From the NCBI GenBank assembly GCA_015661155.1, contig JACVQK010000011.1, positions 2,963 to 66,962 on the forward strand: a DNA stretch of 64,000 nucleotides. Reading direction: 5' to 3'. The stretch comes from Dehalococcoidia bacterium. GTDB taxonomy: Bacteria > Chloroflexota > Dehalococcoidia > Lucifugimonadales > UBA2985. Shown in pieces: positions 1 to 64,000 of this stretch. The notes below the pieces were generated by a model that worked only from the letters and a program-made list of their open reading frames with translations, had not been told where the DNA came from and made no database searches. Numbering within the stretch: position 1 is the stretch's first letter; each line of letters opens with the position of its first letter. Both the position numbers and the translations under genes were made by a program.

Positions 1-184
1 CGTAGTAGCGGTGTCCCGGATAGCCTTCGGCGTACTTGTTGGTCAGGTGGGACCCCTGAGCCTCCAGCACCGCCCGGCTGGCGAAGTTCTCCGAGGCGAT
101 GAGAACAATGCTCCGCCGTTGTCTGTCAGCTTCTTTGTCAATTGCCAGGGCCACTTCCGGGTCCCTGTCCGCCAAGACACCCAT
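1..184 (-). CDS. glyA: serine hydroxymethyltransferase, first 61 codons only (gene continues past the left edge)
   Basis: Absent from the ORF track because it has no stop in the window. The reverse-strand ATG at 184-182 lies 5 nt after AAGGAG. The translation [61 protein letters not shown] carries the conserved SHMT N-terminal motif ([23 protein letters not shown]). Confidence 0.85.
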
Positions 185-329
185 TGGATCTCCTTATCCT
201 CACTCTGGAAGGTCTCAATCCCGGGGAGAGCTATACTGCCGTAGCCCTCCTCAGGTAGACCAGATTGCTCTTCGTGACCCGTATATGCTGTATATGGAAG
301 AGACGGGCGCACCACTGCTCTTGCTGTGG

Positions 330-561
330 CCTAGCAGGCTGATGAAAAAGGGGGAGCGCAGAGGGGCGCAGCCCCTTTGCCGGGGGTCTGGGGGTGTCCC
401 CCACTGGGCGTGGCCCAGACCCACATCTCACAAACCCTGATTTCAGCCTGCCGCCCATGAATACCTCTGAAGAGTGTGGGTGCAGGGCTTGCCCTGCCCC
501 CTTCCTGGCCAGGAAGGGGGCCAGGGGGATGGTCGAAAGGGTTTTTTCAACACCCTGCTAG
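330..561. repeat. family-A modular palindromic intergenic repeat, copy A1
   Basis: Module names used for all A copies: P1 CCCCCTTCCTGGCCAGGAAGGGGG; P2 GTCTGGGGGTGTCCCCCAGAC; P3 AGGGGCGAAGCCCCT; P4 CTGGGCTTAGCCCAG; P5 GTGTGGGTGCAGGGC..GCCCTGCACCCACAC; T, the terminal arm GATGGTCGAAAGGGTTTTTCAACACCCTGCTAG. A1 reads P3-P2(half)-P4-P5-P1-T and is bounded by inverted CTAGCAGG..TG / CA..CCTGCTAG ends. Confidence 0.85.
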
Positions 562-649
562 TTTAGGCAATACCCCTGGGCCTGTCAACGGTAGGGAGCG
601 GCCGAGCGCCGATAGCAGTCTGTTGTGAGAGGTCTTCCCAGGGGTTGTC

Positions 650-1216
650 CTACATCGGCTCCGACTCCAGGAGGCCATAGCCTCCGTTTACGCGGCGATA
701 GAGGACATTGTACTCACCGCTGGCGCTGTTGAAGAAGAAGAAGAAACCGTGGCCCAGGAACTCTATCTGGTCGATAGCCTCTTCCACGGACATGGGATTC
801 ATGGGGAACCTTTTCATCCGGACAACTCCTTGAGCCGCCAGGGGGTCTTCCTCTCCTCCTTCCTCTGGGGCCGTGGGCGCCATGGATGAGGTTCTCACGG
901 ACTCCCTGGACTGCTCACTTCTGTACAGCTTGCCCTTGAGCCTGTCCACCCTCCGGTCCAGGACCTCGACCACAGCGTCGATGGCGGCGTTTATGGTGGG
1001 AGCCCTCTCCTCACCCCGGAGGATGGTCCCGCTGCAGTTCAGGGTTACCTGGGCCACTATCCTTTCTTGCTGGGAGCGGGTGCTCTCCCTGGTCAGCTCC
1101 ACATCGACCTGGCCTATGTTGCTGATGTGGCGGCTCAGCCGGTCCAGCTTCTTGACGATGTAGCTTCTGGTCTCCTCGGAGATTCCGAGGTTCTTTCCCC
1201 GTATTACTGGTTCCAT
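650..1216 (-). CDS. hpf: ribosome hibernation promoting factor, long form
   Basis: Starts at internal Met17 of ORF 650..1264 (ATG 1216-1214 behind AGAGGA). The upstream codons lie in repeat A2. It has an S30AE/HPF N-domain (RGKNLGISEETRSYIVKKLDRL...) and the long-HPF C-terminal dimerisation domain (RFPMNPMSVEEAIDQIEFLGHGFFFF.N..SGEYNVLYRR..GGYGL). Confidence 0.9.
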   Translation of the reverse strand: MEPVIRGKNLGISEETRSYIVKKLDRLSRHISNIGQVDVELTRESTRSQQERIVAQVTLNCSGTILRGEERAPTINAAIDAVVEVLDRRVDRLKGKLYRSEQSRESVRTSSMAPTAPEEGGEEDPLAAQGVVRMKRFPMNPMSVEEAIDQIEFLGHGFFFFFNSASGEYNVLYRRVNGGYGLLESEPM

Positions 1217-1240
1217 TCTTCCTCTTTCAGCGTGAAGATG

Positions 1241-1400
1241 GCAGGGCGTGCCCTGCACCCACACCCAACTGTTACTGCGCTGGTCTGACCATGCTCTACG
1301 GTTCGTCAGGTGTGGGTCTGGGCCAAGCCCAGTCTGGGGAACACCCTCAGACCCCCGGCAGGGGCTTCGCCCCCTGCACCCCCCTTTGTTGATCTAATAG
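1241..1400. repeat. family-A repeat, copy A2
   Basis: Order P5-P4-P2-P3, inverted relative to A1, with no P1 or T. The sequence reads gcagggcgtgccctgcacccacac ... tgtgggtctgggccaagcccagtctgggg ... ggggcttcgcccc. Confidence 0.8.
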
Positions 1401-1478
1401 CACGATCGGTTACATTCTATTTCAACACGGGGTTTCCTTCAATGGAATCCCCTTGGATGTCGGCGCAAACCCTCCCTT

Positions 1479-2237
1479 TCACACTCCCGAGGGGGGCTCG
1501 CCCCGGAGAAGGCCGTGGGAACGGCTCAACGGCTCTCGGGCCAGGGTCACACCCCATACGGAGGCGGCCCCTGCTTCCTTGAGGGCCATGGCGCAGGACT
1601 CCAGGGTAGCGCCTGTGGTGCAAACATCGTCAACAACCGCCACCGCCATTCCTTCCACCAGGGAGGGGTGCAGGCAGCGAAAGGCGTCCCGAACGTTGGC
1701 CCTCCTCTCCTCCGCTCCGGGGCTCTTGACCTGGGGGGACGTGTCTTTTATGCGAGAGAGGGCATGGGGAATCACCGGAAGTCCAAGGCTCTTCCCAGCC
1801 TCTCGGGCGAGGAGGCATGCCTGATTGTACCCCCGCTGCCTCTCGCGCCGCCGGTGCAGGGGCACCGGCACCAGGGCTGTGACGGGCACCGCTTGTGAGA
1901 TCAGAGAGTCTGCCAGGAGCGCTCCCAGGAGGGGAGCCAGGGTCCGGAGGTTGTAGTACTTCAGGCGGTGGACGGCCTCTCTGATCGCTCCCTCCATGAG
2001 AAAGGGAGCCCGTATGCCATCTATGGCCAGGGGCGACGCCATGCATCGCTGGCACGTATCGCCGTAGGAGATGGGCTGGGCGCAGCGCAGACAGTAGGGA
2101 GGAGGCAGGTGAGAAAGGGAGGCACGGCAAGGGGAGCAAAGGAGCTGCCCATCCTTATCGCAGCCCACGCACCTGGGAGGAAAGAGCAGGTCCAGGGACG
2201 CCGACGCCAGGCGTGGGACGCCTTTTAGCAGATTCAA
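1479..2237 (-). CDS. comF: ComF family protein (phosphoribosyltransferase-type competence protein)
   Basis: Full ORF with a TTG start. The N-terminus has zinc-ribbon cysteine pairs (PPRCVGC..CSPC, CLRC..CQRC). The C-terminus has the PRTase motif VAVVDDVCTTGATL. Confidence 0.85.
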   Translation of the reverse strand: MNLLKGVPRLASASLDLLFPPRCVGCDKDGQLLCSPCRASLSHLPPPYCLRCAQPISYGDTCQRCMASPLAIDGIRAPFLMEGAIREAVHRLKYYNLRTLAPLLGALLADSLISQAVPVTALVPVPLHRRRERQRGYNQACLLAREAGKSLGLPVIPHALSRIKDTSPQVKSPGAEERRANVRDAFRCLHPSLVEGMAVAVVDDVCTTGATLESCAMALKEAGAASVWGVTLAREPLSRSHGLLRGEPPSGV

Positions 2238-2310
2238 CTTTCGCTCCCTCTTTCAGTGTGCTAAGATTACCCCTGCAATAGATGTTACCGCAAGAGGGGT
2301 TGCCTTTGCC

Positions 2311-3033
2311 ATGATCAGGGCCGTCTTCTTCGATTTCTACAACACCCTGGCCCGCTTCCATCCGCCAAGAGAGGAGCTTCAGGCCGTTGCCTGCGGGCAG
2401 TTCGGCATCCGCACCTCCCCCAGGAACATAACCCGCGGGTACTTTCTGGCCGATGCCTTTATGGCCAGGGAGGTGGCTCGCCTCCCCCTGCGGGAGCGGG
2501 CTCCCCGAGACCGGAGGGATTTCTTCGCCCAGTACCAGCGCCTCATCCTCCAGGGAGCCGGGGTACAGGTATCCCTGAACACAGCGGCGGAGATCTTCGA
2601 CCGCCTTGGACAGATCTCCTATGACTACGCCCTTTTTGAGGACGTCTCACCAACCCTGGATGCCCTCAAGGGAAAGGGGCTTAAATTGGGTCTCATCTCC
2701 AACATCGGAGGGGACATGGAGAAGGTGTGTGAAAACCTTGGGCTCGCGAAGTACCTGGACTTCGTCATAACCTCTCAGGACGTAAGCTCGGAGAAACCCC
2801 ACCCGGCCATCTTCCTGGAGGCTCTGAGGAGGGCCCAGGTGGAGCCCCAGGAGGCTATGCATGTGGGCGACCAGTACGAGTCCGACGTGAAGGGAGCCAT
2901 GGCTGTGGGCATTCACCCTGTGCTCCTGGATAGGGACGGCATGAGCACCCGGGTGCAGGAGTGCCCGCGCATCGAGGGTTTGATGGAGCTCTTGGAGCTG
3001 GTGCGGATGACCTCAGAGGTGGAGGTGCCTTAG
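2311..3033 (+). CDS. HAD family hydrolase, haloacid-dehalogenase-like subfamily IA
   Basis: Motif I is FFDFYNTL (the DxYxT variant seen in haloacid-dehalogenase-type HADs). The later motifs are LISN, K at SSEKPHP and VGDQYESDV. Confidence 0.8.
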   Translation: MIRAVFFDFYNTLARFHPPREELQAVACGQFGIRTSPRNITRGYFLADAFMAREVARLPLRERAPRDRRDFFAQYQRLILQGAGVQVSLNTAAEIFDRLGQISYDYALFEDVSPTLDALKGKGLKLGLISNIGGDMEKVCENLGLAKYLDFVITSQDVSSEKPHPAIFLEALRRAQVEPQEAMHVGDQYESDVKGAMAVGIHPVLLDRDGMSTRVQECPRIEGLMELLELVRMTSEVEVP

Positions 3034-3040
3034 AGCCAAG

Positions 3041-3206
3041 CTAGACTATTATGTCAACATAGGGGTGCAGGGGGGTGAAGCCCCCGTCGGGGGTCTGGGG
3101 GTGTCCCCCAGACTGGGCTTCGCCCAGACCCACGCCTCACAGACCCTGAATTCAGCTTGCCTATGAATGCCACTAAAGAGTGTGGGTGCAGGGCTCGCCC
3201 TGCTCA
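3041..3206. repeat. family-A repeat, copy A3
   Basis: Order P3-P2-P4-P5 (P5 truncated). It starts at CTAG 3041 and ends just before the AGGAGG RBS of the ABC ATPase gene. Confidence 0.8.
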
Positions 3207-3216
3207 GGAGGAATCG

Positions 3217-3918
3217 ATGGAGCAACTCATCATCAAGGCCACGGGCATCTACAAGACCTACAACACAGGCAAGATAGAGGTGCACGCCCTCAGGGGCGTT
3301 GACCTGGCGGTCCGACGGGGGGAGATGGTGGCTATCATGGGGCCTTCCGGCTGCGGCAAGACGACGCTCCTCAACACCCTGTCGGGGCTCGATGACATCA
3401 ACCAGGGTGAGGTGATAATCGACGGTGCTCCCCTTCACACCATGTCGGACAGGAAGCGCACCCAGTACCGGGCCGAGAAGATGGGCTTTATCTTCCAGGC
3501 CTTCAACCTGCTGCCGGTGCTGAGCGCCGTGGAGAACGTGGAGCTCCCCTTGCTGCTGACGGGGGTGAAGTCGGGTCATGCCCGGCGGCGCGCGCTGGAG
3601 ACCCTGGCCCTGGTGGGTCTGGACGGGGAGGCGCCCAAGCGCCCCGCGGAGATGTCCGGCGGCCAGCAGCAGAGGGTGACCATAGCCCGGGCCCTGGTGA
3701 ACGAACCCGCCATTGTGTGGGCCGACGAGCCTACGGGAAATTTGGACAGCGAGACCTCTAACGAGATCATGGATGTGCTGTGCCGGATGAACAAGGAGAA
3801 AGGGCAGACCTTTGTGGTGGTCACCCACGACCTCGCCGTAGGCCACAGGGCGGACCGTATCGTGCATATGCGGGATGGTGTCATCGAGAGCGACCAGGCC
3901 AACCACGGGAGTAGATAA
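3217..3918 (+). CDS. ABC transporter ATP-binding protein (MacB/LolD-like)
   Basis: Walker [10 protein letters not shown], signature MSGGQQQRV, Walker [10 protein letters not shown] moved the start to ATG 3217 (5 nt after AGGAGG) because the first 20 track codons lie inside repeat A3. Confidence 0.9.
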
Positions 3919-6884
3919 TGGAAAAGCTGTTTGGTGTGCCCATCAATCAACTCATGGTCGCTCTACTGATCATCTTCGGCCTTGGGGTCGCCGCCATGGC
4001 CGTGGTTGCCCTGCAAAACCGGGTGATGCTCAAGATGGCGATGCGCAACATCCCCCGTCGCCGGGCGCAGACGGCCCTCATTGTGCTGGGGCTGATGCTG
4101 GCCACTCTGCTCTTTTCCGCCTCCTTCGCCACCGGGGATACCCTGTCTCATAGCATACGGGTCACCGCGGTGAGCAGGCTTGGACAGGTGGACATGGTGG
4201 TGAGGGAAGAGGCGCGAGCGGCGTCGGGCCGGATGGCCTACTTCGATGAGACCTATTTTGAGACGGTTCGGGAGCACCTATCGGTGGTGCCTGAGGTGGA
4301 GGGCATTGCGCCTCTGGCCTCCGAGACCACTCCAATACTGGCGCCGGCCACCCGCCAGAGCGAGCCCCAGGTGGATATCCTCGGCTATGACGAGGAGTGG
4401 ATGGGTGGATTTGACCGCCTGGTGGACGGAGAAGGGAACACCCTGTCTATCAGTGCCCTGGCCCCAGGCCAGGTGTACGTGAGCAGCGAGATCGCCCGGA
4501 AGCTGGAGGTGGGCACGGGCGATACCCTGGAGATGTTCCTGGGTGCGCAGCCCACCGCTCTGGAGGTGGCGGGCGTGTACCAGAAGGGGGCCAACCCCGC
4601 CGGGGAGCTCTCCCTGGTGATGCCCCTTGCCCGGCTCCAGGCGCTGACGGGCAACGAGGGGCGCATCAATGAAATCCTTATCAGCAATCGGGGCGGCGCT
4701 ATTTCTGGCGCGGCCCACACCGACGTGGTCACGTCCAGCCTTGAACCGCTGTTGAAGGGGAGCGGGCTTGAGGCCGACCCGGTGAAGCAGGACACCCTGC
4801 AGCAGGCCGAGCAGGTGGGCAGCATGTTCTCCAGCATCTTCCTCCTCTTCGGGCAGTTCTCCATCGCCGCGGGGATTCTGCTCATCTTCCTCATCTTCAT
4901 CATGCTGGCCGCGGAGCGGAAAAGGGAGCTGGGCATCGCCCGGGCCGTGGGCGCGCAGCAGGGCCACGTGGTACGCATGTTCGCTCTAGAGGGGGCCGCC
5001 TATGCCCTCATGGCCGCGGCCGTGGGCAGCCTCCTGGGAGTGCTGGTGGGATGGGGAATGGTCCGTATCCTAGCCGTGGCCTTTGGACAGAGGAGTCTGG
5101 AGCTGACCTTCGCCTTCAGCTGGCGCAGCGTGGTCATCGCCTATACCCTGGGAATGGTGTTCACCTTCGCGGTGGTGCTGGTCTCCTCCTGGCGGGTGAG
5201 CCGCCTCAACATCGTGCGGGCCATAAGGGACATTCCAGAGCCGCGCATCGACAGGAGAAGCCTCAAGGGCCTGATTCTAACCATACTACTGTCCCTGGCG
5301 GGAGTCCTCCTGGCGGGTCTTGGCCTCCAGAGTAAGCAGTTGGGGCCTTTCATGCTGGGGGTATCTCTGGTAATCATCGGCGTGCCTTTGCTGGCCCGGC
5401 GCCTGGGCCTGCCAGACCGGGCCACCTTTACCGCAGCAGGGCTGGGACTGGTGGTCTGGTGGCTTCTTCCTGCCTCTGTGTTGGACCCCATCCTGCCGGA
5501 GATGAAGATGGGCATAGAGATGTTCTTTCTCTCCGGCATGATGCTAGTTCTAGGAGCGGTGTGGGCCGTCATCTACAACTCGGACCTGCTGCTGAGGGCC
5601 ATGGTGCTGCTCTTCGGGCGCATACGGGGTCTGCCGCCGGTGCTCAAGACCGCCGTCTCCTACCCAATGCAGAACCGGTTCCGCACCGGCGTGACCCTGG
5701 CCATGTTCTCCCTGGTGGTGTTCACCCTCATGGTGATGGCCTTCATCATCCACTCCATGGCCGGGATGTTTGAGGACACGGAGCGATTAGCCGGTGGCTT
5801 CCATGTCCGGGCCGCCACCAGCTACGCAAACCCCATCCCGGACATCCAGGCCGCCCTGCAAGAGGTCAAGGACGTGCCTCCGGGCGACATCCTGGCTGTG
5901 GGAAGCCTTGCCGGGGCCAGGGTGGAGATGAAGCAGCTCTCTACCAACCAGGAGTTCGCGGACTTCTACCTCCAGGGCGTGGACAAGGGCTACACCGACA
6001 CCGTCACCTACAAGTTCACCATGACGGCGGAGGGCTACAGCTTGCCCAGGGGGGTGTGGCAGGCCCTTCAGGAAGAGCCGGGAACCGCGGTGGTCTCCTC
6101 CTACCTGGTGCCCACGAAGACCAACTACAACGTGGGTGGGTTTACCCCCCCCCTCCGCCTAGAGGGGTTCTGGCTGGGGGACGAGACCATTCCGGAGGTG
6201 TACATTCAGGCCCGGGACCCCCGCACCGGGAAGGAGCAGAGCCTTCGGGTCATCGGGGTGCTGACCGTGACCGCCGTCTACGCCGAGGGCGTGATCACCT
6301 CTCAGGACACATTGAACGCCCTGCTTTCTCAGCCAGTGCCTTCCCAGGCATACATGCTCCGGCTCAAGGCAGGGGTGGACGCCCTATCCACGGCCAGGGC
6401 CCTTGAGGCGAGCTTCTTGCGGAACGGGATGCAGGCGGAGGCGCTGGCGGAGGAGATTCGCAAGGGCGGCAGCACGTCGGTGATGATAAACAACCTGCTT
6501 CAGGGTTTCATGAGCCTGGGCCTGGTGGTGGGCATCGCCGCCCTGGGGGTCATCGCCGCCCGCTCCGTGGTGGAGCGCCGGCAGCAGATCGGGGTGCTGC
6601 GGGCCCTGGGCTTCCAGAAGAGCATGGTGCAGCTCTCCTTTCTGCTGGAGTCCTCCTTTATAGCCCTCCTGGGCATCGCCATAGGCATTGCCCTGGGATT
6701 CGGGGTAGCGCCCCAGGTGGTGGACTCGATGGGCACAGACCTGGAGGGCATCACCCTGCGGATACCCTGGCTCAACATCGCGTTGGTGGTGGTGGTTGCC
6801 TACGGGGCCTCGCTCCTCACCACCTACTTGCCGGCGAGGCAGGCGGCCAACATCTACCCCGCGGAGGCGCTGCGGTACGAGTAG
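3918..6884 (+). CDS. ABC transporter permease with two FtsX/MacB-type transmembrane modules
   Basis: 988 aa. The ATG overlaps the ATPase stop (TAATG). Two 4-TM FtsX-like blocks (about aa 300-430 and 860-988) are separated by large extracytoplasmic segments. Confidence 0.85.
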   Translation: MEKLFGVPINQLMVALLIIFGLGVAAMAVVALQNRVMLKMAMRNIPRRRAQTALIVLGLMLATLLFSASFATGDTLSHSIRVTAVSRLGQVDMVVREEARAASGRMAYFDETYFETVREHLSVVPEVEGIAPLASETTPILAPATRQSEPQVDILGYDEEWMGGFDRLVDGEGNTLSISALAPGQVYVSSEIARKLEVGTGDTLEMFLGAQPTALEVAGVYQKGANPAGELSLVMPLARLQALTGNEGRINEILISNRGGAISGAAHTDVVTSSLEPLLKGSGLEADPVKQDTLQQAEQVGSMFSSIFLLFGQFSIAAGILLIFLIFIMLAAERKRELGIARAVGAQQGHVVRMFALEGAAYALMAAAVGSLLGVLVGWGMVRILAVAFGQRSLELTFAFSWRSVVIAYTLGMVFTFAVVLVSSWRVSRLNIVRAIRDIPEPRIDRRSLKGLILTILLSLAGVLLAGLGLQSKQLGPFMLGVSLVIIGVPLLARRLGLPDRATFTAAGLGLVVWWLLPASVLDPILPEMKMGIEMFFLSGMMLVLGAVWAVIYNSDLLLRAMVLLFGRIRGLPPVLKTAVSYPMQNRFRTGVTLAMFSLVVFTLMVMAFIIHSMAGMFEDTERLAGGFHVRAATSYANPIPDIQAALQEVKDVPPGDILAVGSLAGARVEMKQLSTNQEFADFYLQGVDKGYTDTVTYKFTMTAEGYSLPRGVWQALQEEPGTAVVSSYLVPTKTNYNVGGFTPPLRLEGFWLGDETIPEVYIQARDPRTGKEQSLRVIGVLTVTAVYAEGVITSQDTLNALLSQPVPSQAYMLRLKAGVDALSTARALEASFLRNGMQAEALAEEIRKGGSTSVMINNLLQGFMSLGLVVGIAALGVIAARSVVERRQQIGVLRALGFQKSMVQLSFLLESSFIALLGIAIGIALGFGVAPQVVDSMGTDLEGITLRIPWLNIALVVVVAYGASLLTTYLPARQAANIYPAEALRYE

Positions 6885-7003
6885 CCGCGGTGGATCGCGA
6901 AACCCGAAGTCAGATGCAAGAGAGTGCTCCCTTGGCTAACGGCGCAGAGAACGGTGGGGGGGACAGGATAGAAACTGGTAGGGCGGGTGGAGCATAGCCA
7001 GGT

Positions 7004-7029
7004 GGTGGGTTTCCCCCACCCTACGAGAC
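7004..7029. repeat. 26-bp hairpin repeat, left copy flanking the hicBA cassette
   Basis: GGTGGGTTTCCCCCACCCTACGAGAC matches 7621-7646 (GGTGGGTTTCACCCACCCTACGAAAC) at 24 of 26 positions. Stem GGTGGG/CCCACC. It ends on the hicA stop codon. Confidence 0.75.
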
Positions 7030-7265
7030 TACCTCTCCCTTAAGAGAGCCACGAACTCTTCCTGGGTCAGGGCAGCATCTTCCAAAATGCTGGCCAGAAC
7101 TCTTGGATGCAAGATTCGACCGCTGTGATAAGGCACCGTAACACGTCTGCCTGCGGGGTTCTTATAGATTCTGTGGCTGCCACTTTGACGGGATAGCTTG
7201 AAGCTGGCTCTTTCCAGGACACGAATTGCTTCGTCGGCGGTAATCCTGGGCAACCTCCCCGTCAA
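7029..7265 (-). CDS. hicA: type II toxin HicA (mRNA interferase, YcfA family)
   Basis: 78 aa with the HicA signature (..SGSHRIYKNPAGRRVTVPYHSGR.L.P..L..IL). It overlaps hicB by 4 bp. The region is visibly lower in GC than its flanks. Confidence 0.85.
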   Translation of the reverse strand: MTGRLPRITADEAIRVLERASFKLSRQSGSHRIYKNPAGRRVTVPYHSGRILHPRVLASILEDAALTQEEFVALLRER

Positions 7266-7486
7266 ACTGCTACCTCTAGAGTAGAGAGGCTCACCACGTC
7301 TGCGATAGGAATAGGCTCCTTGTTGGCTAGTCTATCCTCGACATGGAGCTTTATGGCATCTTTGATGTTCTCCAGGGCTTCCTCAAAGGTCTGCCCCTGG
7401 GTATAGCAGCCCTGCAACTGGGGGCAAGATACAAAATACCCGTTCTGGTCTTTCTCCATCACCACAGCAAATCGGTAGGTCTTCAC
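7262..7486 (-). CDS. hicB: type II antitoxin HicB (UPF0150 fold)
   Basis: 74 aa. Y.F.VV.EKDQNGYFVSCPQLQGCYTQGQTFEEALENIKDAI..H is the typical HicB N-domain. RBS GGAGAGGAG lies upstream. Confidence 0.85.
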   Translation of the reverse strand: MKTYRFAVVMEKDQNGYFVSCPQLQGCYTQGQTFEEALENIKDAIKLHVEDRLANKEPIPIADVVSLSTLEVAV

Positions 7487-7518
7487 GCCTTGTATCTCCT
7501 CTCCAGGGAACCACGACT

Positions 7519-7527
7519 ATTATAGCA
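7519..7527 (-). promoter_or_regulatory. extended -10 promoter element (TGCTATAAT) for hicBA
   Basis: The reverse strand reads TGCTATAAT about 33 nt upstream of the hicB ATG. The same 9-mer precedes tkt and cmk. No convincing -35 box. Confidence 0.45.
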
Positions 7528-7620
7528 GAGGTTAGCAGAATAAAAGCGCAAAGGAAATGGCCTCCGTAAATAAGTGGGTGCAGCGCAGCGAGACCCACGA
7601 AATCACATGCCAGCCATCAA

Positions 7621-7646
7621 GGTGGGTTTCACCCACCCTACGAAAC
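7621..7646. repeat. 26-bp hairpin repeat, right copy flanking the hicBA cassette
   Basis: See 7004-7029. This copy ends one base before the GNAT stop codon (7648-7650). Confidence 0.75.
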
Positions 7647-7647
7647 C

Positions 7648-8145
7648 TTACCCCTTTATCCACAAGGAAAGGCGTCCTCTTTGACCATCCCACTCCGCAC
7701 CCCTCTGTACAAATCCAGCCTTGGCGAGCGTTCTTTTCATCCGGCAATTATCGGTCGTGGCAAACAACCCACCTGTATGTTTCGATAGAAGCGCGGCCAC
7801 GATGCAAGGAGCAAGACCTTTCCCCCGATGGTTGGGGTCTACGGCGACATAACCAAGTTCCGGCGTGTCAGGAGGGAAGGGTTCGCCACTGTGGCCTGCA
7901 ACACCCGAAGCGTACGTACGGCGGACCCGCTTGATCGCGCCCACTCCGACAACATCCCTTCCACTGCGCACAACCACCAGCACTCTCCCCTTAGGTATTT
8001 CTGCTGCCGCTGACTCTGGATCAACCGCGCCGCCATCCCTGATTATGGCAAGGCATGCCGCCAGATCCGCTTTCGACAACTCGCCAGGAGTGCACGCTGC
8101 CACCTCATAAACTCCTGTTCCACCATCTTTCGGTTTGTCAGCCAT
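7648..8145 (-). CDS. GNAT family N-acetyltransferase
   Basis: 165 aa. The acetyl-CoA-binding core is YVAVDPNHRGKGLAPCIVAALL (Q/RxxGxG/A type). Confidence 0.8.
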   Translation of the reverse strand: MADKPKDGGTGVYEVAACTPGELSKADLAACLAIIRDGGAVDPESAAAEIPKGRVLVVVRSGRDVVGVGAIKRVRRTYASGVAGHSGEPFPPDTPELGYVAVDPNHRGKGLAPCIVAALLSKHTGGLFATTDNCRMKRTLAKAGFVQRGAEWDGQRGRLSLWIKG

Positions 8146-8226
8146 ACTCTTCTCCTACCGTTGCTCCTTCATAACCAGTTTGAGGCGACAACCTTCCTCT
8201 ACTGTTGTACCGTTGTCAAAGGCCCC

Positions 8227-11200
8227 CTACCCCTTCCCCGCCATCTCCATAACCTGGGCCTTGAAGGCTACCAGGCCGTCCAGGGTCTCCATGAGAGCAC
8301 CCTGCCACCCATCCTGAAGCGTTACCCGGACCTGGCTGTGCCCCACCTGGGCAACTCTGCCCAGGGCCTTCTGAAGTGCCAGCCGCGCTCCCCCCACAGG
8401 CTCCCGGAGCTGTATCACCGCCACCTTGCCGTCCTGGGCAATGGACTCCGCCCCGACCTCCCGGGCCAGGGCCTTCAGCTCCACCACGTACAGCAGGTCC
8501 CTCACCTCCGCTGGCAGGGGGCCAAACCTGTCCCGAATCTCATCGCCCAGGGTCGCCACATCCTCCCGTTGCCGCGCCCGGGCCAGGCGCTGGTACACCC
8601 CCAGGCGGGTGGTCAGGTCGGGAACGTAGTCCATTGGGATGTACGCCGATATAGGCAGGTCTATCTTCACCTCCAGGTCTCGCGCCGCCTTATCCGGGGA
8701 CACTCCGTCTCTCTCGCCCCTCAGCTCCTCCACCGCCTGGGCCAGCAGCTGAGAGTACATCTCGTAGCCCACGGCGTGGATGTGCCCGCTCTGCTCGGCC
8801 CCCAGGATGTTGCCCGCGCCCCTTATCTCCAGGTCCCTCATGGCGATGCGGAACCCCGCCCCCAGCTCCGTGGCTGCCAGGATGGTCTTGAGGCGTTTCT
8901 CCGCGGTCTCGGTGATGCGACGCTGCCGAGGAACCATCAGGTAGGCGTAGGCCCTGGTTGCGCCCCGTCCTATTCGCCCCCGTAGCTGGTAGAGCTGGGC
9001 CAGGCCCAGCATGTCCGCCCTGTCTATAATGAGGGTGTTGACGTTGGGCATGTCCAGCCCCGCCTCGATGATGGTGGTGCACACCAGCACGTCGTGCTCG
9101 CCCTGTGCGAACTCCGCCATCACCCGCTCCAGGCCCTCCTCGGACATCTGCCCGTGGCCCACGGCCACCGCGGCCTCGGGGACGATGTCGCGTATCTTCT
9201 CCGCGGTCTCCTCGATGGTTCGCACCCGGTTGTGGAGAAAGAACACCTGGCCGCCCCGGTCCATCTCCCGGAGGATGGCCTCCCGTACCACCTCTTCGCT
9301 GTACTCCGACACGTAGGTCTTGATGGAGAGTCGCTCCTCAGGAGGGGTCTCGATGGTGCTCATGTCCCTTATTCCCGAGAGGGCGATGTGAAGGGTGCGG
9401 GGTATGGGAGTAGCGCTCAGGGTGAGGACATCCACCTCCTGGCGCATCTCCTTCAGGCGCTCCTTGTGGGCCACGCCGAAGCGCTGCTCCTCGTCCACAA
9501 CGACCAGGCCCAGGTTCTTGAAGGCCACGTCCCTCTGGATCAGCCGGTGGGTGCCGATGCAGATGTCCACCTTGCCCGAGGCCAGCCTCTCTATCACATC
9601 CCGCTGCTCCTCCGGTGTGCGAAAGCGGCTCAGCACCTCCACCTGCAATGGGAAGGGGGCCAGCCGCTGGGAGAAGGTGACGTAGTGCTGCTGGGCCAGC
9701 ACCGTGGTGGGGACCAGCACCGCCACCTGCCTGCCATCCATCACCGCCTTGAATGCTGCTCGAAGGGCCACCTCCGTCTTGCCGTATCCCACGTCGCCGC
9801 ACACCAGACGGTCCATGGGCCGGGGGCGCTCCATGTCCCTCTTCACCTCCTGGATGCTCTCCATCTGGTCGGGGGTTTCCTCGTAGGGGAAAGAGTCCTC
9901 CATCTCCCGCTGCCACGGCGTGTCGGGGGAGAAGGAGAACCCCTCTACCACCTCTCGGGAGGCATATATGGACAGGAGCTGCTGGGCCAGCTCCCTGGTG
10001 GAGGCCCTGGCCCTCTCTCGTGAGCGGCTCCACTCCTGGGTGCCCAGGCGTGTGAGGGTGGGGACGCGCTCCCCGGGGGCGATGTACGGTGACACCCGGT
10101 CAAGCTGGTCCGTGGGCACATAGAGCTTGTCGCCCTCGGCGTACTCCAGCACCAGATACTCTTTCTCGCCGTCGCCCACCCCCATGGCGCGGGTGCCGGT
10201 GAAGCGTCCGATGCCATGCTCCGTGTGCACCAGGTAGCTCCCCGGCTCCAGCCCCGATAGAAGCAAGGGACGCTCCTTGGCCTGCCCCATGACCTCCCCA
10301 TCGGTGAGGAGGTGGAGGATGGAATCGCCCAGGGGAAGGCTCCACCCCTCAGAGAGGGAGCCCCGCACCAGGGTGACGGAGCCTTTGTCGGGGCCTTGGG
10401 CGACTCCCTCTTCTACCTCTGCCGGAACGCTCTGCCCCTGGAAGAGCTCGGCCAATCGGGAGGCGTGATGGGACACCACCACCACCCGGTCTCCATCCCG
10501 CCGCCAGCCCTGGACATCCTCCACCAGGGTGTCCAGGCGGCCCCAGTAGCTTCGGGGAGGAGTGAAGCCCATCTCATGCAGGCGTGTCCCGCCGTCGTGG
10601 ATGGGGCCGAGGGGCCAGGGGACGGTATCCAGTCGCCGGGATACCGACGACACACCCTCCTTCACCTCTTGCCACGGCATCTGGTGCGATGGGAAAGCGC
10701 GGGGCACATCCCCCCGCTCCTCCTTGGCCTCTCTCAGCGCCCTGGCCTTCTCCTCCATCCTCAGGCCCTCCCCCTCCACCTCCTCCGGACTCTCCACCAC
10801 CAGCAGTCCATCCTGGGGAAGGAAGTCCAGGATGGTTCCGCCGCAGAAGAACCCCTGGTAGAACCCCGGCTCCTCCAGGGCGTGGCCTGCCAGCAGCAAG
10901 GCCATCTCCTCCTTAATACGTTCCCTTGTGGCGGGAGGGCAGTTGGAGAGGTCCAGATGGCGGTAGCGCTCCTCCACCTCCGACCGAGGGGTCATGCCCG
11001 GCAGCGCCTCCTGCGCGGGCAGGATGAACACCCTCTCCACCGGCTTGAGCGAGCGCTGGGAGGCGGGATCGAAGAGGCGGATGCTCTCCACCACGTCTCC
11101 CGACAGCTCGATGCGGGCGGGAAGCTCCGCCCCCGGCGAGTAGACATCCAGGATGCCCCCTCGCCTGCTCACCGTGCCGGGGATCTCCACGGCCCGCTCC

Positions 11201-11262
11201 ACACGATAGCCTATCCGCTGCCACCGTTCCATCAGGTCGCCCAGGTTGACGTGCTGGCCCAC
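8227..11262 (-). CDS. mfd: transcription-repair coupling factor, major C-terminal ORF (GTG start created by a frame break)
   Basis: 1011 aa containing the RNAP-interacting region, the helicase motifs (GDVGYGKTEVA, DEEQRFG, LTLSATPIPRT) and the TRG and C-terminal domains. The N-terminal about 117 aa are in another frame (next feature). Confidence 0.9.
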   Translation of the reverse strand: MGQHVNLGDLMERWQRIGYRVERAVEIPGTVSRRGGILDVYSPGAELPARIELSGDVVESIRLFDPASQRSLKPVERVFILPAQEALPGMTPRSEVEERYRHLDLSNCPPATRERIKEEMALLLAGHALEEPGFYQGFFCGGTILDFLPQDGLLVVESPEEVEGEGLRMEEKARALREAKEERGDVPRAFPSHQMPWQEVKEGVSSVSRRLDTVPWPLGPIHDGGTRLHEMGFTPPRSYWGRLDTLVEDVQGWRRDGDRVVVVSHHASRLAELFQGQSVPAEVEEGVAQGPDKGSVTLVRGSLSEGWSLPLGDSILHLLTDGEVMGQAKERPLLLSGLEPGSYLVHTEHGIGRFTGTRAMGVGDGEKEYLVLEYAEGDKLYVPTDQLDRVSPYIAPGERVPTLTRLGTQEWSRSRERARASTRELAQQLLSIYASREVVEGFSFSPDTPWQREMEDSFPYEETPDQMESIQEVKRDMERPRPMDRLVCGDVGYGKTEVALRAAFKAVMDGRQVAVLVPTTVLAQQHYVTFSQRLAPFPLQVEVLSRFRTPEEQRDVIERLASGKVDICIGTHRLIQRDVAFKNLGLVVVDEEQRFGVAHKERLKEMRQEVDVLTLSATPIPRTLHIALSGIRDMSTIETPPEERLSIKTYVSEYSEEVVREAILREMDRGGQVFFLHNRVRTIEETAEKIRDIVPEAAVAVGHGQMSEEGLERVMAEFAQGEHDVLVCTTIIEAGLDMPNVNTLIIDRADMLGLAQLYQLRGRIGRGATRAYAYLMVPRQRRITETAEKRLKTILAATELGAGFRIAMRDLEIRGAGNILGAEQSGHIHAVGYEMYSQLLAQAVEELRGERDGVSPDKAARDLEVKIDLPISAYIPMDYVPDLTTRLGVYQRLARARQREDVATLGDEIRDRFGPLPAEVRDLLYVVELKALAREVGAESIAQDGKVAVIQLREPVGGARLALQKALGRVAQVGHSQVRVTLQDGWQGALMETLDGLVAFKAQVMEMAGKG

Positions 11263-11263
11263 G

Positions 11264-11614
11264 CTCGTCCGGCTTCAGCAGGGCCGAGAGCGCCCGTATG
11301 CGCCCGTGGGTGGTGGCGTCGTCGGCCATGAGGCGCTCGAAGGGCAGAGACTCCCCCTCCGGGAAGGGGTATATTTCTGCCTTCTCTCCACACCACACCA
11401 GGAGGTCATCGTACAGCCGACGGGCCCTCTCCGGCCTGCTCACCAGAACCAGGATGGGGATGTCAAGCTCGCTCCTCAGAGCGCCGACCCAGTAGGGGAG
11501 GGCGGCGTCTGGCAGCGTGAGTTGTCCCGGGGGCTTCCCTTGCCTCAGCAGCTCAAGGAGGCCCCGGTGCTGTGCGCTCTGGGAGAGCAGAGGAAACAGC
11601 CCCTCCAGGCTCAT
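11264..11614 (-). pseudogene. mfd: detached N-terminal fragment of mfd (UvrB-homology module start)
   Basis: From Met46 of ORF 10913..11749: MSLEGLFPLLSQS..LPDAALPYWVGALRSELDIPILVLVSRPERARRLYDDL..FPEGESLPFERL..THGRIRALSALLKPDE is a typical Mfd N-terminus. The frame changes at 11263, and about 25-30 residues expected before L.VGQ... are missing. Confidence 0.75.
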
Positions 11615-11794
11615 GCCACCTCCAACGCCTAACGGGGCTGGTGGCACAGCCACTAGCCCTTTGAAGGGATTGTAGCAGCTACGGGGGGGGAGGGCAACGG
11701 GGAGGGGGCGCGTAATTGTCAGTGCTGAGGGCTGGGCTAAGAGTGACATAATGGGCTATACTCACCTCTGAAGCCGCATGAAGGGGGTTGCCAA

Positions 11795-13132
11795 GTGAGT
11801 ACCTTTTATCATGGCGATTGTCTCTTTGTCCTGAAGCACGATATAGCGCCTGAGTCTATAGACCTTATCTATCTTGACCCGCCCTTTTTCACAGGCAAGG
11901 TACAACGCGGGACATGGCAACCTGGGGCTATGGAGATTTCCTACGATGACTCCCGTCAATTCTGGGCTGACAGAGCAGGAGCCATGCGTGAGAAAGCACC
12001 TGAATGGCTCAAGCACATAGCTTTGAAACAGCCTGATTTTGCCTCATATCTCTGGTATATGATGGTCAGGCTTCAAGAAATGCATCGCGTGCTAAAACCA
12101 AGCGGAAGCATTTATTTTCACTGTGATTGGCGAGCCTCTACCTATCTAAAGATGGTCATTGACGAAGTATTTGGGGCTCAGAACTTTTTGAACGAGATTA
12201 TCTGGTGCTATGAAGACATCGGGGGCAGGGCAGTCAAATATTTCAAGCGGAAACATGACTCTATCTTTTTCTATCGGAAGTCTAATAAGCGCTCGACCTT
12301 CCATGCCCCTACAAAACCGCTTTCGCCAAGCACCATCAAACGCTATGGGAAGTATCTCGATGCCACAGGTAAGATAACATACCGACGCCTCCAGGAAACA
12401 AACCCTGGTGTTTTCCGGAAACTAAAAGGGGTTCCTGATGACCTTGACCTTGTTTGGATTGATGTGAACAAGGGCCAGCCATTGGGAGATTGGTGGGCCG
12501 ACATCTCGGCAATCAGGGTTGGATTCAATGAAAGTACAGGCTACCCAACACAAAAACCAGAGGCACTGTTGGAACGTATTATTAGAAGCAGCAGCAACGA
12601 TGGGGATGTTGTCTTAGACCCATTCTGTGGCTGTGGTACAACGGTTATTGCAGCCAGCAAGCTAAACAGGGAATGGATAGGTATAGACATTGATACTTCC
12701 CCACGGGAGAAGGGGCAGCTTCCCACGGCCTTCCAGGTCATTTCAAACCGCAGTCACTCGCTATTTCAGCAAGCCAAGTACATCACACGTGATCTTAGTG
12801 AGGTTATGGAAATGGACGGCCGCGCTTTTGAGGCGTGGGTGAACGAGTTCTACAGGGCTACAAAGCCTTCACCGGATCGGGGTGTAGATGGAATCACCCA
12901 TGACGGTATCCCTATTCAGGCCAAAACCTACGAAATCAAATACACCGTGTTGAGCCAGTTCATCACGGACGTAAAGTACCATCCAACTGTGCCGCAGCCT
13001 GTAAAGAAAGTCCGCGCAGTATCACAAACTGGATTTGACGATGGAGCGAGGCGAAGGAAGTTTGAGATAGAAACAGCTGAAGGCATTGAGGTGGAATTAG
13101 TCACTCCAGCAGAGCTATTGAGGTTGGAATAG
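11795..13132 (+). CDS. beta-class N6A/N4C DNA methyltransferase fused to a C-terminal Mrr-like (PD-(D/E)xK) nuclease domain
   Basis: GTG start 8 nt after AAGGGGG. Motif IV DPPF (IYLDPPFF) lies near the N-terminus and motif I FCGCGTT lies later, which is the beta-class order. The C-terminal about 120 aa contain RGVDGITHDGIPIQAKTYE, resembling the Mrr_cat D...(Q/E)xK core. The gene is clearly lower in GC than its neighbours. Confidence 0.8.
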   Translation: MSTFYHGDCLFVLKHDIAPESIDLIYLDPPFFTGKVQRGTWQPGAMEISYDDSRQFWADRAGAMREKAPEWLKHIALKQPDFASYLWYMMVRLQEMHRVLKPSGSIYFHCDWRASTYLKMVIDEVFGAQNFLNEIIWCYEDIGGRAVKYFKRKHDSIFFYRKSNKRSTFHAPTKPLSPSTIKRYGKYLDATGKITYRRLQETNPGVFRKLKGVPDDLDLVWIDVNKGQPLGDWWADISAIRVGFNESTGYPTQKPEALLERIIRSSSNDGDVVLDPFCGCGTTVIAASKLNREWIGIDIDTSPREKGQLPTAFQVISNRSHSLFQQAKYITRDLSEVMEMDGRAFEAWVNEFYRATKPSPDRGVDGITHDGIPIQAKTYEIKYTVLSQFITDVKYHPTVPQPVKKVRAVSQTGFDDGARRRKFEIETAEGIEVELVTPAELLRLE

Positions 13133-13213
13133 TTGCAGCTAATCGCGTCGCCATCAGCGCCAGGTAGCAATGCACCGTAACCTTCTGCTGTCCCCCTGCC
13201 CCTCGGGGTCTTT

Positions 13214-13304
13214 TAGAGGGTGTTTCCCCCTCTCTCACTCTCCCCCGTTGCACGGGGGAGAGAAATCCCTTCCCCCGTCTACGGGGGAAGACCAGGATGG
13301 GGGC
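13214..13304 (+). repeat. family-C double-hairpin repeat, copy C1 (short form)
   Basis: TAGAGGGTG..CTCTCCCCCGTTGCACGGGGGAGAG AAATCC CTTCCCCCGTCTACGGGGGAAG ..GATGGGGGC. The same two hairpins occur at 34496-34628 and, inverted, at 62297-62430. Confidence 0.8.
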
Positions 13305-13315
13305 ATGACCTTTCC

Positions 13316-13396
13316 CCGCTCATATGGTTCCCTTCGGCTTCGCTCAGAGCCTGCCCTGAGTTTACCGAAGGGGTAAACTAAGCTCACCATGAGCGG
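13316..13396. repeat. family-E palindromic element, copy E1
   Basis: CCGCTCATATGG..CCCTTCGG...CCGAAGGGG..CACCATGAGCGG forms an imperfect long hairpin. The arms are related to 60948-61158 and to fragments at about 38090-38120 and 62484-62512. Confidence 0.65.
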
Positions 13397-13468
13397 GCAA
13401 GAGCCGGTATTTGGAAAATCGAAAGACCCCGTTTCTTGAAGCAGTTTGTGGACAGCCCCTGTGACGGC

Positions 13469-13477
13469 TGCTATAAT
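13469..13477 (+). promoter_or_regulatory. extended -10 promoter element (TGCTATAAT) for the split transketolase operon
   Basis: An exact TGCTATAAT in an otherwise GC-rich spacer. It implies a transcript start near 13484 and a leader of about 130 nt before the likely start codon at 13615. Confidence 0.45.
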
Positions 13478-13614
13478 TGGCCTACGGAGGAGCGGGGCCT
13501 TTGGTCAGGCAGACCCTTGACCACACCACATCGTCCCAGACCAGAGAGTCCTCGGCACATAGCGCGACTGCCGAGGCTCCTTATTCCAAAGCGACATTCT
13601 CCAAGGAGCACCTG

Positions 13615-14421
13615 TTGTTAGATGAGTTGAAGGGCATCGCCCTGAAAGTGCGCCGGGACATCGTGGAGATGACGGCCCAAGCGGAGAGCGGCCATCCCGG
13701 GGGATCGCTATCGGCTGTGGAGATACTCACCACGCTTTACTGCAGGGTGATGCGGCATGACCCCTCCAATCCCCACTGGCAGGAGAGAGACCGCTTCATC
13801 CTCAGCAAGGCCCACGCCTGCCCGGTGCTGTACGCGCTGCTGGCCCACTGCGGCTACTTCCCGCGGGAGGAGCTGCGCACCTTCCGGAAAATCAACAGCC
13901 GACTTCAGGGCCACGCCCACATCAAGACCCCCGGCGTGGAGATGTCCGGCGGCTCCCTGGGCCAGGGCCTCTCCTTCGGCATAGGCGCTGCCCTGGCGGC
14001 GCGCCTCGATGGCCGCGACTCCAGGGTGTACGTGCTCTTGGGGGACGGGGAGTGCGACGAAGGCCAGATATGGGAAGCGGCCATGGCCGCCCCTCACTAC
14101 AAGCTGGACAACCTGGTGGCCATAGTAGACCGCAACGGCCTCCAGAACGACCGCTCGACCAGAGAGGCGATGGACACGGAGCCTCTGGCGGATAAGTGGC
14201 GCTCCTTCCGATGGCACACCATAGAGATAGAGGGCCACAGCTTCCCCGCAATCCTTGAAGCCCTGGAGGAGGCCAAGACCGTCAAGGGAAAGCCCACAGC
14301 CATCATCGCCCGCACGGTGAAGGGCAAGGGAGTCAGCTTCATGGAGAACAACCCCGAGTGGCACGGCAAAGCCCCCAACAAAGAGCAGCTTGAGCAGGCC
14401 CTCCGGGAGCTGGCCGGCTAG
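13615..14421 (+). CDS. tkt: transketolase, N-terminal subunit
   Basis: The track ORF starts with TTG 13477, which lies inside the -10 box. I prefer TTG 13615, 6 nt after AAGGAG, giving MLDELKGIALKVRRDIVEMTAQAESGHPGGSLS... The TPP-binding motifs GHPGGSLS and GDGECDEGQIWEA are present. Confidence 0.85.
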   Translation: MLDELKGIALKVRRDIVEMTAQAESGHPGGSLSAVEILTTLYCRVMRHDPSNPHWQERDRFILSKAHACPVLYALLAHCGYFPREELRTFRKINSRLQGHAHIKTPGVEMSGGSLGQGLSFGIGAALAARLDGRDSRVYVLLGDGECDEGQIWEAAMAAPHYKLDNLVAIVDRNGLQNDRSTREAMDTEPLADKWRSFRWHTIEIEGHSFPAILEALEEAKTVKGKPTAIIARTVKGKGVSFMENNPEWHGKAPNKEQLEQALRELAG

Positions 14422-14427
14422 AATGGG

Positions 14428-15414
14428 ATGCAGAGAATGACCACCGCCGCCTCCACCAGAGAGACCTACGGCAAGACCCTTCTTGAGCTGGGAAGGGAGA
14501 ACCCGGACATAGTTGTGCTGGGAGGCGACCTCAACAAGTCCACCTTCATCCACCTCTTTGCCCAGGAGTTCCCCAAACGCTTCTTCGACATGGGGCCGGC
14601 GGAGCAGAACATGATGAGCATCGCCGCAGGACTGGCCAGCTCGGGCAAGACGGCCTTTGCCAGCACCTTCGCCGTCTTCGGGAGCGGACGCCCCTACGAC
14701 CAGATACGCATCGGCATCTCCCAACCCCACCTCAACGTGAAGATAGTCGTGACCCACGCGGGCATCACCGCCGGCGATGACGGCATGTCGGCCCAGAGCA
14801 TCGAGGACCTGGCCCTCATGTGCGCCCTCCCCGGCTTCACCGTCATCGTCCCCGCGGACGCCCCGGAGACAGCCAGGGCCGTGCGCGAGGCCGCCGCCAC
14901 CTACGGCCCCTTCTACATTCGCCTCTCCAGGTCTGCCACCCCGGTGGTGCACCAGAACGACTACTCCTTTCAGATAGGCAAGGCAGAGCAGCTCAGGGAT
15001 GGCCCCGATGCGACGATTATCGCCTGCGGCATCATGGTGAAGGCCGCCCTGGACGCCTCCGAGAGCCTGGCCCAGGAAGGCATTCGGTGCCGCGTCCTCA
15101 ACATGGCCACATTGCAGCCCGTGGACGCGGAGGCCATCGCCACCGCGGCCCGGGAGACGGGGGCCATCGTCACCGCGGAGGAGCACCTGCGCCACGGAGG
15201 GCTGGGGAGCATCGTTGCCCAGGTGCTGGGAGAGCACTGCCCAGTGCCTCTGGAGATGGTGGCCCTGGACCGCTACGCCGAGTCGGGCAGGGCAGAGCAG
15301 CTGCTGGAGAAGTACGGCCTTACCGCCGAAAAGGTAGCAGCAGCAGTACGGAGGGCCGTTGGCCGCAAGGCCAGACCCTCAGGCAAGGGCAGGCCCAGTT
15401 CAAGGCGACGATAG
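14428..15414 (+). CDS. tkt: transketolase, C-terminal subunit
   Basis: Pyrimidine-binding domain motif FDMGPAEQNMMSIAAGLA, followed by the transketolase C-terminal domain. It starts 6 nt after the N-subunit stop. Confidence 0.9.
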   Translation: MQRMTTAASTRETYGKTLLELGRENPDIVVLGGDLNKSTFIHLFAQEFPKRFFDMGPAEQNMMSIAAGLASSGKTAFASTFAVFGSGRPYDQIRIGISQPHLNVKIVVTHAGITAGDDGMSAQSIEDLALMCALPGFTVIVPADAPETARAVREAAATYGPFYIRLSRSATPVVHQNDYSFQIGKAEQLRDGPDATIIACGIMVKAALDASESLAQEGIRCRVLNMATLQPVDAEAIATAARETGAIVTAEEHLRHGGLGSIVAQVLGEHCPVPLEMVALDRYAESGRAEQLLEKYGLTAEKVAAAVRRAVGRKARPSGKGRPSSRRR

Positions 15415-15461
15415 GCCCACAGACCCGGCCCCGCCAGGAGACTGAACAGGAGGAGCGACCC

Positions 15462-16010
15462 ATGACAAACTTGAAGTACGCTCTCGTCCTTGTAGCGGCA
15501 CTCCTATTGGGCGCTATAGGGTGCAGTGGTGAGCCCACCACCCCTACCACCATCCCCATCCCCACTTCCATGCCAGGCGTCCCCGCCATTACGGATTTCA
15601 CTCCCTTGCCCGGGCTCACGAAGAACACCGAGGTCAGGGACCGTTACTTTGAGGCGGTGTATCTGTGGAAGGCGCCCGAGGGAAAAACCGGCGCCCAGTG
15701 GACGTCGGCCGCGGGAGAGGGCTTCATCCAGTTCTCGGGCAGCCCTGTGGAGAGTTTTACGCAGCAGGACGGGATAGCCATTCGTTTCGATACCACGGAT
15801 GCCTTTGTCCCCGGCATGCTGGTTTCCTACCGGCTGGACAAGAGGGCGTATCAAGGGGAGGGCAAGGAGGAGGTTTCCCTGGCCTCGTTAGTAACCAGGC
15901 CGGGGGTTTACAATATTTTTCTTGAGGCCCCCGAAGACACAGGGGATTACGTCGTCAGGTTCTTCCTCAACGGCATCCTGGTGGAAAACCTCCTCTTCGA
16001 GGTCAAGTGA
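15462..16010 (+). CDS. hypothetical lipoprotein
   Basis: Internal ATG of ORF 14820..16010, behind AGGAGG/AGGAGC. Signal peptide MTNLKYALVLVAALLLGAIGC with a lipobox (AIG-C), followed by a Pro/Thr-rich linker. I recognise no family. Confidence 0.7.
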   Translation: MTNLKYALVLVAALLLGAIGCSGEPTTPTTIPIPTSMPGVPAITDFTPLPGLTKNTEVRDRYFEAVYLWKAPEGKTGAQWTSAAGEGFIQFSGSPVESFTQQDGIAIRFDTTDAFVPGMLVSYRLDKRAYQGEGKEEVSLASLVTRPGVYNIFLEAPEDTGDYVVRFFLNGILVENLLFEVK

Positions 16011-16021
16011 GGGATAGCGCC

Positions 16022-17146
16022 ATGACATTGCCCACGGGGGAGGCCCATCCTTCCAGTGTGAGGGAGGCTTCCCACCCCAAAGTGGCGGTGGTATATACCA
16101 GGCCGGAGACGGTGCTGGAGGACATAGGCAGGGCCATGCGCCTGGCGGAGTACCAGGCCCACCTCCCGGCTAACATCCCCACCCTCCTCAAGATAAACAT
16201 CTCCTGGCAGCACTATTATCCCGCCTGCTCCACCTCTCCCTGGCAGCTTGAGGGGGTGATCAAGGCCATGAAGGAGGACGGCTACCGCGACCTCATCGCC
16301 GCCCACAACGGCACCGTGGTGGTGGACTCCTTCGAGGGGGAGGTGCGCAACAAGCAGAGGCCGGTGCAGGAGAAGTACGGTCTCCCCAGCGTCCACCTGG
16401 ACGTGCCCCCCAACCGGTGGATTCCCTACCAGCCCAAGGGTGAGATGCTGGTGCTGGACAAGATATTCCCCGAGGGCCTCACCATCCCGGAGATATTCCC
16501 CGGCAAGAACGTGCTCCACCTGCCCACCATGAAGACCCACGTCTTCACCACCATGACCGGGGCCATGAAAAACGCCTTCGGCGGCCTGCTGAACCGCAAA
16601 CGCCACTGGACCCACTCGGTCATCCACGAGACCCTGGTGGACCTCCTCACCATCCAGAAGGAGATACACCCGGGCATCTTCGCCGTTATGGACGGGACCT
16701 TCGCCGGGGACGGCCCCGGCCCCAGGGCCATGCGGTGGCACGAGAAGAACGTCTTCCTGGCCAGCGCCGACCAGGTGGCCATCGACGCCGTGGCCGCCAG
16801 GATGATGGGCTTCGACCCCATGTCCATCAAGTTCATCCGGCTGGCCCACGAGAGGGGCCTGGGCTGCGGCGACACCTCCCAGATAGAGGTGGTGGGAGAG
16901 GACATATCGGGGGTGAACTGGCGGTTTGAAGGCACAAAGAACACCCTTGCCAGCCGGGGCCAGAAGCTCATCTACTGGGGGCCTCTCAAGCCCCTGGAGA
17001 ACCTGCTGCTGAGGAGTCCCATAGCACCCTGGGCTTTCTTCGCCTCCAATTTGTATCACAACGAGTACTGGCTCCGCTTCATCGGCAATCGACGTGTCAA
17101 GGCGGCCATGAAAACGGGATGGGGCCAGCTCTTCCAGCGATATTAG
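16022..17146 (+). CDS. DUF362 domain-containing protein
   Basis: The conserved DUF362 core is LLKINISW...TMKTH..T..TGAMKN.FG.L......H......L.DL......MDG..AGDGPGP. I prefer ATG 16022 (after GAGGGA) to GTG 16007. The stop TAG 17144-17146 lies in the terminus of repeat A4. Confidence 0.8.
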   Translation: MTLPTGEAHPSSVREASHPKVAVVYTRPETVLEDIGRAMRLAEYQAHLPANIPTLLKINISWQHYYPACSTSPWQLEGVIKAMKEDGYRDLIAAHNGTVVVDSFEGEVRNKQRPVQEKYGLPSVHLDVPPNRWIPYQPKGEMLVLDKIFPEGLTIPEIFPGKNVLHLPTMKTHVFTTMTGAMKNAFGGLLNRKRHWTHSVIHETLVDLLTIQKEIHPGIFAVMDGTFAGDGPGPRAMRWHEKNVFLASADQVAIDAVAARMMGFDPMSIKFIRLAHERGLGCGDTSQIEVVGEDISGVNWRFEGTKNTLASRGQKLIYWGPLKPLENLLLRSPIAPWAFFASNLYHNEYWLRFIGNRRVKAAMKTGWGQLFQRY

Positions 17147-17293
17147 CAGGGTGTTGAAAACCCTTACGACCATCCCCCTGGCCACCTTCCTGGCCAGGAA
17201 GGTGGAAGAATTTGAATCTGGGGGACACCCCCAGACCCCCGCCAGAATGGGCTTCGCCCCCTCTGGACCCCCCTTTTCCCGCACCCTGCTAGG
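17144..17293. repeat. family-A repeat, copy A4
   Basis: Order T-P1(variant)-P2-P3. Ends are TAGCAGGGTG ... CACCCTGCTAGG. Confidence 0.85.
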
Positions 17294-17318
17294 CGTAATT
17301 GCGCTTTGATACAATGCC

Positions 17319-18464
17319 ATGCCATCAACCGCCAACCCAGACACCGCCAGGGCCACGGAAATCGCCAAAGCCTACGCGCGGGAGCTGGGCTTCGACCTGG
17401 TGGGCATAGCCTCCGCGGAGCCTTTCCACGAGAAAGAGGCCATCACCCTGGAGCGGATGCGCCAGGGCCTCATGGACGGCCTCCCCTGGTTCCACCGGGC
17501 GCGCGTCCGGCGCGGCTGCCATCCCCAGGACATCCTGCCCAGCGCCCGCTCCATCATCGCCGTAGCCATGAGCTACTACCCGGAGGATGCGCCCTCATAC
17601 GATGAAACCCTGGGGGGTAAAGTCGCCCGCTACGCCCGGGGCCAGGACTACCACAAAGTCATGGAGCAGCGGCTCCAGGCCTTTGTCCGCGGGCTATCGG
17701 AGCGACTGGAGCGGGCCGTCCAGGCCCGGGTGTACGTGGATACAGGCCCCATGCTGGACCGGGCGGTGGCCGAGAGGGCGGGCATCGGATGGTTCGGCAA
17801 GAGCACCAACATCCTGACCCGCAACCACGGCTCCTGGGTGTTCCTGGGCCAGGTGATCACAGACCTGGAGCTGGAGCCGGACAAACCACTGAAAAAGACC
17901 TGCGGCCAATGCACCCTGTGCATGGACAAGTGCCCCACAGGAGCCATCGTCGCCCCCTATGTCATCGACAACGCCCGGTGCATCTCCTACCTCACCATCG
18001 AGAGCCGCGGCCCCATACCCCACTCCCTGCGGCCCCTGATGGGAGACCGGGTCTTCGGGTGTGACGTCTGCCAGGAGGTGTGCCCCGTGAACCGCAAGGC
18101 CAGGTTCACCCGGGAGCCTGCCTTTCGACCAGGAGAGCACGGCTTCACCGCCCTACAGCTTCTGCCCCTTCTCAGAATCACCGAAGAGGAGTTCGTGAAG
18201 ACCTTCCGCAACAGCCCCATCCGGCGGGCCAAAGGGATGGGACTCTTGCGCAACGTGTGCGTGGCCCTGGGCAACATGGGCGACTCCAGGGCCGTGCCGT
18301 ACCTCATGGAAGCCCTCGGCCACCGTGAGCCTCTGGTCCGGGGGCACGCCGCCTGGGCCCTGGGCAGGATCGGGGGCCAGGAGGCGATGAAGTCGCTAAC
18401 GGAGTCCCTGCTCACGGAGGTGAACGAAGGGGTGAGGGAGGAGATATCCCTGGCCCTCCGCTGA
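17319..18464 (+). CDS. queG: tRNA epoxyqueuosine(34) reductase
   Basis: Two 4Fe-4S ferredoxin motifs (CGQCTLCMDKCPTGAI, CDVCQEVCPVN), the cobalamin-binding N-region and C-terminal HEAT-like repeats (ALGNMGD..AVPYL..AL.H.EPLVRGHAAWALGRIG). Confidence 0.9.
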   Translation: MPSTANPDTARATEIAKAYARELGFDLVGIASAEPFHEKEAITLERMRQGLMDGLPWFHRARVRRGCHPQDILPSARSIIAVAMSYYPEDAPSYDETLGGKVARYARGQDYHKVMEQRLQAFVRGLSERLERAVQARVYVDTGPMLDRAVAERAGIGWFGKSTNILTRNHGSWVFLGQVITDLELEPDKPLKKTCGQCTLCMDKCPTGAIVAPYVIDNARCISYLTIESRGPIPHSLRPLMGDRVFGCDVCQEVCPVNRKARFTREPAFRPGEHGFTALQLLPLLRITEEEFVKTFRNSPIRRAKGMGLLRNVCVALGNMGDSRAVPYLMEALGHREPLVRGHAAWALGRIGGQEAMKSLTESLLTEVNEGVREEISLALR

Positions 18465-18563
18465 GGCCGCTTGAAAATCATTTGACTGGGAAGCCCCCTT
18501 GGACTACAATCGCCAAAGCACGTCTCATCCAAAACCTGGACTACGCCTGGAAAAGAGGACACG

Positions 18564-19898
18564 ATGCCCCAAGAGGATATACCCCAACCCCCAGCAGAAA
18601 CCCGCAAGAAGCCGCGCTACTTTTACGGCTGGAACATCGTTGCAGCCTCCTTCATGTCGCACCTGGCCTACGCCGAGCACGTCTCATCCGTGCTGGGCCT
18701 CTTCTTCAAGCCCTTCACTGCCGAGTTCGGATGGAGCCGCACCGCCATGTCGGCCGTTCAGTCCATCGCCCGGGTGCTCGAGGCGCTGGCGGCCCCCATG
18801 GTCGGCCCCCTCGTCGACCGGTACGGGCCCCGGGTGCTGATGCCCATCGGGGGCATCATGGTCGGCCTTACCATGCTGGCGATAACCCAGATGACCACCC
18901 TCTGGCACTTCTATCTGCTGCGGGGCGGGCTGACTGCCGTGGGCTTCACCCTCATAGGCGGCATGGTGACCACCGTGGCCGTCAACAACTGGTTCATCCG
19001 CAAGCGCGGCCGGGCCCTCGCCTTCGCCGGCGTCGGGACCAACCTGGGTAACGTGGCCCTGGTACCCATCATCGTGTGGCTCATCGCCAACAAGGGCTGG
19101 CGAAGCGTCTTCGTCCTGTTCGCCGTCCTCACCTGGGTGGTGGTCGTGATTCCATCGGCCATCCTCATGCGCCGCCGACCGGAGGACATGGGCCTGCATC
19201 CCGACGGGGTAGACCCCAGCACCGCCAAAGTCGCGAATCCACCGGAGGGAAAGCAAAGCTCCCCGTCAAGAGCGGCGGCCTCTACGCGAGAGCCTGTGTG
19301 GAGCCGAAAAGAGGTGCTGATGACCTCCGCCTTCTGGATGCTCGTTGGCGCTTCCGCCGTGGACAACCTGGCATTCCAGGGAATCAACATCAGCCTGGCC
19401 CCATACATTCAGGACCTGGGCTACCAAGACACCATGATGGCCGCAGTCATCACCTTCCGAGCCGCCCTCATGGCCATATCCCTCCCGGTGATGGGGTTCA
19501 TCGCCGAGTACGCCAACCAGGTACGGGTGCGAGTTTTCCCCTTCGTGCTGCTGGCCCTGGGGTCCTTCCTGTTCCTCCTGGCTGGAAAGCCGACCTTCCT
19601 CTGGCTGGCCGTGGGGGTGTACGGCCTGGGCCTTACGGCCATGGGGATAGTCCAGGAGGTGCTCTGGGCCAACTACTTCGGCCGCCTGAGCCTGGGAATG
19701 GTCCGCTCCACGGCCTTCCTGATAGCCTTCGGGTTTGGCGCCGCCGGCCCCATCTTCATGAACGCCGTCTTCGACATCCTCGGCTCGTACCGGCCAGCCT
19801 TCATTCTGTTCATCTTCCTCTTCATCATAGCCGGCTTCCTGATGGCGATGGCCCGGCCTCCCAAGGCCCGGCGCTACGCTGAGGCGAAGAGCCTTTAG
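18564..19898 (+). CDS. MFS transporter (OFA-like), tandem paralog 1
   Basis: 444 aa with about 12 TM segments. It is near-identical over its full length to the next gene. Confidence 0.85.
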   Translation: MPQEDIPQPPAETRKKPRYFYGWNIVAASFMSHLAYAEHVSSVLGLFFKPFTAEFGWSRTAMSAVQSIARVLEALAAPMVGPLVDRYGPRVLMPIGGIMVGLTMLAITQMTTLWHFYLLRGGLTAVGFTLIGGMVTTVAVNNWFIRKRGRALAFAGVGTNLGNVALVPIIVWLIANKGWRSVFVLFAVLTWVVVVIPSAILMRRRPEDMGLHPDGVDPSTAKVANPPEGKQSSPSRAAASTREPVWSRKEVLMTSAFWMLVGASAVDNLAFQGINISLAPYIQDLGYQDTMMAAVITFRAALMAISLPVMGFIAEYANQVRVRVFPFVLLALGSFLFLLAGKPTFLWLAVGVYGLGLTAMGIVQEVLWANYFGRLSLGMVRSTAFLIAFGFGAAGPIFMNAVFDILGSYRPAFILFIFLFIIAGFLMAMARPPKARRYAEAKSL

Positions 19899-19962
19899 CC
19901 ATGAACCGCCGCCAAAGAGCGTCTCGTCCGGAACCTGGATAACGCCTGGAAAAGAGGACACC

Positions 19963-21291
19963 ATGCCCCCTGAGAATACACCCCCACCCACAGCAGGAAC
20001 CCGCAAAAAGCCGCGCTACTTCTACGGTTGGAACATCGTTGCGGCCTCCTTCATGGCGCACCTGGCCTATGGCGAGCACTACTCCTCTGTGCTGGGCCTC
20101 TTCTTCAAGCCCTTCAAAGCCGAGTTCGGATGGAGCCGCACCGCCATGTCGGCCGTCCAATCCATCGCCCGGGTGATTGAGGCGCTGGCGGCCCCCATTG
20201 TCGGCCCCCTCATTGACCGGTACGGGCCTCGGGTGCTGATGCCCGTCGGTGGCATCATCGTCGGCCTTGCCATGCTGGCGGTGACCCAGATGACCACCCT
20301 CTGGCACTTCTATCTGCTGCGGGGCGGGCTGACTGCCTTGGGCTTCATGCTCATAGGCGGCATGGTGACCACCGTGGCCGTCAACAACTGGTTCGTCCGC
20401 AAGCGCGGCCGGGCCCTCGCCTTCGCCGGCGTCGGGACCAACCTGAGTAACGTGGCCCTGGTACCCATCATCGTGTGGCTCATCGCCGCGCACGGATGGC
20501 GAAGCGTCTTCGTCCTGTTCGCCATCCTCACCTGGGTAGTGGTCGTGATTCCATCGGCCATCCTCATGCGCCGCCGGCCGGAGGACATGGGGCTGCACCC
20601 CGACGGGGTAGAACCCACCGCCGCCAAAGTCGCGAATCCGGCGGGGGAGGAGCAGACCTCCCAGTCAAGGGCGGCGGCCTCTACGCGAGAGCCTGTGTGG
20701 AGCCGAAAAGAGGTGCTGATGACCTCCACCTTCTGGATGCTCATCGGCGCCTCTGCCGTGGACAACCTGGCCTTCCAGGGAATCAACATCAGCCTGGCCC
20801 CGTACATTCAGGACCTGGGCTACAACGACACGCTGATGGCCGCAGTCGTCACCTTCCGAGCCGCCATCATGGCCATATCCCTCCCAGCCATGGGGTTCCT
20901 GGCCGAGTACGCCCATCGGGTCCAGATCCGCGTTTTCCCCTTCGTGCTGCTGGCCATAGGGTCCTTCCTGTTCCTCCTGGCTGGGAAGCCAACCTTCCTC
21001 TGGCTGGCCGTGGGGGTGTACGGCCTGGGCCTTACGGCCGTGGGGATGGTCCAGGAGGTGCTCTGGGCCAACTTCTTCGGCCGTCTGAGCCTGGGAATGG
21101 TCCGCTCCACGGCCTTCCTGGTGGCCTTCGGATTTGGCGCCGCCGGTCCCATCTTCATGAACGCCGTCTTCGACATCGTCGGCTCGTACCGGCCGGCCTA
21201 CATCCTGTTCATCTTCCTCTTCCTCATAGCCGGCGTCCTGATGGCGATGGTCCGGCCTCCCAAAGCTCGGCGCTACGCTGAGCCGACATGA
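19963..21291 (+). CDS. MFS transporter (OFA-like), tandem paralog 2
   Basis: 442 aa, with roughly nine in ten residues identical to paralog 1 by eye. About 60 nt of upstream leader is also duplicated. Confidence 0.85.
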   Translation: MPPENTPPPTAGTRKKPRYFYGWNIVAASFMAHLAYGEHYSSVLGLFFKPFKAEFGWSRTAMSAVQSIARVIEALAAPIVGPLIDRYGPRVLMPVGGIIVGLAMLAVTQMTTLWHFYLLRGGLTALGFMLIGGMVTTVAVNNWFVRKRGRALAFAGVGTNLSNVALVPIIVWLIAAHGWRSVFVLFAILTWVVVVIPSAILMRRRPEDMGLHPDGVEPTAAKVANPAGEEQTSQSRAAASTREPVWSRKEVLMTSTFWMLIGASAVDNLAFQGINISLAPYIQDLGYNDTLMAAVVTFRAAIMAISLPAMGFLAEYAHRVQIRVFPFVLLAIGSFLFLLAGKPTFLWLAVGVYGLGLTAVGMVQEVLWANFFGRLSLGMVRSTAFLVAFGFGAAGPIFMNAVFDIVGSYRPAYILFIFLFLIAGVLMAMVRPPKARRYAEPT

Positions 21292-21324
21292 ACCACTCTC
21301 TGGATATACGAGCGATAGAGGGGT

Positions 21325-22359
21325 ATGTCCGCTAGAGCGCCCTTCCGACCACGGGGCCTGCCCACCGCCATCGGCAGCCTGCCCCACCGGGACCCGCAGG
21401 AGGCCTGCGCCTTGATATGGCGCTATCTACCTGACATCCCTGTCTGGCCCCAGCTTCCCCACCGCTCTCCCCTGGAGAACATGTATGCCCAGTACAGCCG
21501 GGGCTTCCCAGGGGTGCACGCCGGGACAGACAGGGTGTGGGTGGACCGCTCCCAGGACCTCATAGAGGGGCTGGCCCAGCTCTTTGCCGACGCCGAGGCC
21601 GGGGCCACCGAGCCCTATGCCCTCACCGCGGACTACGCCGCCGGCCTGGCCTCGTTCCTGGAGACCGCGAGGCGGCAGGGCACGCCGGTGGCGGTGAAAG
21701 GCCAGCTTATCGGCCCTGTAAGCTGGGGCCTCACCGTCACCGACCAGGACCGGCGCAGCCTCCTCTACGATGACACCCTGGCCGAGGCCATCGCCCAGAT
21801 GCTCCGCCTCCAGGCAGCGTGGCAGGAGAGGGCCCTTCGGGCCGTGTCCCCTCGCACCATCCTCTTCCTGGACGAGCCGTACCTCAGCGCCTTCGGCTCC
21901 GCCGTGGTGCCCCTGTCCCGGGAGCAGGCGGTGTCCCTGATCACCACGGTGCTGGAGGGGATATCCGGGCTGCGAGGGACCCACTGCTGCGGCAACACCG
22001 ACTGGCCCCTCCTCCTGGAAACACCCCTGGACATCCTCAGCTTCGACGCCTTCAGCTACGCCCCGTCCCTGAGCCTGTATCCCCGGGAGGTGACCGCCTT
22101 TTTGGAGCGGGGTGGCACCCTCGCCTGGGGCATCGTGCCCAGCGACGGGGCTACCCTGGCGGTGGAAGGAGTGGACAGTCTACTGCGCCGTCTTGATGAA
22201 GCCATGGCCCTGCTTTCAGCCAAGGGCCTGAACCCGGAGCTGCTTCGGGAGCAGTGCCTGATTACACCCTCCTGTGGGCTGGCGTCCCTGACGCCGGAGG
22301 CCGCGGAGCGGGCCCTGGCTCTCACCGCCGGGGTGTCCCGGGCCTTTCGGGAGAGGTAG
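21325..22359 (+). CDS. MetE/UROD-like (beta/alpha)8 barrel protein with a putative zinc site
   Basis: 344 aa. GTHCCGNTDW and ITPSCGLAS resemble the His/Cys zinc ligands of cobalamin-independent methionine-synthase-type methyltransferases. The stop TAG lies in the terminus of repeat A5. Confidence 0.7.
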   Translation: MSARAPFRPRGLPTAIGSLPHRDPQEACALIWRYLPDIPVWPQLPHRSPLENMYAQYSRGFPGVHAGTDRVWVDRSQDLIEGLAQLFADAEAGATEPYALTADYAAGLASFLETARRQGTPVAVKGQLIGPVSWGLTVTDQDRRSLLYDDTLAEAIAQMLRLQAAWQERALRAVSPRTILFLDEPYLSAFGSAVVPLSREQAVSLITTVLEGISGLRGTHCCGNTDWPLLLETPLDILSFDAFSYAPSLSLYPREVTAFLERGGTLAWGIVPSDGATLAVEGVDSLLRRLDEAMALLSAKGLNPELLREQCLITPSCGLASLTPEAAERALALTAGVSRAFRER

Positions 22360-22580
22360 CAGGGCGAGGCAGGGCAAGCCCTGCACCCACACTCTTCAGA
22401 GGCATCCATGGGCAGGCCTCACTCTAAGTCTGCCTAACTGGCTGCGGAAAAGGGGAGTACAGAGGGGCGAAGCCCCTTTGACGGGGGTCTGGGGGTGTCC
22501 CCCAGATTCAAGACTTACCCCCTTCCTGGCCAGGAAGGGGGCCAGGGGGATGGTCGAAAGGGTTTTTCAACACCCTGTTA
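22357..22580. repeat. family-A repeat, copy A5
   Basis: Order P5-P3-P2-P1-T. Its two ends contain the stop codons of the two convergent flanking genes (TAG 22357-22359, and TAA on the reverse strand at 22578-22580). Confidence 0.85.
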
Positions 22581-23552
22581 CTCTATCCCCAGTTCCTCCT
22601 TGACCTCCCTCACCGCGGCGACCATCACCCGTAGCTTGGCCACCGACTCCTCCTCGGTCCGGGTCTTGAGGCCGCAATCGGGGTCTATGTAGAGACGCTC
22701 GGGAGACAGGACCTCCAGGCCCTTCCTTATCCCCTCCTTCACCTGCTCCACGCTCTCGGTTTCGTGATGGTGGACATCCACCACCCCCATGGACAGGCAC
22801 TTCCCAAAGGAGTGTTGGCGTATAAGGTCCAGGAGGTTGTAGTTGCTGTTGGCCGTCTCCAGGTCCAGCATGTCCACCGGCAGGGCAGCGAGCTGAGGGA
22901 AGACCGCGGCGAAATCCCCGTAGCAGACGTGGGTGATGGTGAAGGCCTCCAGGCCCCGGGTGACAACAGCCAGGGCCCGGGCGGCCATCTCCATCTCCTC
23001 GGGCCGGGTGGAGATGGCGGGCTCGTCGATCTGAATGTATTCGGCCCCCGCTTTGGCCAGGTCTACGGCCTCATCGTGCACGGCCCGGGCCACCTCCATC
23101 AGGAAGGCCTCCCGGGTGGGATAGTACTCATTGAAAGACCAGTCAACGATGGTGTACGGCCCGGTGAGCATGCCCTTGACCGGCCTGGGGGTCAGGCTCT
23201 GGGCATACCTCCACCACTCCAGGGTTGTCGGCCTGCTCCTGCCCACGGGGCCTACCGCCACCGGCTTGCGGTAGTAGCGATTTCCGTAGGAGCGGACCAG
23301 GCCACTGGTGGTGAAGCCCTCCCAGTTCTCGGCGAAGTAGGCCACCATGTCGCCCCGGTACATCTCCCCATCCACCAGGATGTCCATCCCCAACTCCTCC
23401 TGGATGCGAATCCAGTGGGCGGTGGCCCTCTTCTCCAGCTCCTCCATCTCCTTGGGGGACACCTCGCCCCGGGCCACCCGGGCGCGCGCCCGAAGGACGT
23501 ACTCCGGTTTGGGGTAGCTTCCGACGGCGGTGGTCAGCAGCCCCCGGGTCAT
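22578..23552 (-). CDS. metE: methionine synthase catalytic barrel (MetE C-terminal-domain type, about 325 aa)
   Basis: Starts at Met60 of ORF 22578..23729 (ATGA overlap with the upstream gene). MTRGLLTTAVGSYPKP... with all four MetE-type zinc-site positions present: THVCYG (His, Cys), LDLETANS (Glu), IDPDCGLKTR (Cys). Confidence 0.85.
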   Translation of the reverse strand: MTRGLLTTAVGSYPKPEYVLRARARVARGEVSPKEMEELEKRATAHWIRIQEELGMDILVDGEMYRGDMVAYFAENWEGFTTSGLVRSYGNRYYRKPVAVGPVGRSRPTTLEWWRYAQSLTPRPVKGMLTGPYTIVDWSFNEYYPTREAFLMEVARAVHDEAVDLAKAGAEYIQIDEPAISTRPEEMEMAARALAVVTRGLEAFTITHVCYGDFAAVFPQLAALPVDMLDLETANSNYNLLDLIRQHSFGKCLSMGVVDVHHHETESVEQVKEGIRKGLEVLSPERLYIDPDCGLKTRTEEESVAKLRVMVAAVREVKEELGIE

Positions 23553-24523
23553 GAGCGCACCTCCTGGGCCCTTCTCACTCCATCCACCAGGCGGGCCAGC
23601 TTGGCCCTGGCGCTCTTCCGGGGCAGGAAGTCCAGGCCACAGCTGGGATTGACGTGCAGACGGTCCGGAGACACCACCCGGGAGACGCGTCCAATGGCTG
23701 ATGCTATCTCCTCCACCGTCTCCAGGCATGTGTTCCGGGCGTCAACGATGCCGAAGCCCAGCATCTTATCCGGAGGGAAGTCCCTGACAAGGTCGTAGTT
23801 GGCAGGCCCCGCCACAAAGTCCAAACCTATTATGTCAACAGGTAGCTGGAAGAGCCGGCTGTGTATCCCAGAGACATCTCGGAAGTAGGTGTACACCGCA
23901 GTCCTGGCCGTGACTCCCCGAGTGACCCCTTCTACCGCCTCGGCGAAGAGGTCGAAGTCATCCTTGTGCTGGAGAATGGCAGGCTCATCGAACTGGACGA
24001 CCTCTGCCCCAGCCTGCTGGAGAGCCAGGGCCTCCCGGTTCAGAATCGGCACCAGGTCCATGACCAGGGAGCGAAGGTCTCTGTAGCACCCCATCTGAGA
24101 GAGCCGCGCCAGGGTGTAGGGACCTGTGATGACCCCTTTCACCGGCCTAGCGCTGTGGGCCACCGCGAACTCCAGGTCTCCCACGCCGATGGCACCCTGC
24201 CACTCCAGCCTCCTCTCCGGGATGGGGTGACGGTAGTAGGTGTTGGTATCGAAGTATCGGATCAGGCCATTGATGGTGAAGCCCTTGATGCCCCGGGCAA
24301 AGTAGGTCTGGCCGTCGTCCCGGCGAATCTGTCCATCGGTGATGAGGTCGATGCCCGCGTCTATCTGCTCCTGGATAACCTCCCTGGTCACATCATCCTC
24401 AACGCGACGCAGCTCCTCCACCGTGATCCGGCCCGCGTCGTGGCGCGAGATGGCGGCGCGGAGGCTGGGTGCCCCGGCATCGGGAGAGAGCTTGGGATAG
24501 CTTCCCACCACAGTAGTAATCAA
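23549..24523 (-). CDS. MetE-like barrel lacking the zinc site (MetE N-terminal-domain-like partner)
   Basis: 324 aa. MITTVVGSYPKL... is colinear with the downstream catalytic paralog, but the ligand positions read AVYTYF (no His or Cys) and GLDFVAG (Asp for Glu). Only the last Cys (VNPSCGL) is retained. Confidence 0.8.
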   Translation of the reverse strand: MITTVVGSYPKLSPDAGAPSLRAAISRHDAGRITVEELRRVEDDVTREVIQEQIDAGIDLITDGQIRRDDGQTYFARGIKGFTINGLIRYFDTNTYYRHPIPERRLEWQGAIGVGDLEFAVAHSARPVKGVITGPYTLARLSQMGCYRDLRSLVMDLVPILNREALALQQAGAEVVQFDEPAILQHKDDFDLFAEAVEGVTRGVTARTAVYTYFRDVSGIHSRLFQLPVDIIGLDFVAGPANYDLVRDFPPDKMLGFGIVDARNTCLETVEEIASAIGRVSRVVSPDRLHVNPSCGLDFLPRKSARAKLARLVDGVRRAQEVRS

Positions 24524-24674
24524 AGGGATAGCTCCTTTACGGGGAATAGTGCCTAGTAAGACCTGACATCAGAAGAGTGCAGGGACTAAGCCCTTCATTG
24601 AATGCTACTATTGGCGCTTCCATACCGTCAATCCTGAAAACCTGGGTTCCAGAAGCCCCATAGAGGGGCGACAC

Positions 24675-24823
24675 CAGCAGGCTGTTGAAAAACCCTTTCG
24701 ACCATCCCCCCTCCCCCTTCCTGGCCAGGAAGGGGGAGAGTTTAAATCCGGGGGACACCCCCAGACCCCCGTCAAAGGGGCGTTGCCCCTCTGTACTCCC
24801 CCTCTGTACATCAGCCTGCTAGG
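24675..24823. repeat. family-A repeat, copy A6
   Basis: Order T-P1-P2-P3, ending CAGCCTGCTAGG. It overlaps the last codons and the stop of the hydrolase gene. Confidence 0.85.
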
Positions 24824-25593
24824 GGGGGGAACCTCCCCTTCAGCCACTCCAGGGCTGCGCTGATGACCGCCCCCTCATGGCGAAAGCGGTGTCCCACCCC
24901 CGGCAGCAGCCGTAGCTCCTTGGGATCCCCGGCCCGCTCAAAGAGGGTGTACACGCTCTCGGGCGACACCACGTCATCCGCGTCTCCGTGGAGCAACAGC
25001 AGGGGTCGGGAAGCCACCTTGCCCACCCACTCCACGGGGCTGAGCCTCTGGCTCTCCTCGGCCCAGGTCTCCAGCGAAGGAGGGAAGTCCGGGTCTCGTA
25101 TGACGCCCAGGGCACGCAGCCGCTCCACGGCCTCGGCTGGCCTGGGCCGTGGCCCCGTGACCGCGGGGCTGGCGAAGGCCACCAGGGCGGCCACCTCCTT
25201 TCGGTGCGCCGCCACGTAGATGGCCACGGCGGCCCCCATGCTGGAGCCAAGGAGGGCGATACGGGACCCATCCACCTCCGGCCTCTCCAGCAGCCAGGAC
25301 ACCACCGCATCCAGGTCCTGGGCCCAGCCCAGGGGGTGGAAGTTTCCGCCGCTCTCCCCTGTTCCACGGAAGTTGAAAATCAGGGTGGCAAACCCCTCCC
25401 AGGCGCACATCTCCGCCAGGGCGGGGTAGTCCGGGTCTCTGCCGGCGGGAGCCGCCGCGCCGGGGGTCTGGCGCGGGCCTGCCGGCATCCCGTGGCACAT
25501 CACCAGACCTGGATGAGGCCCAGGCCCCGGCGGAGTGAAGAGGGCCAAGACCAGGGAAACCCCACCGCTATCCAGCCAGAGGCTCTCTCGCAT
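24811..25593 (-). CDS. alpha/beta hydrolase (dienelactone hydrolase / S9-like)
   Basis: Starts at Met29 of ORF 24811..25677; the upstream codons are repeat A7. Nucleophile elbow GSSMGA, then LLLLHGDADDVV and GVGHRF (Ser-Asp-His). Confidence 0.8.
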   Translation of the reverse strand: MRESLWLDSGGVSLVLALFTPPGPGPHPGLVMCHGMPAGPRQTPGAAAPAGRDPDYPALAEMCAWEGFATLIFNFRGTGESGGNFHPLGWAQDLDAVVSWLLERPEVDGSRIALLGSSMGAAVAIYVAAHRKEVAALVAFASPAVTGPRPRPAEAVERLRALGVIRDPDFPPSLETWAEESQRLSPVEWVGKVASRPLLLLHGDADDVVSPESVYTLFERAGDPKELRLLPGVGHRFRHEGAVISAALEWLKGRFPPLAG

Positions 25594-25635
25594 AACCACG
25601 GCCGTACCCCCGAGGTTTTTCCCATTGTACCATGG

Positions 25636-25822
25636 GTGGGTGTTGAAGAACCCTCTTCGACCATCCCCTGCCCCCACACTCTCAACTGTTGCTGCACTGG
25701 TCTAACCATGTTCTACGATTCGTAAAGTGTGGGTCTGGGCTTAGCCCAGTCTGGGGGACACCCCCAGACCCCCGTCAAAGGGGCTTCGCCCCTCTGAGCA
25801 CCCCTTTTTCAACAGCCTGCCA
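25636..25822. repeat. family-A repeat, copy A7
   Basis: Order T(partial)-P5(half)-P4-P2-P3, ending TTTTTCAACAGCCTGCC. Confidence 0.8.
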
Positions 25823-25900
25823 AGTGGGTATCCTGTCCACGGTTCCCCGATACGAGGACTCTGGCGTATAATCTCTAGACCTATGTAAAGGAGAATGAGA

Positions 25901-28507
25901 ATGACCACAGCTACAGCCTTCCGATTGCCCACCAACGTCCGGCCCCTGAAATACACCCTCACCCTGGCCCCCAACCTGGAGGACTTCACCTTCCAGGGCG
26001 AGGAGACCATCCTCGTCCAGGTGACACAACCCACCACCCGCATCACGCTCAACGCCACTGAGCTCCAGATATCCCATGTGCTGCTGACCCCGGAGGGCGG
26101 CGCCCCCCTGGCAGCCCACTCCATCGCCCTGGACGAGGCCTCAGAGACCGCCACCTTCACCTTTGACCGCGACATTCCCCCGGGGAGTGCTACCCTTCAC
26201 ATCCGCTTCACCGGGGTGCTCAACGACCAGCTCCGGGGATTCTACCGCAGCCAGTACACCGACCCCGACGGAGGGCAGCGCTCCCTGGCCACCACCCAGC
26301 TCGAAGCCACCGACGCCCGCCGGGCCTTCCCCTGCTGGGATGAGCCCGCCGTCAAGGCGACCTTCCATGTGACCCTGGTGGTGCCCTTGGACCTGACCGC
26401 CATCTCCAACACGCCCGTAATAAGCGAGACCCCCCTGGGTAAGGATAAGAGGGCCGTGCGCTTCGCCGAGACCCCCAGGATGTCCACGTATCTGCTGGCC
26501 TTCATCGTGGGGGACTTCGCCTCCGTGGAGGCCACAGCGCCCGGCGGCACCCTGGTGCGAGTCTGGACAACCCGGGGCAAGGAGGAGCAGGGGCGCTTTG
26601 CCCTGGAGAACGCCGTCCGCCTGCTCTCCTTCTTCAACGACTACTTCGGCATCCCCTACCCCCTGGCGAAGCTGGACCACATCGCCATCCCCGACTTCGC
26701 CGCGGGTGCCATGGAGAACTGGGGGGCCATCACCTACCGGGAGACCGCCCTGCTCTACGACCCGGAGAACTCCTCCGCCAACACCCGGCAGCGGATTCTG
26801 GAGGTGGTAGCCCACGAGATGGCCCACATGTGGTTCGGAGACCTGGTCACCATGGAGTGGTGGGACGACCTGTGGCTCAACGAGAGCTTCGCATCCTGGA
26901 TGGGAGACAAGGCCGTGGACCACCTGTACCCGGAGTGGCACATGTGGACCCAGTTCGTCTTCCAGGACACCAACGCCGGGCTGAGCCTGGACGGGCTTCG
27001 GAACTCCCACCCCATAGAGGTCGAGGTGAAAGACCCCAACCAGATTCGGGAGCTCTTCGACGCCATCAGCTACAGCAAGGGGGGGGCCATCCTCCGGATG
27101 CTGGAGGAGTTCCTGGGGGCGGAGACCTTCCGCCAGGGCCTCCACGCCTATCTCTCCGCCCACCAGTACGCCAACGCCCGAACCGAGGACCTGTGGTCAG
27201 CCCTGGAAGCGGCCTCCGGACAGCCGGTCACCGCGGTCATGAACACATGGGTCAAGCAGACGGGCTACCCGCTTCTTCAGGTGGAGACGCGACGAGAGGC
27301 CACCAGGGTGCACCTGAGCCTCTCTCAGCAGCGGTTCCTCTACGATCACCTCCTGGGGGAGGGTGAGAAAGACGCCACTACGTGGCAGGTGCCCGTCAGC
27401 GTCACAAGAGGGGGGAACTCCGAGAGGGCCGCCCTGCTGATGAGGGGGCACGAGGCAAGCCTGGCTCTGGATGGTAGACCCACCGCCAAGGCTCAGGACT
27501 GGGTGAAGGTAAACCCGGGGCAGACGGGGTTCTACCGGGTGAACTACCCACGGGAGGAGTGGGCCAGGTTGCAAGCCGCCGTGGAGGGGCTTCACCTGGC
27601 GGCCACAGACCGCCTGGGCCTTCAGGGCGACGCCTATGCCCTGATGCGGGCCGGCTTCGCCCCTGCCACCCTCTTCCTTTCCCTGGCCGAGGCTTACAGG
27701 AGCGAGGATGACGCCACGGTGTGGAGCGCCCTGTCCACCAACCTCCGGGGCCTGGAGGGTCTCCTCTTCGATGAACCGTGCCTCCCCCGGTTCCAGGGCT
27801 TTGCCGGAGGGCTGTTCCAAGGGATAGTCCAGCGGGTGGGGTGGGACGCCAGGCCCGGGGAGGGACACCTGGACTCCCTCCTGAGGAGCACCGTCCTGGG
27901 GCAAATGGGGGCCTACGACGACCCCCATATCCTGGCAGAGGCCAAGACCCGATTCGCGCGCTTCCTGAAAGACCCGATCTCCCTGCGTCCCGACCTTCGG
28001 GGCGTGGTGTTCGGCCTGGCGGCCCAAGAGGGAGATAGAGCCACCTACGACACCCTGTGGGACCTGGAGCGGCGAGCGGAGCTTCACGAAGAGCGGCTGC
28101 GCCTCCTGGGGGCGCTGACCCGGTTCCGCCAGGAGGAGCTCCTGAAGGAGACCCTGGAGCGCTCCCTCTCCGCCGAGGTGCGTTCCCAGGATACCGTCAT
28201 GGTGGTGGGCTCCGTGGGCGGCAACAGACACGGGAGAGACCTGGCCTGGGAGTTCGTCAAGGACAACTGGGAGGAGCTGGACCGCCGGTACGGCCGTGGC
28301 GGCTTCGCCATCATGCGGCTGGTGAGCATCGCCGGAGCCTTCACCACCCTGGAGCGTGCCCAGGACGTGGAGGAGTTCTTCCGGGACCACCCGGCTCCGT
28401 CGGCCCAGCGAACCATCCAGCAGACCCTGGAGCGCATACGGTTGAACGTGAGGTGGCTGGAGCGCAACCGGCAGGAGCTGGCGGAGTGGTTTGCCGCCAG
28501 GGGCTGA
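25901..28507 (+). CDS. pepN: M1 family aminopeptidase (aminopeptidase N / tricorn-interacting-factor-like)
   Basis: GAMENWG exopeptidase motif and the zinc site HEMAHMWFGD...WLNESFA, followed by an ERAP1-like C-domain. I prefer the second ATG (25901, 7 nt after AAGGAG) to 25895. Confidence 0.9.
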   Translation: MTTATAFRLPTNVRPLKYTLTLAPNLEDFTFQGEETILVQVTQPTTRITLNATELQISHVLLTPEGGAPLAAHSIALDEASETATFTFDRDIPPGSATLHIRFTGVLNDQLRGFYRSQYTDPDGGQRSLATTQLEATDARRAFPCWDEPAVKATFHVTLVVPLDLTAISNTPVISETPLGKDKRAVRFAETPRMSTYLLAFIVGDFASVEATAPGGTLVRVWTTRGKEEQGRFALENAVRLLSFFNDYFGIPYPLAKLDHIAIPDFAAGAMENWGAITYRETALLYDPENSSANTRQRILEVVAHEMAHMWFGDLVTMEWWDDLWLNESFASWMGDKAVDHLYPEWHMWTQFVFQDTNAGLSLDGLRNSHPIEVEVKDPNQIRELFDAISYSKGGAILRMLEEFLGAETFRQGLHAYLSAHQYANARTEDLWSALEAASGQPVTAVMNTWVKQTGYPLLQVETRREATRVHLSLSQQRFLYDHLLGEGEKDATTWQVPVSVTRGGNSERAALLMRGHEASLALDGRPTAKAQDWVKVNPGQTGFYRVNYPREEWARLQAAVEGLHLAATDRLGLQGDAYALMRAGFAPATLFLSLAEAYRSEDDATVWSALSTNLRGLEGLLFDEPCLPRFQGFAGGLFQGIVQRVGWDARPGEGHLDSLLRSTVLGQMGAYDDPHILAEAKTRFARFLKDPISLRPDLRGVVFGLAAQEGDRATYDTLWDLERRAELHEERLRLLGALTRFRQEELLKETLERSLSAEVRSQDTVMVVGSVGGNRHGRDLAWEFVKDNWEELDRRYGRGGFAIMRLVSIAGAFTTLERAQDVEEFFRDHPAPSAQRTIQQTLERIRLNVRWLERNRQELAEWFAARG

Positions 28508-28543
28508 GTCCGCAGGACAAATAGCGAGGGACTGTTACAGGGA

Positions 28544-28718
28544 TGTCCCCGAAAAAGGACACAAATTGTCATTGCGAGGAGTCCTTCGGCTGAAGGACGA
28601 CGAAGCAATCTGGCGGGGAGAGCGGAGCGCCACCCCAGATTGCCACGGCCCTCCTTCGTCGGGCCTCGCAATGACAGCCCTCCGTGAGTTTCCCTGACGA
28701 ACTTTAGGGACAGGACAC
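28544..28718. repeat. family-B repeat, copy B1, carrying a nested insertion
   Basis: TGTCCCCGAAAAAGGACACAAATTG ... ACAGCCCTCCGTGAGTTTCCCT..TTTAGGGACAGGACAC matches the uninterrupted copy at 56247-56317, except for 105 extra bp at 28569-28673. Confidence 0.8.
28569..28673. mobile_element. 105-bp palindromic element inserted into repeat B1 (MITE-like; related to family E)
   Basis: Bounded by TCATTGCGAGG ... CCTCGCAATG, with inner inverted repeats GCAATCTGG / CCAGATTGC. Copy B2 reads AAATTGACAGCCC uninterrupted, so this is a filled-site versus empty-site pair. Confidence 0.65.
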
Positions 28719-28720
28719 AA

Positions 28721-29155
28721 GTGGAAGTGGTAAAACTGGTGACGGTGCTCGGAATTGGGGCAGTTGAGCTGTGGGCTGCTATCCCTGCTGGCTTTGCCCT
28801 GGGACTTCACCCGGCAGCAACAGGCATCACGGCCGCTATCGGCGCTATGGTCGGTGTGCTTATCGTCATGATACTGGGTAACCCCATACGAACCTGGCTG
28901 GTGAGGAAGCACAGCGCGACGCATAAAGATACGGAACATGGACGCATCTACCGCATCTGGAACCGCTATGGCGTAGTAGGACTAGGGTTGTTGGCCCCCT
29001 TACTTACGGGTGCAGCACTGGGAACTGCGCTTGGTGTCACGCTGGGGACGCGGACTGGACGCCTATTGTTCTGGATGGCTATCGGCATTGTTTTGTGGAG
29101 TGGCGGATTGACGCTGGCTATCGCCCTGGGACTGGGCGGCATTGCAGCATTGTGA
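28721..29155 (+). CDS. small membrane protein, small multidrug export (Sm_multidrug_ex)-like
   Basis: 144 aa with a GTG start and 4 predicted TM segments. ELWAAIPAGFALGL is typical of the COG2426-type family. The family assignment is from memory only. Confidence 0.6.
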   Translation: MEVVKLVTVLGIGAVELWAAIPAGFALGLHPAATGITAAIGAMVGVLIVMILGNPIRTWLVRKHSATHKDTEHGRIYRIWNRYGVVGLGLLAPLLTGAALGTALGVTLGTRTGRLLFWMAIGIVLWSGGLTLAIALGLGGIAAL

Positions 29156-29255
29156 CCTGCTCCAGGATTGGGCGGGCCGAGGTTCCTTGAGGCACGCGAT
29201 ACCTGTCGGTGGGATGCGGCTAGCTGGCTGGGCCGGAGGAGACAGGAACGCAAGC

Positions 29256-32200
29256 CTACTCTCGTCGTCTCCACCGTCGGAGTGCGACCGTGACTCCAAC
29301 GCCCAGGAGAAGCAGAAGGCCGGCAAAGATGGCGAGGTGTACAGGTTGGGGGCCTGAGGGCTGAGATGAGGGTGTGGGCACAGATGAAGTCGCCTCCAAC
29401 GAGGCTGTCGGCGTAGGTTGCAGGGCAGGCTCTTCCGTCCCAGGCGGCGTGGCAACGGGTGCCGGCGCAGGCGTGGAGGTGGGGGTTGGGACAGGAGCCG
29501 TGGGCGGCACGGCGGCCAGGGTCAGGCCAAGGTCGAACTCCCCAGTCCCTCGGACAAAGACGGTGTGATAGGGGAAGAACAGCCAGTGCCCGCGAGGGTA
29601 AGGCAGGTCTCTCCGCTCGCTCCTCTCCTCTCCGGCAGGGAAGTCAAGGAAGGAGGGAGTCTCCACGAGGGACGTGTCCATAAGATTGACTGCGGCGTAG
29701 CCCCCATGGGCGTTCTGCCAGCCGACGGCTTCTTTGGAGTCCACCCGCGTGAGCTTCTCCCACCAGGTTTGCGAGAACATGCTCGACGGGTTAACGGGCA
29801 GGGTGAAGTAGATATACACCTCGCTCAGGTCCCTAGTAGAGTAGTGGGCCAGAATCGTGTTGCCCTCCAGAGTGAAGTTCTTGCGGATTCGTCCATCCGG
29901 GGAGGTAAAGCTCACGCTCTGGTCGCCCAGGGTGACATCAAAGACAGCATAGCGGAAGGCCTCCCCGTCCTCGAAGGCCGTCTCCTCGGTGGGGAAGGGT
30001 ATGGGCGATTCGCCCTCTTCGTAGTTCCGCAAACCGCTGAGTATGAGGTTATAGGTCGGGCCTACCAGCTGCACCGGCCCCACCGACGGGTCGTAGGCGA
30101 AGGCGTACTCCAGGACACCGCCGTCGTTCTCGAAGATGGCGAAGACTTTGTCGTTCCGCAGGACATACTCGTCTTCTCCATCCAGGTCGATGTCCAGGGT
30201 CAAGAGCTCGGTGCTGGGAGACAACGCTCCCCGGGCGACCTCTTCCGCCCACCGTGCACCAGCCACAATCTTGTTAGCCTGCCGGAGGAGGTTGGCCTTA
30301 ACCTTCGCGCCGGGGTGGAGGTACGCCCCGCCAATATTGCCCGCGGGGTCCTCTCCCCCTTTCCACGGAAACTCCGCGTGGAAAGTCCCTTCGGCGACGT
30401 TCAGGAAGTACGCATACCAGGCCAGCCGTGTCAGGTTGCCATCGGGCGCGGCGCGCAGGTTGCCCAGGGTCTCGTAGACAATGGTGCCAGGGGTCTTGTC
30501 GTCTCCCATCTTCATGCCGCTGGGTATCCGCTGTCCATTCCTCAGGTAGGGGACGTAGTCGAAATACCCCTCGATTTCCACCCCCGCCGGGATAAGGGGA
30601 GAGTGGCCGTCCGAGACGCCGCCGTAGTAGAACTGCCAGAAGTAGGTGTTGTAGTGGCCATCCCCTTCGACCGTATACCGTTCCAGTGGCTGGTCTGGGC
30701 CGAGGCCCAGGTCGCCATGGTCTACCGGCGTCCAGTTCTTTCTCAGCAGACCATCCAGGGTCGTGGCCTCGATCCAGGGATGGCTGGCAATCCAGCGGGC
30801 GCTGCGCTCGGCCTCCCCTGGCAAGTACCATGAGGTCAGCGTGAGGTCGGTGCCCATGGTGATGTACTGCTCCTGGTCGGGGTCCAGGGCCATGTCCAGC
30901 AGCACCCGACGCCAGCCGTGATGCAGCCCGCCGTCGGTACCCTCGAAACTGTCATATCGGTTAAGATGCCACCCCGACTCGATGGGCGTCTGATTCCAGC
31001 GAGGGTCCCACATGAACCCCTGGAGGCCCGGAAGGACGAGGACGCCGTTGACCTGGTGGATTTTTCGCGAGGAGACGAACCAGTCCCGAACCTCGTCGGC
31101 GTTGCCCCAGTCGTTGATCCAGCCGAACCAGTACCCGTAGCGGTCGAGGGCGAAAACGGCGGAGTAGCCCGCCTGCTTGATCCCCTCCAGGTCGCCGGCG
31201 GTGAGCATGGCTTCGTAGGGATAGAACACCTGGCCCTGGGGCAGTCCGAACTCTTCCCATGCCTGGCGCGCCATGCCAAAGGCGACGGCGTCCACATCGG
31301 CAGGCTGCCAGGGCATGAAGTAGCCGTAGGTGAGGGTGGGAAGTGGGTCGAACAGGCCGCGCTGGGCCAGGCTTCGCAGGCGGTCGTTTATCCCCAGATA
31401 GTCGTTGGCGGCCAGCACGTCAAGGCGCATGTCGTTGGTCGTCAAGGGCAGCTCGTAGGTCTCGATGGCGTCGAGGAGGTATTTCAGGCCCGTGCGTTCT
31501 TCCGGCCGCTCTGGATGGGGAAAGGCATAGCCATCGTACCAGCTTACGGCGTGGGGGCCGTAGCCGGCGAACATGTTGCCGAACTCCAGGACCAGCTTCC
31601 CCCTGCCCGCGGCGGCCTCCGTGGAGGCGGGCACGGTCTTATCGATGACTGAGGTGGAGCCGCCGTCGGTGACCAGGGCCTGCACGTCGAAGGGTTTGCC
31701 GTCCCAGCCCGATAGAGCCTCGGGAGAGAGAGCGAACTCCACGTAGTCCAACTGAGTGTCAGCGGTCACCCGGGCGAAATATGCCGGATGGTCTGCATAG
31801 TCGGCATCCAAGGCGCTCTGCTGCCCCGCCTCGGAGAGGGACAGCAGCAGGTCCCAGGGGATATCCGCGGCCAGGGTCTGGTCTCCCTTGCGGAGCGCCC
31901 TCTCGCCGCCCGGCTTGTAGTCTACAGCAAGGTACAGGTTTGGCCTGCTTTCATCCTGCATGTCCAGCAGGTCCACCCGAAAGTAGACGAACACACCGGT
32001 CTGCTTGAAGTAGACGGCTACCAGGTCGCGGGCGTCGTTTTCCGAGTCGCCCCAGGGGTCCAGAGCCTTCACATCCTCGTACTTCCAGAACCGCCACTCT
32101 TCGCTCTGGGAAACATTGACAGGAGGGCTAGCAAGGGCAGTGGTGGAGGTTAGAGGGGCGAAACCCCTTGGGGGGAGCGCGCCGGAGAATGCGAGGACGA

Positions 32201-32276
32201 GCGTACCGATGGCAACCCCGAGAAGGATCAAGTGCCATGGGGTCCTGCGTTGTCGGAGTGATGGGCTGGTTGACAT
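29256..32276 (-). CDS. large cell-surface protein with a GH57-like catalytic region and a DUF1926-like beta-sandwich; N-terminal signal anchor and C-terminal PT-linker plus TM anchor
   Basis: 1006 aa. N-terminal TM WHLILLGVAIGTLVLAF. The central region resembles GH57 / polysaccharide-deacetylase-fold barrels (..YGYFMPWQP...GQVFYPYEAM...GYSAVFALD). LDIDLDGEDEYVLRNDKVFAIFENDGGVLEYAF resembles the GH57 C-terminal domain. The tail is a Pro/Thr-rich linker followed by HLAIFAGLLLLLGVGVTVALRRWRRRE. Confidence 0.75.
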   Translation of the reverse strand: MSTSPSLRQRRTPWHLILLGVAIGTLVLAFSGALPPRGFAPLTSTTALASPPVNVSQSEEWRFWKYEDVKALDPWGDSENDARDLVAVYFKQTGVFVYFRVDLLDMQDESRPNLYLAVDYKPGGERALRKGDQTLAADIPWDLLLSLSEAGQQSALDADYADHPAYFARVTADTQLDYVEFALSPEALSGWDGKPFDVQALVTDGGSTSVIDKTVPASTEAAAGRGKLVLEFGNMFAGYGPHAVSWYDGYAFPHPERPEERTGLKYLLDAIETYELPLTTNDMRLDVLAANDYLGINDRLRSLAQRGLFDPLPTLTYGYFMPWQPADVDAVAFGMARQAWEEFGLPQGQVFYPYEAMLTAGDLEGIKQAGYSAVFALDRYGYWFGWINDWGNADEVRDWFVSSRKIHQVNGVLVLPGLQGFMWDPRWNQTPIESGWHLNRYDSFEGTDGGLHHGWRRVLLDMALDPDQEQYITMGTDLTLTSWYLPGEAERSARWIASHPWIEATTLDGLLRKNWTPVDHGDLGLGPDQPLERYTVEGDGHYNTYFWQFYYGGVSDGHSPLIPAGVEIEGYFDYVPYLRNGQRIPSGMKMGDDKTPGTIVYETLGNLRAAPDGNLTRLAWYAYFLNVAEGTFHAEFPWKGGEDPAGNIGGAYLHPGAKVKANLLRQANKIVAGARWAEEVARGALSPSTELLTLDIDLDGEDEYVLRNDKVFAIFENDGGVLEYAFAYDPSVGPVQLVGPTYNLILSGLRNYEEGESPIPFPTEETAFEDGEAFRYAVFDVTLGDQSVSFTSPDGRIRKNFTLEGNTILAHYSTRDLSEVYIYFTLPVNPSSMFSQTWWEKLTRVDSKEAVGWQNAHGGYAAVNLMDTSLVETPSFLDFPAGEERSERRDLPYPRGHWLFFPYHTVFVRGTGEFDLGLTLAAVPPTAPVPTPTSTPAPAPVATPPGTEEPALQPTPTASLEATSSVPTPSSQPSGPQPVHLAIFAGLLLLLGVGVTVALRRWRRRE

Positions 32277-32515
32277 GGAAGACCGAGACTATCCCCTTTT
32301 TGGCGAATTGTACCACATGCGCACCGTGACGAGCCTGCGACGATGGCAGGGCACGACGGCGGGGCCGGGATGTGTCGCATCTCTCTGACCGTTTCCTACG
32401 GACCCGCCTCCCTGACGAAGAGACGCCTTGGTGGAAGCTCACAAGGAATCTGATATACTTACTGGAGCGACATCAAGGCAGCACCCCTGGGGTCGAAATC
32501 CGAAGGATGAGCGCT

Positions 32516-34498
32516 ATGCAGCACCGATACTCCCGCTGGGATGACACCCAGTCCTCTGATGCTCCATCCCCTGAAGAGCTGATGGAGCACATGGCCCAGG
32601 AGATATGGAGAGGCCAGGACCTGAGTAGCCTCCTGCGGCGCATGCTCCAGAGGGGTGCACAGCTCCCCCAGGGCCAGCGCATGATGGGTCTCCAGGAGCT
32701 GCTGAAGCGGCTGCGCGGAGCTAGGGATAGCCACCTCCAACAGCACAACCTGGCCTCGGTCTTCGATGATATCCAGGAGAGGCTTGAGCGCGTCCTGGAA
32801 ACGGAGCGAGCGGGCATCCAGAGCCGCCTGGATGAGATGGACAGGGCCTCCTCTCCCCAGGACATGCCGACCAGCCAGGAGAGCCGGGATGGCGTTGACC
32901 CGTCCATGGAAGACCTCTTCCGTCGCATGGCGCAAAGCCACCTGGAGCAACTGGACCGTCTGCCTCCCGGCGCAGGCGGGCGAATCAAAGAGCTGAGGGA
33001 CTACGATTTCCTCGACCCGGAGGCCCGCCAGCAGTTCGAAGAGCTGCTGAAGACGCTGCAACAGCAGGTGCTCCAGAGCTACTTCCAGAACTTGGAGCAG
33101 GGTATCCAGAACATGACGCCGGAGGCGCTGCGCCAGACCCAGCAGATGGTTCACGACCTGAACCAGCTCTTCCAGCAGCGGCTCCAGGGGCAGAACCCGG
33201 ACATAAGCTCCTTCATGGCCAAGTGGGGCCAGGCCTTCCCCGAGGGCATCGAGACCTTCGATGAGCTGGCAGAGCACCTGGAGCGACAGATGGCCCAGAT
33301 GGAGTCCCTCCTCAACTCCATGCCGACCGAGATGCGCCGCCAGCTGGACGAGATGATGCAGGCGCTTCTACGAGACAATCGGCTCCAGGTGGACCTGATG
33401 CAGCTGGCAGCGAATCTGGAGAAGCTCTTCCCAGACCGCAGGAGACACTCCCCGTTCTCCCTGTCCGGTGACGAGCCCATCACCCTCCAGGAGGCCCTGA
33501 AGCTGATGGGCGACCTGAACAGCCTGGAGACGCTGGAGCGAGAGGTGAGAGAGGCCATGCGCTCCAACGATGCCTCCAGGCTCGACCCAGACGAGGTCGG
33601 CCGCCTTCTGGCGGGCTTCATAAGACGCAAGGGGGATGACTGGGAGCTGACGCCCTTCGCGATCAGGAAAATCGGGGAGCGGGCGCTGAAGGAGATCTTC
33701 AGCAAGCTCGGAAGGCGGAGCGCTGGAGAGCATTCTCTGGAGCAAAGCGGCATGGGCGTTGAGCCCCTGGAAGAGACGAAACGTTACGTGTTTGGTGATC
33801 CTCTGCACCTGGACAGCCTGAAGACCGTGAAGAACGCCGTCCTCCGCGAGGGTCCCGGAACGCCGGTGCACCTCCGTCCTGAGGACTTTGAGGTCAACCG
33901 TACCACCATCTTGACCAAGTGCTCCACGGTCATCGCCCTGGACATGAGCTATTCGATGATTGGGGCGGGCTATTTTCAGATAGGCCAGAGGGTGAGCCTG
34001 GCCCTGGACACGCTGATTCGCACCAGGTATCCCAAGGATAAGGTCTTCGTCACCGCCTTCTCCTATTTCGTGCTGCCCCTCAAGCCCTCGATGCTCCTGG
34101 ACACCCACTGGGTGGAGTACGGAGGCGGCACCAACCTCCAGGAGATGCTCCGCCAGGCCCGTAAGATGCTTGCCGGGGAGGGGGGCACCAAACAGATCAT
34201 CCTGGTGACCGACGCCCAGCCCACCACTCACAACGGTTGGTGGGGCGACGACACCACTTGGCGGGGTCATCGCAGGGGAGCGGGAGTGCTGGAGGAGACG
34301 TTGCAGGAGGTGGCCCGCTGCACCAGGGAGCACATCACCATCAACACGTTCATGATGGGCCGAGACCCGGCCCTGCTGAACTTTGTGCGCCTCATGACCA
34401 AGATGAACCGCGGCCGCGCCTTTCTGGTGACTCCGGAGCGCCTCGGCGAGTACGTGCTGCTGGACTATGTGAAGATGCGGAACAGGGTACTCCACTAA
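32516..34498 (+). CDS. von Willebrand factor type A (vWA) domain protein with a long coiled-coil-like N-region
   Basis: The family-typical N-terminus is MQHRYSRWDDTQ (ATG 32516, 9 nt after GAAGGA; the track ORF starts at 32372). The C-terminal vWA domain has the MIDAS motif DMSYSM and ..GGTN...ILVTDAQPT. Confidence 0.8.
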   Translation: MQHRYSRWDDTQSSDAPSPEELMEHMAQEIWRGQDLSSLLRRMLQRGAQLPQGQRMMGLQELLKRLRGARDSHLQQHNLASVFDDIQERLERVLETERAGIQSRLDEMDRASSPQDMPTSQESRDGVDPSMEDLFRRMAQSHLEQLDRLPPGAGGRIKELRDYDFLDPEARQQFEELLKTLQQQVLQSYFQNLEQGIQNMTPEALRQTQQMVHDLNQLFQQRLQGQNPDISSFMAKWGQAFPEGIETFDELAEHLERQMAQMESLLNSMPTEMRRQLDEMMQALLRDNRLQVDLMQLAANLEKLFPDRRRHSPFSLSGDEPITLQEALKLMGDLNSLETLEREVREAMRSNDASRLDPDEVGRLLAGFIRRKGDDWELTPFAIRKIGERALKEIFSKLGRRSAGEHSLEQSGMGVEPLEETKRYVFGDPLHLDSLKTVKNAVLREGPGTPVHLRPEDFEVNRTTILTKCSTVIALDMSYSMIGAGYFQIGQRVSLALDTLIRTRYPKDKVFVTAFSYFVLPLKPSMLLDTHWVEYGGGTNLQEMLRQARKMLAGEGGTKQIILVTDAQPTTHNGWWGDDTTWRGHRRGAGVLEETLQEVARCTREHITINTFMMGRDPALLNFVRLMTKMNRGRAFLVTPERLGEYVLLDYVKMRNRVLH

Positions 34499-34628
34499 GA
34501 GGGTGCTTCCAGAGGGATGCGCCACATTGCGAACCGTCTGCCCCCTCTCTGACTCTCCCCCGTTGCACGGGGGAGAGAAATCCCTTCCCCCGCTCGCGGG
34601 GGAAGGTTAGAATGGGGGCCTTCCGCGG
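34496..34628 (+). repeat. family-C double-hairpin repeat, copy C2 (long form)
   Basis: Starts on the vWA stop codon (TAAGAGGGTG). It aligns over about 130 bp with the reverse complement of 62297-62430. Confidence 0.85.
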
Positions 34629-34818
34629 CTTGGGGGACACTCTCTAAGATATCCTTGTCCCTTAGATATTCGTCTCCTTAAAGCTGCCCCAAGAACCCTC
34701 GTGGTGCATTCCAAGTCCCGACGTGGTAACATTGGGCGGTTTTGCACAATAGTGGCAACGCCACAGGCGGCCCCTCCGTGGCTGGCTCCAGAGCGTTGCG
34801 AGAAGGAGCTCCGTATAG

Positions 34819-36048
34819 ATGAGAACCACTAGGACAAGAAGCGAATGGCGATGGGTCATCCTGGCCGCGGTGGCGTGCCTGCCAGCGGTGGCCTTGAGAT
34901 TTTCAGAGGCAGGGGTAGAGCCAGCCCTTGCCTCCCTTGTCTACGGTGTGGCCATCGTTGGCGCCGCCTTCCTGCTCTCCTGGGCGGCGGAGGCGGCCCA
35001 GGTGGATATTCCCAGCGCTCTGGCTATAGCTATCCTGGCCATCATCACCATTCTACCTGAATACTCCGTTGAGGCGGTTTTGGCATGGAAGGCTGGCAAT
35101 GCCTTTGCGGTGAACCCCGGAGCCCCTGAGATTGGATACGTGGCGGCCAACGTTACCGGCGCCAATCGATTGCTCATCGGGCTTGGCTGGCCGGTGGTGG
35201 TGCTGGCCTTCTGGCTCAGGCGTCGGCATCCCCTGGTGGCGGTTCATGGGCTCCCTCTTGAGATGACGGTGTTGCTTGTCGCCACTCTACTGACCCTGTT
35301 GGTTCTCGTCACTCGGTCCGTGCCACTGTGGCTGGCGGCCGTGCTCATTGGGGTTTACCTCTGGTATCTCTGGTCAAGTTCCCGGGGCAAGAGTGCAGAA
35401 GACCTGGAGATTGCAGGACCTGCGGCCCTCATTGGGGGCCTTTCCCCTCTTCGAAGGCGTTCCATGGTCTTGTCACTGTTCGTCTACTCCGCGGCGGTCA
35501 TAGTGGTGGCCGCAGAGCCCTTCGTGGAGGGTCTCATCCACACCGGATTGAAACTTGGTGTAGATGAGTTTATGCTGATCCAGTGGTTGGCGCCCCTGGC
35601 CTCAGAGGCGCCGGAAATGATCGTCGCCACCCTCTACGCCCTTCGGATCAACCCGGTCATCGGCATCAGGGCTCTCATCTCTGCGTCGGTCAACCAGATG
35701 ACGGTGCTCATCGGAAGCATGCCGGTGGTGTTCAGCCTCGCCCTGGGGCAAGCTCACTCCTTCCCCCTGGGATCGAGGCAACTGGAGGAGTTCCTGCTCA
35801 CCGCCTCTCTCTCGCTCTTCGCCATTGTTCTCTTTGCCAGGATGCGGCTGACCCCCTGGCACGCGCTGGGGCTGCTCGCGTTCTTCTTCGCCCACCTGTT
35901 TTTCCCGGATGAAGGCCAACGGCTGGTTGCTTCCTACGTGCTCCTGGGCCTCACGGCCATCACCCTGGCCCGCGATCCTGGGCGAGCAAAGGCCCTCTTC
36001 TCCATGGCCAGGAGTGTGCTACGACGCGTTCCTTCTGGACAGGTGTAG
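34819..36048 (+). CDS. sodium/calcium exchanger (CaCA) family membrane protein
   Basis: 409 aa with about 10 TM segments and two alpha-repeat-like motifs (ILPEYSVEAV and ASEAPEMIVA) in the two halves. Confidence 0.7.
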   Translation: MRTTRTRSEWRWVILAAVACLPAVALRFSEAGVEPALASLVYGVAIVGAAFLLSWAAEAAQVDIPSALAIAILAIITILPEYSVEAVLAWKAGNAFAVNPGAPEIGYVAANVTGANRLLIGLGWPVVVLAFWLRRRHPLVAVHGLPLEMTVLLVATLLTLLVLVTRSVPLWLAAVLIGVYLWYLWSSSRGKSAEDLEIAGPAALIGGLSPLRRRSMVLSLFVYSAAVIVVAAEPFVEGLIHTGLKLGVDEFMLIQWLAPLASEAPEMIVATLYALRINPVIGIRALISASVNQMTVLIGSMPVVFSLALGQAHSFPLGSRQLEEFLLTASLSLFAIVLFARMRLTPWHALGLLAFFFAHLFFPDEGQRLVASYVLLGLTAITLARDPGRAKALFSMARSVLRRVPSGQV

Positions 36049-36128
36049 CACCCGAAGAATCACTAATGGGACTGGAAGCTCCTATTCAGGTCTGTTGACA
36101 AACCCTGGCCCGGTGATACACTGTAGGC

Positions 36129-36620
36129 ATGGCGGTTCTTTCGGAAACCGAAGCGACCCTTCAGCGCCAGGTGGCCCTGGTTCTGGAGAGCCTGCCCTCC
36201 GTCAGGCGCTGGCTGGTACACGCCGCCCGCGTTCCTGACAGGCCAGAAGGCCATAACCACCTACCCCTGAGTCACGTTCGAGTGCTGCTCGACCTGGCCC
36301 TGTATGGCCCCATGACCATGGGCCAGCTGGCCCGGAGACTAGGCATCTCCTGCTCCACGGCCACGGAGTGCGTTGCAGGCCTGGAGAGCCGTGGTCGGGT
36401 GATGAAGCAGCGCTCCCTCTCGGATCGTCGCCAGGTGATGGTCAGCCTCACTCCAGAGGCCGAGAGGATCGCCTCGCAAGTCCTGGCACAGCGCCAGGGA
36501 GTGGTGGAAAGGGTGATAACGCAGCTCTCGCCGGCCGAGAGACAGGCCTTTGTCAAGGGGCTGACGCTCCTGGGGAGAGAGGTGGAGGAGTGGATTGAGC
36601 GCGTGAGGCCATATGCCTGA
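36129..36620 (+). CDS. marR: MarR family transcriptional regulator
   Basis: Winged-helix core LSHVRVLLDLALYGPMTMGQLARRLGISCSTATECVAGLESRGRVMKQRSLSDRRQVMVSLT. It overlaps the MATE gene by 8 nt. Confidence 0.85.
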   Translation: MAVLSETEATLQRQVALVLESLPSVRRWLVHAARVPDRPEGHNHLPLSHVRVLLDLALYGPMTMGQLARRLGISCSTATECVAGLESRGRVMKQRSLSDRRQVMVSLTPEAERIASQVLAQRQGVVERVITQLSPAERQAFVKGLTLLGREVEEWIERVRPYA

Positions 36621-38076
36621 TGATCCCCAGGCTGCTCCCGGGTCGGACGGCGCTGACGATGTCGAGGTGAAGGCTGAGGCTGTCACGACGTCGCGAGGCA
36701 ACCGTGGGCGGGGAGCAAGAGGCGCTGGCCGAGACCTTACCACGGGCAGTGTCCCCAAGAACCTCTGGCACCTGGCCTGGCCCCAGGTCATAGAGGGGAT
36801 TCTACAGGTTGCGGATCAGATGGTGGACCTGGTGTGGGCGGGCCGCTTGCCAGGGGGCTTCCGCTCCGTTGCTTCCGTGGGGGTAGCCCAGACCTTCAGC
36901 CAGTTTGCCGTCATGGGCCGCCAGGGGTTCGACCAGGCCATGCGGGCCATGATCTCCCGCGCCGTGGGGGCGAACAACGTCCCTTTGGCCAACCACGTCG
37001 CCCTCCAGGCCTTCACCCTGAGCACTGCCTACTCGGTGATAATGGTCTTCGTCGGCTTTTTCCTCACCGACGTGTTTCTCCGGTTGCTTGGGGCGAGCGA
37101 TGCGCTGCAGGCCGAGACGGCCATGTATATGCGAATCCAGTTTATCGGCGCGGCTTCCCAGGCCTTTCGCATGATGGGCGGCGGGGCCCTTCAGGCTGCC
37201 GGGGATGTGATCACTCCCATGAAGGCCACCTTGCTGTCCCGGGTGATCCACATCATCCTCACTCCCTTCCTGATGTTTGGCTGGTGGGGATTTCCCCATC
37301 TTGGCCTGGCAGGAGCCGCTCTGTCCAACGTCATAGCCCAGCTCATTCCCTGCGTCATCATCTACTACGCCCTCTTCAAAGGGACCTCCCGCCTGAAGCT
37401 GAGCCTCCAGGGATTCCGTCTAGACTTTCCTGTGATCTGGCGGATAGTCAAGATCGGCACCCCCGCCTCTATAGGGGGCACCGAAAGGGCCGTGGGACAA
37501 CTGGTGCTCATGGGCCTGGTGTCGCCCTTTGGAGACGTGGCCCTGGCAGGCTACGCCATCACCCGGCGCGTGGAGATGGTCGCCAACTTTGCCAGCATGG
37601 GCCTGGGAAACGCCTCGGGCATCATGGTGGGTCAGAACCTGGGGGCAAATCGCCCGGACCGGGCACGGCAATCCATAGGCTGGGCCCTGGTTTACGTCGT
37701 CACTATGAAGGCCGTGGCAGGGGGAATCATCGCTCTATTCGCAGGGGCCATTGTCATGATCTTCACCAGCGACCCAGAGGTGGTGGAGCTCACCACTTTC
37801 TGGCTGCGCATTCAGATGATCGCAGCCGTCGTTCAGGGCCTATCCCTGGTTTTCAATCAGTCCTTCAACACCGCCGGCGACACCCTGGCTCCCATGCTGG
37901 TTATCCTTGCGGGGATGTGGTTGGTAGAGGTGCCCCTGGCCTGGAGCCTGATCCACTACACTGGACTTGGCCCCGTGGCCATCGCCTACGCTGCCATAGC
38001 GGGTTTTTCAGCGCGGATCATAGTTTACATCCCCTACTTCTTCGCCGGGCGCTGGACCAGGGTGAAGGTGATTTGA
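36613..38076 (+). CDS. MATE family efflux transporter, tandem paralog 1
   Basis: 487 aa with 12 TM segments. A charged N-terminal extension of about 45 aa precedes the MATE core (NLWHLAWPQVIEGILQ...). Confidence 0.85.
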   Translation: MPDDPQAAPGSDGADDVEVKAEAVTTSRGNRGRGARGAGRDLTTGSVPKNLWHLAWPQVIEGILQVADQMVDLVWAGRLPGGFRSVASVGVAQTFSQFAVMGRQGFDQAMRAMISRAVGANNVPLANHVALQAFTLSTAYSVIMVFVGFFLTDVFLRLLGASDALQAETAMYMRIQFIGAASQAFRMMGGGALQAAGDVITPMKATLLSRVIHIILTPFLMFGWWGFPHLGLAGAALSNVIAQLIPCVIIYYALFKGTSRLKLSLQGFRLDFPVIWRIVKIGTPASIGGTERAVGQLVLMGLVSPFGDVALAGYAITRRVEMVANFASMGLGNASGIMVGQNLGANRPDRARQSIGWALVYVVTMKAVAGGIIALFAGAIVMIFTSDPEVVELTTFWLRIQMIAAVVQGLSLVFNQSFNTAGDTLAPMLVILAGMWLVEVPLAWSLIHYTGLGPVAIAYAAIAGFSARIIVYIPYFFAGRWTRVKVI

Positions 38077-38125
38077 CTCCCAAGGGTGAGACCTTCGACA
38101 GGCTCAGGACATGCTTGTGGAACCA

Positions 38126-38207
38126 CGAGAGGACCGCCTCGCAAGTCCTGGCACAGCACCAAAGAGTGTTGGAGAAACGGATTGAGCGCGTGAGGCCATA
38201 TGTCTAG
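38126..38207 (+). pseudogene. relic of the marR 3' end, duplicated together with the MATE gene
   Basis: Reads ..ERTASQVLAQHQRVLEKRIERVRPYV*, against marR ..ERIASQVLAQRQGVVERV...EEWIERVRPYA*. About 90 nt are missing internally. It has the same 8-nt stop/start overlap with the following MATE gene. Confidence 0.75.
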
Positions 38208-39663
38208 TGATCCCCAGGGTGCTCCCGGGTCGGACGGCGCTAATGATGTCGAGACAAGGGCTGAGGCTGTCACGACATCGCGTGGCAACCGTGGGCGGGG
38301 AGCAAGGAGCGCTGGCCGAGACCTCACCACGGGTAGCATCCCCAAGAATCTGTGGCACCTGGCATGGCCCCAGGTTGTCGAAGGCATCCTTAGTGTTGCT
38401 GACCAGCTGGTGGACCTGGTCTGGGCGGGCCGCTTGCCTGGGGGCTTTCGCAGCATTGCCGGCGTAGGTGTTGGGCAGAGCTTCACCCAGTTCGGCATGA
38501 TGGCCCGTCAGGGGCTTGATCAATCCTCGAGGGCCATGGTGTCTAGAGCCGTGGGCGCAGGGAATATTCCCCTGGCAAACCACATTGTCTTGCAGAGTTT
38601 CGCCCTCACTGGCATCTACAGCCTTCTGATGATCCTTGTTGGCCTTCTCCTCACCGATGTGCTTCTCAAGGTAATTGGTGCCAGCCAAGCGGTGCAGGCC
38701 GAGACGGCCATGTACATGCGTATCCAGTTCATAGGCTCGGCGACCATGGGCTTCCGTATGGCCAGCGGGGCGGCTCTTCAGTCCGCTGGCGATGTGATCA
38801 CCCCCATGAAAGCCACCATGATAACCCGTGGGATACACATCGTCCTCACACCGTTCTTGATCTTTGGCTGGTGGTGGTTCCCCTACCTTGGCCTGCCCGG
38901 CGCCGCCCTGGCCAACGTGCTGGCCCAACTCATCGGATGCGTCATCAACTTCTACGTCCTATTCCACGGAACCTCACGTCTGCATCTAACGTTGCGGGGA
39001 TACCGGGTGGACTATCCCCTACTCTGGCGCATGACCAAGATTGCTACCCCTGCCTCTATAGCAGGGACAGAAAGGGCCACGGCGCAACTGATCCTCCTGC
39101 GCTTTGTGACGCCCTTTGGAGACGTGGCTTTGGCCGCCTACTCTCTAACGCGACGCATGGAGATGTTCTCCAACTTCGGCAGCATGGGCGTGGGGCAGGC
39201 AGCAGGCATCATGGTGGGGCAAAACTTGGGGGTACAACGCGCAGACCGGGCACGGCAATCGGTGGGGTGGGCACTGGTGTACGTAAGCATGCTCAAGGCG
39301 GTCATCACCCTCCTGGTCATGACCTTCCCCGCAGCCATTGTCATGCTCTTCACCCGGGAGGGGGAGGTGGTGGAACTGGCGTCGGTCTGGCTGCGCATCC
39401 AGATGATCGCCTCCATTTTCATGGGCCTGTCCATGGTCTTCCAGCAGTCGTACAACACGGCTGGGGACACCCTTGCCCCCATGGTGGTTACCATGGTGGC
39501 GGTCTTTGGCATTGAACTACCCCTGGCCTGGGTGCTAAGCCACACCCTCGGCATCGGCCCCCTGGGAGTTGGCTATGCCTCCATCGCAGGCATGGGGGCC
39601 CGGCTGATGTGCTATGTCCCCTACTTTTTCTGGGGACGCTGGCTCAAGGTTAAGGTGATCTAG
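38200..39663 (+). CDS. MATE family efflux transporter, tandem paralog 2
   Basis: 487 aa, the same length as paralog 1. The N-terminal about 60 aa are nearly identical to paralog 1, while the transmembrane body is clearly more diverged. Confidence 0.85.
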   Translation: MSSDPQGAPGSDGANDVETRAEAVTTSRGNRGRGARSAGRDLTTGSIPKNLWHLAWPQVVEGILSVADQLVDLVWAGRLPGGFRSIAGVGVGQSFTQFGMMARQGLDQSSRAMVSRAVGAGNIPLANHIVLQSFALTGIYSLLMILVGLLLTDVLLKVIGASQAVQAETAMYMRIQFIGSATMGFRMASGAALQSAGDVITPMKATMITRGIHIVLTPFLIFGWWWFPYLGLPGAALANVLAQLIGCVINFYVLFHGTSRLHLTLRGYRVDYPLLWRMTKIATPASIAGTERATAQLILLRFVTPFGDVALAAYSLTRRMEMFSNFGSMGVGQAAGIMVGQNLGVQRADRARQSVGWALVYVSMLKAVITLLVMTFPAAIVMLFTREGEVVELASVWLRIQMIASIFMGLSMVFQQSYNTAGDTLAPMVVTMVAVFGIELPLAWVLSHTLGIGPLGVGYASIAGMGARLMCYVPYFFWGRWLKVKVI

Positions 39664-39668
39664 CTCCT

Positions 39669-39814
39669 GACAGGGTGCTGAAGAAACCCTTCGACCATCC
39701 CCCTGGCCCCCTTCCTAGCCAGGAAGGGGGAAGGATTCATATCTGAGGGACACCCTCAGACCCCCGGCAAAGGGGCTTCGCCCCTCTGCACTCCCCTTTT
39801 CCAGCAACCTGCTG
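39669..39814. repeat. family-A repeat, copy A8
   Basis: Order T-P1-P2(variant CTGAGGGACACCCTCAG)-P3. Confidence 0.85.
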
Positions 39815-39877
39815 GAAACACCAGATTACGCTTCCGCGGTTTCCCTACCGACAAGAAGCCTCTCCGGCCACCGTCCC

Positions 39878-41734
39878 CTATCGGTAGCCCTGGGCCTGGA
39901 GGGAGAAGAGCCGCGCATACACCCCGCCCAGACTTACCAGCTCCGCGTGGCTGCCCATCTCGATGACACGACCCCCCTCCAGCACCACGATGCGATCGGC
40001 CATGCGCACGGTGGAGAAGCGATGGGAGATGAGCACCGCGATCTTACCTGACGTCAGCTCTCCGAAGCGTCGGAACACGGCGTACTCGGCCTCGGCGTCC
40101 AGGCTAGCGGTAGGCTCGTCCAGCACAACGATATCGGCATCGCGCATGAAGGCGCGGGAGAGCGCCACCTTCTGCCACTCCCCCACGGAAAGGTCGCTGC
40201 CCTCCCAGCGCCGCCCCAGCAGCGTTTGATAGCCCTTGGGAAGCCTCTCGATGATGGGATGAGCGCCACCCTTCTCGGCCGCTGCCATCACCTGGAGCAG
40301 GTCCTCCACCTTATCCACCTGGCCGAACCCGATGTTCTCCTGGGCTGTGAGGTGGTAGCGCACGTAGTCCTGGAAGATCACTCCTATACGGCTGCGCAGG
40401 CTCTCCAGGCTGTACTCCCGCAGGTCCACGCCATCCAGCAGAACCTGCCCCTCGGTAGGGTCATAGAGACGCGTCAGCAGCTTGACCAGCGTTGTCTTGC
40501 CCGCCCCGTTCAAACCCACCAGGGCAATGCGTTCCCCCGGTTTGATGTGCAAACTAATGTCCCGCAGCACCCACTGCTCCACGCCAGGGTAGCGGAAAGA
40601 CACGTTGACAAACTCGATGCCCCGGGTGATGGAGACGGGAACAGGACGGCCTGCGCCGTCAGGGGACATGGTGGACTCCAGGGCCAGAAAGTCGAAGAGG
40701 TGGTCCAGGAACAGGTTGTTCTCGTACAAGCGTCCAAGGCCATCCACTATGGAACGGAAGGAGCTCTGCGCCTGGCGGAAGATGGTGAGGTACATGGTCA
40801 TGTCGCCCAGGGTGATGGTCCCCGAGACGGCCCGCCAAAGCACCCAGGAGTAGCTGCCGTAGTAGCTCACCGTGGAGAGGAGTCCCCACCCCAGGCTGGC
40901 GCCCGTGCGGCGCAGCGCCAGGGCACGGTCCTCCGCGTAGAACTTCCAGTACAGGGTGTGGTAGCGCCTCAGCAGGGTATCCCCCAGGTTGAAGAGCTTT
41001 ATCTCCTTGGCGCTGCTCTGCCCCGTCAATAGCTCCTCCAGGTATCTCAGGAGACGCGACTCCGGCACGCGCCAGCTTATGACGCGGAAGAACATGTTGG
41101 CGTACCTGGACTGGGCGATGAAGGACGGCGCAGTAGCGCCAAAGAGAATCAAAGCCAGCCACGGGCTGAAGCGGAAGAGGAGCGCGCCCAGAGAGACGAG
41201 GGTCACCAGGCCCTGTACCAGGGCGAAGCTGTCGGTGACGACCCGCAACGCCCTGGTATCCGCGTCGCGCCGAGCGTTCTCCAGCTTATTGTAGAACTGC
41301 CCATCCTCGAAGAATCGCAGGTCCAGAGCCAGGGCTTTGCGGATGATGAGGCTGTTCACATAGTTGGTCAGTCGTGCGTGCATCACGTGCTCCACCAGGG
41401 AGCGCACCTGCCCTATGAGGGTGCCAGCAAAAATCAGTGCGAACTCCAGGCCAAGGTACGGCACTACGTGGGCAAACCCCTGGGATGGCGGCAACTCCTG
41501 ACGGATGGCAGCCACGACGCCGTCTACAATCAGCTTGCCCACCCATGCCTGCGCGGCAGGCAGCAAGGCCGGCAGCAGCGTGAGCACCGTCATGGACAGG
41601 GTTACTCCAGGTCCGCACTTCCACACCAGACCAAAGGCACGCGGCGTGTTGTTGAAAGCCACCGCTACCCCGCGCACCTTTGCCAACCACGTTGCCACCA
41701 CGGCATTTGGAACATGACCATTCTGTTTACTCAT
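39878..41734 (-). CDS. ABC exporter, fused permease and ATPase (MsbA / multidrug type)
   Basis: 618 aa. The N-terminal half has 6 TM segments. Walker A GLNGAGKTT, signature LSVGEWQKV, Walker B IVVLDEPT. Confidence 0.9.
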   Translation of the reverse strand: MSKQNGHVPNAVVATWLAKVRGVAVAFNNTPRAFGLVWKCGPGVTLSMTVLTLLPALLPAAQAWVGKLIVDGVVAAIRQELPPSQGFAHVVPYLGLEFALIFAGTLIGQVRSLVEHVMHARLTNYVNSLIIRKALALDLRFFEDGQFYNKLENARRDADTRALRVVTDSFALVQGLVTLVSLGALLFRFSPWLALILFGATAPSFIAQSRYANMFFRVISWRVPESRLLRYLEELLTGQSSAKEIKLFNLGDTLLRRYHTLYWKFYAEDRALALRRTGASLGWGLLSTVSYYGSYSWVLWRAVSGTITLGDMTMYLTIFRQAQSSFRSIVDGLGRLYENNLFLDHLFDFLALESTMSPDGAGRPVPVSITRGIEFVNVSFRYPGVEQWVLRDISLHIKPGERIALVGLNGAGKTTLVKLLTRLYDPTEGQVLLDGVDLREYSLESLRSRIGVIFQDYVRYHLTAQENIGFGQVDKVEDLLQVMAAAEKGGAHPIIERLPKGYQTLLGRRWEGSDLSVGEWQKVALSRAFMRDADIVVLDEPTASLDAEAEYAVFRRFGELTSGKIAVLISHRFSTVRMADRIVVLEGGRVIEMGSHAELVSLGGVYARLFSLQAQGYR

Positions 41735-41779
41735 ATCGCTTTGCTCCCTTGCTCAACTGGCCCCTGGATACCTCGCCCT

Positions 41780-41930
41780 AACAGGGTGTTGAAAAATCCC
41801 TTCGACCATCCCCCTGTCCCCCTTCCTGGCCAGGAAGGGGGTAAATTTTGTATCTGGGGGACACCCCCAGACCCCACCAGAAGGGGCTTTGCCCCCTCTG
41901 GACTCCCCCTTTCCCTCACCCTGTGCTGAG
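41780..41930. repeat. family-A repeat, copy A9
   Basis: Order T-P1-P2-P3. Confidence 0.85.
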
Positions 41931-42084
41931 CAGTCCCCTGTAACCCAGTGTACACTGCAAGCGTTCCCTGGAAAATCCCTTTGAGATACTCTACTATGAT
42001 GCCAATGAGCAGAGGTCACGGGCAATGCGCGCCCCTTGGGAGCGATCTGCCCTGGCAAGTTTCGCCTCGCGAGGACGCGTGAAC

Positions 42085-45000
42085 ATGAACGCACACCCCC
42101 AGGAAGGGGTCGAGGCTCGTACCCAGGAGCTGGGGCGCGTCTTGTACACGCGCCTCCAGGCCCACCGGCCCTTCATGAGCGAGGGGCCCCAGGACTGGCT
42201 GATGGCCCTGCTCATGGGAGACCAGGCGCTGCGAAACCGCCTCCTGCGCCTGGTGGACGTCCTGGCGGTTTTCCCTGACGACCTGTCCGGCTCTCAGACG
42301 GCCTCCCTCTTTCGCGAGTACTTCGGGTCAGACCTGCGGCACCTGCCGGGCTGGTCGCGGCTCCTTCTCGCGACGGCCCGTTCCCCCCTGGTGCCAAGTC
42401 CCCTGTTGGCCTGGTTGCTCAGGCGCGGCACGCGGCTGGTCGCAGGACGATTCGTTGTCCAGTCAGGGCCGGGCAGCCTGGAGAATAGCCTTGGACGCCT
42501 GGCGAAGGAGGGGCGTTACCCCACCTTCGACCTCCTGGGCGAGGCGGTCCTGGGCGAGGAGGAGGCCCTTCGATACCGCGCGGGATACCTGGAACTGCTG
42601 GAGCGGCTGGGCCGTCACCCGCTGGCCCGTCGCCGGACGCCGGGGGGCGCGCCGTGCCTTGAAGTCTCTCTAAAGCTCAGCTCGCTGAGTTGTCAGTTCA
42701 ACCCGGCGGACCCGGAGGGGACGCTGCGTCGGGTGAGGCCACCCCTGACGGAGCTCTGCCTTGCCGCCCAGGCGCGCGGCATCGGCGTCACCATAGACGC
42801 CGAGCAGTACCGGTACCGGGAGCTGGCATGGCACATCTTCCAGGAGACCATGTCGCCCGGCGGGCCCCAGGTGACGGCCTTCGCCCGCCGACGGGGCACC
42901 CCCTTTCGTGTCCGGTTGGTGAAGGGGGCCTACTGGGACCAGGAGGTCATCGTCGCCGAGCAGGCTGGCTGGCCCGTTCCGGTCTACCGGGACAAGAACG
43001 CCACCGACCTCACCTTCCAGCGCATCCTGGGTCTCCTCCTGGAGACCTCGCCTCTCACCCAGGTCGCGGTGGCGAGCCATAACGTCCGCGCCCACGCCCA
43101 CGCGGAGGCGGTGAGGGAGGCCGTGGGCCTGCCCGAGGGTGCCGTCGAGCACCAGACCCTGTACGGAACCCTGGCGGGGCTGAGCCAGGCCCTGCCCCAG
43201 ATGGGCTGGGTGGCCCGGGACTACGTTCCCGTGGGAGACCTGATAACCGGCATGGCCTACCTGGTACGGCGCATCCTGGAGAACACCTCCCAGGCAGGCT
43301 TTCTGGCCAGGAACCGCCTCCGGGAGGATGCCGCAGAGCTCCTGCGAGCGCCCCAGCCCGGCCCCGAGGACCTCTCCTACCGGCGACCGCCTCACTCGAC
43401 GGGATTCGTCAACACCCCCGCCCCACGCCTCTTCGACGCCGTCGAACGGGAACGGTTCCAGCGCGCCCTGGCGGAGACGCGGGCCCGGTGGGGCGCTACC
43501 TACCCCCTTCACCTAGGCAGCGAGGTGCTGACCTCCTCCCATCTAGTTCCGTCGTGCAGCCCATCGCACCCCGACCCGTCCCACCCGGTGGGTTGGGTTC
43601 ATCTGGCGAACTTGGAGGAGACGGAGCGCGCCATCGCCGTGACCAACACCGCCGCGCCCTTGTGGGCGGCCACGTCCGTGGCTGAACGGGCAGCTATAGG
43701 CTTACGGGCCGCCGAGATTCTGCGGGCCCGCAAGGAGGAGGTGGGGGCCTGGGTGGTGCACGAGGGCGGGCGCACCTGGCCCGAGGCCCTGGCCGACGTG
43801 GAGGAGGCCATCGACCACATCGCCTGGAACGCCCATGAACTCCACCGGCTGGCCCACCAGATAGAGGAGAGCTACAGGCCCCTGGGCGTGGTGGCCTGCA
43901 TCCCGCCCTGGAACTTCCCCACCGCCCTGGCGGCAGGCATGACCAGCGCGGCCCTCATGGCGGGAAACGCGGTCATCCTGAAGTCGGCGGGGCCCACTCC
44001 CATCGTTGCCCAGGCCCTTGTCCAGCTCCTTCACGAGGCAGGCATCCCCAGGGATGTCCTCATTCACCTTCCTGGGCCAGGCAGCACCGTGGGGGCACGG
44101 CTTGTAGAGAGCCCCGATGTGGACATGGTGGCCTTCACCGGGTCGAAAGAGGTGGGCACCTGGATTCACAGAACCGCCTCGCGCGTGGCGCTGCGCAAGG
44201 GCGGCCTCAAGCGTGTTATCGCGGAGATGGGCGGGAAGAACGCCATCGTGGTCTTCCCGGACGCCGACATGGACGAGGCCGTCTCCGGCATCCTGGTCTC
44301 CGCCTTCGGCCACGCCGGGCAGAAGTGCTCCGCGTGCAGCCGCGTTCTGGCGCACCGGAGGGTGTATGGGCAGCTTGCCCATCGCCTGGTGGAGGCGGCA
44401 CGGAGCCTTCCCGTCGGCCCCGCAGACGACCCCGGCACCATAATCAACCCCGTCATCGACTCCGCGGCGCGCGCCCGCATCGCCTCCTACGGGGAGATGG
44501 CGCGCCGGGAGGGACGCGTCCTCCTGGACGCCCTGGACAGTGACCAGCAGGGCAGCCTGAACATCGGCCCCCTCATCGTCGAGGTGGAGGCGTCCAAGGC
44601 GAGAACGGCGCGAGTGGCCCAGGAGGAGATATTCGGCCCCATCCTTACCCTGACCCCCTTTGACACGGAAGAGGAGGCGGTCTCCCTGGCTAACAGCACC
44701 GTTTACGCCCTCACCCTGGGGGTCTTCTCCCGCAGCCCCGGGACCGTGGCCCGCATGGTGCAAAGCTGCCGTGCCGCCAACATCTACGTCAACCGCGAGA
44801 TCACCGGCGCGCGGGTCGGCATCGAGCCTTTCGGCGGATTCCAGCTCTCCGGGACCGGCCCCAAGGCCGGGAGCGAGGAGTATCTCCTGGCATACCTTAC
44901 TCGCCGCTCCGGGTTCCGCGCCGCGGGCGAGCCTTTGCAGGATAGCCAAGGCCCAAACGTCGGCGAAGGCTTCCCGGCCAGGGTGGGAACATGGGAGCTT

Positions 45001-45693
45001 ACGCCGATAGGCACGCGGCTCCAGCGCCTCACCGAGGCGGCGCGGAGGCTGAAAGAGGCCACACCGGCCCTGGAGGACGCGGTGTCCACATGGAAGGGCC
45101 TCTCTTCCGTGGAAGCCTCCTCCCTGGCGGCTCGCACCGTGGAGACCGTCTCCACCGTCCTCGCGGCTTCGCCGGAGGTGGCGGAGCCTCAGCCCACGGT
45201 GGCCATCCCCGGCCAGACGAACTCCGTCCTGTGGGACACTCCCCGGGGCATCGGGGTTGTGGGCGCGGATGACGGAGCAGACCCGGCCACCCTGGCCGGC
45301 CTGGTCTTCGGGGCATTGCTGGCTGGCAACGGCCTGACCATGGCTGTCACCCCGGGGCCGGCGCGTGTGTCCCAGGTCCTGGCGGCTTGCCTCCACCAGG
45401 CAGGAGTCCCCAGAGACGTTCTGGCCCTGGCGCCGCGTGGCGTCTCTCCGGAGACGCTGGCCGCCGGCCCCATCCACTTCGCCGCGGTGGACCTGGCGCT
45501 GGAGCGGACGCGGGCCCTATACCGGGTTCTCGGCGCTACACCGGAGGAGGCGGGGCAGAGGTGGCTGAAGGCCCTGATCAGCGTCGGCGAAGGCCCACGC
45601 CCTGGGGAGCCAGGGTTCCTTCGGCGATTCGCCCTGCCCAAGGCCGTCTCCATCCGCACCCTGCGGCACGGCGCCGACCTGAAGCTGCTCTAG
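42085..45693 (+). CDS. putA: bifunctional proline dehydrogenase / L-glutamate gamma-semialdehyde (P5C) dehydrogenase, long form with an ALDH-like C-terminal domain
   Basis: PRODH motifs RLVKGAYWD and YVPVGDLITGMAYLVRRILENTSQAGFL. ALDH motifs EMGGKNA and GQKCSACSR. An extra C-terminal region of about 230 aa follows. I prefer ATG 42085 (after GAGGA) to 42025. The stop TAG lies in the terminus of repeat A10. Confidence 0.85.
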   Translation: MNAHPQEGVEARTQELGRVLYTRLQAHRPFMSEGPQDWLMALLMGDQALRNRLLRLVDVLAVFPDDLSGSQTASLFREYFGSDLRHLPGWSRLLLATARSPLVPSPLLAWLLRRGTRLVAGRFVVQSGPGSLENSLGRLAKEGRYPTFDLLGEAVLGEEEALRYRAGYLELLERLGRHPLARRRTPGGAPCLEVSLKLSSLSCQFNPADPEGTLRRVRPPLTELCLAAQARGIGVTIDAEQYRYRELAWHIFQETMSPGGPQVTAFARRRGTPFRVRLVKGAYWDQEVIVAEQAGWPVPVYRDKNATDLTFQRILGLLLETSPLTQVAVASHNVRAHAHAEAVREAVGLPEGAVEHQTLYGTLAGLSQALPQMGWVARDYVPVGDLITGMAYLVRRILENTSQAGFLARNRLREDAAELLRAPQPGPEDLSYRRPPHSTGFVNTPAPRLFDAVERERFQRALAETRARWGATYPLHLGSEVLTSSHLVPSCSPSHPDPSHPVGWVHLANLEETERAIAVTNTAAPLWAATSVAERAAIGLRAAEILRARKEEVGAWVVHEGGRTWPEALADVEEAIDHIAWNAHELHRLAHQIEESYRPLGVVACIPPWNFPTALAAGMTSAALMAGNAVILKSAGPTPIVAQALVQLLHEAGIPRDVLIHLPGPGSTVGARLVESPDVDMVAFTGSKEVGTWIHRTASRVALRKGGLKRVIAEMGGKNAIVVFPDADMDEAVSGILVSAFGHAGQKCSACSRVLAHRRVYGQLAHRLVEAARSLPVGPADDPGTIINPVIDSAARARIASYGEMARREGRVLLDALDSDQQGSLNIGPLIVEVEASKARTARVAQEEIFGPILTLTPFDTEEEAVSLANSTVYALTLGVFSRSPGTVARMVQSCRAANIYVNREITGARVGIEPFGGFQLSGTGPKAGSEEYLLAYLTRRSGFRAAGEPLQDSQGPNVGEGFPARVGTWELTPIGTRLQRLTEAARRLKEATPALEDAVSTWKGLSSVEASSLAARTVETVSTVLAASPEVAEPQPTVAIPGQTNSVLWDTPRGIGVVGADDGADPATLAGLVFGALLAGNGLTMAVTPGPARVSQVLAACLHQAGVPRDVLALAPRGVSPETLAAGPIHFAAVDLALERTRALYRVLGATPEEAGQRWLKALISVGEGPRPGEPGFLRRFALPKAVSIRTLRHGADLKLL

Positions 45694-45912
45694 CAGGGCG
45701 GGCCCTGCACCCACACTCAACTGTCGCTGCCATGGTCTGACCATGGTCCGACCGTGTTCTACGGTTCGTAAGGCGTGGGTCTGGGCCGTGCCCAGTCTGG
45801 GGGAGTGCAGAGGGGGCAAAGCCCCCTCTGACGGGGGTCTGAGGGTGTCCCCCAGATTCAAATTCTTCCCCCTTCCTGGTCAGGAAGGGGGCCAGGGGGA
45901 TGGTCGAATGGT
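45690..45912. repeat. family-A repeat, copy A10
   Basis: Order P5-P4-P3-P2-P1-T(partial). It starts with CTAGCAGGGC. Confidence 0.85.
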
Positions 45913-45941
45913 TGACACGAAATGACCCAGGATGGCATTAT
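45912..45941 (+). promoter_or_regulatory. candidate sigma70-type promoter for the tRNA-Leu/tRNA-Cys pair
   Basis: TTGACA (45912-45917), an 18-nt spacer, then CATTAT (45936-45941), about 60 nt upstream of the first tRNA. Supported by sequence pattern only. Confidence 0.3.
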
Positions 45942-46003
45942 GTATGCGTTCAGCTTGCCCTCGCGCGTCCCGATGCCCCTGGCGGCATCTGGAAGAGGGC
46001 CAT

Positions 46004-46090
46004 GCCGAGGTGGTGGAACTGGTAGACACGCGGTCTTGAGGGGGCCGTGGGTGCAAACCCGTAGGAGTTCAACTCTCCTCCTCGGCACCA
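46004..46090 (+). tRNA. tRNA-Leu (anticodon GAG), CCA encoded
   Basis: Hand-folded. Acceptor GCCGAGG/CCTCGGC. Anticodon stem CGGTC/GGCCG with loop TTGAGGG. Long variable arm. T arm AGGAG-TTCAACT-CTCCT. Discriminator A, followed by CCA. Confidence 0.9.
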
Positions 46091-46113
46091 AAAGTGGTAA
46101 AATACAGACCAGG

Positions 46114-46190
46114 GGCGACGTGGCCAAGTGGTCTAAGGCGGAGCTCTGCAAAAGCTCTATTCGGCGGTTCGAATCCGCCCGTCGCCTCCA
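46114..46190 (+). tRNA. tRNA-Cys (anticodon GCA), CCA encoded
   Basis: Acceptor GGCGACG/CGTCGCC. Anticodon stem GAGCT/AGCTC with loop CTGCAAA. T arm GGCGG-TTCGAAT-CCGCC. Discriminator U73, the known Cys identity element, followed by CCA. Confidence 0.9.
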
Positions 46191-46203
46191 GAGATGAAAA
46201 GCA

Positions 46204-46245
46204 AGGGCAGAAGGGGTACACTTCCTCGTTCTGCCCTCTTGATTA
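46204..46245 (+). terminator. candidate intrinsic terminator after tRNA-Cys
   Basis: Stem AGGGCAGAA / TTCTGCCCT (9 bp) with a 16-nt loop, followed by CTTGATT. The T-tract is weak. Confidence 0.35.
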
Positions 46246-46389
46246 GCAGGTTGCTGAAAAAAGGTGTGCAGAGGGGCGAAGCCCACTTTGCCGGGGGTCT
46301 GGGGGTGTCCCCCAGAGTCAAATTCTTCCCCCTTCCTGGCTAGGAAGGGGGCCAGGGGGATGGTCGAAGGGGTCTTTCAGCACCCTGCC
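46244..46389. repeat. family-A repeat, copy A11
   Basis: Order P3-P2-P1-T. It starts with TAGCAGGTTGCTGAAAAAA and ends with CAGCACCCTGCC. Confidence 0.85.
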
Positions 46390-46405
46390 ATGTAGTCATC
46401 GCCGT

Positions 46406-46488
46406 GCCCAGGTGGCGGAACGGTAGACGCCGCGGACTTAAAATCCGCTCTCCGAAAGGGGGTGTGGGTTCGATTCCCTCCCTGGGCA
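46406..46488 (+). tRNA. tRNA-Leu (anticodon TAA)
   Basis: Acceptor GCCCAGG/CCTGGGC, with U8. D arm GCGGAACGGTAGACGC. Anticodon stem GCGGA/TCCGC with loop CTTAAAA (anticodon at 46439-46441). Long variable arm. Discriminator A. CCA is not encoded. Confidence 0.9.
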
Positions 46489-46552
46489 TGAAGCGACTGC
46501 GTCGCGTATGTCAGAGGCTGCGCAAGCTGGTTGATTATGACTTGTAGAGAGA

Positions 46553-47353
46553 CTACCTGTTTCCATAAGGCTGTTCCAAATTAAGCCTCATGCTGCCGTC
46601 GGATAGATTGCCAGTAACTTGTGCTCGCCAGTCTCCGGAGATATGAGACGAGGTATGCACGGATTTGGCTTGGCATATCCATGTTGGAACGAAGGAGGAA
46701 TCTGTTTGGTGTGGGTCAAAGGTAAACCGAGGGCGACATGACTCAATCGATGTTTCAAGGGGTATAATCGTGGCCCTCCAGGCAATGAGGCGTACAAGGG
46801 TTTGTGTAGTGGGATTGCCCTCCACATAGCTTCTCAGAGAGTCAAGGTTGCGTACCTTAAGGTCGGCAAGGTAGCGGTTGACCAATGCTAGAGCTTCGGC
46901 CTCCGGTGAGGGCAGCGTGACTCCTCTGAACTCGACCACGTAGTTCTGAGAAAGGTGCTCGTTGCCTTCATCGTTCCTATCGAGGGCCAGGCTATATTCG
47001 CAAGCAGACCCCTCGGATATCCGTAGATTGTCCATTAGAGCGACGTCTTTGGATATCACGCTGAATGAGCCGTAAGGCTCGGCAAGTATCCTCAGACTAC
47101 TGTCACTAGGATTGTATACCGCTAGTTTCATGTAGCGTTCCCCGCTCGGATATTCAGTCCAACAGTACATCCCCTGTACAATCGCAGGCCCAAGACTTAC
47201 GGAAGTGAATGTTGAAGGCACAGGTATGCTAGGTATGAGGGGTGTCGGGGTGGGCTCTGGTGAAGTGCCACCAATATTTATCTGAATACATGCCTGCAGC
47301 GCAAATGCTGTGAGCAGAAACGTGGCCAAGCCGATGAGACGCAAGGCAACCAT
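46553..47353 (-). CDS. hypothetical lipoprotein (orphan, lower GC)
   Basis: 266 aa. Signal peptide MVALRLIGLATFLLTAFALQAC with a Cys at the cleavage-type position, followed by a Pro/Thr linker. I recognise no family. Composition is visibly AT-richer than the flanks. Confidence 0.65.
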   Translation of the reverse strand: MVALRLIGLATFLLTAFALQACIQINIGGTSPEPTPTPLIPSIPVPSTFTSVSLGPAIVQGMYCWTEYPSGERYMKLAVYNPSDSSLRILAEPYGSFSVISKDVALMDNLRISEGSACEYSLALDRNDEGNEHLSQNYVVEFRGVTLPSPEAEALALVNRYLADLKVRNLDSLRSYVEGNPTTQTLVRLIAWRATIIPLETSIESCRPRFTFDPHQTDSSFVPTWICQAKSVHTSSHISGDWRAQVTGNLSDGSMRLNLEQPYGNR

Positions 47354-47464
47354 GGTGACGCTAGTTTACTACCACCACGGTGACGCGTGAAGCGGCAGCC
47401 CGGCGACATGACGCTGCCGCTGAAGACTCACAAGCCTCCGCACGCCGAACATCCCCCAATCCCC

Positions 47465-48379
47465 TCACCCCCCTATCAGGCTCCTGACCACCGGGATAAC
47501 CAGGGTCAGGGTGAAGGTACTGGCGAGGGTGCTGGTCACCACCGCGTTGGTGACGAACCTGGGATTGGCCCGGAACTCCGTGGCAAGGATGGTGGTGAAA
47601 ACGGCCACGGGCATGGCACACACAATCACAACCACGCTCTGGGAGAGAGCGTCCAGGTCAAAGAGCAGGGTCGCGCCGTAGGCCAGGGGCGCCGACACCA
47701 CCAGGCGTACCAGAAGGGCAGCAGCCAGGCTGAGCAGGCTGTCCAGCCGCAGCTCTCCCGCCAGCTGGCATCCCAGAACCACCAGCATGACGGGAATGGC
47801 AGCCTGGGACAGCAGCTTGATGGGCTGGAGGATGACAAAGGGTAGCTCAACGCCCAGCAGCCTGACCAGCAGCGCGGCGATGATCCCGTAGATGGCCGGC
47901 AGCTTGAAGACCTGTTTGAGAGACTCCATCCTGTTCATCTGGCTCCCGGCGGCGATGAAAACGCCCAGGGACTGCCCCATGATGGCCTGGGTCACAAAGA
48001 CTATCACCCCCACGGCCAGCCCCTCCTCGCCAAAGGCCAGCAGCAGAACGGGCAACGCCAGGTTCCCGGAGTTGGGAAACGCCGTGGACAGCATGAAAGC
48101 GCCCCCCATGGCGCGGTCGTGGCGCAGGACCTTGCTGAGGAGGACGCTGATTACCATTATGAGCGCCGTGGTCACCACCATGGCACCCACAATCCTCACG
48201 GATGCAGAGGCAGGTATCCTCTGCTGCACCAGTAACGTGAAGATGAGGGCCGGGGTGAGGAGATAGAGGGTTATCTGGTTCACAGGCCCCACGGGTATCT
48301 TTCGCCACCGTTGAAACCCCGCGGCAATTATAGCCACCAGGAAAACCGGCATGGTTACGTTAAGAAAGACATCCAGCAT
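47465..48379 (-). CDS. AEC (auxin efflux carrier) family transporter
   Basis: 304 aa with about 10 TM segments and the typical N-terminus MLDVFLNVTMPVFLVAIIAAGF. Confidence 0.8.
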   Translation of the reverse strand: MLDVFLNVTMPVFLVAIIAAGFQRWRKIPVGPVNQITLYLLTPALIFTLLVQQRIPASASVRIVGAMVVTTALIMVISVLLSKVLRHDRAMGGAFMLSTAFPNSGNLALPVLLLAFGEEGLAVGVIVFVTQAIMGQSLGVFIAAGSQMNRMESLKQVFKLPAIYGIIAALLVRLLGVELPFVILQPIKLLSQAAIPVMLVVLGCQLAGELRLDSLLSLAAALLVRLVVSAPLAYGATLLFDLDALSQSVVVIVCAMPVAVFTTILATEFRANPRFVTNAVVTSTLASTFTLTLVIPVVRSLIGG

Positions 48380-48423
48380 ACAGTGACCCCTGTTTTGCCG
48401 CTTTGCTTAGCTATCATCGCCGT

Positions 48424-48507
48424 GCCCAGGCGGCGGAACGGCAGACGCCGCGGACTTGAAATCCGCTCCCCGAAATGGGGGTGTGGGTTCGATTCCCTCC
48501 CTGGGCA
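48424..48507 (+). tRNA. class II tRNA with a UGA (serine) anticodon on a leucine-type body; near-duplicate of tRNA-Leu(TAA)
   Basis: The acceptor, D arm, anticodon stem, T arm and discriminator A are the same as 46406-46488. The differences are C8 for U8, one D-loop base, the anticodon loop CTTGAAA (anticodon TGA at 48457-48459) and a few variable-arm bases. The upstream flank ATCGCCGT is also shared. Confidence 0.75.
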
Positions 48508-48509
48508 CT

Positions 48510-49742
48510 CTACCTCTTGGCGGCGGGGGCCACGGTCAGCCAGAGCAGGAGAGCGGCCAACCCGGCCAGGGCCGCCCCGAAGAAGAAGGGGACGCTGGGG
48601 TTGAAGGTCTGCCATAGAGCGCCAGCGATGAGGCTGGCAGGGAAGGCGGTGATGCCCACCGCCGTGTGGTAGAGGCCGTAGGCCGAACCCCGCCGCTCGG
48701 CGGGCACCAGGTCGGAGACCAGGGCCCGGGCCACCCCCTCGGTGGCAGCGTAATACACTCCGTAGGCCAGGAAAAGGAAGACCACCTGCCATGCGGCCCC
48801 CGCCAGGGCAAATCCCAGGTAGATGAGGGCATAGGCGACCCACCCCCCCAGGATGACCCGCCTCCGCCCGATGCGGTCGGACAGGATGCCCAGGGGCACG
48901 GACAGGGAGGCATACACCAGGTTGAAAGCTGCCAGCAGCAGCAGGATGTAGACAAGGGGAAGCCCCAGGTTCTGGGCCCGCAGGATAAGGAAGGCGTCGC
49001 TGCTGTTCCCCAGGGTGAAGAGCATCATGATACCCAGGAAGAGCTTGAAGGAGACAGGGAAAGGAGAGACGGCGCGCGTGGCGGGGCCAGCCTTACCGGG
49101 CAGGGCAGCAGGTCGGGTCTCGTGGACCAGGAACCACAGCACCAGCATCGCCAGGATGGCGGGCACCGTCCCCACCAGGACGATGGTGCGGAAGGCGTCC
49201 TCCCGCAGGTCCAAGCCCCCATGCTGCACCAGGAGGACCACCAGCGCTGCTCCCAGCAGGCCCACCACTGCCCCGGCGGTGTCCATCGCCCTGTGGAGGC
49301 CGAAACTGCGTCCCCGCTCCGCGGGCAGGGTGGAATCCGCCAGCAGGGCGTCCCGGGGAGCGGTGCGCACCCCTTTGCCCACCCGGTCGGTGAAGCGCAG
49401 CAGCAGCAGCAGACCCCAGCTCGTGGCCAGGTAGAAGAAGGGCTTGGCCAGGGTAGAAAGGCCGTAGCCCGCCAGGGTAAGCTCCTTACGCCTCCGCAAC
49501 CGGTCGCTCAGCCAGCCGCTGGGGAAGCGCATCAGGGCGGCGGTGGAATCGGCGATGCCCTCGATGAAGCCGATGATGGCGGTGCCCACTCCCAGCACGT
49601 TGGCCAGGAAGAGGGGCAGAATGGTCACGATCATCTCGCTGGAGACATCGGTGAGGAAGGACACCCAGCCCAGGAAGAAGACGTTGCGGCTGACGCCGAA
49701 GTAGCGGCGGGACGGGGTGGAAGAGGGGGTAGTTTGCTCCAT
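48510..49742 (-). CDS. MFS transporter
   Basis: 410 aa with 12 TM segments. MFS motif A-like GWLSDRLRRRK. Confidence 0.85.
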   Translation of the reverse strand: MEQTTPSSTPSRRYFGVSRNVFFLGWVSFLTDVSSEMIVTILPLFLANVLGVGTAIIGFIEGIADSTAALMRFPSGWLSDRLRRRKELTLAGYGLSTLAKPFFYLATSWGLLLLLRFTDRVGKGVRTAPRDALLADSTLPAERGRSFGLHRAMDTAGAVVGLLGAALVVLLVQHGGLDLREDAFRTIVLVGTVPAILAMLVLWFLVHETRPAALPGKAGPATRAVSPFPVSFKLFLGIMMLFTLGNSSDAFLILRAQNLGLPLVYILLLLAAFNLVYASLSVPLGILSDRIGRRRVILGGWVAYALIYLGFALAGAAWQVVFLFLAYGVYYAATEGVARALVSDLVPAERRGSAYGLYHTAVGITAFPASLIAGALWQTFNPSVPFFFGAALAGLAALLLWLTVAPAAKR

Positions 49743-49897
49743 GGCACCTCCTTGGCAAAGACTCCGGGGCCGATTGTATCACAAACAGAGAGCAGAGGAG
49801 CCACGCGCCAGCATCTCCCGCCCACCGTGGCAGCTTGTCTACTGAGGGCAACACCGCTACACTGTTCTCACCCATCCGGAGCCTGAGAGAGAGTCCC

Positions 49898-50701
49898 ATG
49901 AGCACCTTCCACGAGAAGCTGGCCGAAGCCTCCAGGAGAAACAGTTCCATCCTGTGCGTGGGGCTGGACCCGGACCCCGCCCTCATGCCGGTGAAGAGCG
50001 TTTTCGAGTTCAACCGGGCCATCATCGATGCCACGGCAGACCTGGTGTGCTGCTACAAGCCAAATTTGGCCTTCTACGAGGCCCTGGGCATGGACGGACT
50101 GGAGGCCCTTCTCCGAACCCTTGAGCGCATCCCCAGAGACATCCCCGTCATCGGCGACGCCAAGCGGGGAGACATCGGCTCCACCGCCCAGGCCTACGCC
50201 AGGGCCATGTTCCAGCAGTGGGGCTTCGATGCCGCAACCGTCAACCCCTACCTGGGGAGCGACGCCGTGGAGCCTTTTCTTGAGTACGCCGACAGGGGCA
50301 TCTTCGTGCTCTGCCACACCTCCAACCCCGGAGCCTCGGAGGTGCAGGAGCTGACCGTCCAGGGCAGCCCACCTCGCCCCCTCTACGAGCATGTGGCCCT
50401 CAAGGCCCAGGAATGGAACTGCCGGGGCAACGTGGGCCTGGTCATGGGCGCTACCTATCCCCAGCAGCTGCAAGGGGTGCGCCGCCTGTGCCCCGACATG
50501 CTCATGCTGATTCCCGGCATCGGAGCTCAGGGTGGAGACCTGGAAGAGTCCATCAAGAACGGCGTAAACAGCCAAGGAGAGGGCATCATCATCAACGCGT
50601 CCAGGAGCATCCTCTACGCCTCCAGGAGCAGCGATAAGTTCGCCGGCGAGGCGCGGAGAGCGGCCCAGGAGCTACGGAAGCAGATAAGCAGGGCCCGATA
50701 A
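49898..50701 (+). CDS. pyrF: orotidine 5'-phosphate decarboxylase (type 2)
   Basis: Starts at Met22 of ORF 49835..50701. MSTFHEKL..LCVGLDPD, the catalytic motif GDAKRGDIGST, and ..PGIGAQGG. Confidence 0.9.
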   Translation: MSTFHEKLAEASRRNSSILCVGLDPDPALMPVKSVFEFNRAIIDATADLVCCYKPNLAFYEALGMDGLEALLRTLERIPRDIPVIGDAKRGDIGSTAQAYARAMFQQWGFDAATVNPYLGSDAVEPFLEYADRGIFVLCHTSNPGASEVQELTVQGSPPRPLYEHVALKAQEWNCRGNVGLVMGATYPQQLQGVRRLCPDMLMLIPGIGAQGGDLEESIKNGVNSQGEGIIINASRSILYASRSSDKFAGEARRAAQELRKQISRAR

Positions 50702-50712
50702 GGGGCGGGGCG

Positions 50713-50940
50713 ATGGTCATGGAGCTGGGCGTGGGCGACATCGTCACATTGCGCAAGGTTCACCCATGCGGCAGCTACCTGTGGGAGGTGTACCGTCTGG
50801 GAGCGGACATCGGCCTCCGGTGCACGGTATGCGGCCGCAGGCTCCTCATGGAGCGCCGCCTGCTGGAGAAAAGGGTCAAAGAGGTGTCACCGTCCAGGCA
50901 GGGCTCGCCCTGCACCCACACTCCTCAGAGGCATTCATAG
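50713..50940 (+). CDS. DUF951 family protein with a repeat-encoded C-terminal tail
   Basis: DUF951 core GDIVTLRKVHPCGSYLWEVYRLGADIGLRCTVCGRRLLMERRLLEKR. Codons 61-75 (SRQGSPCTHTPQRHS) lie inside repeat A12. Confidence 0.75.
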   Translation: MVMELGVGDIVTLRKVHPCGSYLWEVYRLGADIGLRCTVCGRRLLMERRLLEKRVKEVSPSRQGSPCTHTPQRHS

Positions 50941-51065
50941 ATAGGCCGAAATCTGGGTCTGTGAGATGTGGGTTTGGGCTAAGCCCAGTCTGGGGGACAC
51001 CCCCAGACCCCCGTCAGAGGGGCTTCGCCCCTCTGCACACCCCATTCTTCAGCAACCTACTAGGG
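50895..51065. repeat. family-A repeat, copy A12
   Basis: Order P5-P4-P2-P3, ending CAGCAACCTACTAGG. Confidence 0.85.
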
Positions 51066-51073
51066 AGGCCAGC

Positions 51074-51229
51074 TCAGGAGCGGGTCACGTGAGGAAGGGC
51101 GACGAAGTACAGGATGGCCAGAAGGACCACCACCGCGCCCTGAGCCTCTTTGTCCGAGGCTGTGTAGTAGACCGCCGCCACGACACCCGCGAGGAGTATC
51201 ACGATGTTGAGAATCCGCAGCGAACTCAT
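51074..51229 (-). CDS. hypothetical small membrane protein (51 aa)
   Basis: Internal ATG (51229-51227) of ORF 51074..51385, 6 nt after GGAGG. MSSLRILNIVILLAGVVAAVYYTASDKEAQGAVVVLLAILYFVALPHVTRS has two hydrophobic helices. It is sandwiched between repeats A12 and A13. Confidence 0.45.
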   Translation of the reverse strand: MSSLRILNIVILLAGVVAAVYYTASDKEAQGAVVVLLAILYFVALPHVTRS

Positions 51230-51353
51230 TTGCAACCTCCTCGTGATCGTTCGTGTCGTATCGGCGTCTCCGCGCCATCCAGAGGCAACTACGACCGCGG
51301 ACATTGTACCCGCAACTCGACCTGGCCGCAAGCCCTCGCTACGAATACTCGCC

Positions 51354-51430
51354 CCAGCAGGATGATGAAAAACCCTTTCGACCATCCCCCTGCACCCTTC
51401 CTGGCCAGGCAGGGCACGCCCTGCCTCCTA
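51354..51430. repeat. family-A repeat, copy A13 (short)
   Basis: T arm, then half of P1 fused to a P5-like hairpin (CCAGGCAGGGCACGCCCTGCCTCC). Its terminal CTAG supplies the ALDH stop codon. Confidence 0.8.
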
Positions 51431-52840
51431 GAGGTGGAAAACCACCATCTTCAGCTCGGTCATCTCCTCCACGGCGTACCGCGGCCCCTCCTTGCCCATG
51501 CCGCTCTCTTTCAGCCCCCCGTAGGGCATCAGGTCGGCACGCCACTGGGGTCCCGAGTTGATCATCAGGTTGCCGGACTCCACCTCCAGGGCGAACCTCA
51601 TGGCCCAATCCAGGTTCTGGGTGAAGATGCCTGCGCTGAGGCCGTACCGGGTATCGTTGGCCAGGGCGATGGCCTCTTCGATGGTATCGAAACGGGTCAC
51701 CGCTACCGCGGGGCCGAAAAGCTCGTCGCAGGAGATGCGCATGTCCCGCCTCACATCGGCCACCACGGTGGGGGCGTGCATGGCCCCCTGCCGAAAGCCT
51801 CCGGCGATGACCCTGGCTCCCTGGCTTGCGGCCTCTCGAATCCACTGCTCCACCCGAATGGCGTCGGTCTCGCGGATCATGGGCCCCATCTTTGTCGTTT
51901 CCGCCAGGGGGTTGCCGGTAACGATGGCCTCCACCTGGGGCTTGAGGAGGTCGAGGAAGTCGCCGTAGACGATGTCGGCGACCAGGACTCGCTGGGTGGA
52001 GATGCACACCTGGCCGGCGTTGGAGTAGCCGCTCGTCACCGTGGCCTGGACAACCCTGTCCAGGTCGGCATCGGGCATGATGATGAGGGGGCTGTTGGAG
52101 CCCAGCTCCATGGTGACCCTCTTGAGGCCTGCCGTTCTGACTATGTGCTCACCCACGTCTCTGCTGCCGGTGAAGGTGATCTTGCGGACCCTGGGGTCCC
52201 GCACCAGGGCATCGCCGATGGTGCCGCCAGAGCCGGTGACGCACTGGACTGCCTGGGGAGGAATGCCCGCCTCCAGCAGGAGCCGGGTGAGATGGATGGC
52301 CGAGAGGGGGGTGTTGCTGGCGGGCTTGATGATGACGGCGTTTCCCGCAGCCAGGGCTGGCCCCACCTTGTGGCACACCAGGTTGAGGGGGAAGTTGAAG
52401 GGGCTTATGGCCACCACCACTCCACAGGGAACCCGAAGGGTGAACCCAAGCTGCCGCGTGGCCCCGGGGGCCGCGTCCAGGGGCACGGTCTCGCCGTGGA
52501 TACGCTTGGCCTCCTCAGCGGAGAGGGTGAGGGTCTGGACGGCCCGCTGCACCTCGGCACGGGCCTCGCCGATGGGTTTCCCCTCCTCCAGGGTGATGGT
52601 GCGGGAGAGCTCCTCGGCGCGCTCGGCCATGAGCTCCGCCGCCCTTTTCAGGAACACATACCGATCGTAGGCCGGAGTCTTACCCATGACCCTGGCCCCG
52701 TGGACGGCGGTGGCCAGGGCGGTCTCCACGTCGTCCAGGTCGGCCAGGGGCACCGTGTCCACCACCGTGCCGTCGTAGGGGTTGACCACGGGAAGGGTGC
52801 TCGTCTTTTGTATCCACTTGCCGCCGATAAAGGTCTGCAT
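51428..52840 (-). CDS. NAD(P)-dependent aldehyde dehydrogenase
   Basis: 470 aa. ISPFNFPLNL, the catalytic Glu in MELGSNSP and the catalytic Cys in NAGQVCIS. Confidence 0.9.
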   Translation of the reverse strand: MQTFIGGKWIQKTSTLPVVNPYDGTVVDTVPLADLDDVETALATAVHGARVMGKTPAYDRYVFLKRAAELMAERAEELSRTITLEEGKPIGEARAEVQRAVQTLTLSAEEAKRIHGETVPLDAAPGATRQLGFTLRVPCGVVVAISPFNFPLNLVCHKVGPALAAGNAVIIKPASNTPLSAIHLTRLLLEAGIPPQAVQCVTGSGGTIGDALVRDPRVRKITFTGSRDVGEHIVRTAGLKRVTMELGSNSPLIIMPDADLDRVVQATVTSGYSNAGQVCISTQRVLVADIVYGDFLDLLKPQVEAIVTGNPLAETTKMGPMIRETDAIRVEQWIREAASQGARVIAGGFRQGAMHAPTVVADVRRDMRISCDELFGPAVAVTRFDTIEEAIALANDTRYGLSAGIFTQNLDWAMRFALEVESGNLMINSGPQWRADLMPYGGLKESGMGKEGPRYAVEEMTELKMVVFHL

Positions 52841-52916
52841 ATCAGTACCTCCCTCTGCCCCTGTGCAACGTCGGCTCCAATTATACCCCTCTGCGGAGGA
52901 TGGAGACAGGGCTATA

Positions 52917-52925
52917 TGCTATAAT
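52917..52925 (+). promoter_or_regulatory. extended -10 promoter element (TGCTATAAT) for cmk-plsC(-glmS)
   Basis: An exact TGCTATAAT. It lies downstream of the track ATG at 52900, so it argues for the TTG 52981 start of cmk. Confidence 0.45.
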
Positions 52926-52980
52926 AGGCCTCAGGCTCCGGACAGGGTGCTGCCATCACGTATGCACAAGAAGGTGTGGA

Positions 52981-53655
52981 TTGCCTAAGCCATCTATCAT
53001 CGCCATAGACGGCCCCGTCGCCGCCGGCAAGACGGCGGTGGGTACGCTCTTGGCCCGCCACCTGGGCTATCGCTTCGTTGACACCGGCTCCATGTACCGC
53101 GCCATTACCTGGGCAGCTCTCAGAGACAAGGTGGGGCCAGAGGACGAGGCAGGGCTGACAGCCCTGGCCCAGCGGGTCCAGATAGAGGTGACTCCCAGCA
53201 ACGGCCAGAAGGGCCCACGGCTCAAGATAGACGGCAAAGACGTCACTGAAGAGCTTCGGACCAGGGAGGTGGAGCGGGGCGTGGCCCTGATATCCCGATT
53301 CGCGCAGGTGCGCCAGGCCATGGTGGCTCGCCAGCGGACACTGGCCCAGCCGGGCAGGATAGTCATGGCAGGGAGAGACATCGGCACGGTGGTCCTTCCA
53401 GATGCACCCCTCAAGATATTCCTCACCGCCTCCCCCAATGAGCGGGCCCGCCGCCGCCAACGCGACATGGAGGAGCTGGGACAATCCCTCCAACTTAGCC
53501 AGGTGCTCTCTGACCTCCTTCAGCGGGACAAGCTGGATACCGAGAGGGCCAACTCGCCCCTACGCCCCGGGGATGATGCCCACATCATAGACACAGACCA
53601 CATCGACCTCACCCAGGTGGTGGAGCGAATCCTGGCCCTGACGAAGGACAACTGA
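52981..53655 (+). CDS. cmk: cytidylate kinase
   Basis: P-loop IAIDGPVAAGKTAVG, then DTGSMYRA and the C-terminal ..IDTD motif. The TTG start gives MPKPSIIAIDGP. The track ORF begins at 52900. Confidence 0.85.
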   Translation: MPKPSIIAIDGPVAAGKTAVGTLLARHLGYRFVDTGSMYRAITWAALRDKVGPEDEAGLTALAQRVQIEVTPSNGQKGPRLKIDGKDVTEELRTREVERGVALISRFAQVRQAMVARQRTLAQPGRIVMAGRDIGTVVLPDAPLKIFLTASPNERARRRQRDMEELGQSLQLSQVLSDLLQRDKLDTERANSPLRPGDDAHIIDTDHIDLTQVVERILALTKDN

Positions 53656-54341
53656 TGGGCCTGGTGTACCACACGTCCAACGTCATTATGAAGGGGGAGC
53701 TGCGCCTCTACGGCGACTGGAGGGTGGAGGGAGCGGAGAACGTGCCTCCCACGGGGCCGCTCCTGGTGGTAGCCAACCACCAGAGCAACATAGACCCCCC
53801 ATTGCTGGCCGCTGCTCTTCCCAGGCGCATCTACTTCATGGCAAAACGGGGGCTCTTCAGCAACCCCCTGTCCTCCCTCTTCCTGAGGTCCTACGGCGCC
53901 TTTCCCCTCAATCGGGATGGAACCGACCTGGCAGCCCTTCAGTGGTCCCTGAGGATGCTCCAGCAGAACGCCGTCCTGGGCGTATTCCCGGAAGGCACCC
54001 GCAGCCCCGGGGCCATGCGCAAGGCCATACCAGGGGTATCCATGATCGCCCTCCGTTCCGGAGCCCCCATTCTGCCCGTGGGAATCACCGGCTCGGAGCG
54101 CCTTGGCCCCATGTGGCGGGTGCTTTTGCCCACAGGGAAGCTCAGGGTAAGGATAGGCCAGCCCTTCTCCCTTCCCAAACCCAAAGGTAAGCTCAGCAGG
54201 GAGCAGTTGGAGGCCACCACCACCGCCATCATGGAGCGGGTGGCAGCCCTGCTTCCGGAAAGCTACCGAGGTGTATACGCCCTGAAGGGGGAGTCCCCTT
54301 TATCAGTGGGTGGTGGAGAGGTAGATAGGCGGGTGAAGTAG
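53655..54341 (+). CDS. plsC: 1-acyl-sn-glycerol-3-phosphate acyltransferase
   Basis: HX4D motif NHQSNID, and the FPEGTRS and PVGI blocks. Its ATG overlaps the cmk stop codon. Confidence 0.9.
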   Translation: MGLVYHTSNVIMKGELRLYGDWRVEGAENVPPTGPLLVVANHQSNIDPPLLAAALPRRIYFMAKRGLFSNPLSSLFLRSYGAFPLNRDGTDLAALQWSLRMLQQNAVLGVFPEGTRSPGAMRKAIPGVSMIALRSGAPILPVGITGSERLGPMWRVLLPTGKLRVRIGQPFSLPKPKGKLSREQLEATTTAIMERVAALLPESYRGVYALKGESPLSVGGGEVDRRVK

Positions 54342-54343
54342 AC

Positions 54344-56188
54344 TTGTGCGGCATCATCGGGTACACCGGCAGCAGAGAGGCAGCACCCATCCTCCTGGAG
54401 GGCCTAGCCAGCCTGGAGTATCGCGGATACGATAGCGCTGGCATCGCCGTGCTCGCCTCCAGCGGCGAGATAACGGTGAGAAAAGCCCCCGGCAAGCTGC
54501 GTAGCCTGGTCCTCTCCCTGGAAGGCGACCTTCCAGAGGGAAGGGTGGGGATAGGGCACACCAGGTGGGCTACTCACGGCGTGCCCAGCGAGGCCAACTC
54601 TCACCCCCACCAGGACTGCCGGGGAGAGGTGGTGGTGGTGCATAACGGCATCGTCGAGAACTTCCTGGAGCTGAAGCAGGAGCTCATGGAGCAGGGGCAC
54701 ACCTTCACCTCCCAGACGGACAGCGAGGTGATACCCCACCTGATAGAGAGCTTTTTGGCCCAGAACTTGAGCGCCGAAGAGGCGGCCCGAAGCACAGCCC
54801 GGAGGCTGGCAGGATCCCACGCGGTGGTAGCCATACTCAGGCAGGAGCCCGGCAAGATTCTTGCCTTCAAGGTGGGCAACGCCGGGGGCATTGTGGTGGG
54901 GTTTGGCGAGGGAGAGACGGTGGTAGCCAGCGACCTGCCGGCCATCCTCCCCCACACCCGAAGCGTCGTCTTCCTCTCCACTGGGGAGATGGCCTCCATG
55001 ACCCCGACCTCTGCTGTCTTCACCTCCCTGGCAGGCTCTGTCGTGGAGAAACTCCCCCAGACCATGCCCTACGACCCCGTCTCTGTGGCCAAAGGGGGAT
55101 ACGAGCACTTCATGCTCAAGGAGATCGCCGAGCAACCGGAGGCCACCATCGCCACATTGCGGGGCAGGGTATCCTTCGATCTCCGGAGTGTGTTCCTGGA
55201 GGACTTCCCCCTCACCCAATCCGACATCAAGAGCCTCCACAGGGTGGTGTTCATAGCCATGGGCTCCAGCTACCACGCCGGCCTCATCGCCCGCCACATG
55301 ATGGAGCGGCTGGCTGGAATACCCTCCGAGGCGGAGAATGCCTCGGAGTTCAGGTACCGAGACCCCATCCTGGACTCCCGAACCCTGGTGGTATCCATAG
55401 GGCAATCGGGGGAAACGGCGGACACCCTCTCTGCCATGGAGGAGGCGGCCAGGAAAGGGGCCAGGCTGATAACCGTGTGCAATGTAGAGGGGAGCCAGGC
55501 CACCCGGCTGGCCGAGGGATGCATCTACCTCAGGGCAGGGCAGGAGATAGGGGTGTGCGCCACCAAGACCTTTGTCTGCTCCCTGGAGGCCCTGTACCTC
55601 CTGGCAGCGCATATCGGTCACCAGCGAGGGTTCCTATCCAGGACAGCCTTGGAAGACGCGGTAAGGGAGCTGGCGCGACTGCCCCACCTGCTGGGCGGGC
55701 TGGTCTCTCACCAGGACCCCTATGTCGCCCTGGCAGAGCTGTACCACAAGAAGTCCCACTTCCTCTACATGGGACGCGGCATAAACTACCCCATGGCCCT
55801 GGAAGGGGCGCTGAAGCTCAAGGAGATCTCCTACATCCACGCCGAAGGGTGCCCCGCCGGAGAGATGAAACACGGCCCCATCGCTCTCATAGACGACAGC
55901 ATGCCCGTGGTCGCCATAGCCCCCAGAGACGGGCTCTACGACAAGATGGCCAGCAACATAGCCGAGGTGAAGGCCCGGGGTGGCACCGTCATCGCTCTGG
56001 CCACCGAGGGAGATCGGGAGATCGCCCGGATGGCGGACCATGTTCTATACATCCCCCCCATGTCCCCCCTCCTGACCCCGGTGCTGGCCTCGGTGCCCCT
56101 GCAGCTCCTGGCCTACCACATCGCCCTCCGGCGGGGGTGTGACGTGGACCAGCCCAGAAATTTGGCCAAGTCCGTCACCGTGGAGTGA
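54344..56188 (+). CDS. glmS: glutamine--fructose-6-phosphate aminotransferase (isomerizing)
   Basis: TTG start giving the N-terminal nucleophile MCGIIGY. Two SIS domains. C-terminus ..LAKSVTVE. Confidence 0.95.
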   Translation: MCGIIGYTGSREAAPILLEGLASLEYRGYDSAGIAVLASSGEITVRKAPGKLRSLVLSLEGDLPEGRVGIGHTRWATHGVPSEANSHPHQDCRGEVVVVHNGIVENFLELKQELMEQGHTFTSQTDSEVIPHLIESFLAQNLSAEEAARSTARRLAGSHAVVAILRQEPGKILAFKVGNAGGIVVGFGEGETVVASDLPAILPHTRSVVFLSTGEMASMTPTSAVFTSLAGSVVEKLPQTMPYDPVSVAKGGYEHFMLKEIAEQPEATIATLRGRVSFDLRSVFLEDFPLTQSDIKSLHRVVFIAMGSSYHAGLIARHMMERLAGIPSEAENASEFRYRDPILDSRTLVVSIGQSGETADTLSAMEEAARKGARLITVCNVEGSQATRLAEGCIYLRAGQEIGVCATKTFVCSLEALYLLAAHIGHQRGFLSRTALEDAVRELARLPHLLGGLVSHQDPYVALAELYHKKSHFLYMGRGINYPMALEGALKLKEISYIHAEGCPAGEMKHGPIALIDDSMPVVAIAPRDGLYDKMASNIAEVKARGGTVIALATEGDREIARMADHVLYIPPMSPLLTPVLASVPLQLLAYHIALRRGCDVDQPRNLAKSVTVE

Positions 56189-56246
56189 GCCCAAGAGGGG
56201 TTTTGACCCCTCCCATTGAGTCCCTGCGCCGCCTCAGGCTAGTGTG

Positions 56247-56317
56247 GTGTCCCCGAAAAAGGACACAAATTGACAGCCCAGCGTGAGTTTCCCTTGCGAA
56301 TTTCAGGGTTAGGACAC
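56247..56317. repeat. family-B repeat, copy B2 (uninterrupted)
   Basis: GGTGTCCCCGAAAAAGGACACAAATTGACAGCCCAGCGTGAGTTTCCCTTGCGAATTTCAGGGTTAGGACAC. This is the empty-site counterpart of 28544-28718. Confidence 0.8.
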
Positions 56318-56320
56318 TGG

Positions 56321-57412
56321 CTAAGCAGGCACCTCCCGGAAATGCCTTCTCCTGAAATAGAGGGCCACGTTGACCAGGCTCACCATCACCGGCACCTCCA
56401 CCAGAGGGCCCACAACCGCGGCAAAGGCCTGCCCGGAGCCTATTCCAAACACCCCTACGGCCACCGCGATGGCCAGCTCAAAGTTGTTGCTCGCGGCGGT
56501 GAAGGAGATGGCAGCCGTCCTGGAGTAGTCCACCCCTATCCTCTTGCCCATGTAAAAGGAGACAAGGAACATGACCACGAAGTACAGAAGCAGCGGGACG
56601 GCGATGCGGGCCACATCCAGGGGCAGGTGCACGATGACGTCGCCCTTCAGGGAGAACATCACCACGATGGTGAAGAGCAGGGCGATGAGAGTCAAGGGGC
56701 TGATGCTGGGTATGAACCTGGTCTCGTACCAGGTTCGGCCCCTGGCCCTGATAAGGACAAAGCGCGTTGCCATGCCGCCGAAGAACGGTATCCCCAGGTA
56801 GATGAGAACGCTCTGGGCAATCTGGCCCATGGTGACATTCACCGCCGACCCCTCCAGGCCCAACCACCCCAGCAGGACAGTCACAAAGAAGTAGGCGTAC
56901 ACCGAGTAGAAGAGTATCTGGAAGACCGAGTTGAAGGCCACGAGGCCGGCCGCGTACTCATTGTCTCCCCTGGCCAGCTCGCTCCAGACGATGACCATGG
57001 CGATGCAACGCGCCAGCCCTATCATGATGAGCCCCACCATGTACTCCGGGTAGGCCCGCAGAAAGACAATCGCCAGCAGGAACATCAGCACCGGGCCGAT
57101 GAGCCAGTTCTGAACCAGGGAGAGGCCAAGCACCCTCCAGTCTCGGAACACACGGCCCAGCTCCTCGTACCTCACCTTGGACAGGGGGGGGTACATCATG
57201 AGAATGAGGCCAATGGCAATAGGAACAGAGGTAGTTCCTATCTGGAAGCGGGAGACAAAGCTGGCGCTTTCGGGGTAGAAGTAGCCCATGCCTACCCCAA
57301 AGGCCATGGAAAGGAATATCCACGCCGTCAGAAGGCGGAAATCCCCAAGGTACGCGAGCAGCCTCATGAAGCCTCCATTATCAACAACCCTCAGGGGCTC
57401 TTCCTCAGACAA
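56321..57412 (-). CDS. acr3: arsenite efflux transporter, ACR3 family
   Basis: 363 aa. The ACR3 hallmarks are ..[20 protein letters not shown].., [10 protein letters not shown] and [13 protein letters not shown]. The start at 57412 overlaps the arsR stop by 8 nt; Met16 (57367) is an alternative start. Confidence 0.9.
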
Positions 57413-57764
57413 CCTCGACGGGCACGGTCAGGGCGATCCCCATGTGGGCCAGGCGCTCCCTGTTGACGGAGTAGAACACCCACAGTCCCCCCTTCCTGGC
57501 TCGCAGCAGCCCGGCATCCCTGAGTATCTTGAGGTGGTGGCTGACCGTGGACTGCCCCAGGGGGAAGTTCATCCCAATGTCACAGACGCAGACCCCTTTT
57601 TCGTCAGCCCCAAGAAGCAGAGACACCATCTGTACCCGGGCTGGGTCGGCGAGGGCCTTGAAGACCACCGCCAGCTCCCTTGCCTCAGACGGGTCCAGCT
57701 TGGGGCGAAGGGCAGGGGAGCACAACTGGGGAACAACGCGTAAGGGCCTGGTTTGAGCGCTCAT
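57405..57764 (-). CDS. arsR: ArsR/SmtB family metalloregulator
   Basis: Starts at Met64 of ORF 57405..57953 (ATG behind GGAGGG). It has the As(III)-binding CVCDI motif and the [19 protein letters not shown]. Confidence 0.9.
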
Positions 57765-57806
57765 GGGGCATCCCTCCACCATATTGCCTGTACCTTGCAC
57801 AGTACA

Positions 57807-57852
57807 CATGTTAGGGGCTATATTGACATACGTCAATATAGCCCCTAACATG
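57807..57852. promoter_or_regulatory. 46-bp perfect palindrome (21-4-21): probable ArsR operator containing overlapping divergent promoters
   Basis: CATGTTAGGGGCTATATTGAC-ATAC-GTCAATATAGCCCCTAACATG. On the top strand, TTGACA (57823-57828), 17 nt, TAACAT (57846-57851) points toward arsC. On the bottom strand, TTGACG (57836-57831), 17 nt, TAACAT (57813-57808) points toward arsR-acr3. Confidence 0.65.
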
Positions 57853-57892
57853 GTCGAATAAGACGCTATGCAGCGCGGCCGGAGGATGCCCC

Positions 57893-58306
57893 ATGAGCGA
57901 CGTTCTTTTCGTGTGTGTTCACAACGCGGGGCGAAGCCAGATGGCCAAATCACTCTTCAATCGCCTATCCCGGCAGAGGGGCCTGCGCCTGAGGGCGGAG
58001 TCCGCAGGCACGGAGCCTGGAGAGCACGTCCATGCAAACGTAATAGAGGCGATGCGTGAGGTGGGCCAGGACCTGACAGGCGAGCATCCAAAGATGCTGA
58101 CCAACGACATGGTTAAGGAGGCTCAAAGGGTTATAACCATGGGGTGTGCTGTAGATGCAGAGGCTTGCCCAGCGTTGTTTCTCAAGGACGTCGAGGACTG
58201 GGGGCTGCCCGATCCCAAGGACGGGAGTCTGGCTGACGTACGTGCTATTCGGGACACGATTAGCCAGAGGGTTGAGGAGCTTATTGCCTCTCTGAAATCC
58301 GAGTGA
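57893..58306 (+). CDS. arsC: arsenate reductase, LMW-PTPase (thioredoxin-coupled) type
   Basis: P-loop CVHNAGRS (CX5R-S). There are further Cys residues at MGCAVDAEACP. Confidence 0.85.
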   Translation: MSDVLFVCVHNAGRSQMAKSLFNRLSRQRGLRLRAESAGTEPGEHVHANVIEAMREVGQDLTGEHPKMLTNDMVKEAQRVITMGCAVDAEACPALFLKDVEDWGLPDPKDGSLADVRAIRDTISQRVEELIASLKSE

Positions 58307-58464
58307 AAGTGGACAGGCGCATCCGGTTCGGCCTACCCCTGGCGAGTTTCCTCACCGCCACGTAGCGTAGCTCTGGGCGAGACTATCTATCATCCTTGAC
58401 TCGCAATCGCTTCCCTTTGCGACATTGACGACAGACCAATGCAACAGCGCAAACGGCCCAAAAC

Positions 58465-58492
58465 TGGACAGGGATGGTTTTTTAAGTATAAT
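58465..58492 (+). promoter_or_regulatory. candidate sigma70-type promoter for ppsA
   Basis: TGGACA (58465-58470), a 16-nt spacer, then TATAAT (58487-58492), in an AT-rich patch (TTTTTTAAGTATAATAGTAG). It implies a GC-rich leader of about 130 nt before ATG 58628. Confidence 0.4.
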
Positions 58493-58627
58493 AGTAGCTA
58501 GTTTCGGCCACCCAAGCCTGAGCACGCTGGGGCAGTAGCAGGGTCAGCCCGGGTGATGGCCTCTTTGGTGTCGCCCTGGCATCCAGGCCACAGCAAGCAA
58601 TCCTGAGTACCTTGTCTGGAGAGTGCA

Positions 58628-60913
58628 ATGAGCAACGCGAAGAGCGTCGTATACTTCGAGGAAGTAGGGAAGCGGGACATATCCATCGTGGGAGGGAAGG
58701 GCGCCAGTCTGGGTGAGCTGTACCAGGCTGGCATCCCAGTTCCCAAAGGCTTCGTGGTCACGGCCCAAACGTATTACGGCTTTCTGGAAGGGGCCAAGCT
58801 GGAGAGCCATATCCAGAGTGCCATGGACGGCCTGGACTGCAACGACTCCGAGGCCCTGGCGAAAGCCTCGCAAAGGGTGAAAGAGGCCATCAAGGGCGCT
58901 CCCTTGCCCAAGACGATAGCCCAGGAGATCGTGAAGGCATACCGTTCCCTGGGACAGGGGCCCGTGGCGGTCCGCTCCTCAGCCACCGCCGAGGACCTGC
59001 CCGACGCCTCCTTCGCAGGACAGCAGAGCACCTTTCTCAACATCGTGGGGGATGACAACGTGGTACGGGCGGTGCAGGAGTGCTGGGCCTCCCTCTTCGA
59101 GCCGCGGGCCATCTTTTACCGATGGGAGCAGGGATTCGACCACCTCAAGGTGGGTATCGCGGTGGTGGTGCAGCGCATGGTGCAGTCCCAGACCTCCGGA
59201 GTCCTGTTCACCGTCGATCCCATCTCCAATAACCCCCGTAGGATCACCATAGAGGCCGTCCTCGGCCTGGGGGAGGCCATTGTCTCCGGCGCCATCACCC
59301 CGGACTACTACGTGGTGGACAAGGAGAACGTGGACATCGTAGAGAGGAAGCCCGCGCTCCAGACGCGAATGCTGGTCCGCAATCCCAAGATAGCCCTGGA
59401 CTCCGAAGATGCCAACGTCTGGGTAGACGTCGCCCAGAGAAAGCAGGGGAGCCAGAAGCTCACCAACGACCAGATCGTAGCCCTGGCCCACATGGCAAAG
59501 AGAATCGAGAAGCTGTACGACTCCCCCCAGGACATCGAGTGGGCCCAGGAGGATGGGAATCTCTACATCGTTCAGAGCCGCCCCATAACCACCCTATCAG
59601 AAACCCCGAACTCCTTCAAAGACATCCTGAAGAGGACCAGCGCCACGGTCCTGGTCCGGGGCGCCAGCGCCAGCCCCGGCATAGCCCAGGGCCCCGTCAA
59701 GATCATCCGAGACGCCTCGGTCATCCACCTGGTGGAGAAGGGTGACATACTGGTCACGGAAATGACTACCCCGGACTTTGTGCCCGCCATGAAGAAGGCC
59801 GCCGCCATCGTCACCGACAAAGGGGGCCGCACCTGTCACGCGGCCATCGTCAGCAGGGAGCTGGGCGTGCCCTGCATAGTGGGCACAGAGACAGCCACCC
59901 ATGTCCTCCACCAGGGGCAGAAGATCACCGTGGACGCCTCCCAGGGGATAGTCTACCAGGGATACCTGGACCTGGCACCGAAGGAGGAACTAGCCCCCCA
60001 TCGGCGTCTCAAGACCACTACCCGAGTGTACGTTAACCTGGCCGACCCCGAGCTGGCCGACGCGGTGGCCGCCAAGCAGGTGGACGGCGTGGGACTGCTG
60101 CGGGCGGAGTTCATCATCCGCAACACCATAGGGGTACACCCCTTGCACGCCCTCAGCCAGGGCAAAGGACAGGAGTGGACCGACAAGCTGGCAGTCGGCC
60201 TGGAGAAGTTCTGCGCCCCCTTCTACCCCCGCCCCGTGGTGTACCGCACCACCGACTTCAAGACCAACGAGTATCGCCATCTCGAAGGGGGGAAGGAGTA
60301 CGAGGAGGAGGAGGAGAACCCCATGATGGGCTACAGGGGCTGCTCCCGCTACGTCCGGGAGCAGGAGGCCCTCCGCCTGGAGGTGGAGGCCATCTTGAAG
60401 GTCTACTCGCAGTACGACAACCTCCACGTGATGCTCCCCTTCGTGCGCACGCCCGAGGAGCTGGCCCTGGTCAAGGAGGTGCTGGATTCCCAGGGACTGA
60501 GGCGGGACGGGGGACCCAAGCTGTGGATGATGGTGGAGATCCCCTCCAACATCATCCTCATGGACCAGTTCATAGACATGGGTCTCGATGGCATATCCAT
60601 CGGCTCCAACGACCTCACCCAGCTCATCCTGGGGATTGACCGGGACAACGAGAAGCTGGCCAACCTCTTCGACGAGCGGCACCCCGCGGTGCTGTGGGCC
60701 CTGGAGAGGGCCATAACCATCGCCAGGGCCAGAGGCATCACCTCCTCCATCTGCGGCCAGGCCCCGTCCTTCTTTCCAGACCTCACGGAGAAGCTGGTCA
60801 GGTGGGGGATAAGCTCGGTCTCCGTAAGCCCCGACATGATAGACCAAACCAGGGACATCATCGCCGTGGTAGAGGGAAAACTGGGCAAGCTTCCCCCTCA
60901 GGATGAATCGTAA
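58628..60913 (+). CDS. ppsA: phosphoenolpyruvate synthase (pyruvate, water dikinase)
   Basis: N-terminal ATP-grasp domain (VGGKGASLGEL), the phosphohistidine domain GGRTCHAAIVSRELGVPCIVG, and the C-terminal PEP-utilizing TIM barrel (..NPMMGYRG.., GIS.GSNDLTQ). Confidence 0.95.
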   Translation: MSNAKSVVYFEEVGKRDISIVGGKGASLGELYQAGIPVPKGFVVTAQTYYGFLEGAKLESHIQSAMDGLDCNDSEALAKASQRVKEAIKGAPLPKTIAQEIVKAYRSLGQGPVAVRSSATAEDLPDASFAGQQSTFLNIVGDDNVVRAVQECWASLFEPRAIFYRWEQGFDHLKVGIAVVVQRMVQSQTSGVLFTVDPISNNPRRITIEAVLGLGEAIVSGAITPDYYVVDKENVDIVERKPALQTRMLVRNPKIALDSEDANVWVDVAQRKQGSQKLTNDQIVALAHMAKRIEKLYDSPQDIEWAQEDGNLYIVQSRPITTLSETPNSFKDILKRTSATVLVRGASASPGIAQGPVKIIRDASVIHLVEKGDILVTEMTTPDFVPAMKKAAAIVTDKGGRTCHAAIVSRELGVPCIVGTETATHVLHQGQKITVDASQGIVYQGYLDLAPKEELAPHRRLKTTTRVYVNLADPELADAVAAKQVDGVGLLRAEFIIRNTIGVHPLHALSQGKGQEWTDKLAVGLEKFCAPFYPRPVVYRTTDFKTNEYRHLEGGKEYEEEEENPMMGYRGCSRYVREQEALRLEVEAILKVYSQYDNLHVMLPFVRTPEELALVKEVLDSQGLRRDGGPKLWMMVEIPSNIILMDQFIDMGLDGISIGSNDLTQLILGIDRDNEKLANLFDERHPAVLWALERAITIARARGITSSICGQAPSFFPDLTEKLVRWGISSVSVSPDMIDQTRDIIAVVEGKLGKLPPQDES

Positions 60914-60947
60914 CACCCGGCTCCACAATGCATGAAAACGGCTACTG

Positions 60948-61158
60948 CCCTCATGGTTCGACAGGCTCACCATGAGCGGGTAGCGGGTCGGGAGGCAGCC
61001 GCTTACCACGGACGAGAAAAAGCCTTGTCATTCCGAACGCAGCGCAGCGAAGTGAGGAATCTAGGGCCTATCATACTTGGCATGGGCACATGCCCTAGGT
61101 GCTTCGCTTCGCTCAGCATGACATTCCTCTCTCCGCTCATCCTGAGCTTGTCGAAGGG
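60948..61158. repeat. family-E composite palindromic element, copy E2
   Basis: The outer arms CCCTCATGGTTCGACAGGCTCACCATGAGCGG and CCGCTCATCCTGAGCTTGTCGAAGGG are inverted copies. The inner arms are GTCATTCCGAACGCAGCGCAGCGAAGTGAGG and GTGCTTCGCTTCGCTCAGCATGAC. The central hairpin is CTAGGGC...GCCCTAG. Confidence 0.7.
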
Positions 61159-61213
61159 TGGCAGATATTTCCCCAACGATGAACCGTAGCACCCGCCTCC
61201 CCAGAGGGACTTG

Positions 61214-62284
61214 ATGCTGGAAGAGGTAAGGCAAAGGCTGGAGCTGAGGGAGAGGAGCCTCTCGCCCTTCGCCGTCAAGGCCCGTGAGTCCCGAGGCCGC
61301 GTCGCCCCGGAGGAGCCTTCCCCCCTCAGGACCGAGTTTCAGCGAGACCGCGACCGCATCATCCACAGCAACGCCTTCCGACGCCTCAAGCACAAGACCC
61401 AGGTGTTCATCGCCCCCGCGGGGGACCACTACGTCACCCGCCTGACCCACACCCTGGAGGTGGCCCAGATAGGCCGCACCATAGCCAGGGCCCTGAACCT
61501 CAACGAGGACCTGGTGGAGGCCATCGCCCTTGGTCACGACCTGGGACACACCCCCTTCGGCCACGTGGGAGAGGAGGAGCTGAACCGCCTTCACCCCGAG
61601 GGATTCCAGCACGCATCCCAGAGCGTCAGGGTGGTGGAGCACCTGGAGAAGAACGGCCAGGGTCTCAACCTCACCTGGGAGGTGAGAGAGGGCATCGGTG
61701 CCCACTCCAAGCCGCGAGAGGACCTGATGGGCGCGCCGAAGGACAACATCACCCTGGAGGCCCAGGTCTGCCGCATCTCCGACGCGGTGGCCTACCTCAA
61801 CCACGACATAGGCGATGCCATCAGGGCCGGACTCCTCTCTGAAGAGGATTTGCCCACAGAGTGCAAGCGTGTCCTGGGGACTCGGCACTCCCAGCGCATC
61901 GACACCATGGTCACCGACATTGTGGAGTCCTCCTGGAGCGCCACGGGCGCGGCGCCCCCGCGCGACGGGGAGGAGGTGACCATCGCCATGAGCACCAGAG
62001 TGCGCCAGGCAGCCAACACCCTGAGAGGGTTCATGTTCCATCGAGTGTACTTGCCGGCGGGAGAGGGGGAACCGGGCCAGCAGGCGAGGGCCGTTGTCGG
62101 CTTTCTATATGACCACTTCAACAGCCACCCGGAGGAGATACCGCAGGAGTACCACATAAGGGAGGAGCCTGCCCCGCGCATGGCCGTTGACTACATCTCC
62201 GGCATGACGGACCACTTCGCCCTGCGCCTGGCGGAGCGTATTCAGCCAGGCATCACCGCGGGGTTAGCAAGCTGGCAGCCCTAG
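61214..62284 (+). CDS. dgt: deoxyguanosinetriphosphate triphosphohydrolase-like HD-domain protein
   Basis: FQRDRDRIIHS.AFRRLKHKTQVF, HYVTRLTHTLEVAQI and GHDLGHTPFGH. I prefer ATG 61214 to TTG 61211. Confidence 0.9.
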   Translation: MLEEVRQRLELRERSLSPFAVKARESRGRVAPEEPSPLRTEFQRDRDRIIHSNAFRRLKHKTQVFIAPAGDHYVTRLTHTLEVAQIGRTIARALNLNEDLVEAIALGHDLGHTPFGHVGEEELNRLHPEGFQHASQSVRVVEHLEKNGQGLNLTWEVREGIGAHSKPREDLMGAPKDNITLEAQVCRISDAVAYLNHDIGDAIRAGLLSEEDLPTECKRVLGTRHSQRIDTMVTDIVESSWSATGAAPPRDGEEVTIAMSTRVRQAANTLRGFMFHRVYLPAGEGEPGQQARAVVGFLYDHFNSHPEEIPQEYHIREEPAPRMAVDYISGMTDHFALRLAERIQPGITAGLASWQP

Positions 62285-62296
62285 GGGGTGGGCCTG

Positions 62297-62430
62297 CCGC
62301 GGAAGGCCCCCATCCTAAACCTTCCCCCGCGAGCGGGGGAAGGGATTTCTCTCCCCCGTCGCACGGGGGAGAGTCAGAGAGGGGGTAGACCGTTCGCAAT
62401 GTAGCGCATCCCTGTGAAAACACCCTCTTA
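62297..62430 (-). repeat. family-C double-hairpin repeat, copy C3 (long form, inverted)
   Basis: Its reverse complement aligns with 34496-34628 over about 130 bp. It begins 12 nt after the dgt stop codon. Confidence 0.85.
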
Positions 62431-62653
62431 GGGGCTGCGCCCCAAACGCCTCATGCTTTTTGATTAGATCAGGGTGAGAGGCACAGTTGCCACGCTCATG
62501 GTTGGGCAAGCTCGACATAGATTTGGAGATTTCGGCATTCGTGAGGTTTCCAGACGATACTAACTGATTTCGTGAAAAATCCGTATGCCGAGCTTTGCCC
62601 CTTGAGCGGAACTACAAACAGTTAGATGTGTCCCCTAGGACAATCCCTTAGCC

Positions 62654-62664
62654 TGTTATATAAT
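62654..62664 (+). promoter_or_regulatory. extended -10-like promoter element (TGTTATATAAT) for the AlbA_2-domain gene
   Basis: TGnTATATA / TATAAT, about 30 nt upstream of ATG 62695. RBS GGAGGA lies in between. Confidence 0.4.
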
Positions 62665-62694
62665 TCTGGATAGACGACGGGGCGGAGGATCTCC

Positions 62695-64000
62695 ATGACC
62701 AACGACGTTCAGCTTATTGGAAGGCTCCTCAACAAGATGGAGGGCGACGATCTGGAATTTAAGCGCGACCAATATCGCCTCGACTCTCCAGAGCAAAAGT
62801 CTGAGCTGATTAAGGACGTTGTTTGCATGGCCAATACCCCCAGGGCTGGTTCGGGCTACATTGTGATCGGCGTTGCGACCGAGAACGGGCGCCCTACCGA
62901 AGTTGTTGGAGTTACCGTCCATCCGGATCCTGCGGAACTCCAACGAATACTCGCTGCACAAACGGCACCGACACCGAGGTTCTCTTATCGCATCGTGCCC
63001 TACGAAGGCGCTAAGCAGATAGGGTTACTTGAGATTCCCGCCGATCGCAACGTTCCAGTAGTGATTAGGAATACATATGGTGTACTGCGCAAGGGAGCTG
63101 TTTACCTCCGAAGAAATACCGAGTGCGCGGCTGGTGACCAGCAGGATATTCTCAGGATTGTCCGCTGGGCCGAACCCAGTCAAAACGAAGAAGCGGGTAC
63201 ATCTGGAATCTCGGCGTCTTGGGAGACATTGTATCGCCTGTGCGATGGCTTTGATCAGAGGCAGGCTTTTGTGGCCGTATTACCACGCTCTCCTGAACTC
63301 AGCCAGGATGATTGGAATGCTTTTGCATCCCTCGGCTGGCACCTCGTGATTGACCTTGATCTTGAGACCGATACGGATGGTGGGTACTCAAAAGCAGGAC
63401 CCGAACTTGCAAAAATAAGGTCATTGAGACTCACGGCTCTTGACGACATCATGGCTGAGACAGGGGTCGGCTCCTCAGTATGGGTCGCAGCGTTGGGGCT
63501 GACCAGTCGTCCCTCTACTATCCGAAGCCACACATGGAGAGAATGGAATCAGTCCAAGGCTCGCACACTAGACCGTTGGGTGATCGAATTGGCGCGGGTG
63601 ACGGAGCCACAGCCTACCACGGCTCTCATATTGGGCGGTGAGCATTCGTATGTCCAGAGCGTTTGCGACATGTTAGACCAGGCGTTTGGTGGGCGCCTGA
63701 CCCTTGTGTTTGCGACACCGTCACCAACGACCTACTCGGCAATCATAGAGAAACTCAATGCCAGCGAAGTCGCCATTCGCGTCACTGAAATTTGCGCTGG
63801 GATCCGTGATGTCCGAAAGTCTCTGCCTGAGACTATGGACATTGAACTCCCGAAGCTAGGGGGTGGGAGTATGCTTGTGCCTCCCGAACGAGCCAGATGG
63901 GTCGAAGAAGAGCTTGAGATTGTGCATCTCGGCGCAGGGATTTCGCCTGCGGACCCTAGCATTGAACTGCGGGATTTCCTGAGAGGACTCCCAATAACCT
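62695..64000 (+). CDS. AlbA_2 (Schlafen-like) domain protein with an uncharacterised C-terminal region of more than 280 aa; open to the right edge
   Basis: Absent from the ORF track (no stop in the window). ATG lies 5 nt after GGAGGA. I translated 435 stop-free codons by hand. The N-terminus ..EGDDLEFKRDQY...LIKDVVCMANTPRAGSGYIVIGVATENGRPTEVVGV...VYLRRNTE matches the AlbA_2 / Schlafen-type pattern (E.LEFK...AfaNt.GG.iviGV.d.G.ivGv...iyiR.gs.t). GC is lower than the window average. Confidence 0.75.
   Translation, partial: MTNDVQLIGRLLNKMEGDDLEFKRDQYRLDSPEQKSELIKDVVCMANTPRAGSGYIVIGVATENGRPTEVVGVTVHPDPAELQRILAAQTAPTPRFSYRIVPYEGAKQIGLLEIPADRNVPVVIRNTYGVLRKGAVYLRRNTECAAGDQQDILRIVRWAEPSQNEEAGTSGISASWETLYRLCDGFDQRQAFVAVLPRSPELSQDDWNAFASLGWHLVIDLDLETDTDGGYSKAGPELAKIRSLRLTALDDIMAETGVGSSVWVAALGLTSRPSTIRSHTWREWNQSKARTLDRWVIELARVTEPQPTTALILGGEHSYVQSVCDMLDQAFGGRLTLVFATPSPTTYSAIIEKLNASEVAIRVTEICAGIRDVRKSLPETMDIELPKLGGGSMLVPPERARWVEEELEIVHLGAGISPADPSIELRDFLRGLPIT

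Follow-up and report, generated by a model that had tools for sequence, protein, structure and literature searches.

Bacterial MITEs, among them Correia/NEMIS of Neisseria, RUP of Streptococcus and ERIC/YPAL, are defined in PMC3733652, where REP sequences are described as 20–40-bp units tagged GTAG or CGTC. The insertion sequence IS5 generates 4-bp duplications at YTAR (PMC5009759). In a 64-kb piece of a Dehalococcoidia metagenome-assembled genome (MAG), hereafter the window, a preliminary description had reported 13 intergenic blocks built of palindromic modules and placed them closer to BIME/REP mosaics than to a simple MITE. Our analysis indicates that the 13 blocks are very probably decayed copies of one MITE family, that is, of non-coding, non-autonomous DNA transposons, and the family is apparently undescribed and of an ordinary known kind.

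The blocks and their module order

All 13 blocks were located at the positions previously given and are clearly related to each other, and the modules quoted for them recur across the 13 with few mismatches. Self-BLASTN of the window pointed again to these 13 locations, each with as many as 16 mutual matches, and to no further family member anywhere in the window, including past 51,430. The last 12.5 kb, which had been described as lacking blocks, were indeed block-free in this search, but the absence is not significant, with ~2.5 copies expected and a Poisson probability of zero of ~0.08 by our arithmetic. Copy orientation is mixed, and copies occupy tandem, convergent and divergent gaps. The ORFs running across copies are frame artefacts only, and the recurring pseudo-peptides that had been attributed to the blocks are explained by translation of hp1-arm-TIR and of hp2. 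Another small repeat, related to this family and overlooked earlier, was found in three copies at 13226-13304, 34492-34629 and 62296-62434. We give almost no credence to the blocks being an assembly or chimerism artefact of the MAG: contig ends of other MAGs do often carry related repeats, but the 13 blocks lie inside 64 kb of colinear housekeeping genes, differ from one another by ~14%, and each occupies its own intergenic gap between intact neighbouring ORFs.

One fixed layout, namely terminal inverted repeat (TIR), arm, hp1, hp5, spacer, hp4, hp2, hp3, TIR, is collinear in all 13 blocks. The copies were said to differ in module subset, order and orientation; subset and orientation do differ, the latter as that of the whole element, but a single order holds throughout. 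The only full-length copy (block 331..561, minus orientation, element 335-557, 223 bp) carries the complete module set with spacer B. Besides this 223-bp copy, internal or terminal deletion has produced subfamilies of 141 bp (type A) and about 160–185 bp (type B). TIR-to-TIR lengths fall into discrete classes of 132–144, 159–169, 178–195 and 225–231 bp, and these are deletion derivatives of the single 223-bp layout. Type A is represented in plus orientation at 17147..17288 (142 bp; TIR, arm, hp1, hp2, hp3, TIR), at 24678..24818 (141 bp; flanks CCAG and CTAG), at 39671..39811 (141 bp; flanks CTGA and CTGG) in the convergent gap between MatE and ABC genes, where hp2 carries a compensatory change from G-C to A-T, and at 41782..41923 (142 bp) in the divergent gap between ABC and PutA genes, and in minus orientation at 46247..46387 (141 bp) between tRNA-Cys and tRNA-Leu(TAA). 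Type B copies were found at 1241..1400 (plus; hp5, spacer A, hp4, hp2, hp3), lying between the start of the HPF gene and the stop of the upstream gene, at 3041..3206 (minus; spacer B, variant end, CTAG at 3041) downstream of a HAD hydrolase gene, and at 50899..51059 (plus; spacer B, normal right TIR, then CTAG). The 184-bp type B copy at 25636..25819 (plus), in the divergent gap of hydrolase and M1 peptidase genes, has a TIR-arm left end and has lost hp1 and half of hp5. A short fragment at 51358..51427 (plus) retains the TIR, the arm and half of hp1, followed by an hp5-like hairpin.

Two blocks are composites of a type B left half and an inverted type A. In the first, a type B left fragment at 22360..22437 (plus; hp5 and part of spacer B) abuts a 140-bp type A copy at 22438..22577 (minus). 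In the second, a type B left half at 45694..45804 (plus; hp5, spacer A, hp4 and the first half of hp2) joins an inverted type A copy without outer TIR at 45805..45912 (minus), the boundary being approximate and the junction showing GGGGGA microhomology.

Complete copies measure 140–223 bp, within the 70–300 bp of MITEs, have no coding capacity and are bounded by 15-bp TIRs, which fall in the usual range of about 15–30 bp. They start with CAGGGTGNTGAAAAA and finish with its inverse, and an alignment of 15 sequences with their flanks showed that the boundaries of the element are sharp, with the flanking CTAG being duplicated target outside the element proper. CAGGGTGNTGAAAAA pairs with TTTTTCANCACCCTG, at 0–3 mismatches per end, in type A copies, in the full-length copy and in a single type B copy (25636). 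The type B left end is atypical, as is the right end in two type B copies; the copy at 1241..1400, for example, has CAGGGCG... on the left and the variant TTGTTGATCTAATAG on the right. The terminal inverted repeats that had been proposed are present, but the arm that was thought to cap the blocks is subterminal and adjoins one TIR.

The proposed combinatorial shuffling cannot be upheld in view of the fixed order, the sharp ends, the 4-bp target-site duplications described below and hairpins bearing no GTAG/CGTC tag. The mosaic look arises because deletion subfamilies, whole-element orientation and two composite blocks are superimposed. It is accordingly highly improbable that the blocks are REP/BIME-like mosaics, in which independent palindromes would be combined and either spread by a tyrosine transposase of RAYT type or kept for DNA gyrase/IHF binding or mRNA stabilisation, even though each block holds several GC-rich palindromes, other Dehalococcoidia elements combine the hp2-hp3 unit with different partners and termini, and a ~27-nt unit occurs at two different internal positions. 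GTAG is absent from every block, CGTC is sporadic only, and no window ORF matched a Y1/RAYT protein (Y1_Tnp) in Pfam or NCBIfam. We therefore rejected the REP/BIME assignment, which implies tagged 20–40-bp palindromes free of TIRs and duplications, and found no associated RAYT (Y1 transposase) gene among the window ORFs.

Target duplication, gene ends and the putative transposase

Across the window and 110 loci of other genomes, 32 candidate TIR pairs were collected, of which ~26 were judged real copies. Perfect 4-bp direct repeats flank 12 of the 32 pairs, and 7 more agree at 3 of 4 positions. The sequences seen flanking complete copies are CTAG, TTAG, CTAA, CTAT and CTAC; the first three account for 10 of the 12 perfect cases, the remaining ones being CTAT and CTAC. 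Eight of the 12 are non-palindromic (TTAG, CTAA, CTAT, CTAC) and therefore cannot be inverted-repeat extensions. Within the window, only the full-length copy retains a perfect duplication (CTAG at 331-334 and 558-561), while four more copies match at 3 of 4 positions. These 4-bp repeats are duplicated targets of YTAR-like sequence, which is characteristic of IS5-type DDE transposition.

CTAG is the classic target of IS630, and TA stands on both sides of nearly all copies. An IS630/Tc1-mariner-type MITE, read as GCAGGGTG...CACCCTGC inserting into CTAG with the central TA alone duplicated, would also suit the CAGGGTG tip, which is similar to mariner and Tc1 ends. This origin is nevertheless very unlikely: the outer bases of the 4-mer vary between copies but agree, as direct repeats, on the two sides of the same copy (TTAG/TTAG, CTAA/CTAA four times, CTAT/CTAT and CTAC/CTAC), whereas reading these non-palindromic 4-mers as inverted repeats gives mismatches, with 2/4 matches each. 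The 2-bp TA duplication was rejected on the grounds of this covariation of the outer bases.

The IS5-like duplication also bears on where the copies lie. CTAG occurs 53 times in the window against 218 expected, and 8 of the 53 are at block edges. Since every YTAR includes TAG or TAA, and this GC-rich genome is four-fold depleted in CTAG, usable targets would be concentrated at gene ends, and copies would therefore gather on stop codons or directly behind them and fill intergenic gaps. Six flanking genes terminate within the duplicated target or within a TIR. The DUF362 gene ends with a TAG (17144-17146) inside the left flank repeat of the copy at 17147..17288, whose flanks are TTAG and CTAG; the fragment at 22360..22437 starts directly after the TAG stop of ORF 21325-22359; the flank of its partner at 22438..22577 holds the TAA stop of a MetE-like gene (22578-22580, minus strand); and a minus-strand alpha/beta-hydrolase ORF enters the right TIR of the copy at 24678..24818 by 8 nt and ends there with TGA at 24811-24813. 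Likewise, the half-copy at 45694..45804 starts directly after a CTAG holding the PutA stop codon, and the CTAG following the fragment at 51358..51427 holds the stop codon of a minus-strand aldehyde dehydrogenase gene. Such a pile-up at gene ends would be harmless, and long intergenic gaps could be filled in this way.

In agreement with the earlier statement that the window holds no transposase, Pfam detected none among all sizeable ORFs, and NCBIfam likewise detected none among the window ORFs with no Pfam assignment or only a poor one. Neither the window nor 658 kb of related loci yielded an autonomous element bearing these ends, and a motif scan of all six-frame ORFs of the fetched loci revealed no partner DDE_Tnp_1 transposase. 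The terminal repeats would be bound by a DDE transposase, most probably of IS5 type, whose gene lies elsewhere; it would cut at the CA...TG tips and insert the element at YTAR, where the two strands would be cut 4 bp apart. As no autonomous element was found in these sequences, we infer the transposase family solely from the duplication and from the weak similarity of the TIRs.

Relatives and internal hairpins

Besides the 13 blocks in the window, ~138 related blocks were found in 110 loci of 60 assemblies. Relatives with a conserved two-hairpin core occur in ~50 other Chloroflexota assemblies, within unrelated flanks and often at contig ends; relatives are present in many uncultured Dehalococcoidia genomes, and copies in the window and other loci are dispersed in unrelated flanks, as in MITEs. 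Copy identity is 92% within the MAG SMAG_U2862, 86% within the window and 81% between window and foreign copies, and amplification bursts would be expected to give such partial clustering by genome. The window copies, ~86% alike and with most duplications decayed, appear to be old. The genome nearest to that of the window shows only 66% PutA identity, and a metagenome scan returned relatives only at 63% and 58%, without synteny. Together, the TIRs, the 4-bp duplications and the lack of coding capacity support the part of the preliminary description that saw MITE-like elements with terminal inverted repeats.

The GC-rich internal hairpins appear to be structurally constrained parts of the element, with a role that may lie in transposase or host-factor binding or in an RNA-level effect. 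The consensus folds far better than its shuffles (z about −5.4 to −7), and across element families two-sided changes maintain 8 of the 9 hp3 pairs, more than in either control. The hp2 20-mer is identical in dozens of species, in flanking DNA ranging visibly from AT-rich to GC-rich, a conservation that is partly an ascertainment effect, as hp2 served as the search pattern. G-U pairs number 25 on one strand and 8 on the other, mostly from one inherited position. These four features are in favour of the elements, or at least their hp2-hp3 core, being mainly structured RNA or protein-binding DNA (terminator, processing site, sRNA or anti-SD sponge) with transposition as the means of delivery, a reading we regard as quite unlikely. 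The hp2 and G-U observations are weakened as just noted, templated repair can preserve palindrome pairing without selection, and in the window the orientation of copies is not biased with respect to the neighbouring genes. No terminator-like site was found within blocks in 16–27 kb, and no hairpin is directly followed by a T-run, the run coming ~9 nt past hp3. No Rfam family matched; only tRNAs reached the gathering score, and E≤1 added only sub-threshold matches at chance level.

The compensatory changes in hp3 and the high conservation of hp2 are not obviously predicted for a purely selfish, decaying element. The conserved core opens with ATCTGGGGGACACCCCCAGACCCCCG and closes with GGACTCCCC, and between them stands a hairpin of variable sequence. 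We consider it unlikely, yet conceivable, that this core is a functional module of its own, either structured RNA or a DNA site bound by protein, which several Dehalococcoidia MITE families with different termini have captured or exchanged; if so, the elements would be vehicles for a shared cis-acting structure more than decayed transposons. The core also resembles tandem hairpins that precede the terminase gene of a group of uncultured phages.

Significance and comparison with known systems

Dehalococcoidia are abundant, mostly uncultured inhabitants of subsurface and aquatic environments, and MAGs are almost the only source of knowledge about them. Fragmented assemblies are explained by a high-copy MITE superfamily, since contig ends hold many of its copies, and the superfamily also accounts for spurious ORFs, recurring pseudo-peptides and unusually long intergenic gaps. 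YTAR always holds a stop triplet and is depleted in coding DNA that is GC-rich, and a preference for it would simply explain the stacking of copies at gene ends, where they sometimes supply a gene's stop codon. The family could mark strains for typing and trace transposase activity and horizontal exchange among these lineages, and nothing here alters existing knowledge of MITE mechanism.

Compared with known systems, the blocks share with REP/BIME/REPIN sequences the GC-rich extragenic palindromes, the mosaic appearance and the filling of intergenic gaps, but none of their defining traits, namely 20–40-bp units tagged GTAG or CGTC, absence of TIRs and duplications and, as judged from the window ORFs, association with RAYT genes. 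As in IS630/Tc1-mariner-derived MITEs, a small TIR-bounded element sits at a CTAG/TA-rich target, but four bases are duplicated here instead of the expected 2-bp TA. With E. coli IS5 they have in common the 4-bp YTAR duplication (PMC5009759) and, relative to the IS5 end GGAAGGTGCGAA, an AnGGTGC core in the TIRs, one foreign copy (L066) reading GAAGGTGCTGAA; unlike these elements, IS5 is 1.2 kb long with a DDE transposase, its tip is GG instead of CA, and TIR identity is only 10/16 bases (best of 9 offsets, tip offset by 1 nt). The blocks differ from Correia and RUP, which duplicate TA, in duplicating 4 bp at YTAR, and from known bacterial MITEs in their uncultured Dehalococcoidia host and their several internal hairpins, with hp3 covarying. 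They resemble bacterial MITEs in their length of 70–300 bp, their 15–30-bp TIRs, their many dispersed, non-coding intergenic copies, their strong self-folding and their deletion subfamilies.

Repeat blocks and their setting in the window

All 13 hairpin-rich intergenic stretches (blocks) that the preliminary description had located between window positions 330 and 51430 were found in place, and the quoted modules repeat there with few mismatches. A sensitive self-BLASTN of the window returned exactly the same 13 places with at most 16 mutual hits each and no additional family members, the stretch past 51,430 included. The blocks sum to 2,182 bp (3.4% of the window), nearly all of it intergenic. 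The last 12.5 kb are indeed free of copies, but this is unremarkable, with about 2.5 expected. The recurring pseudo-peptides, already taken for translation artefacts, are what hp1-arm-TIR and hp2 give when translated as reading frames (hp1 to hp5, arm and spacers A and B, internal modules of the element; TIR, terminal inverted repeat). The reported absence of a transposase was borne out by Pfam for every sizeable ORF and by NCBIfam for the five ORFs unassigned or poorly assigned by Pfam.

The window consists of unremarkable chromosomal DNA (~63% GC) with a strong GC3 bias, and its housekeeping genes encode HPF, Mfd, transketolase, QueG, MetE, M1 peptidase, MatE and ABC transporters, PutA, PyrF, Cmk, GlmS and PpsA. 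Two large divergent ORFs, 29256-32276 (-) of 1006 aa and 32372-34498 (+) of 708 aa, have gene-like GC3 and gave no sequence match in Pfam, NCBIfam or PDB. Three low-GC ORFs (GC 0.54-0.57), namely an N6/N4 DNA methylase (11795-13132), an ORF without match (46553-47353) and a Schlafen/AlbA_2-domain protein (62695-63999), may have been acquired horizontally. The tRNA called Ser, with anticodon TGA (48424-48508), has A at the discriminator position and is ~95% identical to tRNA-Leu(TAA) at 46405-46489, ~10 nt upstream included; it appears to derive from a second copy of tRNA-Leu in which the anticodon TAA became TGA. The ARAGORN call of a tRNA-Ser(gct) at 3522-3595 lies within an ABC-transporter ATPase ORF, is without Rfam support and is probably a false positive.

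Element anatomy, target duplication and placement

Five window copies and 10 copies from related loci of other genomes (foreign copies; loci carry L numbers) were aligned with their flanks, and similarity was found to begin and end abruptly at CAGGGTGNTGAAAAA and TTTTTCANCACCCTG, giving the element sharp edges. All blocks draw on one module set in one collinear order: TIR, arm (CCTTTCGACCATCCCCC), hp1, hp5, spacer (A or B), hp4, hp2, hp3, TIR. Only the full-length copy at 335-557 (223 bp) holds all modules. Six type A copies of 140-142 bp (17147, 22438, 24678, 39671, 41782 and 46247) lack hp5 through hp4, and one further type A copy (45805) is truncated. Type B copies (1241, 3041 and 50899) are without TIR-arm-hp1 and start with CAGGGCG..., a hairpin that imitates the TIR tip in its first bases; those at 1241 and 3041 end in a variant terminus, and another at 25636 retains the TIR-arm end. 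Two composite blocks (22357-22580 and 45690-45912) consist of a type B left half and an inverted type A, the junction in 45690-45912 lying at a GGGGGA microhomology, and 51358-51427 is a short partial copy. Across window and loci, TIR-to-TIR distances group into four separate classes (132-144, 159-169, 178-195 and 225-231 bp). The "combinatorial shuffling" of modules proposed earlier is therefore only apparent, because module order is constant and what differs is the subset and the orientation of the whole element. By eye, TIR position 5 varies without covariation with its partner in the opposite TIR; the two ends thus appear to act as independent binding sites and not as a selected stem.

Next to 32 candidate TIR pairs from window and loci, ~26 of them judged real copies, perfect 4-bp direct repeats were found in 12 cases and matches at three of four positions in 7 more. 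Of the 12 perfect duplications, eight are not palindromes: four CTAA, two TTAG, one CTAT and one CTAC. Taken as a continuation of the inverted repeat, these would mismatch at the outer positions, which indicates that four bases are duplicated and not TA alone. Such 4-bp direct repeats contradict an origin as an IS630 element, which would duplicate only TA. The likeness to REP/BIME mosaics that the shuffled appearance had suggested is contradicted as well, by the fixed module order, the TIRs, the target duplications and hairpins that lack GTAG or CGTC tags. A de novo TIR/TSD caller run around every hit to the core (the hp2-hp3 pair) was discarded for this family-specific analysis because it was noisy, reporting chance inverted repeats and running through palindromic CTAG. 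Within the window, a perfect CTAG/CTAG is confined to 335-557 and four other copies match at three of four positions; such mostly imperfect duplications fit old copies.

The target consensus is YTAR-like; a YTAR site always has a TAG or TAA on one strand or on both. In six flanking genes the coding sequence terminates in the duplicated target or within the TIR: the DUF362, ORF 21325-22359, PutA and aldehyde dehydrogenase genes have a TAG stop and a MetE-like gene a TAA stop in the element flank, and the hydrolase ORF continues for 8 nt inside the TIR and then stops. The window contains about a quarter of the CTAG sites expected from its base composition (53 vs 218), and 8 of the 53 lie at block edges. 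Orientation is mixed, and copies occur between tRNA genes as well as in gaps of tandem, convergent and divergent type; this pattern argues against a dedicated regulatory role.

A shared hairpin core and its distribution

The type A consensus folds into a TIR stem around three hairpins (z ~-5.4 to -7 vs shuffles); within type A, two compensatory events were counted, variation being too low for a test. From the contexts of an exact hp2 20-mer used as the search pattern, hp2-hp3 emerged as a core common to several TIR-bounded families with different termini and left halves. At least four element families with unlike termini and left hairpins carry it among L001-L110 (e.g. L003, L014, L022, L089; L012, L070, L099; L009, L010, L016, L086), one of them in Dehalococcoidales MAGs, with visibly AT-rich flanks and ends GAGACTGCTGAAA...TTTTTCAGCGGTCTC. 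The invariance of hp2 is partly imposed by the search pattern, which lies in it. The hp3 sequence varies between families with its pairing kept and the hairpin always formed; across families, both sides changed in 8 of 9 pairs and covariation exceeded both controls. It is possible that the core is a functional RNA or a binding site, as a layer added to a MITE (small non-coding transposon). No block matched Rfam and no canonical terminator was found in any block; a G-U pair strand asymmetry is present, which is not independent evidence of RNA function because it stems mainly from one inherited A/C position. A unit of ~27 nt (CCCTTCGGCTTCGCTCAGGGCAAGCTCCG and variants) occupies two internal positions of otherwise normal elements, between hp2 and hp3 (L013, L018, L027, L034, L069, L076, L084, L102) or inside hp1 (L055, L020), and could be a self-moving tiny insert or a product of inter-element recombination.

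The 20-mer was found in at least 110 stretches of a one-genome-per-species collection. The matches listed derive from 60 assemblies. Roughly 50 of these are MAGs of Dehalococcoidia or Chloroflexota, recovered from habitats that include groundwater, Lake Baikal and the Black Sea, and one is Dictyobacter; many matches lie at contig ends. Complete type A copies are present in at least 10 assemblies besides that of the window, and closed Dehalococcoidia genomes such as OZ252215.1, OZ253478.1 and CAWHBS010000001.1 also contain the element. Four copies within a single MAG are 92% identical, window copies agree with each other at 86%, and the figure falls to 81% between window and foreign copies, a gradation that would be expected of within-genome bursts. 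In Streptomyces, an identical 26-mer (ATCT + 20-mer + CG) occurs in an SMR/SugE-like locus (L036, L059, L092), and the exact 20-mer is found in other contexts in L062 and L095. The L092 26-mer belongs to an apparent 34-nt stretch that replaces one codon between GWSIGM and YTDGFTRL and would shift the frame; the 26-mer matches are possibly chance in high-GC DNA.

Other repeats were observed nearby. A second small family, whose two hairpins are CTCTCCCCCGTTGCACGGGGGAGAG and CCCTTCCCCCGCTCGCGGGGGAAGG, lies at 13226-13304, 34492-34629 and 62296-62434 (-), and its core recurs at 97% identity in MAG JACQOS (L055). Its ends (GAGGGTG...) adjoin CTAA or CTAG, which makes kinship with the present MITE probable. 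At 28567-28676, a 110-bp palindrome, nearly perfect and of the GTCATTGCGAGG...CCTCGCAATGAC type, resembles a unit that adjoins the hp2 core in L011. In a group of uncultured phage contigs (IMG/VR; L192-L205) of ~46% GC, a GC-rich island lies directly upstream of the gene for the large terminase (e.g. L200, 4380-4590). It is bracketed by CAGATAGTC...ACTATCAG and contains tandem hairpins, GCTGGGGCTCTGCCCCAGACCCCG then CTGGGGGACACCCCCAGACCCCCG; the island had no match among annotated phage records, and in L199 Dehalococcoidales-type elements stand in its place.

Parent element, empty sites and comparison with IS5

Across window and loci, the parent element was sought through TIR pairs at insertion-sequence length, unpaired TIRs adjoining ORFs, inverted repeats of at least 16 nt at 0.7-3.5 kb spacing and IS5-type protein motifs in six-frame ORFs; all that emerged were MITE pairs flanking genes (e.g. 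the L007 alcohol dehydrogenase and the window hydrolase), and no autonomous partner. When all loci were compared with one another, no two differed by presence of the insert, and tRNA synteny between the window and L085 was not conserved. The metagenome scan with PutA returned only relatives at 63% and 58%, neither with a recognisable element copy; L111 has one weak 57-bp match to the element. In a protein search PutA was 100% identical to an NCBI protein of a Dehalococcoidia bacterium MAG, the next relative standing at 66%, and exact-protein look-ups for QueG and PutA gave no record. The lack of an empty site for comparison is explained by a lineage without a close sequenced relative.

Collectively, the blocks are very probably a MITE family. 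The family is real, well defined and part of a broader Dehalococcoidia superfamily; no account of MITEs in Chloroflexi or Dehalococcoidia was found in the literature searched, as far as which shows it is undescribed, and it is useful in annotation. The reading that fits best is a DDE transposon that is non-autonomous, is moved in trans and selects its targets as IS5 does; the odds that the enzyme moving it belongs specifically to the IS5 type are about even.

Two elements (24678-25819) flank the alpha/beta-hydrolase gene, their outer TIRs facing each other 1,144 bp apart, which resembles a composite transposon, with no sign that the gene moves; the L007 alcohol dehydrogenase gene is comparably bracketed by another repeat. 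The YTAR-like target consensus corresponds to the 4-bp duplication motif of IS5, reported as 5'-(C/T)TA(A/G)-3' (PMC5009759). The element TIRs have an AnGGTGC core in common with the ends of E. coli IS5 (GGAAGGTGCGAA); at the best of nine offsets 10 of 16 bases agree, a likeness that is suggestive only.

Follow-up and report, generated by a model that had tools for sequence, protein, structure and literature searches.

A probable split cobalamin-independent methionine synthase encoded by two overlapping genes in a groundwater Dehalococcoidia bacterium

Organization of the gene pair

The window analyzed here is a stretch of 64,000 nucleotides from contig JACVQK010000011.1 in the genome (assembly GCA_015661155.1) of a Dehalococcoidia bacterium from groundwater. 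The features of the locus are listed in Table 1. An earlier interpretation made from the DNA alone (the sequence-only reading) had described two adjacent reverse-strand genes with an ATGA overlap, encoding colinear MetE-type barrels of about 325 amino acids. Both open reading frames and their overlap were recovered, and the two proteins, which share 35% identity along their entire length (BLAST, E 1e-59), both match the Pfam families Meth_synt_2 and Meth_synt_1.

Table 1. Positions of the genes and putative signals of the pair within the window
Feature	Position	Strand	Details
Candidate sigma-70-like promoter	24602..24631	minus	TTGACG, 18-nt spacer, TAGCAT; upstream of the pair; consensus match only, 9/12 positions
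Shine-Dalgarno AAGGAG of the upstream gene	24532..24537	minus	8 nt 5' of the TTG; read from sequence
Upstream gene, zinc-less N-type MetE barrel	23549..24523	minus	324 aa; TTG start at 24523, stop TGA 23551-23549
Shine-Dalgarno AGGAGG of the catalytic gene	23560..23565	minus	7 nt 5' of the ATG, within the 3' end of the upstream gene
ATGA overlap of upstream stop and downstream start	23549..23552	minus	read from sequence; translational coupling
Downstream gene, catalytic C-type MetE barrel	22578..23552	minus	324 aa; ATG start at 23552-23550

The position of the TTG start of the upstream gene is conserved in its closest relatives. Two sigma-70-like sites were found in the region, compared with a mean of 0.5 in shuffled sequences, and an Rfam search of positions 22000-25200 at a permissive threshold revealed no SAM or cobalamin riboswitch, the sole match being a chance hit to an lncRNA. 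The genes nearby encode QueG, two MFS transporters, an alpha/beta hydrolase and an M1 aminopeptidase. As no corrinoid, folate, methionine or methyltransferase genes were observed in the neighborhood of the pair, the gene context is uninformative with respect to the methyl donor. DNA of the window was present in freshwater and subsurface metagenome runs, with no RNA run among those listed.

Diagnostic residues of the two barrels

The downstream protein matches Meth_synt_2 with 285.8 bits and NF003317 with 397.5 bits (cut-off 406), and it is 42% identical (253 bits, BLASTP) to the catalytic subunit of a Sulfolobales methionine synthase. Its motifs THVCYG, LDLETANS and DPDCGL supply H208, C210, E232 and C293, the zinc site of MetE, all four positions of which had been recognized in the sequence-only reading. 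Across 72 C-type orthologues, these four ligands and the homocysteine-binding residues S12, E63 and D176 are invariant or nearly so. A further group of residues, the DMV motif, Arg92, Arg95 and Trp138, corresponds to DMV467-469, Arg493, Arg496 and Trp539 of Thermotoga maritima MetE; across the 72 C-type partners, no substitutions occur in the Asp-Met of this motif, at Arg92 or at Trp138, the Val is found in 67, and position 95 is occupied by Arg, His or Lys. The catalytic protein lacks an eight-residue beta4-alpha4 insert that in T. maritima holds Glu583, which contacts the 2-amino and N3 groups of the pterin, and its nearest position is Thr182. Thus, pterin recognition cannot match that of fused MetE exactly, and this counts against the interpretation favored below.

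The upstream protein matches Meth_synt_2 with 139.6 bits and Meth_synt_1 with 100.8 bits (Meth_synt_1 cut-off 27), and carries Y211, Y213, D235 and C295 at the zinc positions, with Phe214 next to Y213. The gapped BLAST alignment sets a Val opposite the zinc-binding Glu, but the ungapped and multiple alignments place Asp235 there, and the pattern is therefore Y-Y-D-C. The motifs AVYTYF, GLDFVAG and NPSCGL, from which the loss of three of the four ligands had been read, are all present; the loss of the His and of the first Cys stands, as does the retention of the last Cys, but the third position is a replacement of Glu by Asp rather than an outright loss. Alignment to profiles and families thus left intact ligands in only one of the two proteins and did not place the upstream one in an unrelated enzyme family, in agreement with the sequence-only reading.

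The N barrel of the fused T. maritima MetE, with Phe230, Tyr232, Asp253 and Cys309 (PMC539065), is disabled in the same manner (aromatic, Tyr, Asp, Cys). In addition, the upstream hairpin RYFDTNTYY resembles the KWFNTNYHY of fused MetE N domains, unlike the SYGxRxxRKP of C barrels. All of 77 N-type proteins have Arg22 and Arg89, and 76 have Asp235, and the positions of the former zinc and homocysteine site vary freely. Arg89 is the counterpart of T. maritima Lys104, which bonds the pterin O4, and Arg22 may correspond to the T. maritima basic patch Arg15/Lys18, as judged by motif position only. Intact orthologues of equal length were found in 80 genomes, with 44-78% identity and 40 invariant positions. 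The sequence comparisons support the assignment of the upstream protein as a putative non-catalytic partner subunit of a split MetE.

Conservation and phylogeny of the pair

The N-type gene is directly followed by the C-type gene in 76 of 80 related loci, with a 4-bp overlap in 48 of these 76 pairs and a gap of -11 to +1 bases in 65 of them. The pair was found in several families of the order and in 34 of the 201 sampled Dehalococcoidia genomes.

In the phylogenetic tree, all N-type barrels, split and fused, formed one clade (SH-aLRT 100), which comprises at least 240 clusters at E below 1e-30, and the upstream protein fell inside this clade and not beside its neighbor, which rules out that the upstream gene is a recent duplicate of the catalytic gene. 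The catalytic protein of the window and the C halves of fused MetE shared a clade with a support of 99, and the bacterial catalytic subunits were closer to these C halves than the Sulfolobales subunit is. Both halves of fused MetE nested among bacterial split subunits, a topology which suggests that fused MetE may have arisen by fusion of such a bacterial split pair.

Predicted complex of the two proteins

The heterodimer prediction that the sequence-only reading had proposed gave an ipSAE of 0.88 for the two proteins, versus 0.00 for the best of three controls. Among solved complexes, 58 of 80 attained the mark passed by the pair, as did 2 of 110 mismatched pairs; structures of the similar fused MetE have already been solved, so that this pass may reflect likeness to them. 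The runs agreed in at least 98% of contacts, with a pLDDT of at least 89 for both chains and at least 93 for the partner. Invariant residues were enriched at the modelled interface, with 15 of 29 in one subunit and 15 of 20 in the other, compared with 3.6 and 4.6 expected, respectively. We infer from the model that the two proteins would bind each other face to face.

Methionine synthesis and methyl sources in the host genome

The two genes are the only PF01717 genes in the 93%-complete genome. A search of this genome for MetH recovered neither a full-length MetH nor a MetH-type homocysteine domain, and no methionine synthase candidate was found besides the pair. Five homologues of methylenetetrahydrofolate reductase (MTHFR) could supply methyl-tetrahydrofolate; however, MTHFR was found in 39 of 41 relatives, with or without the pair, and being near universal its co-occurrence with the pair does not discriminate. 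The genome also encodes, on contig C91, the subunits of the Wood-Ljungdahl corrinoid iron-sulfur protein (CoFeSP) and an AcsE-like pterin-binding methyltransferase, and on contig C16 a B12-binding domain adjoins an MTHFR gene. In other Dehalococcoidia, the core enzyme MesB has been proposed to take its methyl group from CoFeSP (PMC7857596).

In public records, the upstream protein is called "methylcobamide--CoM methyltransferase", or both halves bear the full MetE name. The main value of the present analysis lies in annotation and pathway reconstruction: once the pair is recognized, the methionine synthase step is accounted for in this genome and in about one-sixth of the sampled Dehalococcoidia species, a class otherwise thought to depend on MesB. 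The partner barrel, which has diverged only weakly from the catalytic one (35% identity), also offers a handy system for studying the role of the second barrel of MetE.

Interpretation and alternative explanations

Taken together, the pair is probably a split cobalamin-independent methionine synthase, translationally coupled and folate-dependent, and we assign this interpretation a probability of about 0.72. Directly observed are the gene structure, the family to which each half belongs, the conservation of the pairing and the distribution of conserved residues. Profiles, diagnostic residues, phylogeny, synteny and the complex model agree with the earlier proposal of a split MetE in which a degenerate N barrel precedes a catalytic C barrel. 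In the mechanism that we propose, a bicistronic, translationally coupled operon would yield two separate MetE barrels. The zinc site of the catalytic barrel (His208/Cys210/Glu232/Cys293) would activate the thiol of homocysteine, which Ser12, Glu63 and Asp176 would hold. The upstream barrel, its own zinc and homocysteine site disabled, would dock through long beta2-alpha2 hairpins and close an inter-barrel cleft in which methyl-tetrahydrofolate, probably polyglutamylated, would sit, and the methyl group would pass straight from this donor to homocysteine to give methionine. Constraint in both subunits falls where this folate cleft and the interface would be. We infer that the substrate would be homocysteine. 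The methyl donor is probably methyl-tetrahydrofolate and not a corrinoid protein, and it is unproven because the genome also encodes CoFeSP. The caution of the sequence-only reading that the donor could not be read from the sequence was borne out. The folate-cleft residues are mostly kept, Glu583 being the exception.

The CoFeSP and methyltransferase genes on C91 and the B12-binding domain beside MTHFR on C16 would also suit a different scheme, in which the downstream protein would act as a corrinoid-dependent methionine synthase of the core type, similar to MesA or MesB, that takes its methyl group from CoFeSP or another corrinoid protein, the zinc-less paralogue being a scaffold or docking adaptor. 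The characterized Dehalococcoides enzyme uses methylcobalamin (PMC7005905), the insert bearing Glu583 is missing from the catalytic barrel, and MesA reportedly shares 38% identity with the catalytic subunit of a split MetE (PMC7857596). However, the catalytic protein retains the folate-cleft residues (DMV motif, two Arg, Trp) that are absent from the stand-alone core paralogues of related Dehalococcoidia; those paralogues share just 23-32% identity with the catalytic protein and lie outside its clade; the invariant residues of the partner map to folate-contacting positions of the fused N barrel; and genes for corrinoid proteins or methyltransferases are absent beside the pair. We therefore regard a core-type identity of the downstream protein as rather unlikely, and it is improbable that the pair as a whole uses the zinc-less barrel as a docking adaptor and accepts methyl groups from CoFeSP or some other corrinoid protein. 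If it did, the pair would represent a fifth, two-subunit type of folate-independent methionine synthase.

Two further explanations have still less in their favor. Since MetE-like barrels have been recruited for other substrates, and zinc-less MesB-like proteins of unknown role occur in Chloroflexales (Price et al., PMC7857596), the pair might be a MetE-like thiol methyltransferase acting on a substrate other than homocysteine. This is very unlikely, given that the binders of the homocysteine carboxyl and amino groups, Ser12, Glu63 and Asp176, are conserved across the 72 orthologues, that the genome offers no other methionine synthase candidate, and that the catalytic protein groups with the C halves of fused MetE and resembles the archaeal catalytic subunit (42% identity). 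The loss of two zinc ligands and the 35% identity to its neighbor could in turn be taken to mean that the upstream gene is a decaying, functionless duplicate of the catalytic gene. The intact, same-length orthologues in 80 genomes, the age and breadth of the N-type clade, and the conserved gene order and overlap make this scarcely credible, and decay was rejected on these conservation data.

Comparison with known methionine synthases

For MesD, which is accompanied by MesX (PF08908), the NF006589 score was 143.5 bits against a cut-off of 392, and a search for MesX gave no match in the genome, but none in the control genomes either. The core MetE or MesB of Dehalococcoides mccartyi (cbdbA481/DET0516) functions by itself, using methylcobalamin (Deobald et al., 2020, PMC7005905); the criterion for MesB is at least 173 bits to DET0516, with no second barrel needed, and the pair described here includes a conserved zinc-less partner. 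MesB comes from the same bacterial class as the catalytic protein, shares its barrel fold and zinc motif, and likewise occurs in a genome that encodes a corrinoid iron-sulfur protein. The probable MesB-type paralogues of related genomes differ from the catalytic protein (23-32% identity) in lacking the DMV motif and the counterparts of its two Arg and one Trp, in having an insert after the H-x-C motif, and in having no zinc-less neighbor.

Fused, tandem-repeat MetE (EC 2.1.1.14) is known from Escherichia coli (b3829) and from T. maritima (PDB 1XPG/1XDJ; Pejchal and Ludwig, 2005, PMC539065). It resembles the pair in the order of the N-type and C-type barrels, the zinc ligands, the DMV motif, two Arg and Trp of the C barrel, and the basic residue of the N barrel at the position of Lys104. 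The pair is not a fused MetE, as it consists of two open reading frames with a stop between them, scoring 302.5 and 117.9 bits on TIGR01371 (cut-off 929.95). It has no covalent linker, an insert of roughly 30 residues and a C-terminal extension, both present in fused N domains, are missing from the upstream protein, and the C-type protein lacks the eight-residue insert holding Glu583. The two halves are 35% identical in the pair, compared with 25% over 185 residues in E. coli MetE.

Split forms were already described in the literature, as the sequence-only reading had stated: split MetE was proposed by Price et al. (2021, PMC7857596) for Pyrococcus furiosus (PF1268 and PF1269), Halobacteria, Thermoprotei and the bacterium Sulfobacillus sp. 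hq2, mostly archaea, and was still listed as 'predicted' in GapMind 2026 (PMC13759103). The literature holds no biochemical assay of a split MetE, which counts against our interpretation. Price et al. defined the catalytic component as a stand-alone protein of at most 400 amino acids with a Meth_synt_2 match and a His/Cys/Glu/Cys zinc site, and set a threshold of at least 200 bits against P. furiosus PF1269 (phmmer); the downstream protein has 324 amino acids, a Meth_synt_2 score of 285.8 bits and H208/C210/E232/C293, and as proxies for the PF1269 comparison it reached 253 bits (BLASTP) to the Sulfolobales catalytic subunit and 397.5 bits on NF003317 (cut-off 406). The second component should have at most 400 amino acids and a Meth_synt_1 score above the cut-off, and the upstream protein reaches 100.8 bits against 27. 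An additional screening rule demands a higher score on Meth_synt_1 than on Meth_synt_2, and the reverse order in the upstream protein (100.8 versus 139.6 bits) counts against the assignment. However, the authors noted that this rule wrongly drops true partners such as AMET1_0515 (PMC7857596); the published automatic screen would thus have missed the upstream protein, as it did AMET1_0515, and the residue signatures and the tree group the protein with N barrels despite its higher Meth_synt_2 score. The two genes are neighbors at 76 of the 80 loci, 48 of them with the 4-bp overlap, and the pair is spread over several families of the order.

The archaeal split MetE likewise consists of adjacent genes for proteins of about 325 amino acids, a zinc-less barrel matching Meth_synt_1 and a zinc-bearing Meth_synt_2 barrel, and is likewise the sole methionine synthase candidate found in its genome. 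The Sulfolobales catalytic subunit scores 530 bits on NF003317, compared with 397.5 for the catalytic half described here, and the host of the pair, unlike the archaeal ones, is a Wood-Ljungdahl-positive Dehalococcoidia bacterium. The pair is an ordinary, new bacterial example of the split MetE of Price et al. (2021), and split MetE proves common among uncultured bacteria (Dehalococcoidia, Thermomicrobiales, Zixibacteria and NC10) rather than mostly archaeal.

Two overlapping MetE-type genes and their surroundings

The two overlapping minus-strand MetE-type open reading frames described in the sequence-only reading were borne out, with their coordinates, 324-codon lengths and ATGA overlap read directly, and all of the motifs quoted there were found in the two proteins. 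The downstream ATG overlaps the upstream TGA stop, and AAGGAG lies 8 nt 5' of the upstream TTG start and AGGAGG 7 nt 5' of the downstream ATG. The proteins align over their full length with 35% identity (E 1e-59, pairwise alignment). Both match both MetE Pfam families: Meth_synt_2 gives 285.8 bits for the downstream protein, while the upstream protein scores 139.6 bits with Meth_synt_2 and 100.8 bits with Meth_synt_1.

Positions of the gene pair and of neighbouring features
Feature	Position	Strand	Description
Upstream ORF, N-type (zinc-less) barrel	23549-24523	minus	324 codons, TTG start at 24523
Downstream ORF, C-type (catalytic) barrel	22578-23552	minus	324 codons, ATG start at 23552
QueG epoxyqueuosine reductase gene	17319-18464		upstream of two MFS transporter genes
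MFS transporter, tandem paralogue	18564-19898	plus	444 aa, Pfam match coordinates identical to those of the next
MFS transporter, tandem paralogue	19963-21291	plus	442 aa
GC-rich palindromic block	22500-22580		directly 3' of the catalytic gene's stop
GC-rich palindromic block	24675-24823		5' of the operon

No methionine-metabolism genes were found among the immediate neighbours of the pair, and no riboswitch around it. As no intrinsic terminator was found for the pair, the palindromic block following the catalytic gene may act as the operon terminator.

Zinc and homocysteine positions

The downstream barrel keeps all four zinc ligands, as had been claimed (His208, Cys210, Glu232 and Cys293), and its Ser12, Glu63 and Asp176 align with the homocysteine binders S433, E484 and D599 of E. 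coli MetE. The corresponding zinc positions of the upstream protein are Tyr211, Tyr213, Asp235 and Cys295. Thus, of the proposed loss of three ligands, the replacement of the His and first Cys and the retention of the last Cys stand, but the Glu has become Asp235 in the ungapped and multiple alignments (Val in the BLAST gapped alignment). The same pattern marks the disabled N-terminal barrel of fused T. maritima MetE, where Phe230, Tyr232, Asp253 and the retained Cys309 stand against His618, Cys620, Glu642 and Cys704 (PMC539065); the aligned segments from T. maritima show these N-barrel residues directly. Tyr232 of T. maritima stacks on Tyr233, a position that is Phe in most MetE (PMC539065). 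In addition, RYFDTNTYY in the long beta2-alpha2 hairpin of the upstream protein matches KWFNTNYHY of the N domains of fused MetE, unlike SYGxRxxRKP of the C barrels, and its GLDFV and PSCGL stand where N domains carry similar motifs.

All 77 N-type proteins compared have Arg22 and Arg89, and 76 have Asp235; Arg89 is the counterpart of T. maritima Lys104, which bonds pterin O4 (PMC539065). The former zinc positions (Y/C/F and W/Y/I) and former homocysteine positions (N/S/H, Q/M/H and D/N) vary in these proteins. In the 72 C-type partners, the three homocysteine binders and the first His and last Cys of the zinc site are invariant; 71 partners have the other Cys and 68 the Glu. Ala replaces this Glu (H-C-A-C) in four of the 72 and in the representative homologue P0199.

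Distribution, origin and binding

More than 2,000 relatives of the upstream protein are present among 90% clusters, the named ones being from Chloroflexi. It matches 240 clusters at 50% identity (E < 1e-30), and nearly all of the best 150 of these lack the zinc ligands; the N-type members with names belong to Dehalococcoidia, Thermomicrobiales, Zixibacteria, NC10, Clostridia and Micrarchaeia. A C-type gene directly follows the N-type gene at 76 of 80 genome loci, with the window's 4-bp overlap in 48 of the 76 and an intergenic distance of -11 to +1 bases in 65. At locus L054 no C-type gene was found within 2.5 kb downstream, and at L091 the gap is 568 bp. Several families within the window's order carry the pair, which, with even sampling, occurs in 34 of 201 Dehalococcoidia species genomes (21 of 134 genera). 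Pairs 44-55% identical to the window's (L040, L047, L052, L055, L080, L088 and L091) lie on contigs binned as Nanoarchaeota, Zixibacteria, TA06, Gemmatimonadota, Planctomycetota, Omnitrophota and Alphaproteobacteria, reflecting either lateral transfer or mis-binning. Small genomes of the window's family (G001-G003, G006-G011, G015 and G018; 1.0-1.5 Mb) have no usable MetE-type gene and keep MTHFR; either methionine auxotrophy or a different synthase may account for this.

A quick maximum-likelihood search over 54 barrels (split N, split C and both halves of fused MetE), in which stand-alone core-type paralogues of related Dehalococcoidia served as the outgroup, gave a tree that places all N-type barrels, including the upstream protein, in one clade (SH-aLRT 100), and groups the downstream protein with the fused C halves (support 99). 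Because N-type barrels form their own clade, a recent duplication of the neighbouring gene as the source of the upstream gene was ruled out. Both fused halves nest among split subunits, which hints that fused MetE may have arisen from a split pair of this kind. P0200, a short fused MetE-like protein of 699 aa from a Logan contig, has an N half with M-W-D-A at the zinc positions and without the insert typical of fused N domains; it may have arisen by a split pair fusing independently.

The heterodimer prediction suggested in the sequence-only reading was run on both proteins and gave an ipSAE of 0.88, against 0.00 for the best of three controls, a mark that 58 of 80 solved complexes attain, compared with 2 of 110 mismatched pairs. 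Runs share at least 98% of contacts, with a partner pLDDT of at least 93. The model supports the predicted binding of the two proteins to each other; since fused MetE structures are solved, the pass may reflect likeness to them. In the modelled interface the long hairpins join (catalytic residues 83-98 with partner residues 87-98), together with catalytic residues 137-142, the Arg22-bearing N-terminal helix of the partner and its loops 264-266 and 298-304. Invariant residues make up 15 of 29 interface positions in the partner (3.6 expected) and 15 of 20 in the catalytic subunit (4.6 expected).

The methyl donor

The names of its closest homologues mark the assembly (1.8 Mb, 93% complete) as a Dehalococcoidia. 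It contains no PF01717 genes other than the pair, and neither a full-length MetH nor a MetH-type homocysteine domain was found in it. It encodes five MTHFR (PF02219) homologues, on contigs C16, C62, C91, C47 and C88 (loci L003-L007), as well as Wood-Ljungdahl CoFeSP subunits and an AcsE-like pterin-binding protein, so that methyl-THF and a methylated corrinoid protein are both plausible donors. The C16 homologue adjoins a B12-binding domain, and that on C91 is part of a 558-aa open frame close to CoFeSP genes. DMV467-469, Arg493, Arg496 and Trp539 are folate-cleft residues in the C barrel of T. maritima; of their counterparts, the C-type partners invariantly keep the Asp-Met of DMV, Arg92 and Trp138, with the Val in 67 of 72 and R, H or K at Arg95. 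Stand-alone core-type paralogues of related Dehalococcoidia, probably MesB, carry none of DMV, the two Arg and the Trp, and no zinc-less gene adjoins them. The 8-residue beta4-alpha4 insert with Glu583, the bidentate pterin binder of T. maritima (PMC539065), is absent from the split catalytic subunits in our alignments, Thr182 being nearest. Given the kept cleft residues, we consider methyl-THF the probable donor (about two in three) and a corrinoid protein an unlikely one.

Comparison with known split and fused MetE

Split forms are indeed described: Price et al. 2021 based their definition of split MetE on Pyrolobus and on Pyrococcus, whose PF1268/PF1269 form a complex, and reported it mainly in Halobacteria and Thermoprotei, with one bacterial case and methyl-pterin donors predicted (PMC7857596); in 2026 it still carries the status "predicted" (PMC13759103). 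The zinc-position residues, tree, conserved pairing and complex model support the present pair as a bacterial instance of this split MetE. Its partner fails the published screening rule, Meth_synt_1 > Meth_synt_2, which by the authors' own account misses real partners (PMC7857596); Dehalococcoidia were therefore probably left uncounted in that survey. The catalytic protein shares 42% identity with a catalytic subunit from Sulfolobales and scores 397.5 bits with NF003317 against a cut-off of 406, whereas the Sulfolobales protein scores 530. Compared to fused MetE, the pair lacks the linker, the N-domain insert and the Glu583 insert, and its halves, at 35% identity, resemble each other far more closely than do those of the fused enzyme, which in E. 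coli are 25% identical over 185 residues.

Follow-up and report, generated by a model that had tools for sequence, protein, structure and literature searches.

Within the 64,000-nucleotide stretch of a Dehalococcoidia genome analysed here (the window), a tRNA gene with a leucine-type body carries the UGA anticodon of a serine tRNA and lies 2 kb from a nearly identical tRNA-Leu(UAA) gene. We refer to the UAA gene as tRNA1 and to the UGA gene as tRNA2 (Table 1). The most economical account of tRNA2, and one in which we have about even confidence, is that it is an inactive or strongly weakened relic paralogue; we infer its lack of expression, its loss of function and the order of events that would have produced it. 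Judged by its identity elements, tRNA2 should carry leucine if it is charged at all.

ARAGORN calls both genes as tRNAs with the anticodons UAA and UGA, placing tRNA1 at 46405-46489 (Leu) and tRNA2 at 48424-48508 (called Ser). The positions that the initial annotation had given for the anticodon (48457-48459), its G (48458) and the unusual C (48431) all proved correct against ARAGORN and Rfam RF00005. tRNA1 is 83 nt long and tRNA2 84 nt, and 79 of 84 aligned columns are identical, which bears out the near-identity claimed for 46406-46488 and 48424-48507. The repeat as a whole covers 94 nt at 94.7% identity (blastn E=2e-36), a resemblance far above chance. Both genes have the GCCCAGG acceptor strand, C2-G71, A73, the same anticodon stem and a T arm with a U50.U64 mismatch, and neither encodes CCA. 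The five differing columns (5/84, tRNA1 given first) are U8/C8, the D-loop position that separates GGUAG from GGCAG, A35/G35, the variable-stem position that separates CUCC from CCCC, and an extra U in the variable loop of tRNA2; the C8 and the variable-arm changes already remarked on in the second gene are thus the C at 48431, the CUCC/CCCC stem and the one additional loop U. All stems of tRNA2 are paired, with the U50.U64 mismatch also found in tRNA1 as the sole exception, and there is no broken helix or truncation. Its 16-nt variable arm has a stem of 4-5 bp whose pairing is at least equal to that of tRNA1, and a loop G could pair with the inserted U to give CCCCG/UGGGG. The missing CCA of tRNA2 is not diagnostic, since the Leu(UAA) genes of relatives also lack it. 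Elsewhere in the window, an ARAGORN prediction of tRNA-Ser(GCU) at 3522-3595 was rejected as a false positive, having no Rfam match and a poor cloverleaf.

Table 1. Features of the tRNA locus, in window coordinates
Feature	Position	Strand	Remarks
Sigma-70-like promoter match, TTGACA-18-CATTAT with TG	45912..45941	+	Upstream of the tRNA cluster/Leu(GAG)
tRNA-Leu(GAG) and tRNA-Cys(GCA), conserved upstream cluster members	46004..46187	+	ARAGORN/Rfam; order shared by L083 and L087
Dispersed ~145-bp MITE/REP-like repeat splitting the tRNA1 upstream flank	46248..46392	.	At least 10 copies in the window; best excision boundaries by alignment
Upstream flank of tRNA1, 10 nt, TCATCGCCGT	46396..46405	+	Identical to 48414-48423
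tRNA1, bona fide tRNA-Leu(UAA) paralogue	46406..46488	+	Rfam RF00005, 56.0 bits
ORF266, putative lipoprotein, between the tRNA copies	46553..47353	-	No Pfam match; GC3 0.54, atypical
AEC-family (Mem_trans) transporter, second gene of the inter-tRNA block	47465..48379	-	Pfam PF03547; start 44 nt from tRNA2
Upstream flank of tRNA2	48389..48423	+	48414-48423 equals the tRNA1 flank; 48389-48411 ~80% alignable to 46224-46247
tRNA2	48424..48507	+	Leucine-type class II body, A73, C2-G71, 16-nt variable arm, anticodon UGA, C8; ARAGORN and Rfam RF00005, 46.4 bits
C8 of tRNA2, replacing invariant U8 and breaking the U8:A14 tertiary pair	48431..48431	+	U8 in all 58 other same-arm genes
Anticodon UGA of tRNA2, derived G35 at 48458	48457..48459	+	A35 (UAA) in every relative
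MFS transporter, convergent with tRNA2, conserved anchor gene	48510..49742	-	Pfam; stop codon 2 nt from the tRNA2 3' end; flanks the tRNA cluster in L083 and L087

Leucine identity in E. coli is made up of A73 and the core elements A14, A15:U48, G18G19 and A20a, with no use of the anticodon or the variable arm (Giegé and Eriani, PMC9976931). A73 is the main determinant, U8:A14 is crucial for the LeuRS of A. aeolicus, and U8:A14 and A14 matter for leucylation of tRNALeu from A. aeolicus, E. coli and human mitochondria (PMC9976931). The initial annotation had argued that LeuRS is independent of the anticodon and relies on A73 and D-arm elements, in agreement with this literature. tRNA2 carries the leucine set, with A73 at 48507 and A14, A15:U48, G18G19 and A20a contained in GCGGAACGGCAGACGC together with the U that ends the variable region. 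It departs from leucine tRNAs at two marks: C8 removes the U8:A14 reverse-Hoogsteen pair, and the anticodon is UGA rather than NAG or YAA. In bacterial tRNASer, G1-C72 and G2-C71 are conserved, the latter near-universally, G73 is a conserved mark that acts as an antideterminant for LeuRS, and the C2-G71 of tRNALeu is in turn an antideterminant for E. coli SerRS (PMC9976931). Measured against these, tRNA2 has the UGA anticodon, the long variable arm and G1-C72 of a serine tRNA, but C2-G71 instead of G2-C71 and A73 instead of G73. The two canonical serine tRNAs in the fetched loci, Ser(GGA) and Ser(CGA), both on L131, which has the same Leu(UAA) arms, show a GGAGAGG acceptor and variable arms of 17-19 nt, along with the G73 that had been expected of bacterial tRNA-Ser. 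The class II body of tRNA2 closely resembles Leu(UAA) from the relatives L083, L087 and L163. The description of the gene as a leucine-like body with a UGA anticodon is upheld by the retention of A73 and the core elements and the absence of G2-C71 and G73, and the Ser label assigned by ARAGORN reflects only the anticodon of what is a leucine-type molecule.

That tRNA2 is identical in three independent assemblies argues that C8 (48431) and G35 (48458) are not assembly errors. The JGI contig Ga0206225_1012741 matches window positions 48353-49785 at 1432 of 1433 nucleotides, with one SNP and a base-identical tRNA2. The ENA contig ERZ27247315 k141_773595 spans window positions 46201-49785, including both tRNAs, with three SNPs in 3585 nt, none of them in either tRNA, and it keeps all five differences between tRNA1 and tRNA2. 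Since the window comes from a metagenome-assembled genome and holds two 94-nt repeats 2 kb apart, one might suspect that near-identical repeats had been collapsed, that C8, G35 or both are consensus errors and that the two genes here are in fact ordinary Leu(UAA) copies. We find this barely credible, as the two contigs come from other projects and reproduce tRNA2 exactly despite one and three SNPs elsewhere.

The order of genes in the window is Leu(GAG)-Cys-tRNA1-[ORF266, AEC transporter]-tRNA2-MFS, with the tRNA copies and their immediate flanks (46396-46488 and 48414-48507) forming direct repeats that bracket ORF266 and the AEC gene. tRNA2 runs antisense to three co-directional genes (MFS, Mem_trans and ORF266). 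An upstream flank common to both copies had been noted before at a length of 8 nt; the sharing is real, but the identical stretch extends to 10 nt (46396-46405 = 48414-48423). Local alignment of the flanks scores 24, against 16.6+/-3.1 for shuffled sequences, a value reached in 19 of 500 shuffles, and the upstream homology of the two copies probably reaches about -37. ORF266 is a near-orphan, with three homologues among 5.8 billion proteins, and neither ORF prediction nor Pfam reveals an integrase or recombinase in or near the ORF266/AEC block. No promoter-like site precedes tRNA2: the match at 45912-45941 is the only one in 45600-48800, in a scan that used a crude, E. coli-type consensus for a phylum, the Chloroflexota, whose promoters are poorly known. 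By Pfam, the neighbours of tRNA2 encode transporters, PutA, PyrF and Cmk, and no aminoacyl-tRNA synthetase or editing factor is found nearby.

The genomes closest by the MFS gene (73-75% identity) are L083 (GCA_016190505.1) and L087 (GCA_016190535.1), in which the order is Trp-Leu(GAG)-Gly-Cys-Leu(UAA), then a variable insert (HicAB or a 239-aa ORF), then the convergent MFS gene. Each has a single Leu(UAA), and the UGA tRNA is absent from the syntenic locus of both, which marks tRNA2 as lineage-specific among the relatives whose locus is readable. A closer relative, L163 (Logan SRR22388051), encodes an ORF266 homologue with 62% amino-acid identity in the order AEC-ORF266-ORF116-Leu(UAA). Its Leu(UAA) has the acceptor 3' strand and the U50.U64 mismatch of the window copies, both of them derived features, and the contig stops before tRNA position 8 and before the expected site of a second copy. 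The insert 3' of tRNA-Leu varies by relative, being HicAB, a 239-aa ORF, or ORF116 with ORF266 and the AEC gene. More distant relatives of the MFS gene (L084-L086, L088 and L089) have no tRNA near it. Homologues of the AEC gene (76-77% identity, L159-L162) occur in unrelated contexts in other Chloroflexota; the three of these four loci that were scanned (L159-L161) hold no tRNA, and the MFS gene in L159 is unrelated to that of the window.

The relatives also give a direction to changes in the two window copies. C8 and G35 are derived in tRNA2, given U8 in L083 and L087 and A35 in L083, L087 and L163. The CCCC variable stem is ancestral, being found in L083, L087, L163 and tRNA2, and the CUCC of tRNA1 is derived, though its pairing survives as G.U. 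The nearest relatives have four-base variable loops (GCAA), so the additional U in that loop of tRNA2 is probably derived as well. The direction of change at D-loop position 20 is ambiguous, with C in L083, L087 and tRNA2 and U in L163 and tRNA1. A derived C26 and a GAAA variable loop are common to tRNA1 and tRNA2 and absent from L163; their restriction to the window copies indicates that the split from L163 predates either the duplication or the last gene conversion between the two. It had been proposed that tRNA2 was duplicated from the tRNA-Leu(UAA) gene 2 kb away. The paralogy holds, but either copy may be the original, as tRNA2 keeps the ancestral CCCC and both copies flank the inserted two-gene block. 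We also considered tRNA2 as the ancestral copy, from its GGCAG and a CT trailer, and dropped this reading because the closer relative L163 has GGTAG. The tRNA bodies are 94% identical, compared with about 80% for the flank over 25 columns, a weak hint that both copies were once under constraint or that gene conversion took place.

The C at position 8 is a rarity. A pattern scan of JGI metagenomes found 59 loci with the D arm and anticodon stem of tRNA2; C8 and G35 occur together in exactly one, the JGI contig described above, and the remaining 58 of 58 same-arm Leu(UAA) genes all have U8. Among the roughly 157 tRNAs in all fetched loci, surveyed with a correction for ARAGORN starts placed 1 nt early, the only other real departure from U8 is a G8 in the decayed UGA twin of a Thermoanaerobaculia locus. 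Substitution at an invariant position is a mark of pseudogenes, and C8 is such a substitution; the derived changes in tRNA2 number just 3-4, which leaves no statistical power for relaxed constraint. In ViennaRNA predictions, a competing fold that pairs C8 with G27 is more stable than the tRNA2 cloverleaf by 9.5 kcal/mol, against gaps of 3.2 kcal/mol for tRNA1 and 0.2-6.9 kcal/mol across 60 real Leu(UAA) genes. With C8 and G35 both reverted, the gap falls to 5.8 kcal/mol. Both substitutions are predicted to stabilise the misfold; these gaps are supportive rather than decisive, as the model ignores tertiary contacts and modifications.

Codon usage was examined in 41 ORFs of the window (18,094 codons). 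UCA makes up 51 of 1007 serine codons (5.1%), the share expected for the GC content, with no sign of avoidance. UUA makes up 12 of 2077 leucine codons (0.6%), which makes a second Leu(UAA) gene dispensable. In the PEP synthase gene (58628-60913), codon 118 is a UCA that specifies the second serine of the RSSATAED motif, invariant in solved homologues. UCA at this position shows that the codon means serine in this organism and has not been reassigned, and implies that a strong or efficient leucine-inserting reader of UCA would be harmful. Positions 102 and 147 of PutA and 324 of PEP synthase were also tried as tests and are uninformative, their serines not being conserved; position 118 alone is decisive. 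ORF266 holds 5 of the 51 UCA codons in the window, and a link between ORF266 and tRNA2 drawn from this content was set aside because the atypical composition of the ORF (GC3 0.54) accounts for it.

These observations are consistent with the following history. In the ancestral locus a single Leu(UAA) would have closed the tRNA cluster, with a spot for variable inserts after it and then the convergent MFS gene. In this lineage the two-gene block of ORF266 and the AEC transporter would then have come to separate, as it does now, two copies of the tRNA, each with its immediate upstream flank. tRNA1, which adjoins tRNA-Cys, would have stayed behind the cluster promoter and kept UAA, its derived changes being conservative (the C-to-U change, which leaves a G.U pair in the variable stem, and possibly the one at D-loop position 20). 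tRNA2 would have been redundant, lacking a promoter-like site and lying antisense between co-directional genes, and may then have taken two hits at critical positions, A35G giving the UGA anticodon and U8C costing the U8:A14 core pair. An inactive or strongly weakened tRNA2 would escape the selection that acts against a dominant mistranslating tRNA, and any molecules that did mature would be leucylated, not serylated. Counting against a relic are the intact stems of tRNA2, the tRNA bodies that are more alike than their flank, and the unchanged sequence of tRNA2 in three assemblies that differ by SNPs elsewhere.

The initial annotation had left tRNA2 three possible fates, as a decaying or silenced copy, as a leucine-charged decoder of serine codons or as a new serine isoacceptor, and we favour them in that order. 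It is conceivable, though we think it doubtful, that tRNA2 is weakly expressed, charged by LeuRS and competes with the canonical tRNA-Ser(UGA) at UCA and possibly other UCN codons, causing low-level Ser-to-Leu mistranslation with C8 as an attenuator. The retained leucine identity set (PMC9976931) speaks for such a role, as do the intact cloverleaf stems, the sequence stability across three assemblies and a tRNA body better conserved than its flank. There are precedents and parallels: an engineered tRNALeu(CGA) decodes TCG as leucine in recoded E. coli at a modest fitness cost (PMC13596443); anticodon variants of leucine, serine and alanine tRNAs mistranslate in yeast and human cells (PMC11028032); natural mistranslators bear attenuating changes at invariant positions, for example G33 or A33 (PMC11415595); and an alphaproteobacterial family with the same combination of body and anticodon shows compensatory changes in 6 of 24 pairs. 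However, C8 abolishes a tertiary pair needed both for recognition by LeuRS and for tRNA stability, the crude scan finds no promoter-like site before this gene that lies antisense within a gene run, and tRNA2 is absent from L083 and L087. UCA, at 5.1% of serine codons, is not avoided and is used for an invariant serine of a catalytic motif, and no dedicated synthetase or editing factor is encoded nearby. A fuller form of the same idea, in which an expressed, leucylated tRNA2 takes part in translation on the ribosome and the population reads UCA ambiguously, mostly as serine and sometimes as leucine, with C8 as a built-in attenuator, we consider unlikely.

We give still less credence to an ongoing remoulding of tRNA2 from a leucine tRNA to a serine isoacceptor, with at least partial charging by SerRS, in which G35 would shift decoding, the extra U would lengthen or reshape the variable arm to suit SerRS and C8 would weaken the hold of LeuRS. 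The three clearly derived changes in tRNA2 do all point from leucine toward serine, a direction that is nevertheless a post-hoc reading of three changes. According to work cited in PMC9976931, E. coli SerRS reads mainly the shape of the variable arm, and yeast tRNALeu accepts serine in vitro once a single U inserted in its variable-arm loop has added a U.G pair; in tRNA2 the extra U could likewise bond to the G of the loop, giving CCCCG/UGGGG. Mitochondria and eukaryotic nuclei provide established cases of alloacceptor remoulding through duplication and a changed anticodon (PMC4783518, PMC3923123). Set against this are the C2-G71 antideterminant and the lack of G2-C71 and G73 (PMC9976931), the eight changes that were needed to give an E. 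coli leucine tRNA serine identity (Normanly 1992, as cited in PMC9976931), and the canonical serine tRNAs of L131, which differ in their GGAGAGG acceptor, G73 and 17-19-nt variable arms. The copy is, in addition, not seen in relatives with a readable locus. A role unrelated to decoding, as a tRNA-shaped processing or termination signal amid the convergent or co-directional genes or as an att-like direct repeat left by integration of the ORF266/AEC block, strikes us as improbable. In its favour, the tRNA copies bracket the two-gene block exactly, the insert 3' of tRNA-Leu differs in each relative, the distance of tRNA2 is 2 nt to the stop codon of the MFS gene and 44 nt to the start of the AEC gene, and tRNA genes in general are well-known targets of integration. 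The block has no integrase or recombinase in or near it, however, and the repeat spans the whole tRNA and its 5' flank rather than the usual 3' segment. The att-like version largely collapses into the relic account that we prefer, since a passive repeat needs no function.

Leucine bodies with a UGA anticodon are not confined to this locus. A scan of one genome per species across 185,579 species, for a leucine-type D arm followed by a CUUGAAA loop, gave 82 loci and did not return the window's own genome. Among the 82 are 29 real A73 leucine-type tRNAs with G35, scattered over many phyla. In a Thermoanaerobaculia locus (L048) and a Bacillota locus (L013), Leu(UAA) and UGA twins lie within 2 kb of each other, and the UGA twin of the former is degenerate, with G8 and a broken T loop (TCCGAGA). 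A related Leu-body/UGA tRNA is common to five alphaproteobacterial genera; compensatory changes occur in 6 of its 24 pairs, suggesting that a hybrid of this kind can be maintained. When plasmids were searched for the alphaproteobacterial module, the matches showed generic tRNA similarity and nothing more. By these comparisons the pattern is recurrent, usually sporadic and occasionally maintained.

Nematode nev-tRNAs join leucine-type class II bodies with long variable arms to the anticodons of other amino acids and are charged with leucine in vitro. They differ from tRNA2 in being eukaryotic and conserved within a clade and in having glycine or isoleucine anticodons. The tRNAProX of Streptomyces and Kitasatospora reportedly works, in the primary papers, with a dedicated ProRS paralogue. 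Like tRNA2, tRNAProX is a natural bacterial tRNA of one identity with the anticodon of another family, but it forms a family conserved across genera (PMC11415595), whereas tRNA2 is not conserved in relatives and has no synthetase paralogue nearby. Some natural mistranslators carry activity-damping changes at invariant loop positions (PMC11415595).

The class to which tRNA2 belongs is already known, as isotype-disagreement or hybrid genes, anticodon shifts and remoulding (PMC8450103, PMC3923123, PMC4783518). Isotype prediction disagreement (IPD) is the flag by which tRNAscan-SE 2.0 marks anticodon-shifted or hybrid tRNA genes (PMC8450103), and anticodon shifts have been described in eukaryotic genomes (PMC3923123). 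Such genes resemble tRNA2 in combining the body of one isotype with the anticodon of another through duplication and a single anticodon substitution, and in being read as either a possible code-breaker or a decaying copy. The IPD surveys concern multigene families of eukaryotes; tRNA2 is instead one of two bacterial copies, assigned by sequence marks, in which Leu(UAA) has changed to UGA with U8C in addition. Alloacceptor remoulding in mitochondria likewise begins when a tRNA gene is duplicated and a mutation in the anticodon then shifts it to another codon family, but there the product is functional, the ancestral gene is lost and the new one is kept in descendants (PMC4783518), whereas here Leu(UAA) persists, the copy is absent from readable relatives and G2-C71 and G73 of serine tRNAs are lacking. 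The engineered tRNALeu(YGA) of recoded E. coli, with which genetic codes with swapped amino acids were made, has the same combination of a leucine body and an anticodon reading the serine TCR codons; LeuRS charges it and the ribosome inserts leucine at serine codons (PMC13596443, which cites earlier studies by its own group). As described there, it is phage-derived, highly expressed and placed in a strain stripped of most TCR codons; tRNA2, by contrast, is natural, carries C8 and belongs to a genome that uses UCA at conserved serines. A literature search found no report of this Leu-to-UGA case in bacteria.

If tRNA2 is inactive, it shows how a bacterial tRNA gene that has become redundant dies, in a case that is clean and can be dated. 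It would also serve as a warning for annotation, since callers guided by the anticodon, such as ARAGORN, label it tRNA-Ser and would falsely fill the slot for UCA decoding. Should it instead be active, leucine would be placed at a serine codon by a natural bacterial tRNA, something so far shown in bacteria by engineering only, and this would bear on the onset of sense-codon reassignments and on the tolerance of free-living bacteria for mistranslation. Together with the 29 Leu-body/UGA tRNAs found elsewhere, among them the alphaproteobacterial family with its compensatory changes, an active tRNA2 would then exemplify a natural route, taken repeatedly, to Ser-to-Leu ambiguity of sense codons in bacteria.

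The tRNA cluster of the window departs from that of its closest relatives in more than the UGA copy. In the two relatives (L083 and L087, assigned by their flanking MFS gene), a tRNA-Gly(GCC) separates Leu(GAG) from Cys, and a tRNA-Trp lies upstream. Both genes are missing from the window at this locus (46004-46187 region), so the cluster has undergone more than one round of remodelling. ORF266, which lies between tRNA-Leu(UAA) and the UGA copy, encodes a lipoprotein-type signal with an LQAC lipobox. Its GC3 is 0.54 versus 0.81-0.88 in its neighbours, and a search of 5.8 billion proteins turned up only 3 homologues. The gene, which lies at the tRNA insertion hot spot, is either foreign or fast-evolving.

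The 64 kb window also holds a dispersed, GC-rich intergenic repeat of about 145 bp, present in at least ten full or partial copies. It contains internal hairpins, has inverted ends (GCTGAAA...TTTCAGC) and resembles a MITE or REP element. One copy stands immediately upstream of the tRNA-cluster promoter, the sole sigma-70-like match in 45600-48800. Elsewhere in the window, a 74-nt 'tRNA-Ser(GCU)' called by ARAGORN is a false positive, since it lacks a long variable arm, the GG of the D loop and the TTC of the T loop, and has no Rfam match.

Features discussed in this section, with coordinates in the window or in the respective locus
Feature	Location	Coordinates	Remark
ORF266	window	46553-47353	
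Rejected tRNA call	window	3522-3595	
Repeat copy	window	46248-46392	between tRNA-Cys and tRNA-Leu(UAA)
Repeat copy	window	45802-45911	
Repeat copy	window	39668-39813	
Repeat copy	window	17146-17291	
Repeat copy	window	22440-22577	
Repeat copy	window	24677-24821	
Repeat copy	window	41782-41906	
Repeat copy	window	50989-51062	
Repeat copy	window	25750-25823	
Repeat copy	window	332-403	
Repeat copy	window	494-558	
Repeat copy	window	51357-51414	
Gly-Cys-UGA copy-Leu(UAA)	L048	2912-5665	Thermoanaerobaculia
Leu-body/UGA locus	L025	5792-6433	Alphaproteobacteria
Leu-body/UGA locus	L043	7849-7937	Alphaproteobacteria
Leu-body/UGA locus	L047	2189-2276	Alphaproteobacteria
Leu-body/UGA locus	L053	5793-6437	Alphaproteobacteria
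Leu-body/UGA locus	L075	1939-3596	Alphaproteobacteria
UGA tRNA, Leu-type D arm	L149	3918-4002	viral
UGA tRNA, Leu-type D arm	L156	8285-8370	viral
UGA tRNA, Leu-type D arm	L153	5969-6053	giant virus

A comparable layout occurs in a Thermoanaerobaculia MAG (L048), where Gly, Cys and a Leu-body UGA copy are followed, after 1.8 kb, by Leu(UAA). That copy has G8 and the T loop TCCGAGA; among the tRNAs of this data set, it and the window UGA tRNA are the only ones without U8. The L048 locus is an independent analogue of the window arrangement, in a more decayed state.

Six Leu-body tRNAs from long-read MAGs of Thermoleophilia, Chloroflexia and Actinomycetes (L010, L022, L037, L051, L073 and L078) have an 8-nt anticodon loop, CUUGAAAA; these are either homopolymer errors or genuine expanded-loop tRNAs. 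A Leu-type D arm also occurs in UGA tRNAs on viral contigs. The giant-virus example carries G73, and the D-arm motif alone is therefore no proof of leucine identity.

A Leu-body tRNA with a UGA anticodon, U8, A73 and an encoded CCA is common to five genera of Alphaproteobacteria (Maritimibacter, Methylocystis, Nitratireductor, Sphingobium and Jiella); compensatory changes are seen at 6 of its 24 pairs. About 500 nt downstream, three of the five (L025, L053 and L075) have an Arg-like tRNA body whose anticodon arm is degenerate. Upstream, L043, L053 and L075 carry homologous genes for an IS1595-type transposase, as does a sixth alphaproteobacterial locus (L054). PLSDB plasmids queried with the tRNA-to-tRNA segment of L075 gave no match to the module, only generic tRNA similarity. 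The alphaproteobacterial set may represent a mobile, maintained module of non-canonical tRNAs.
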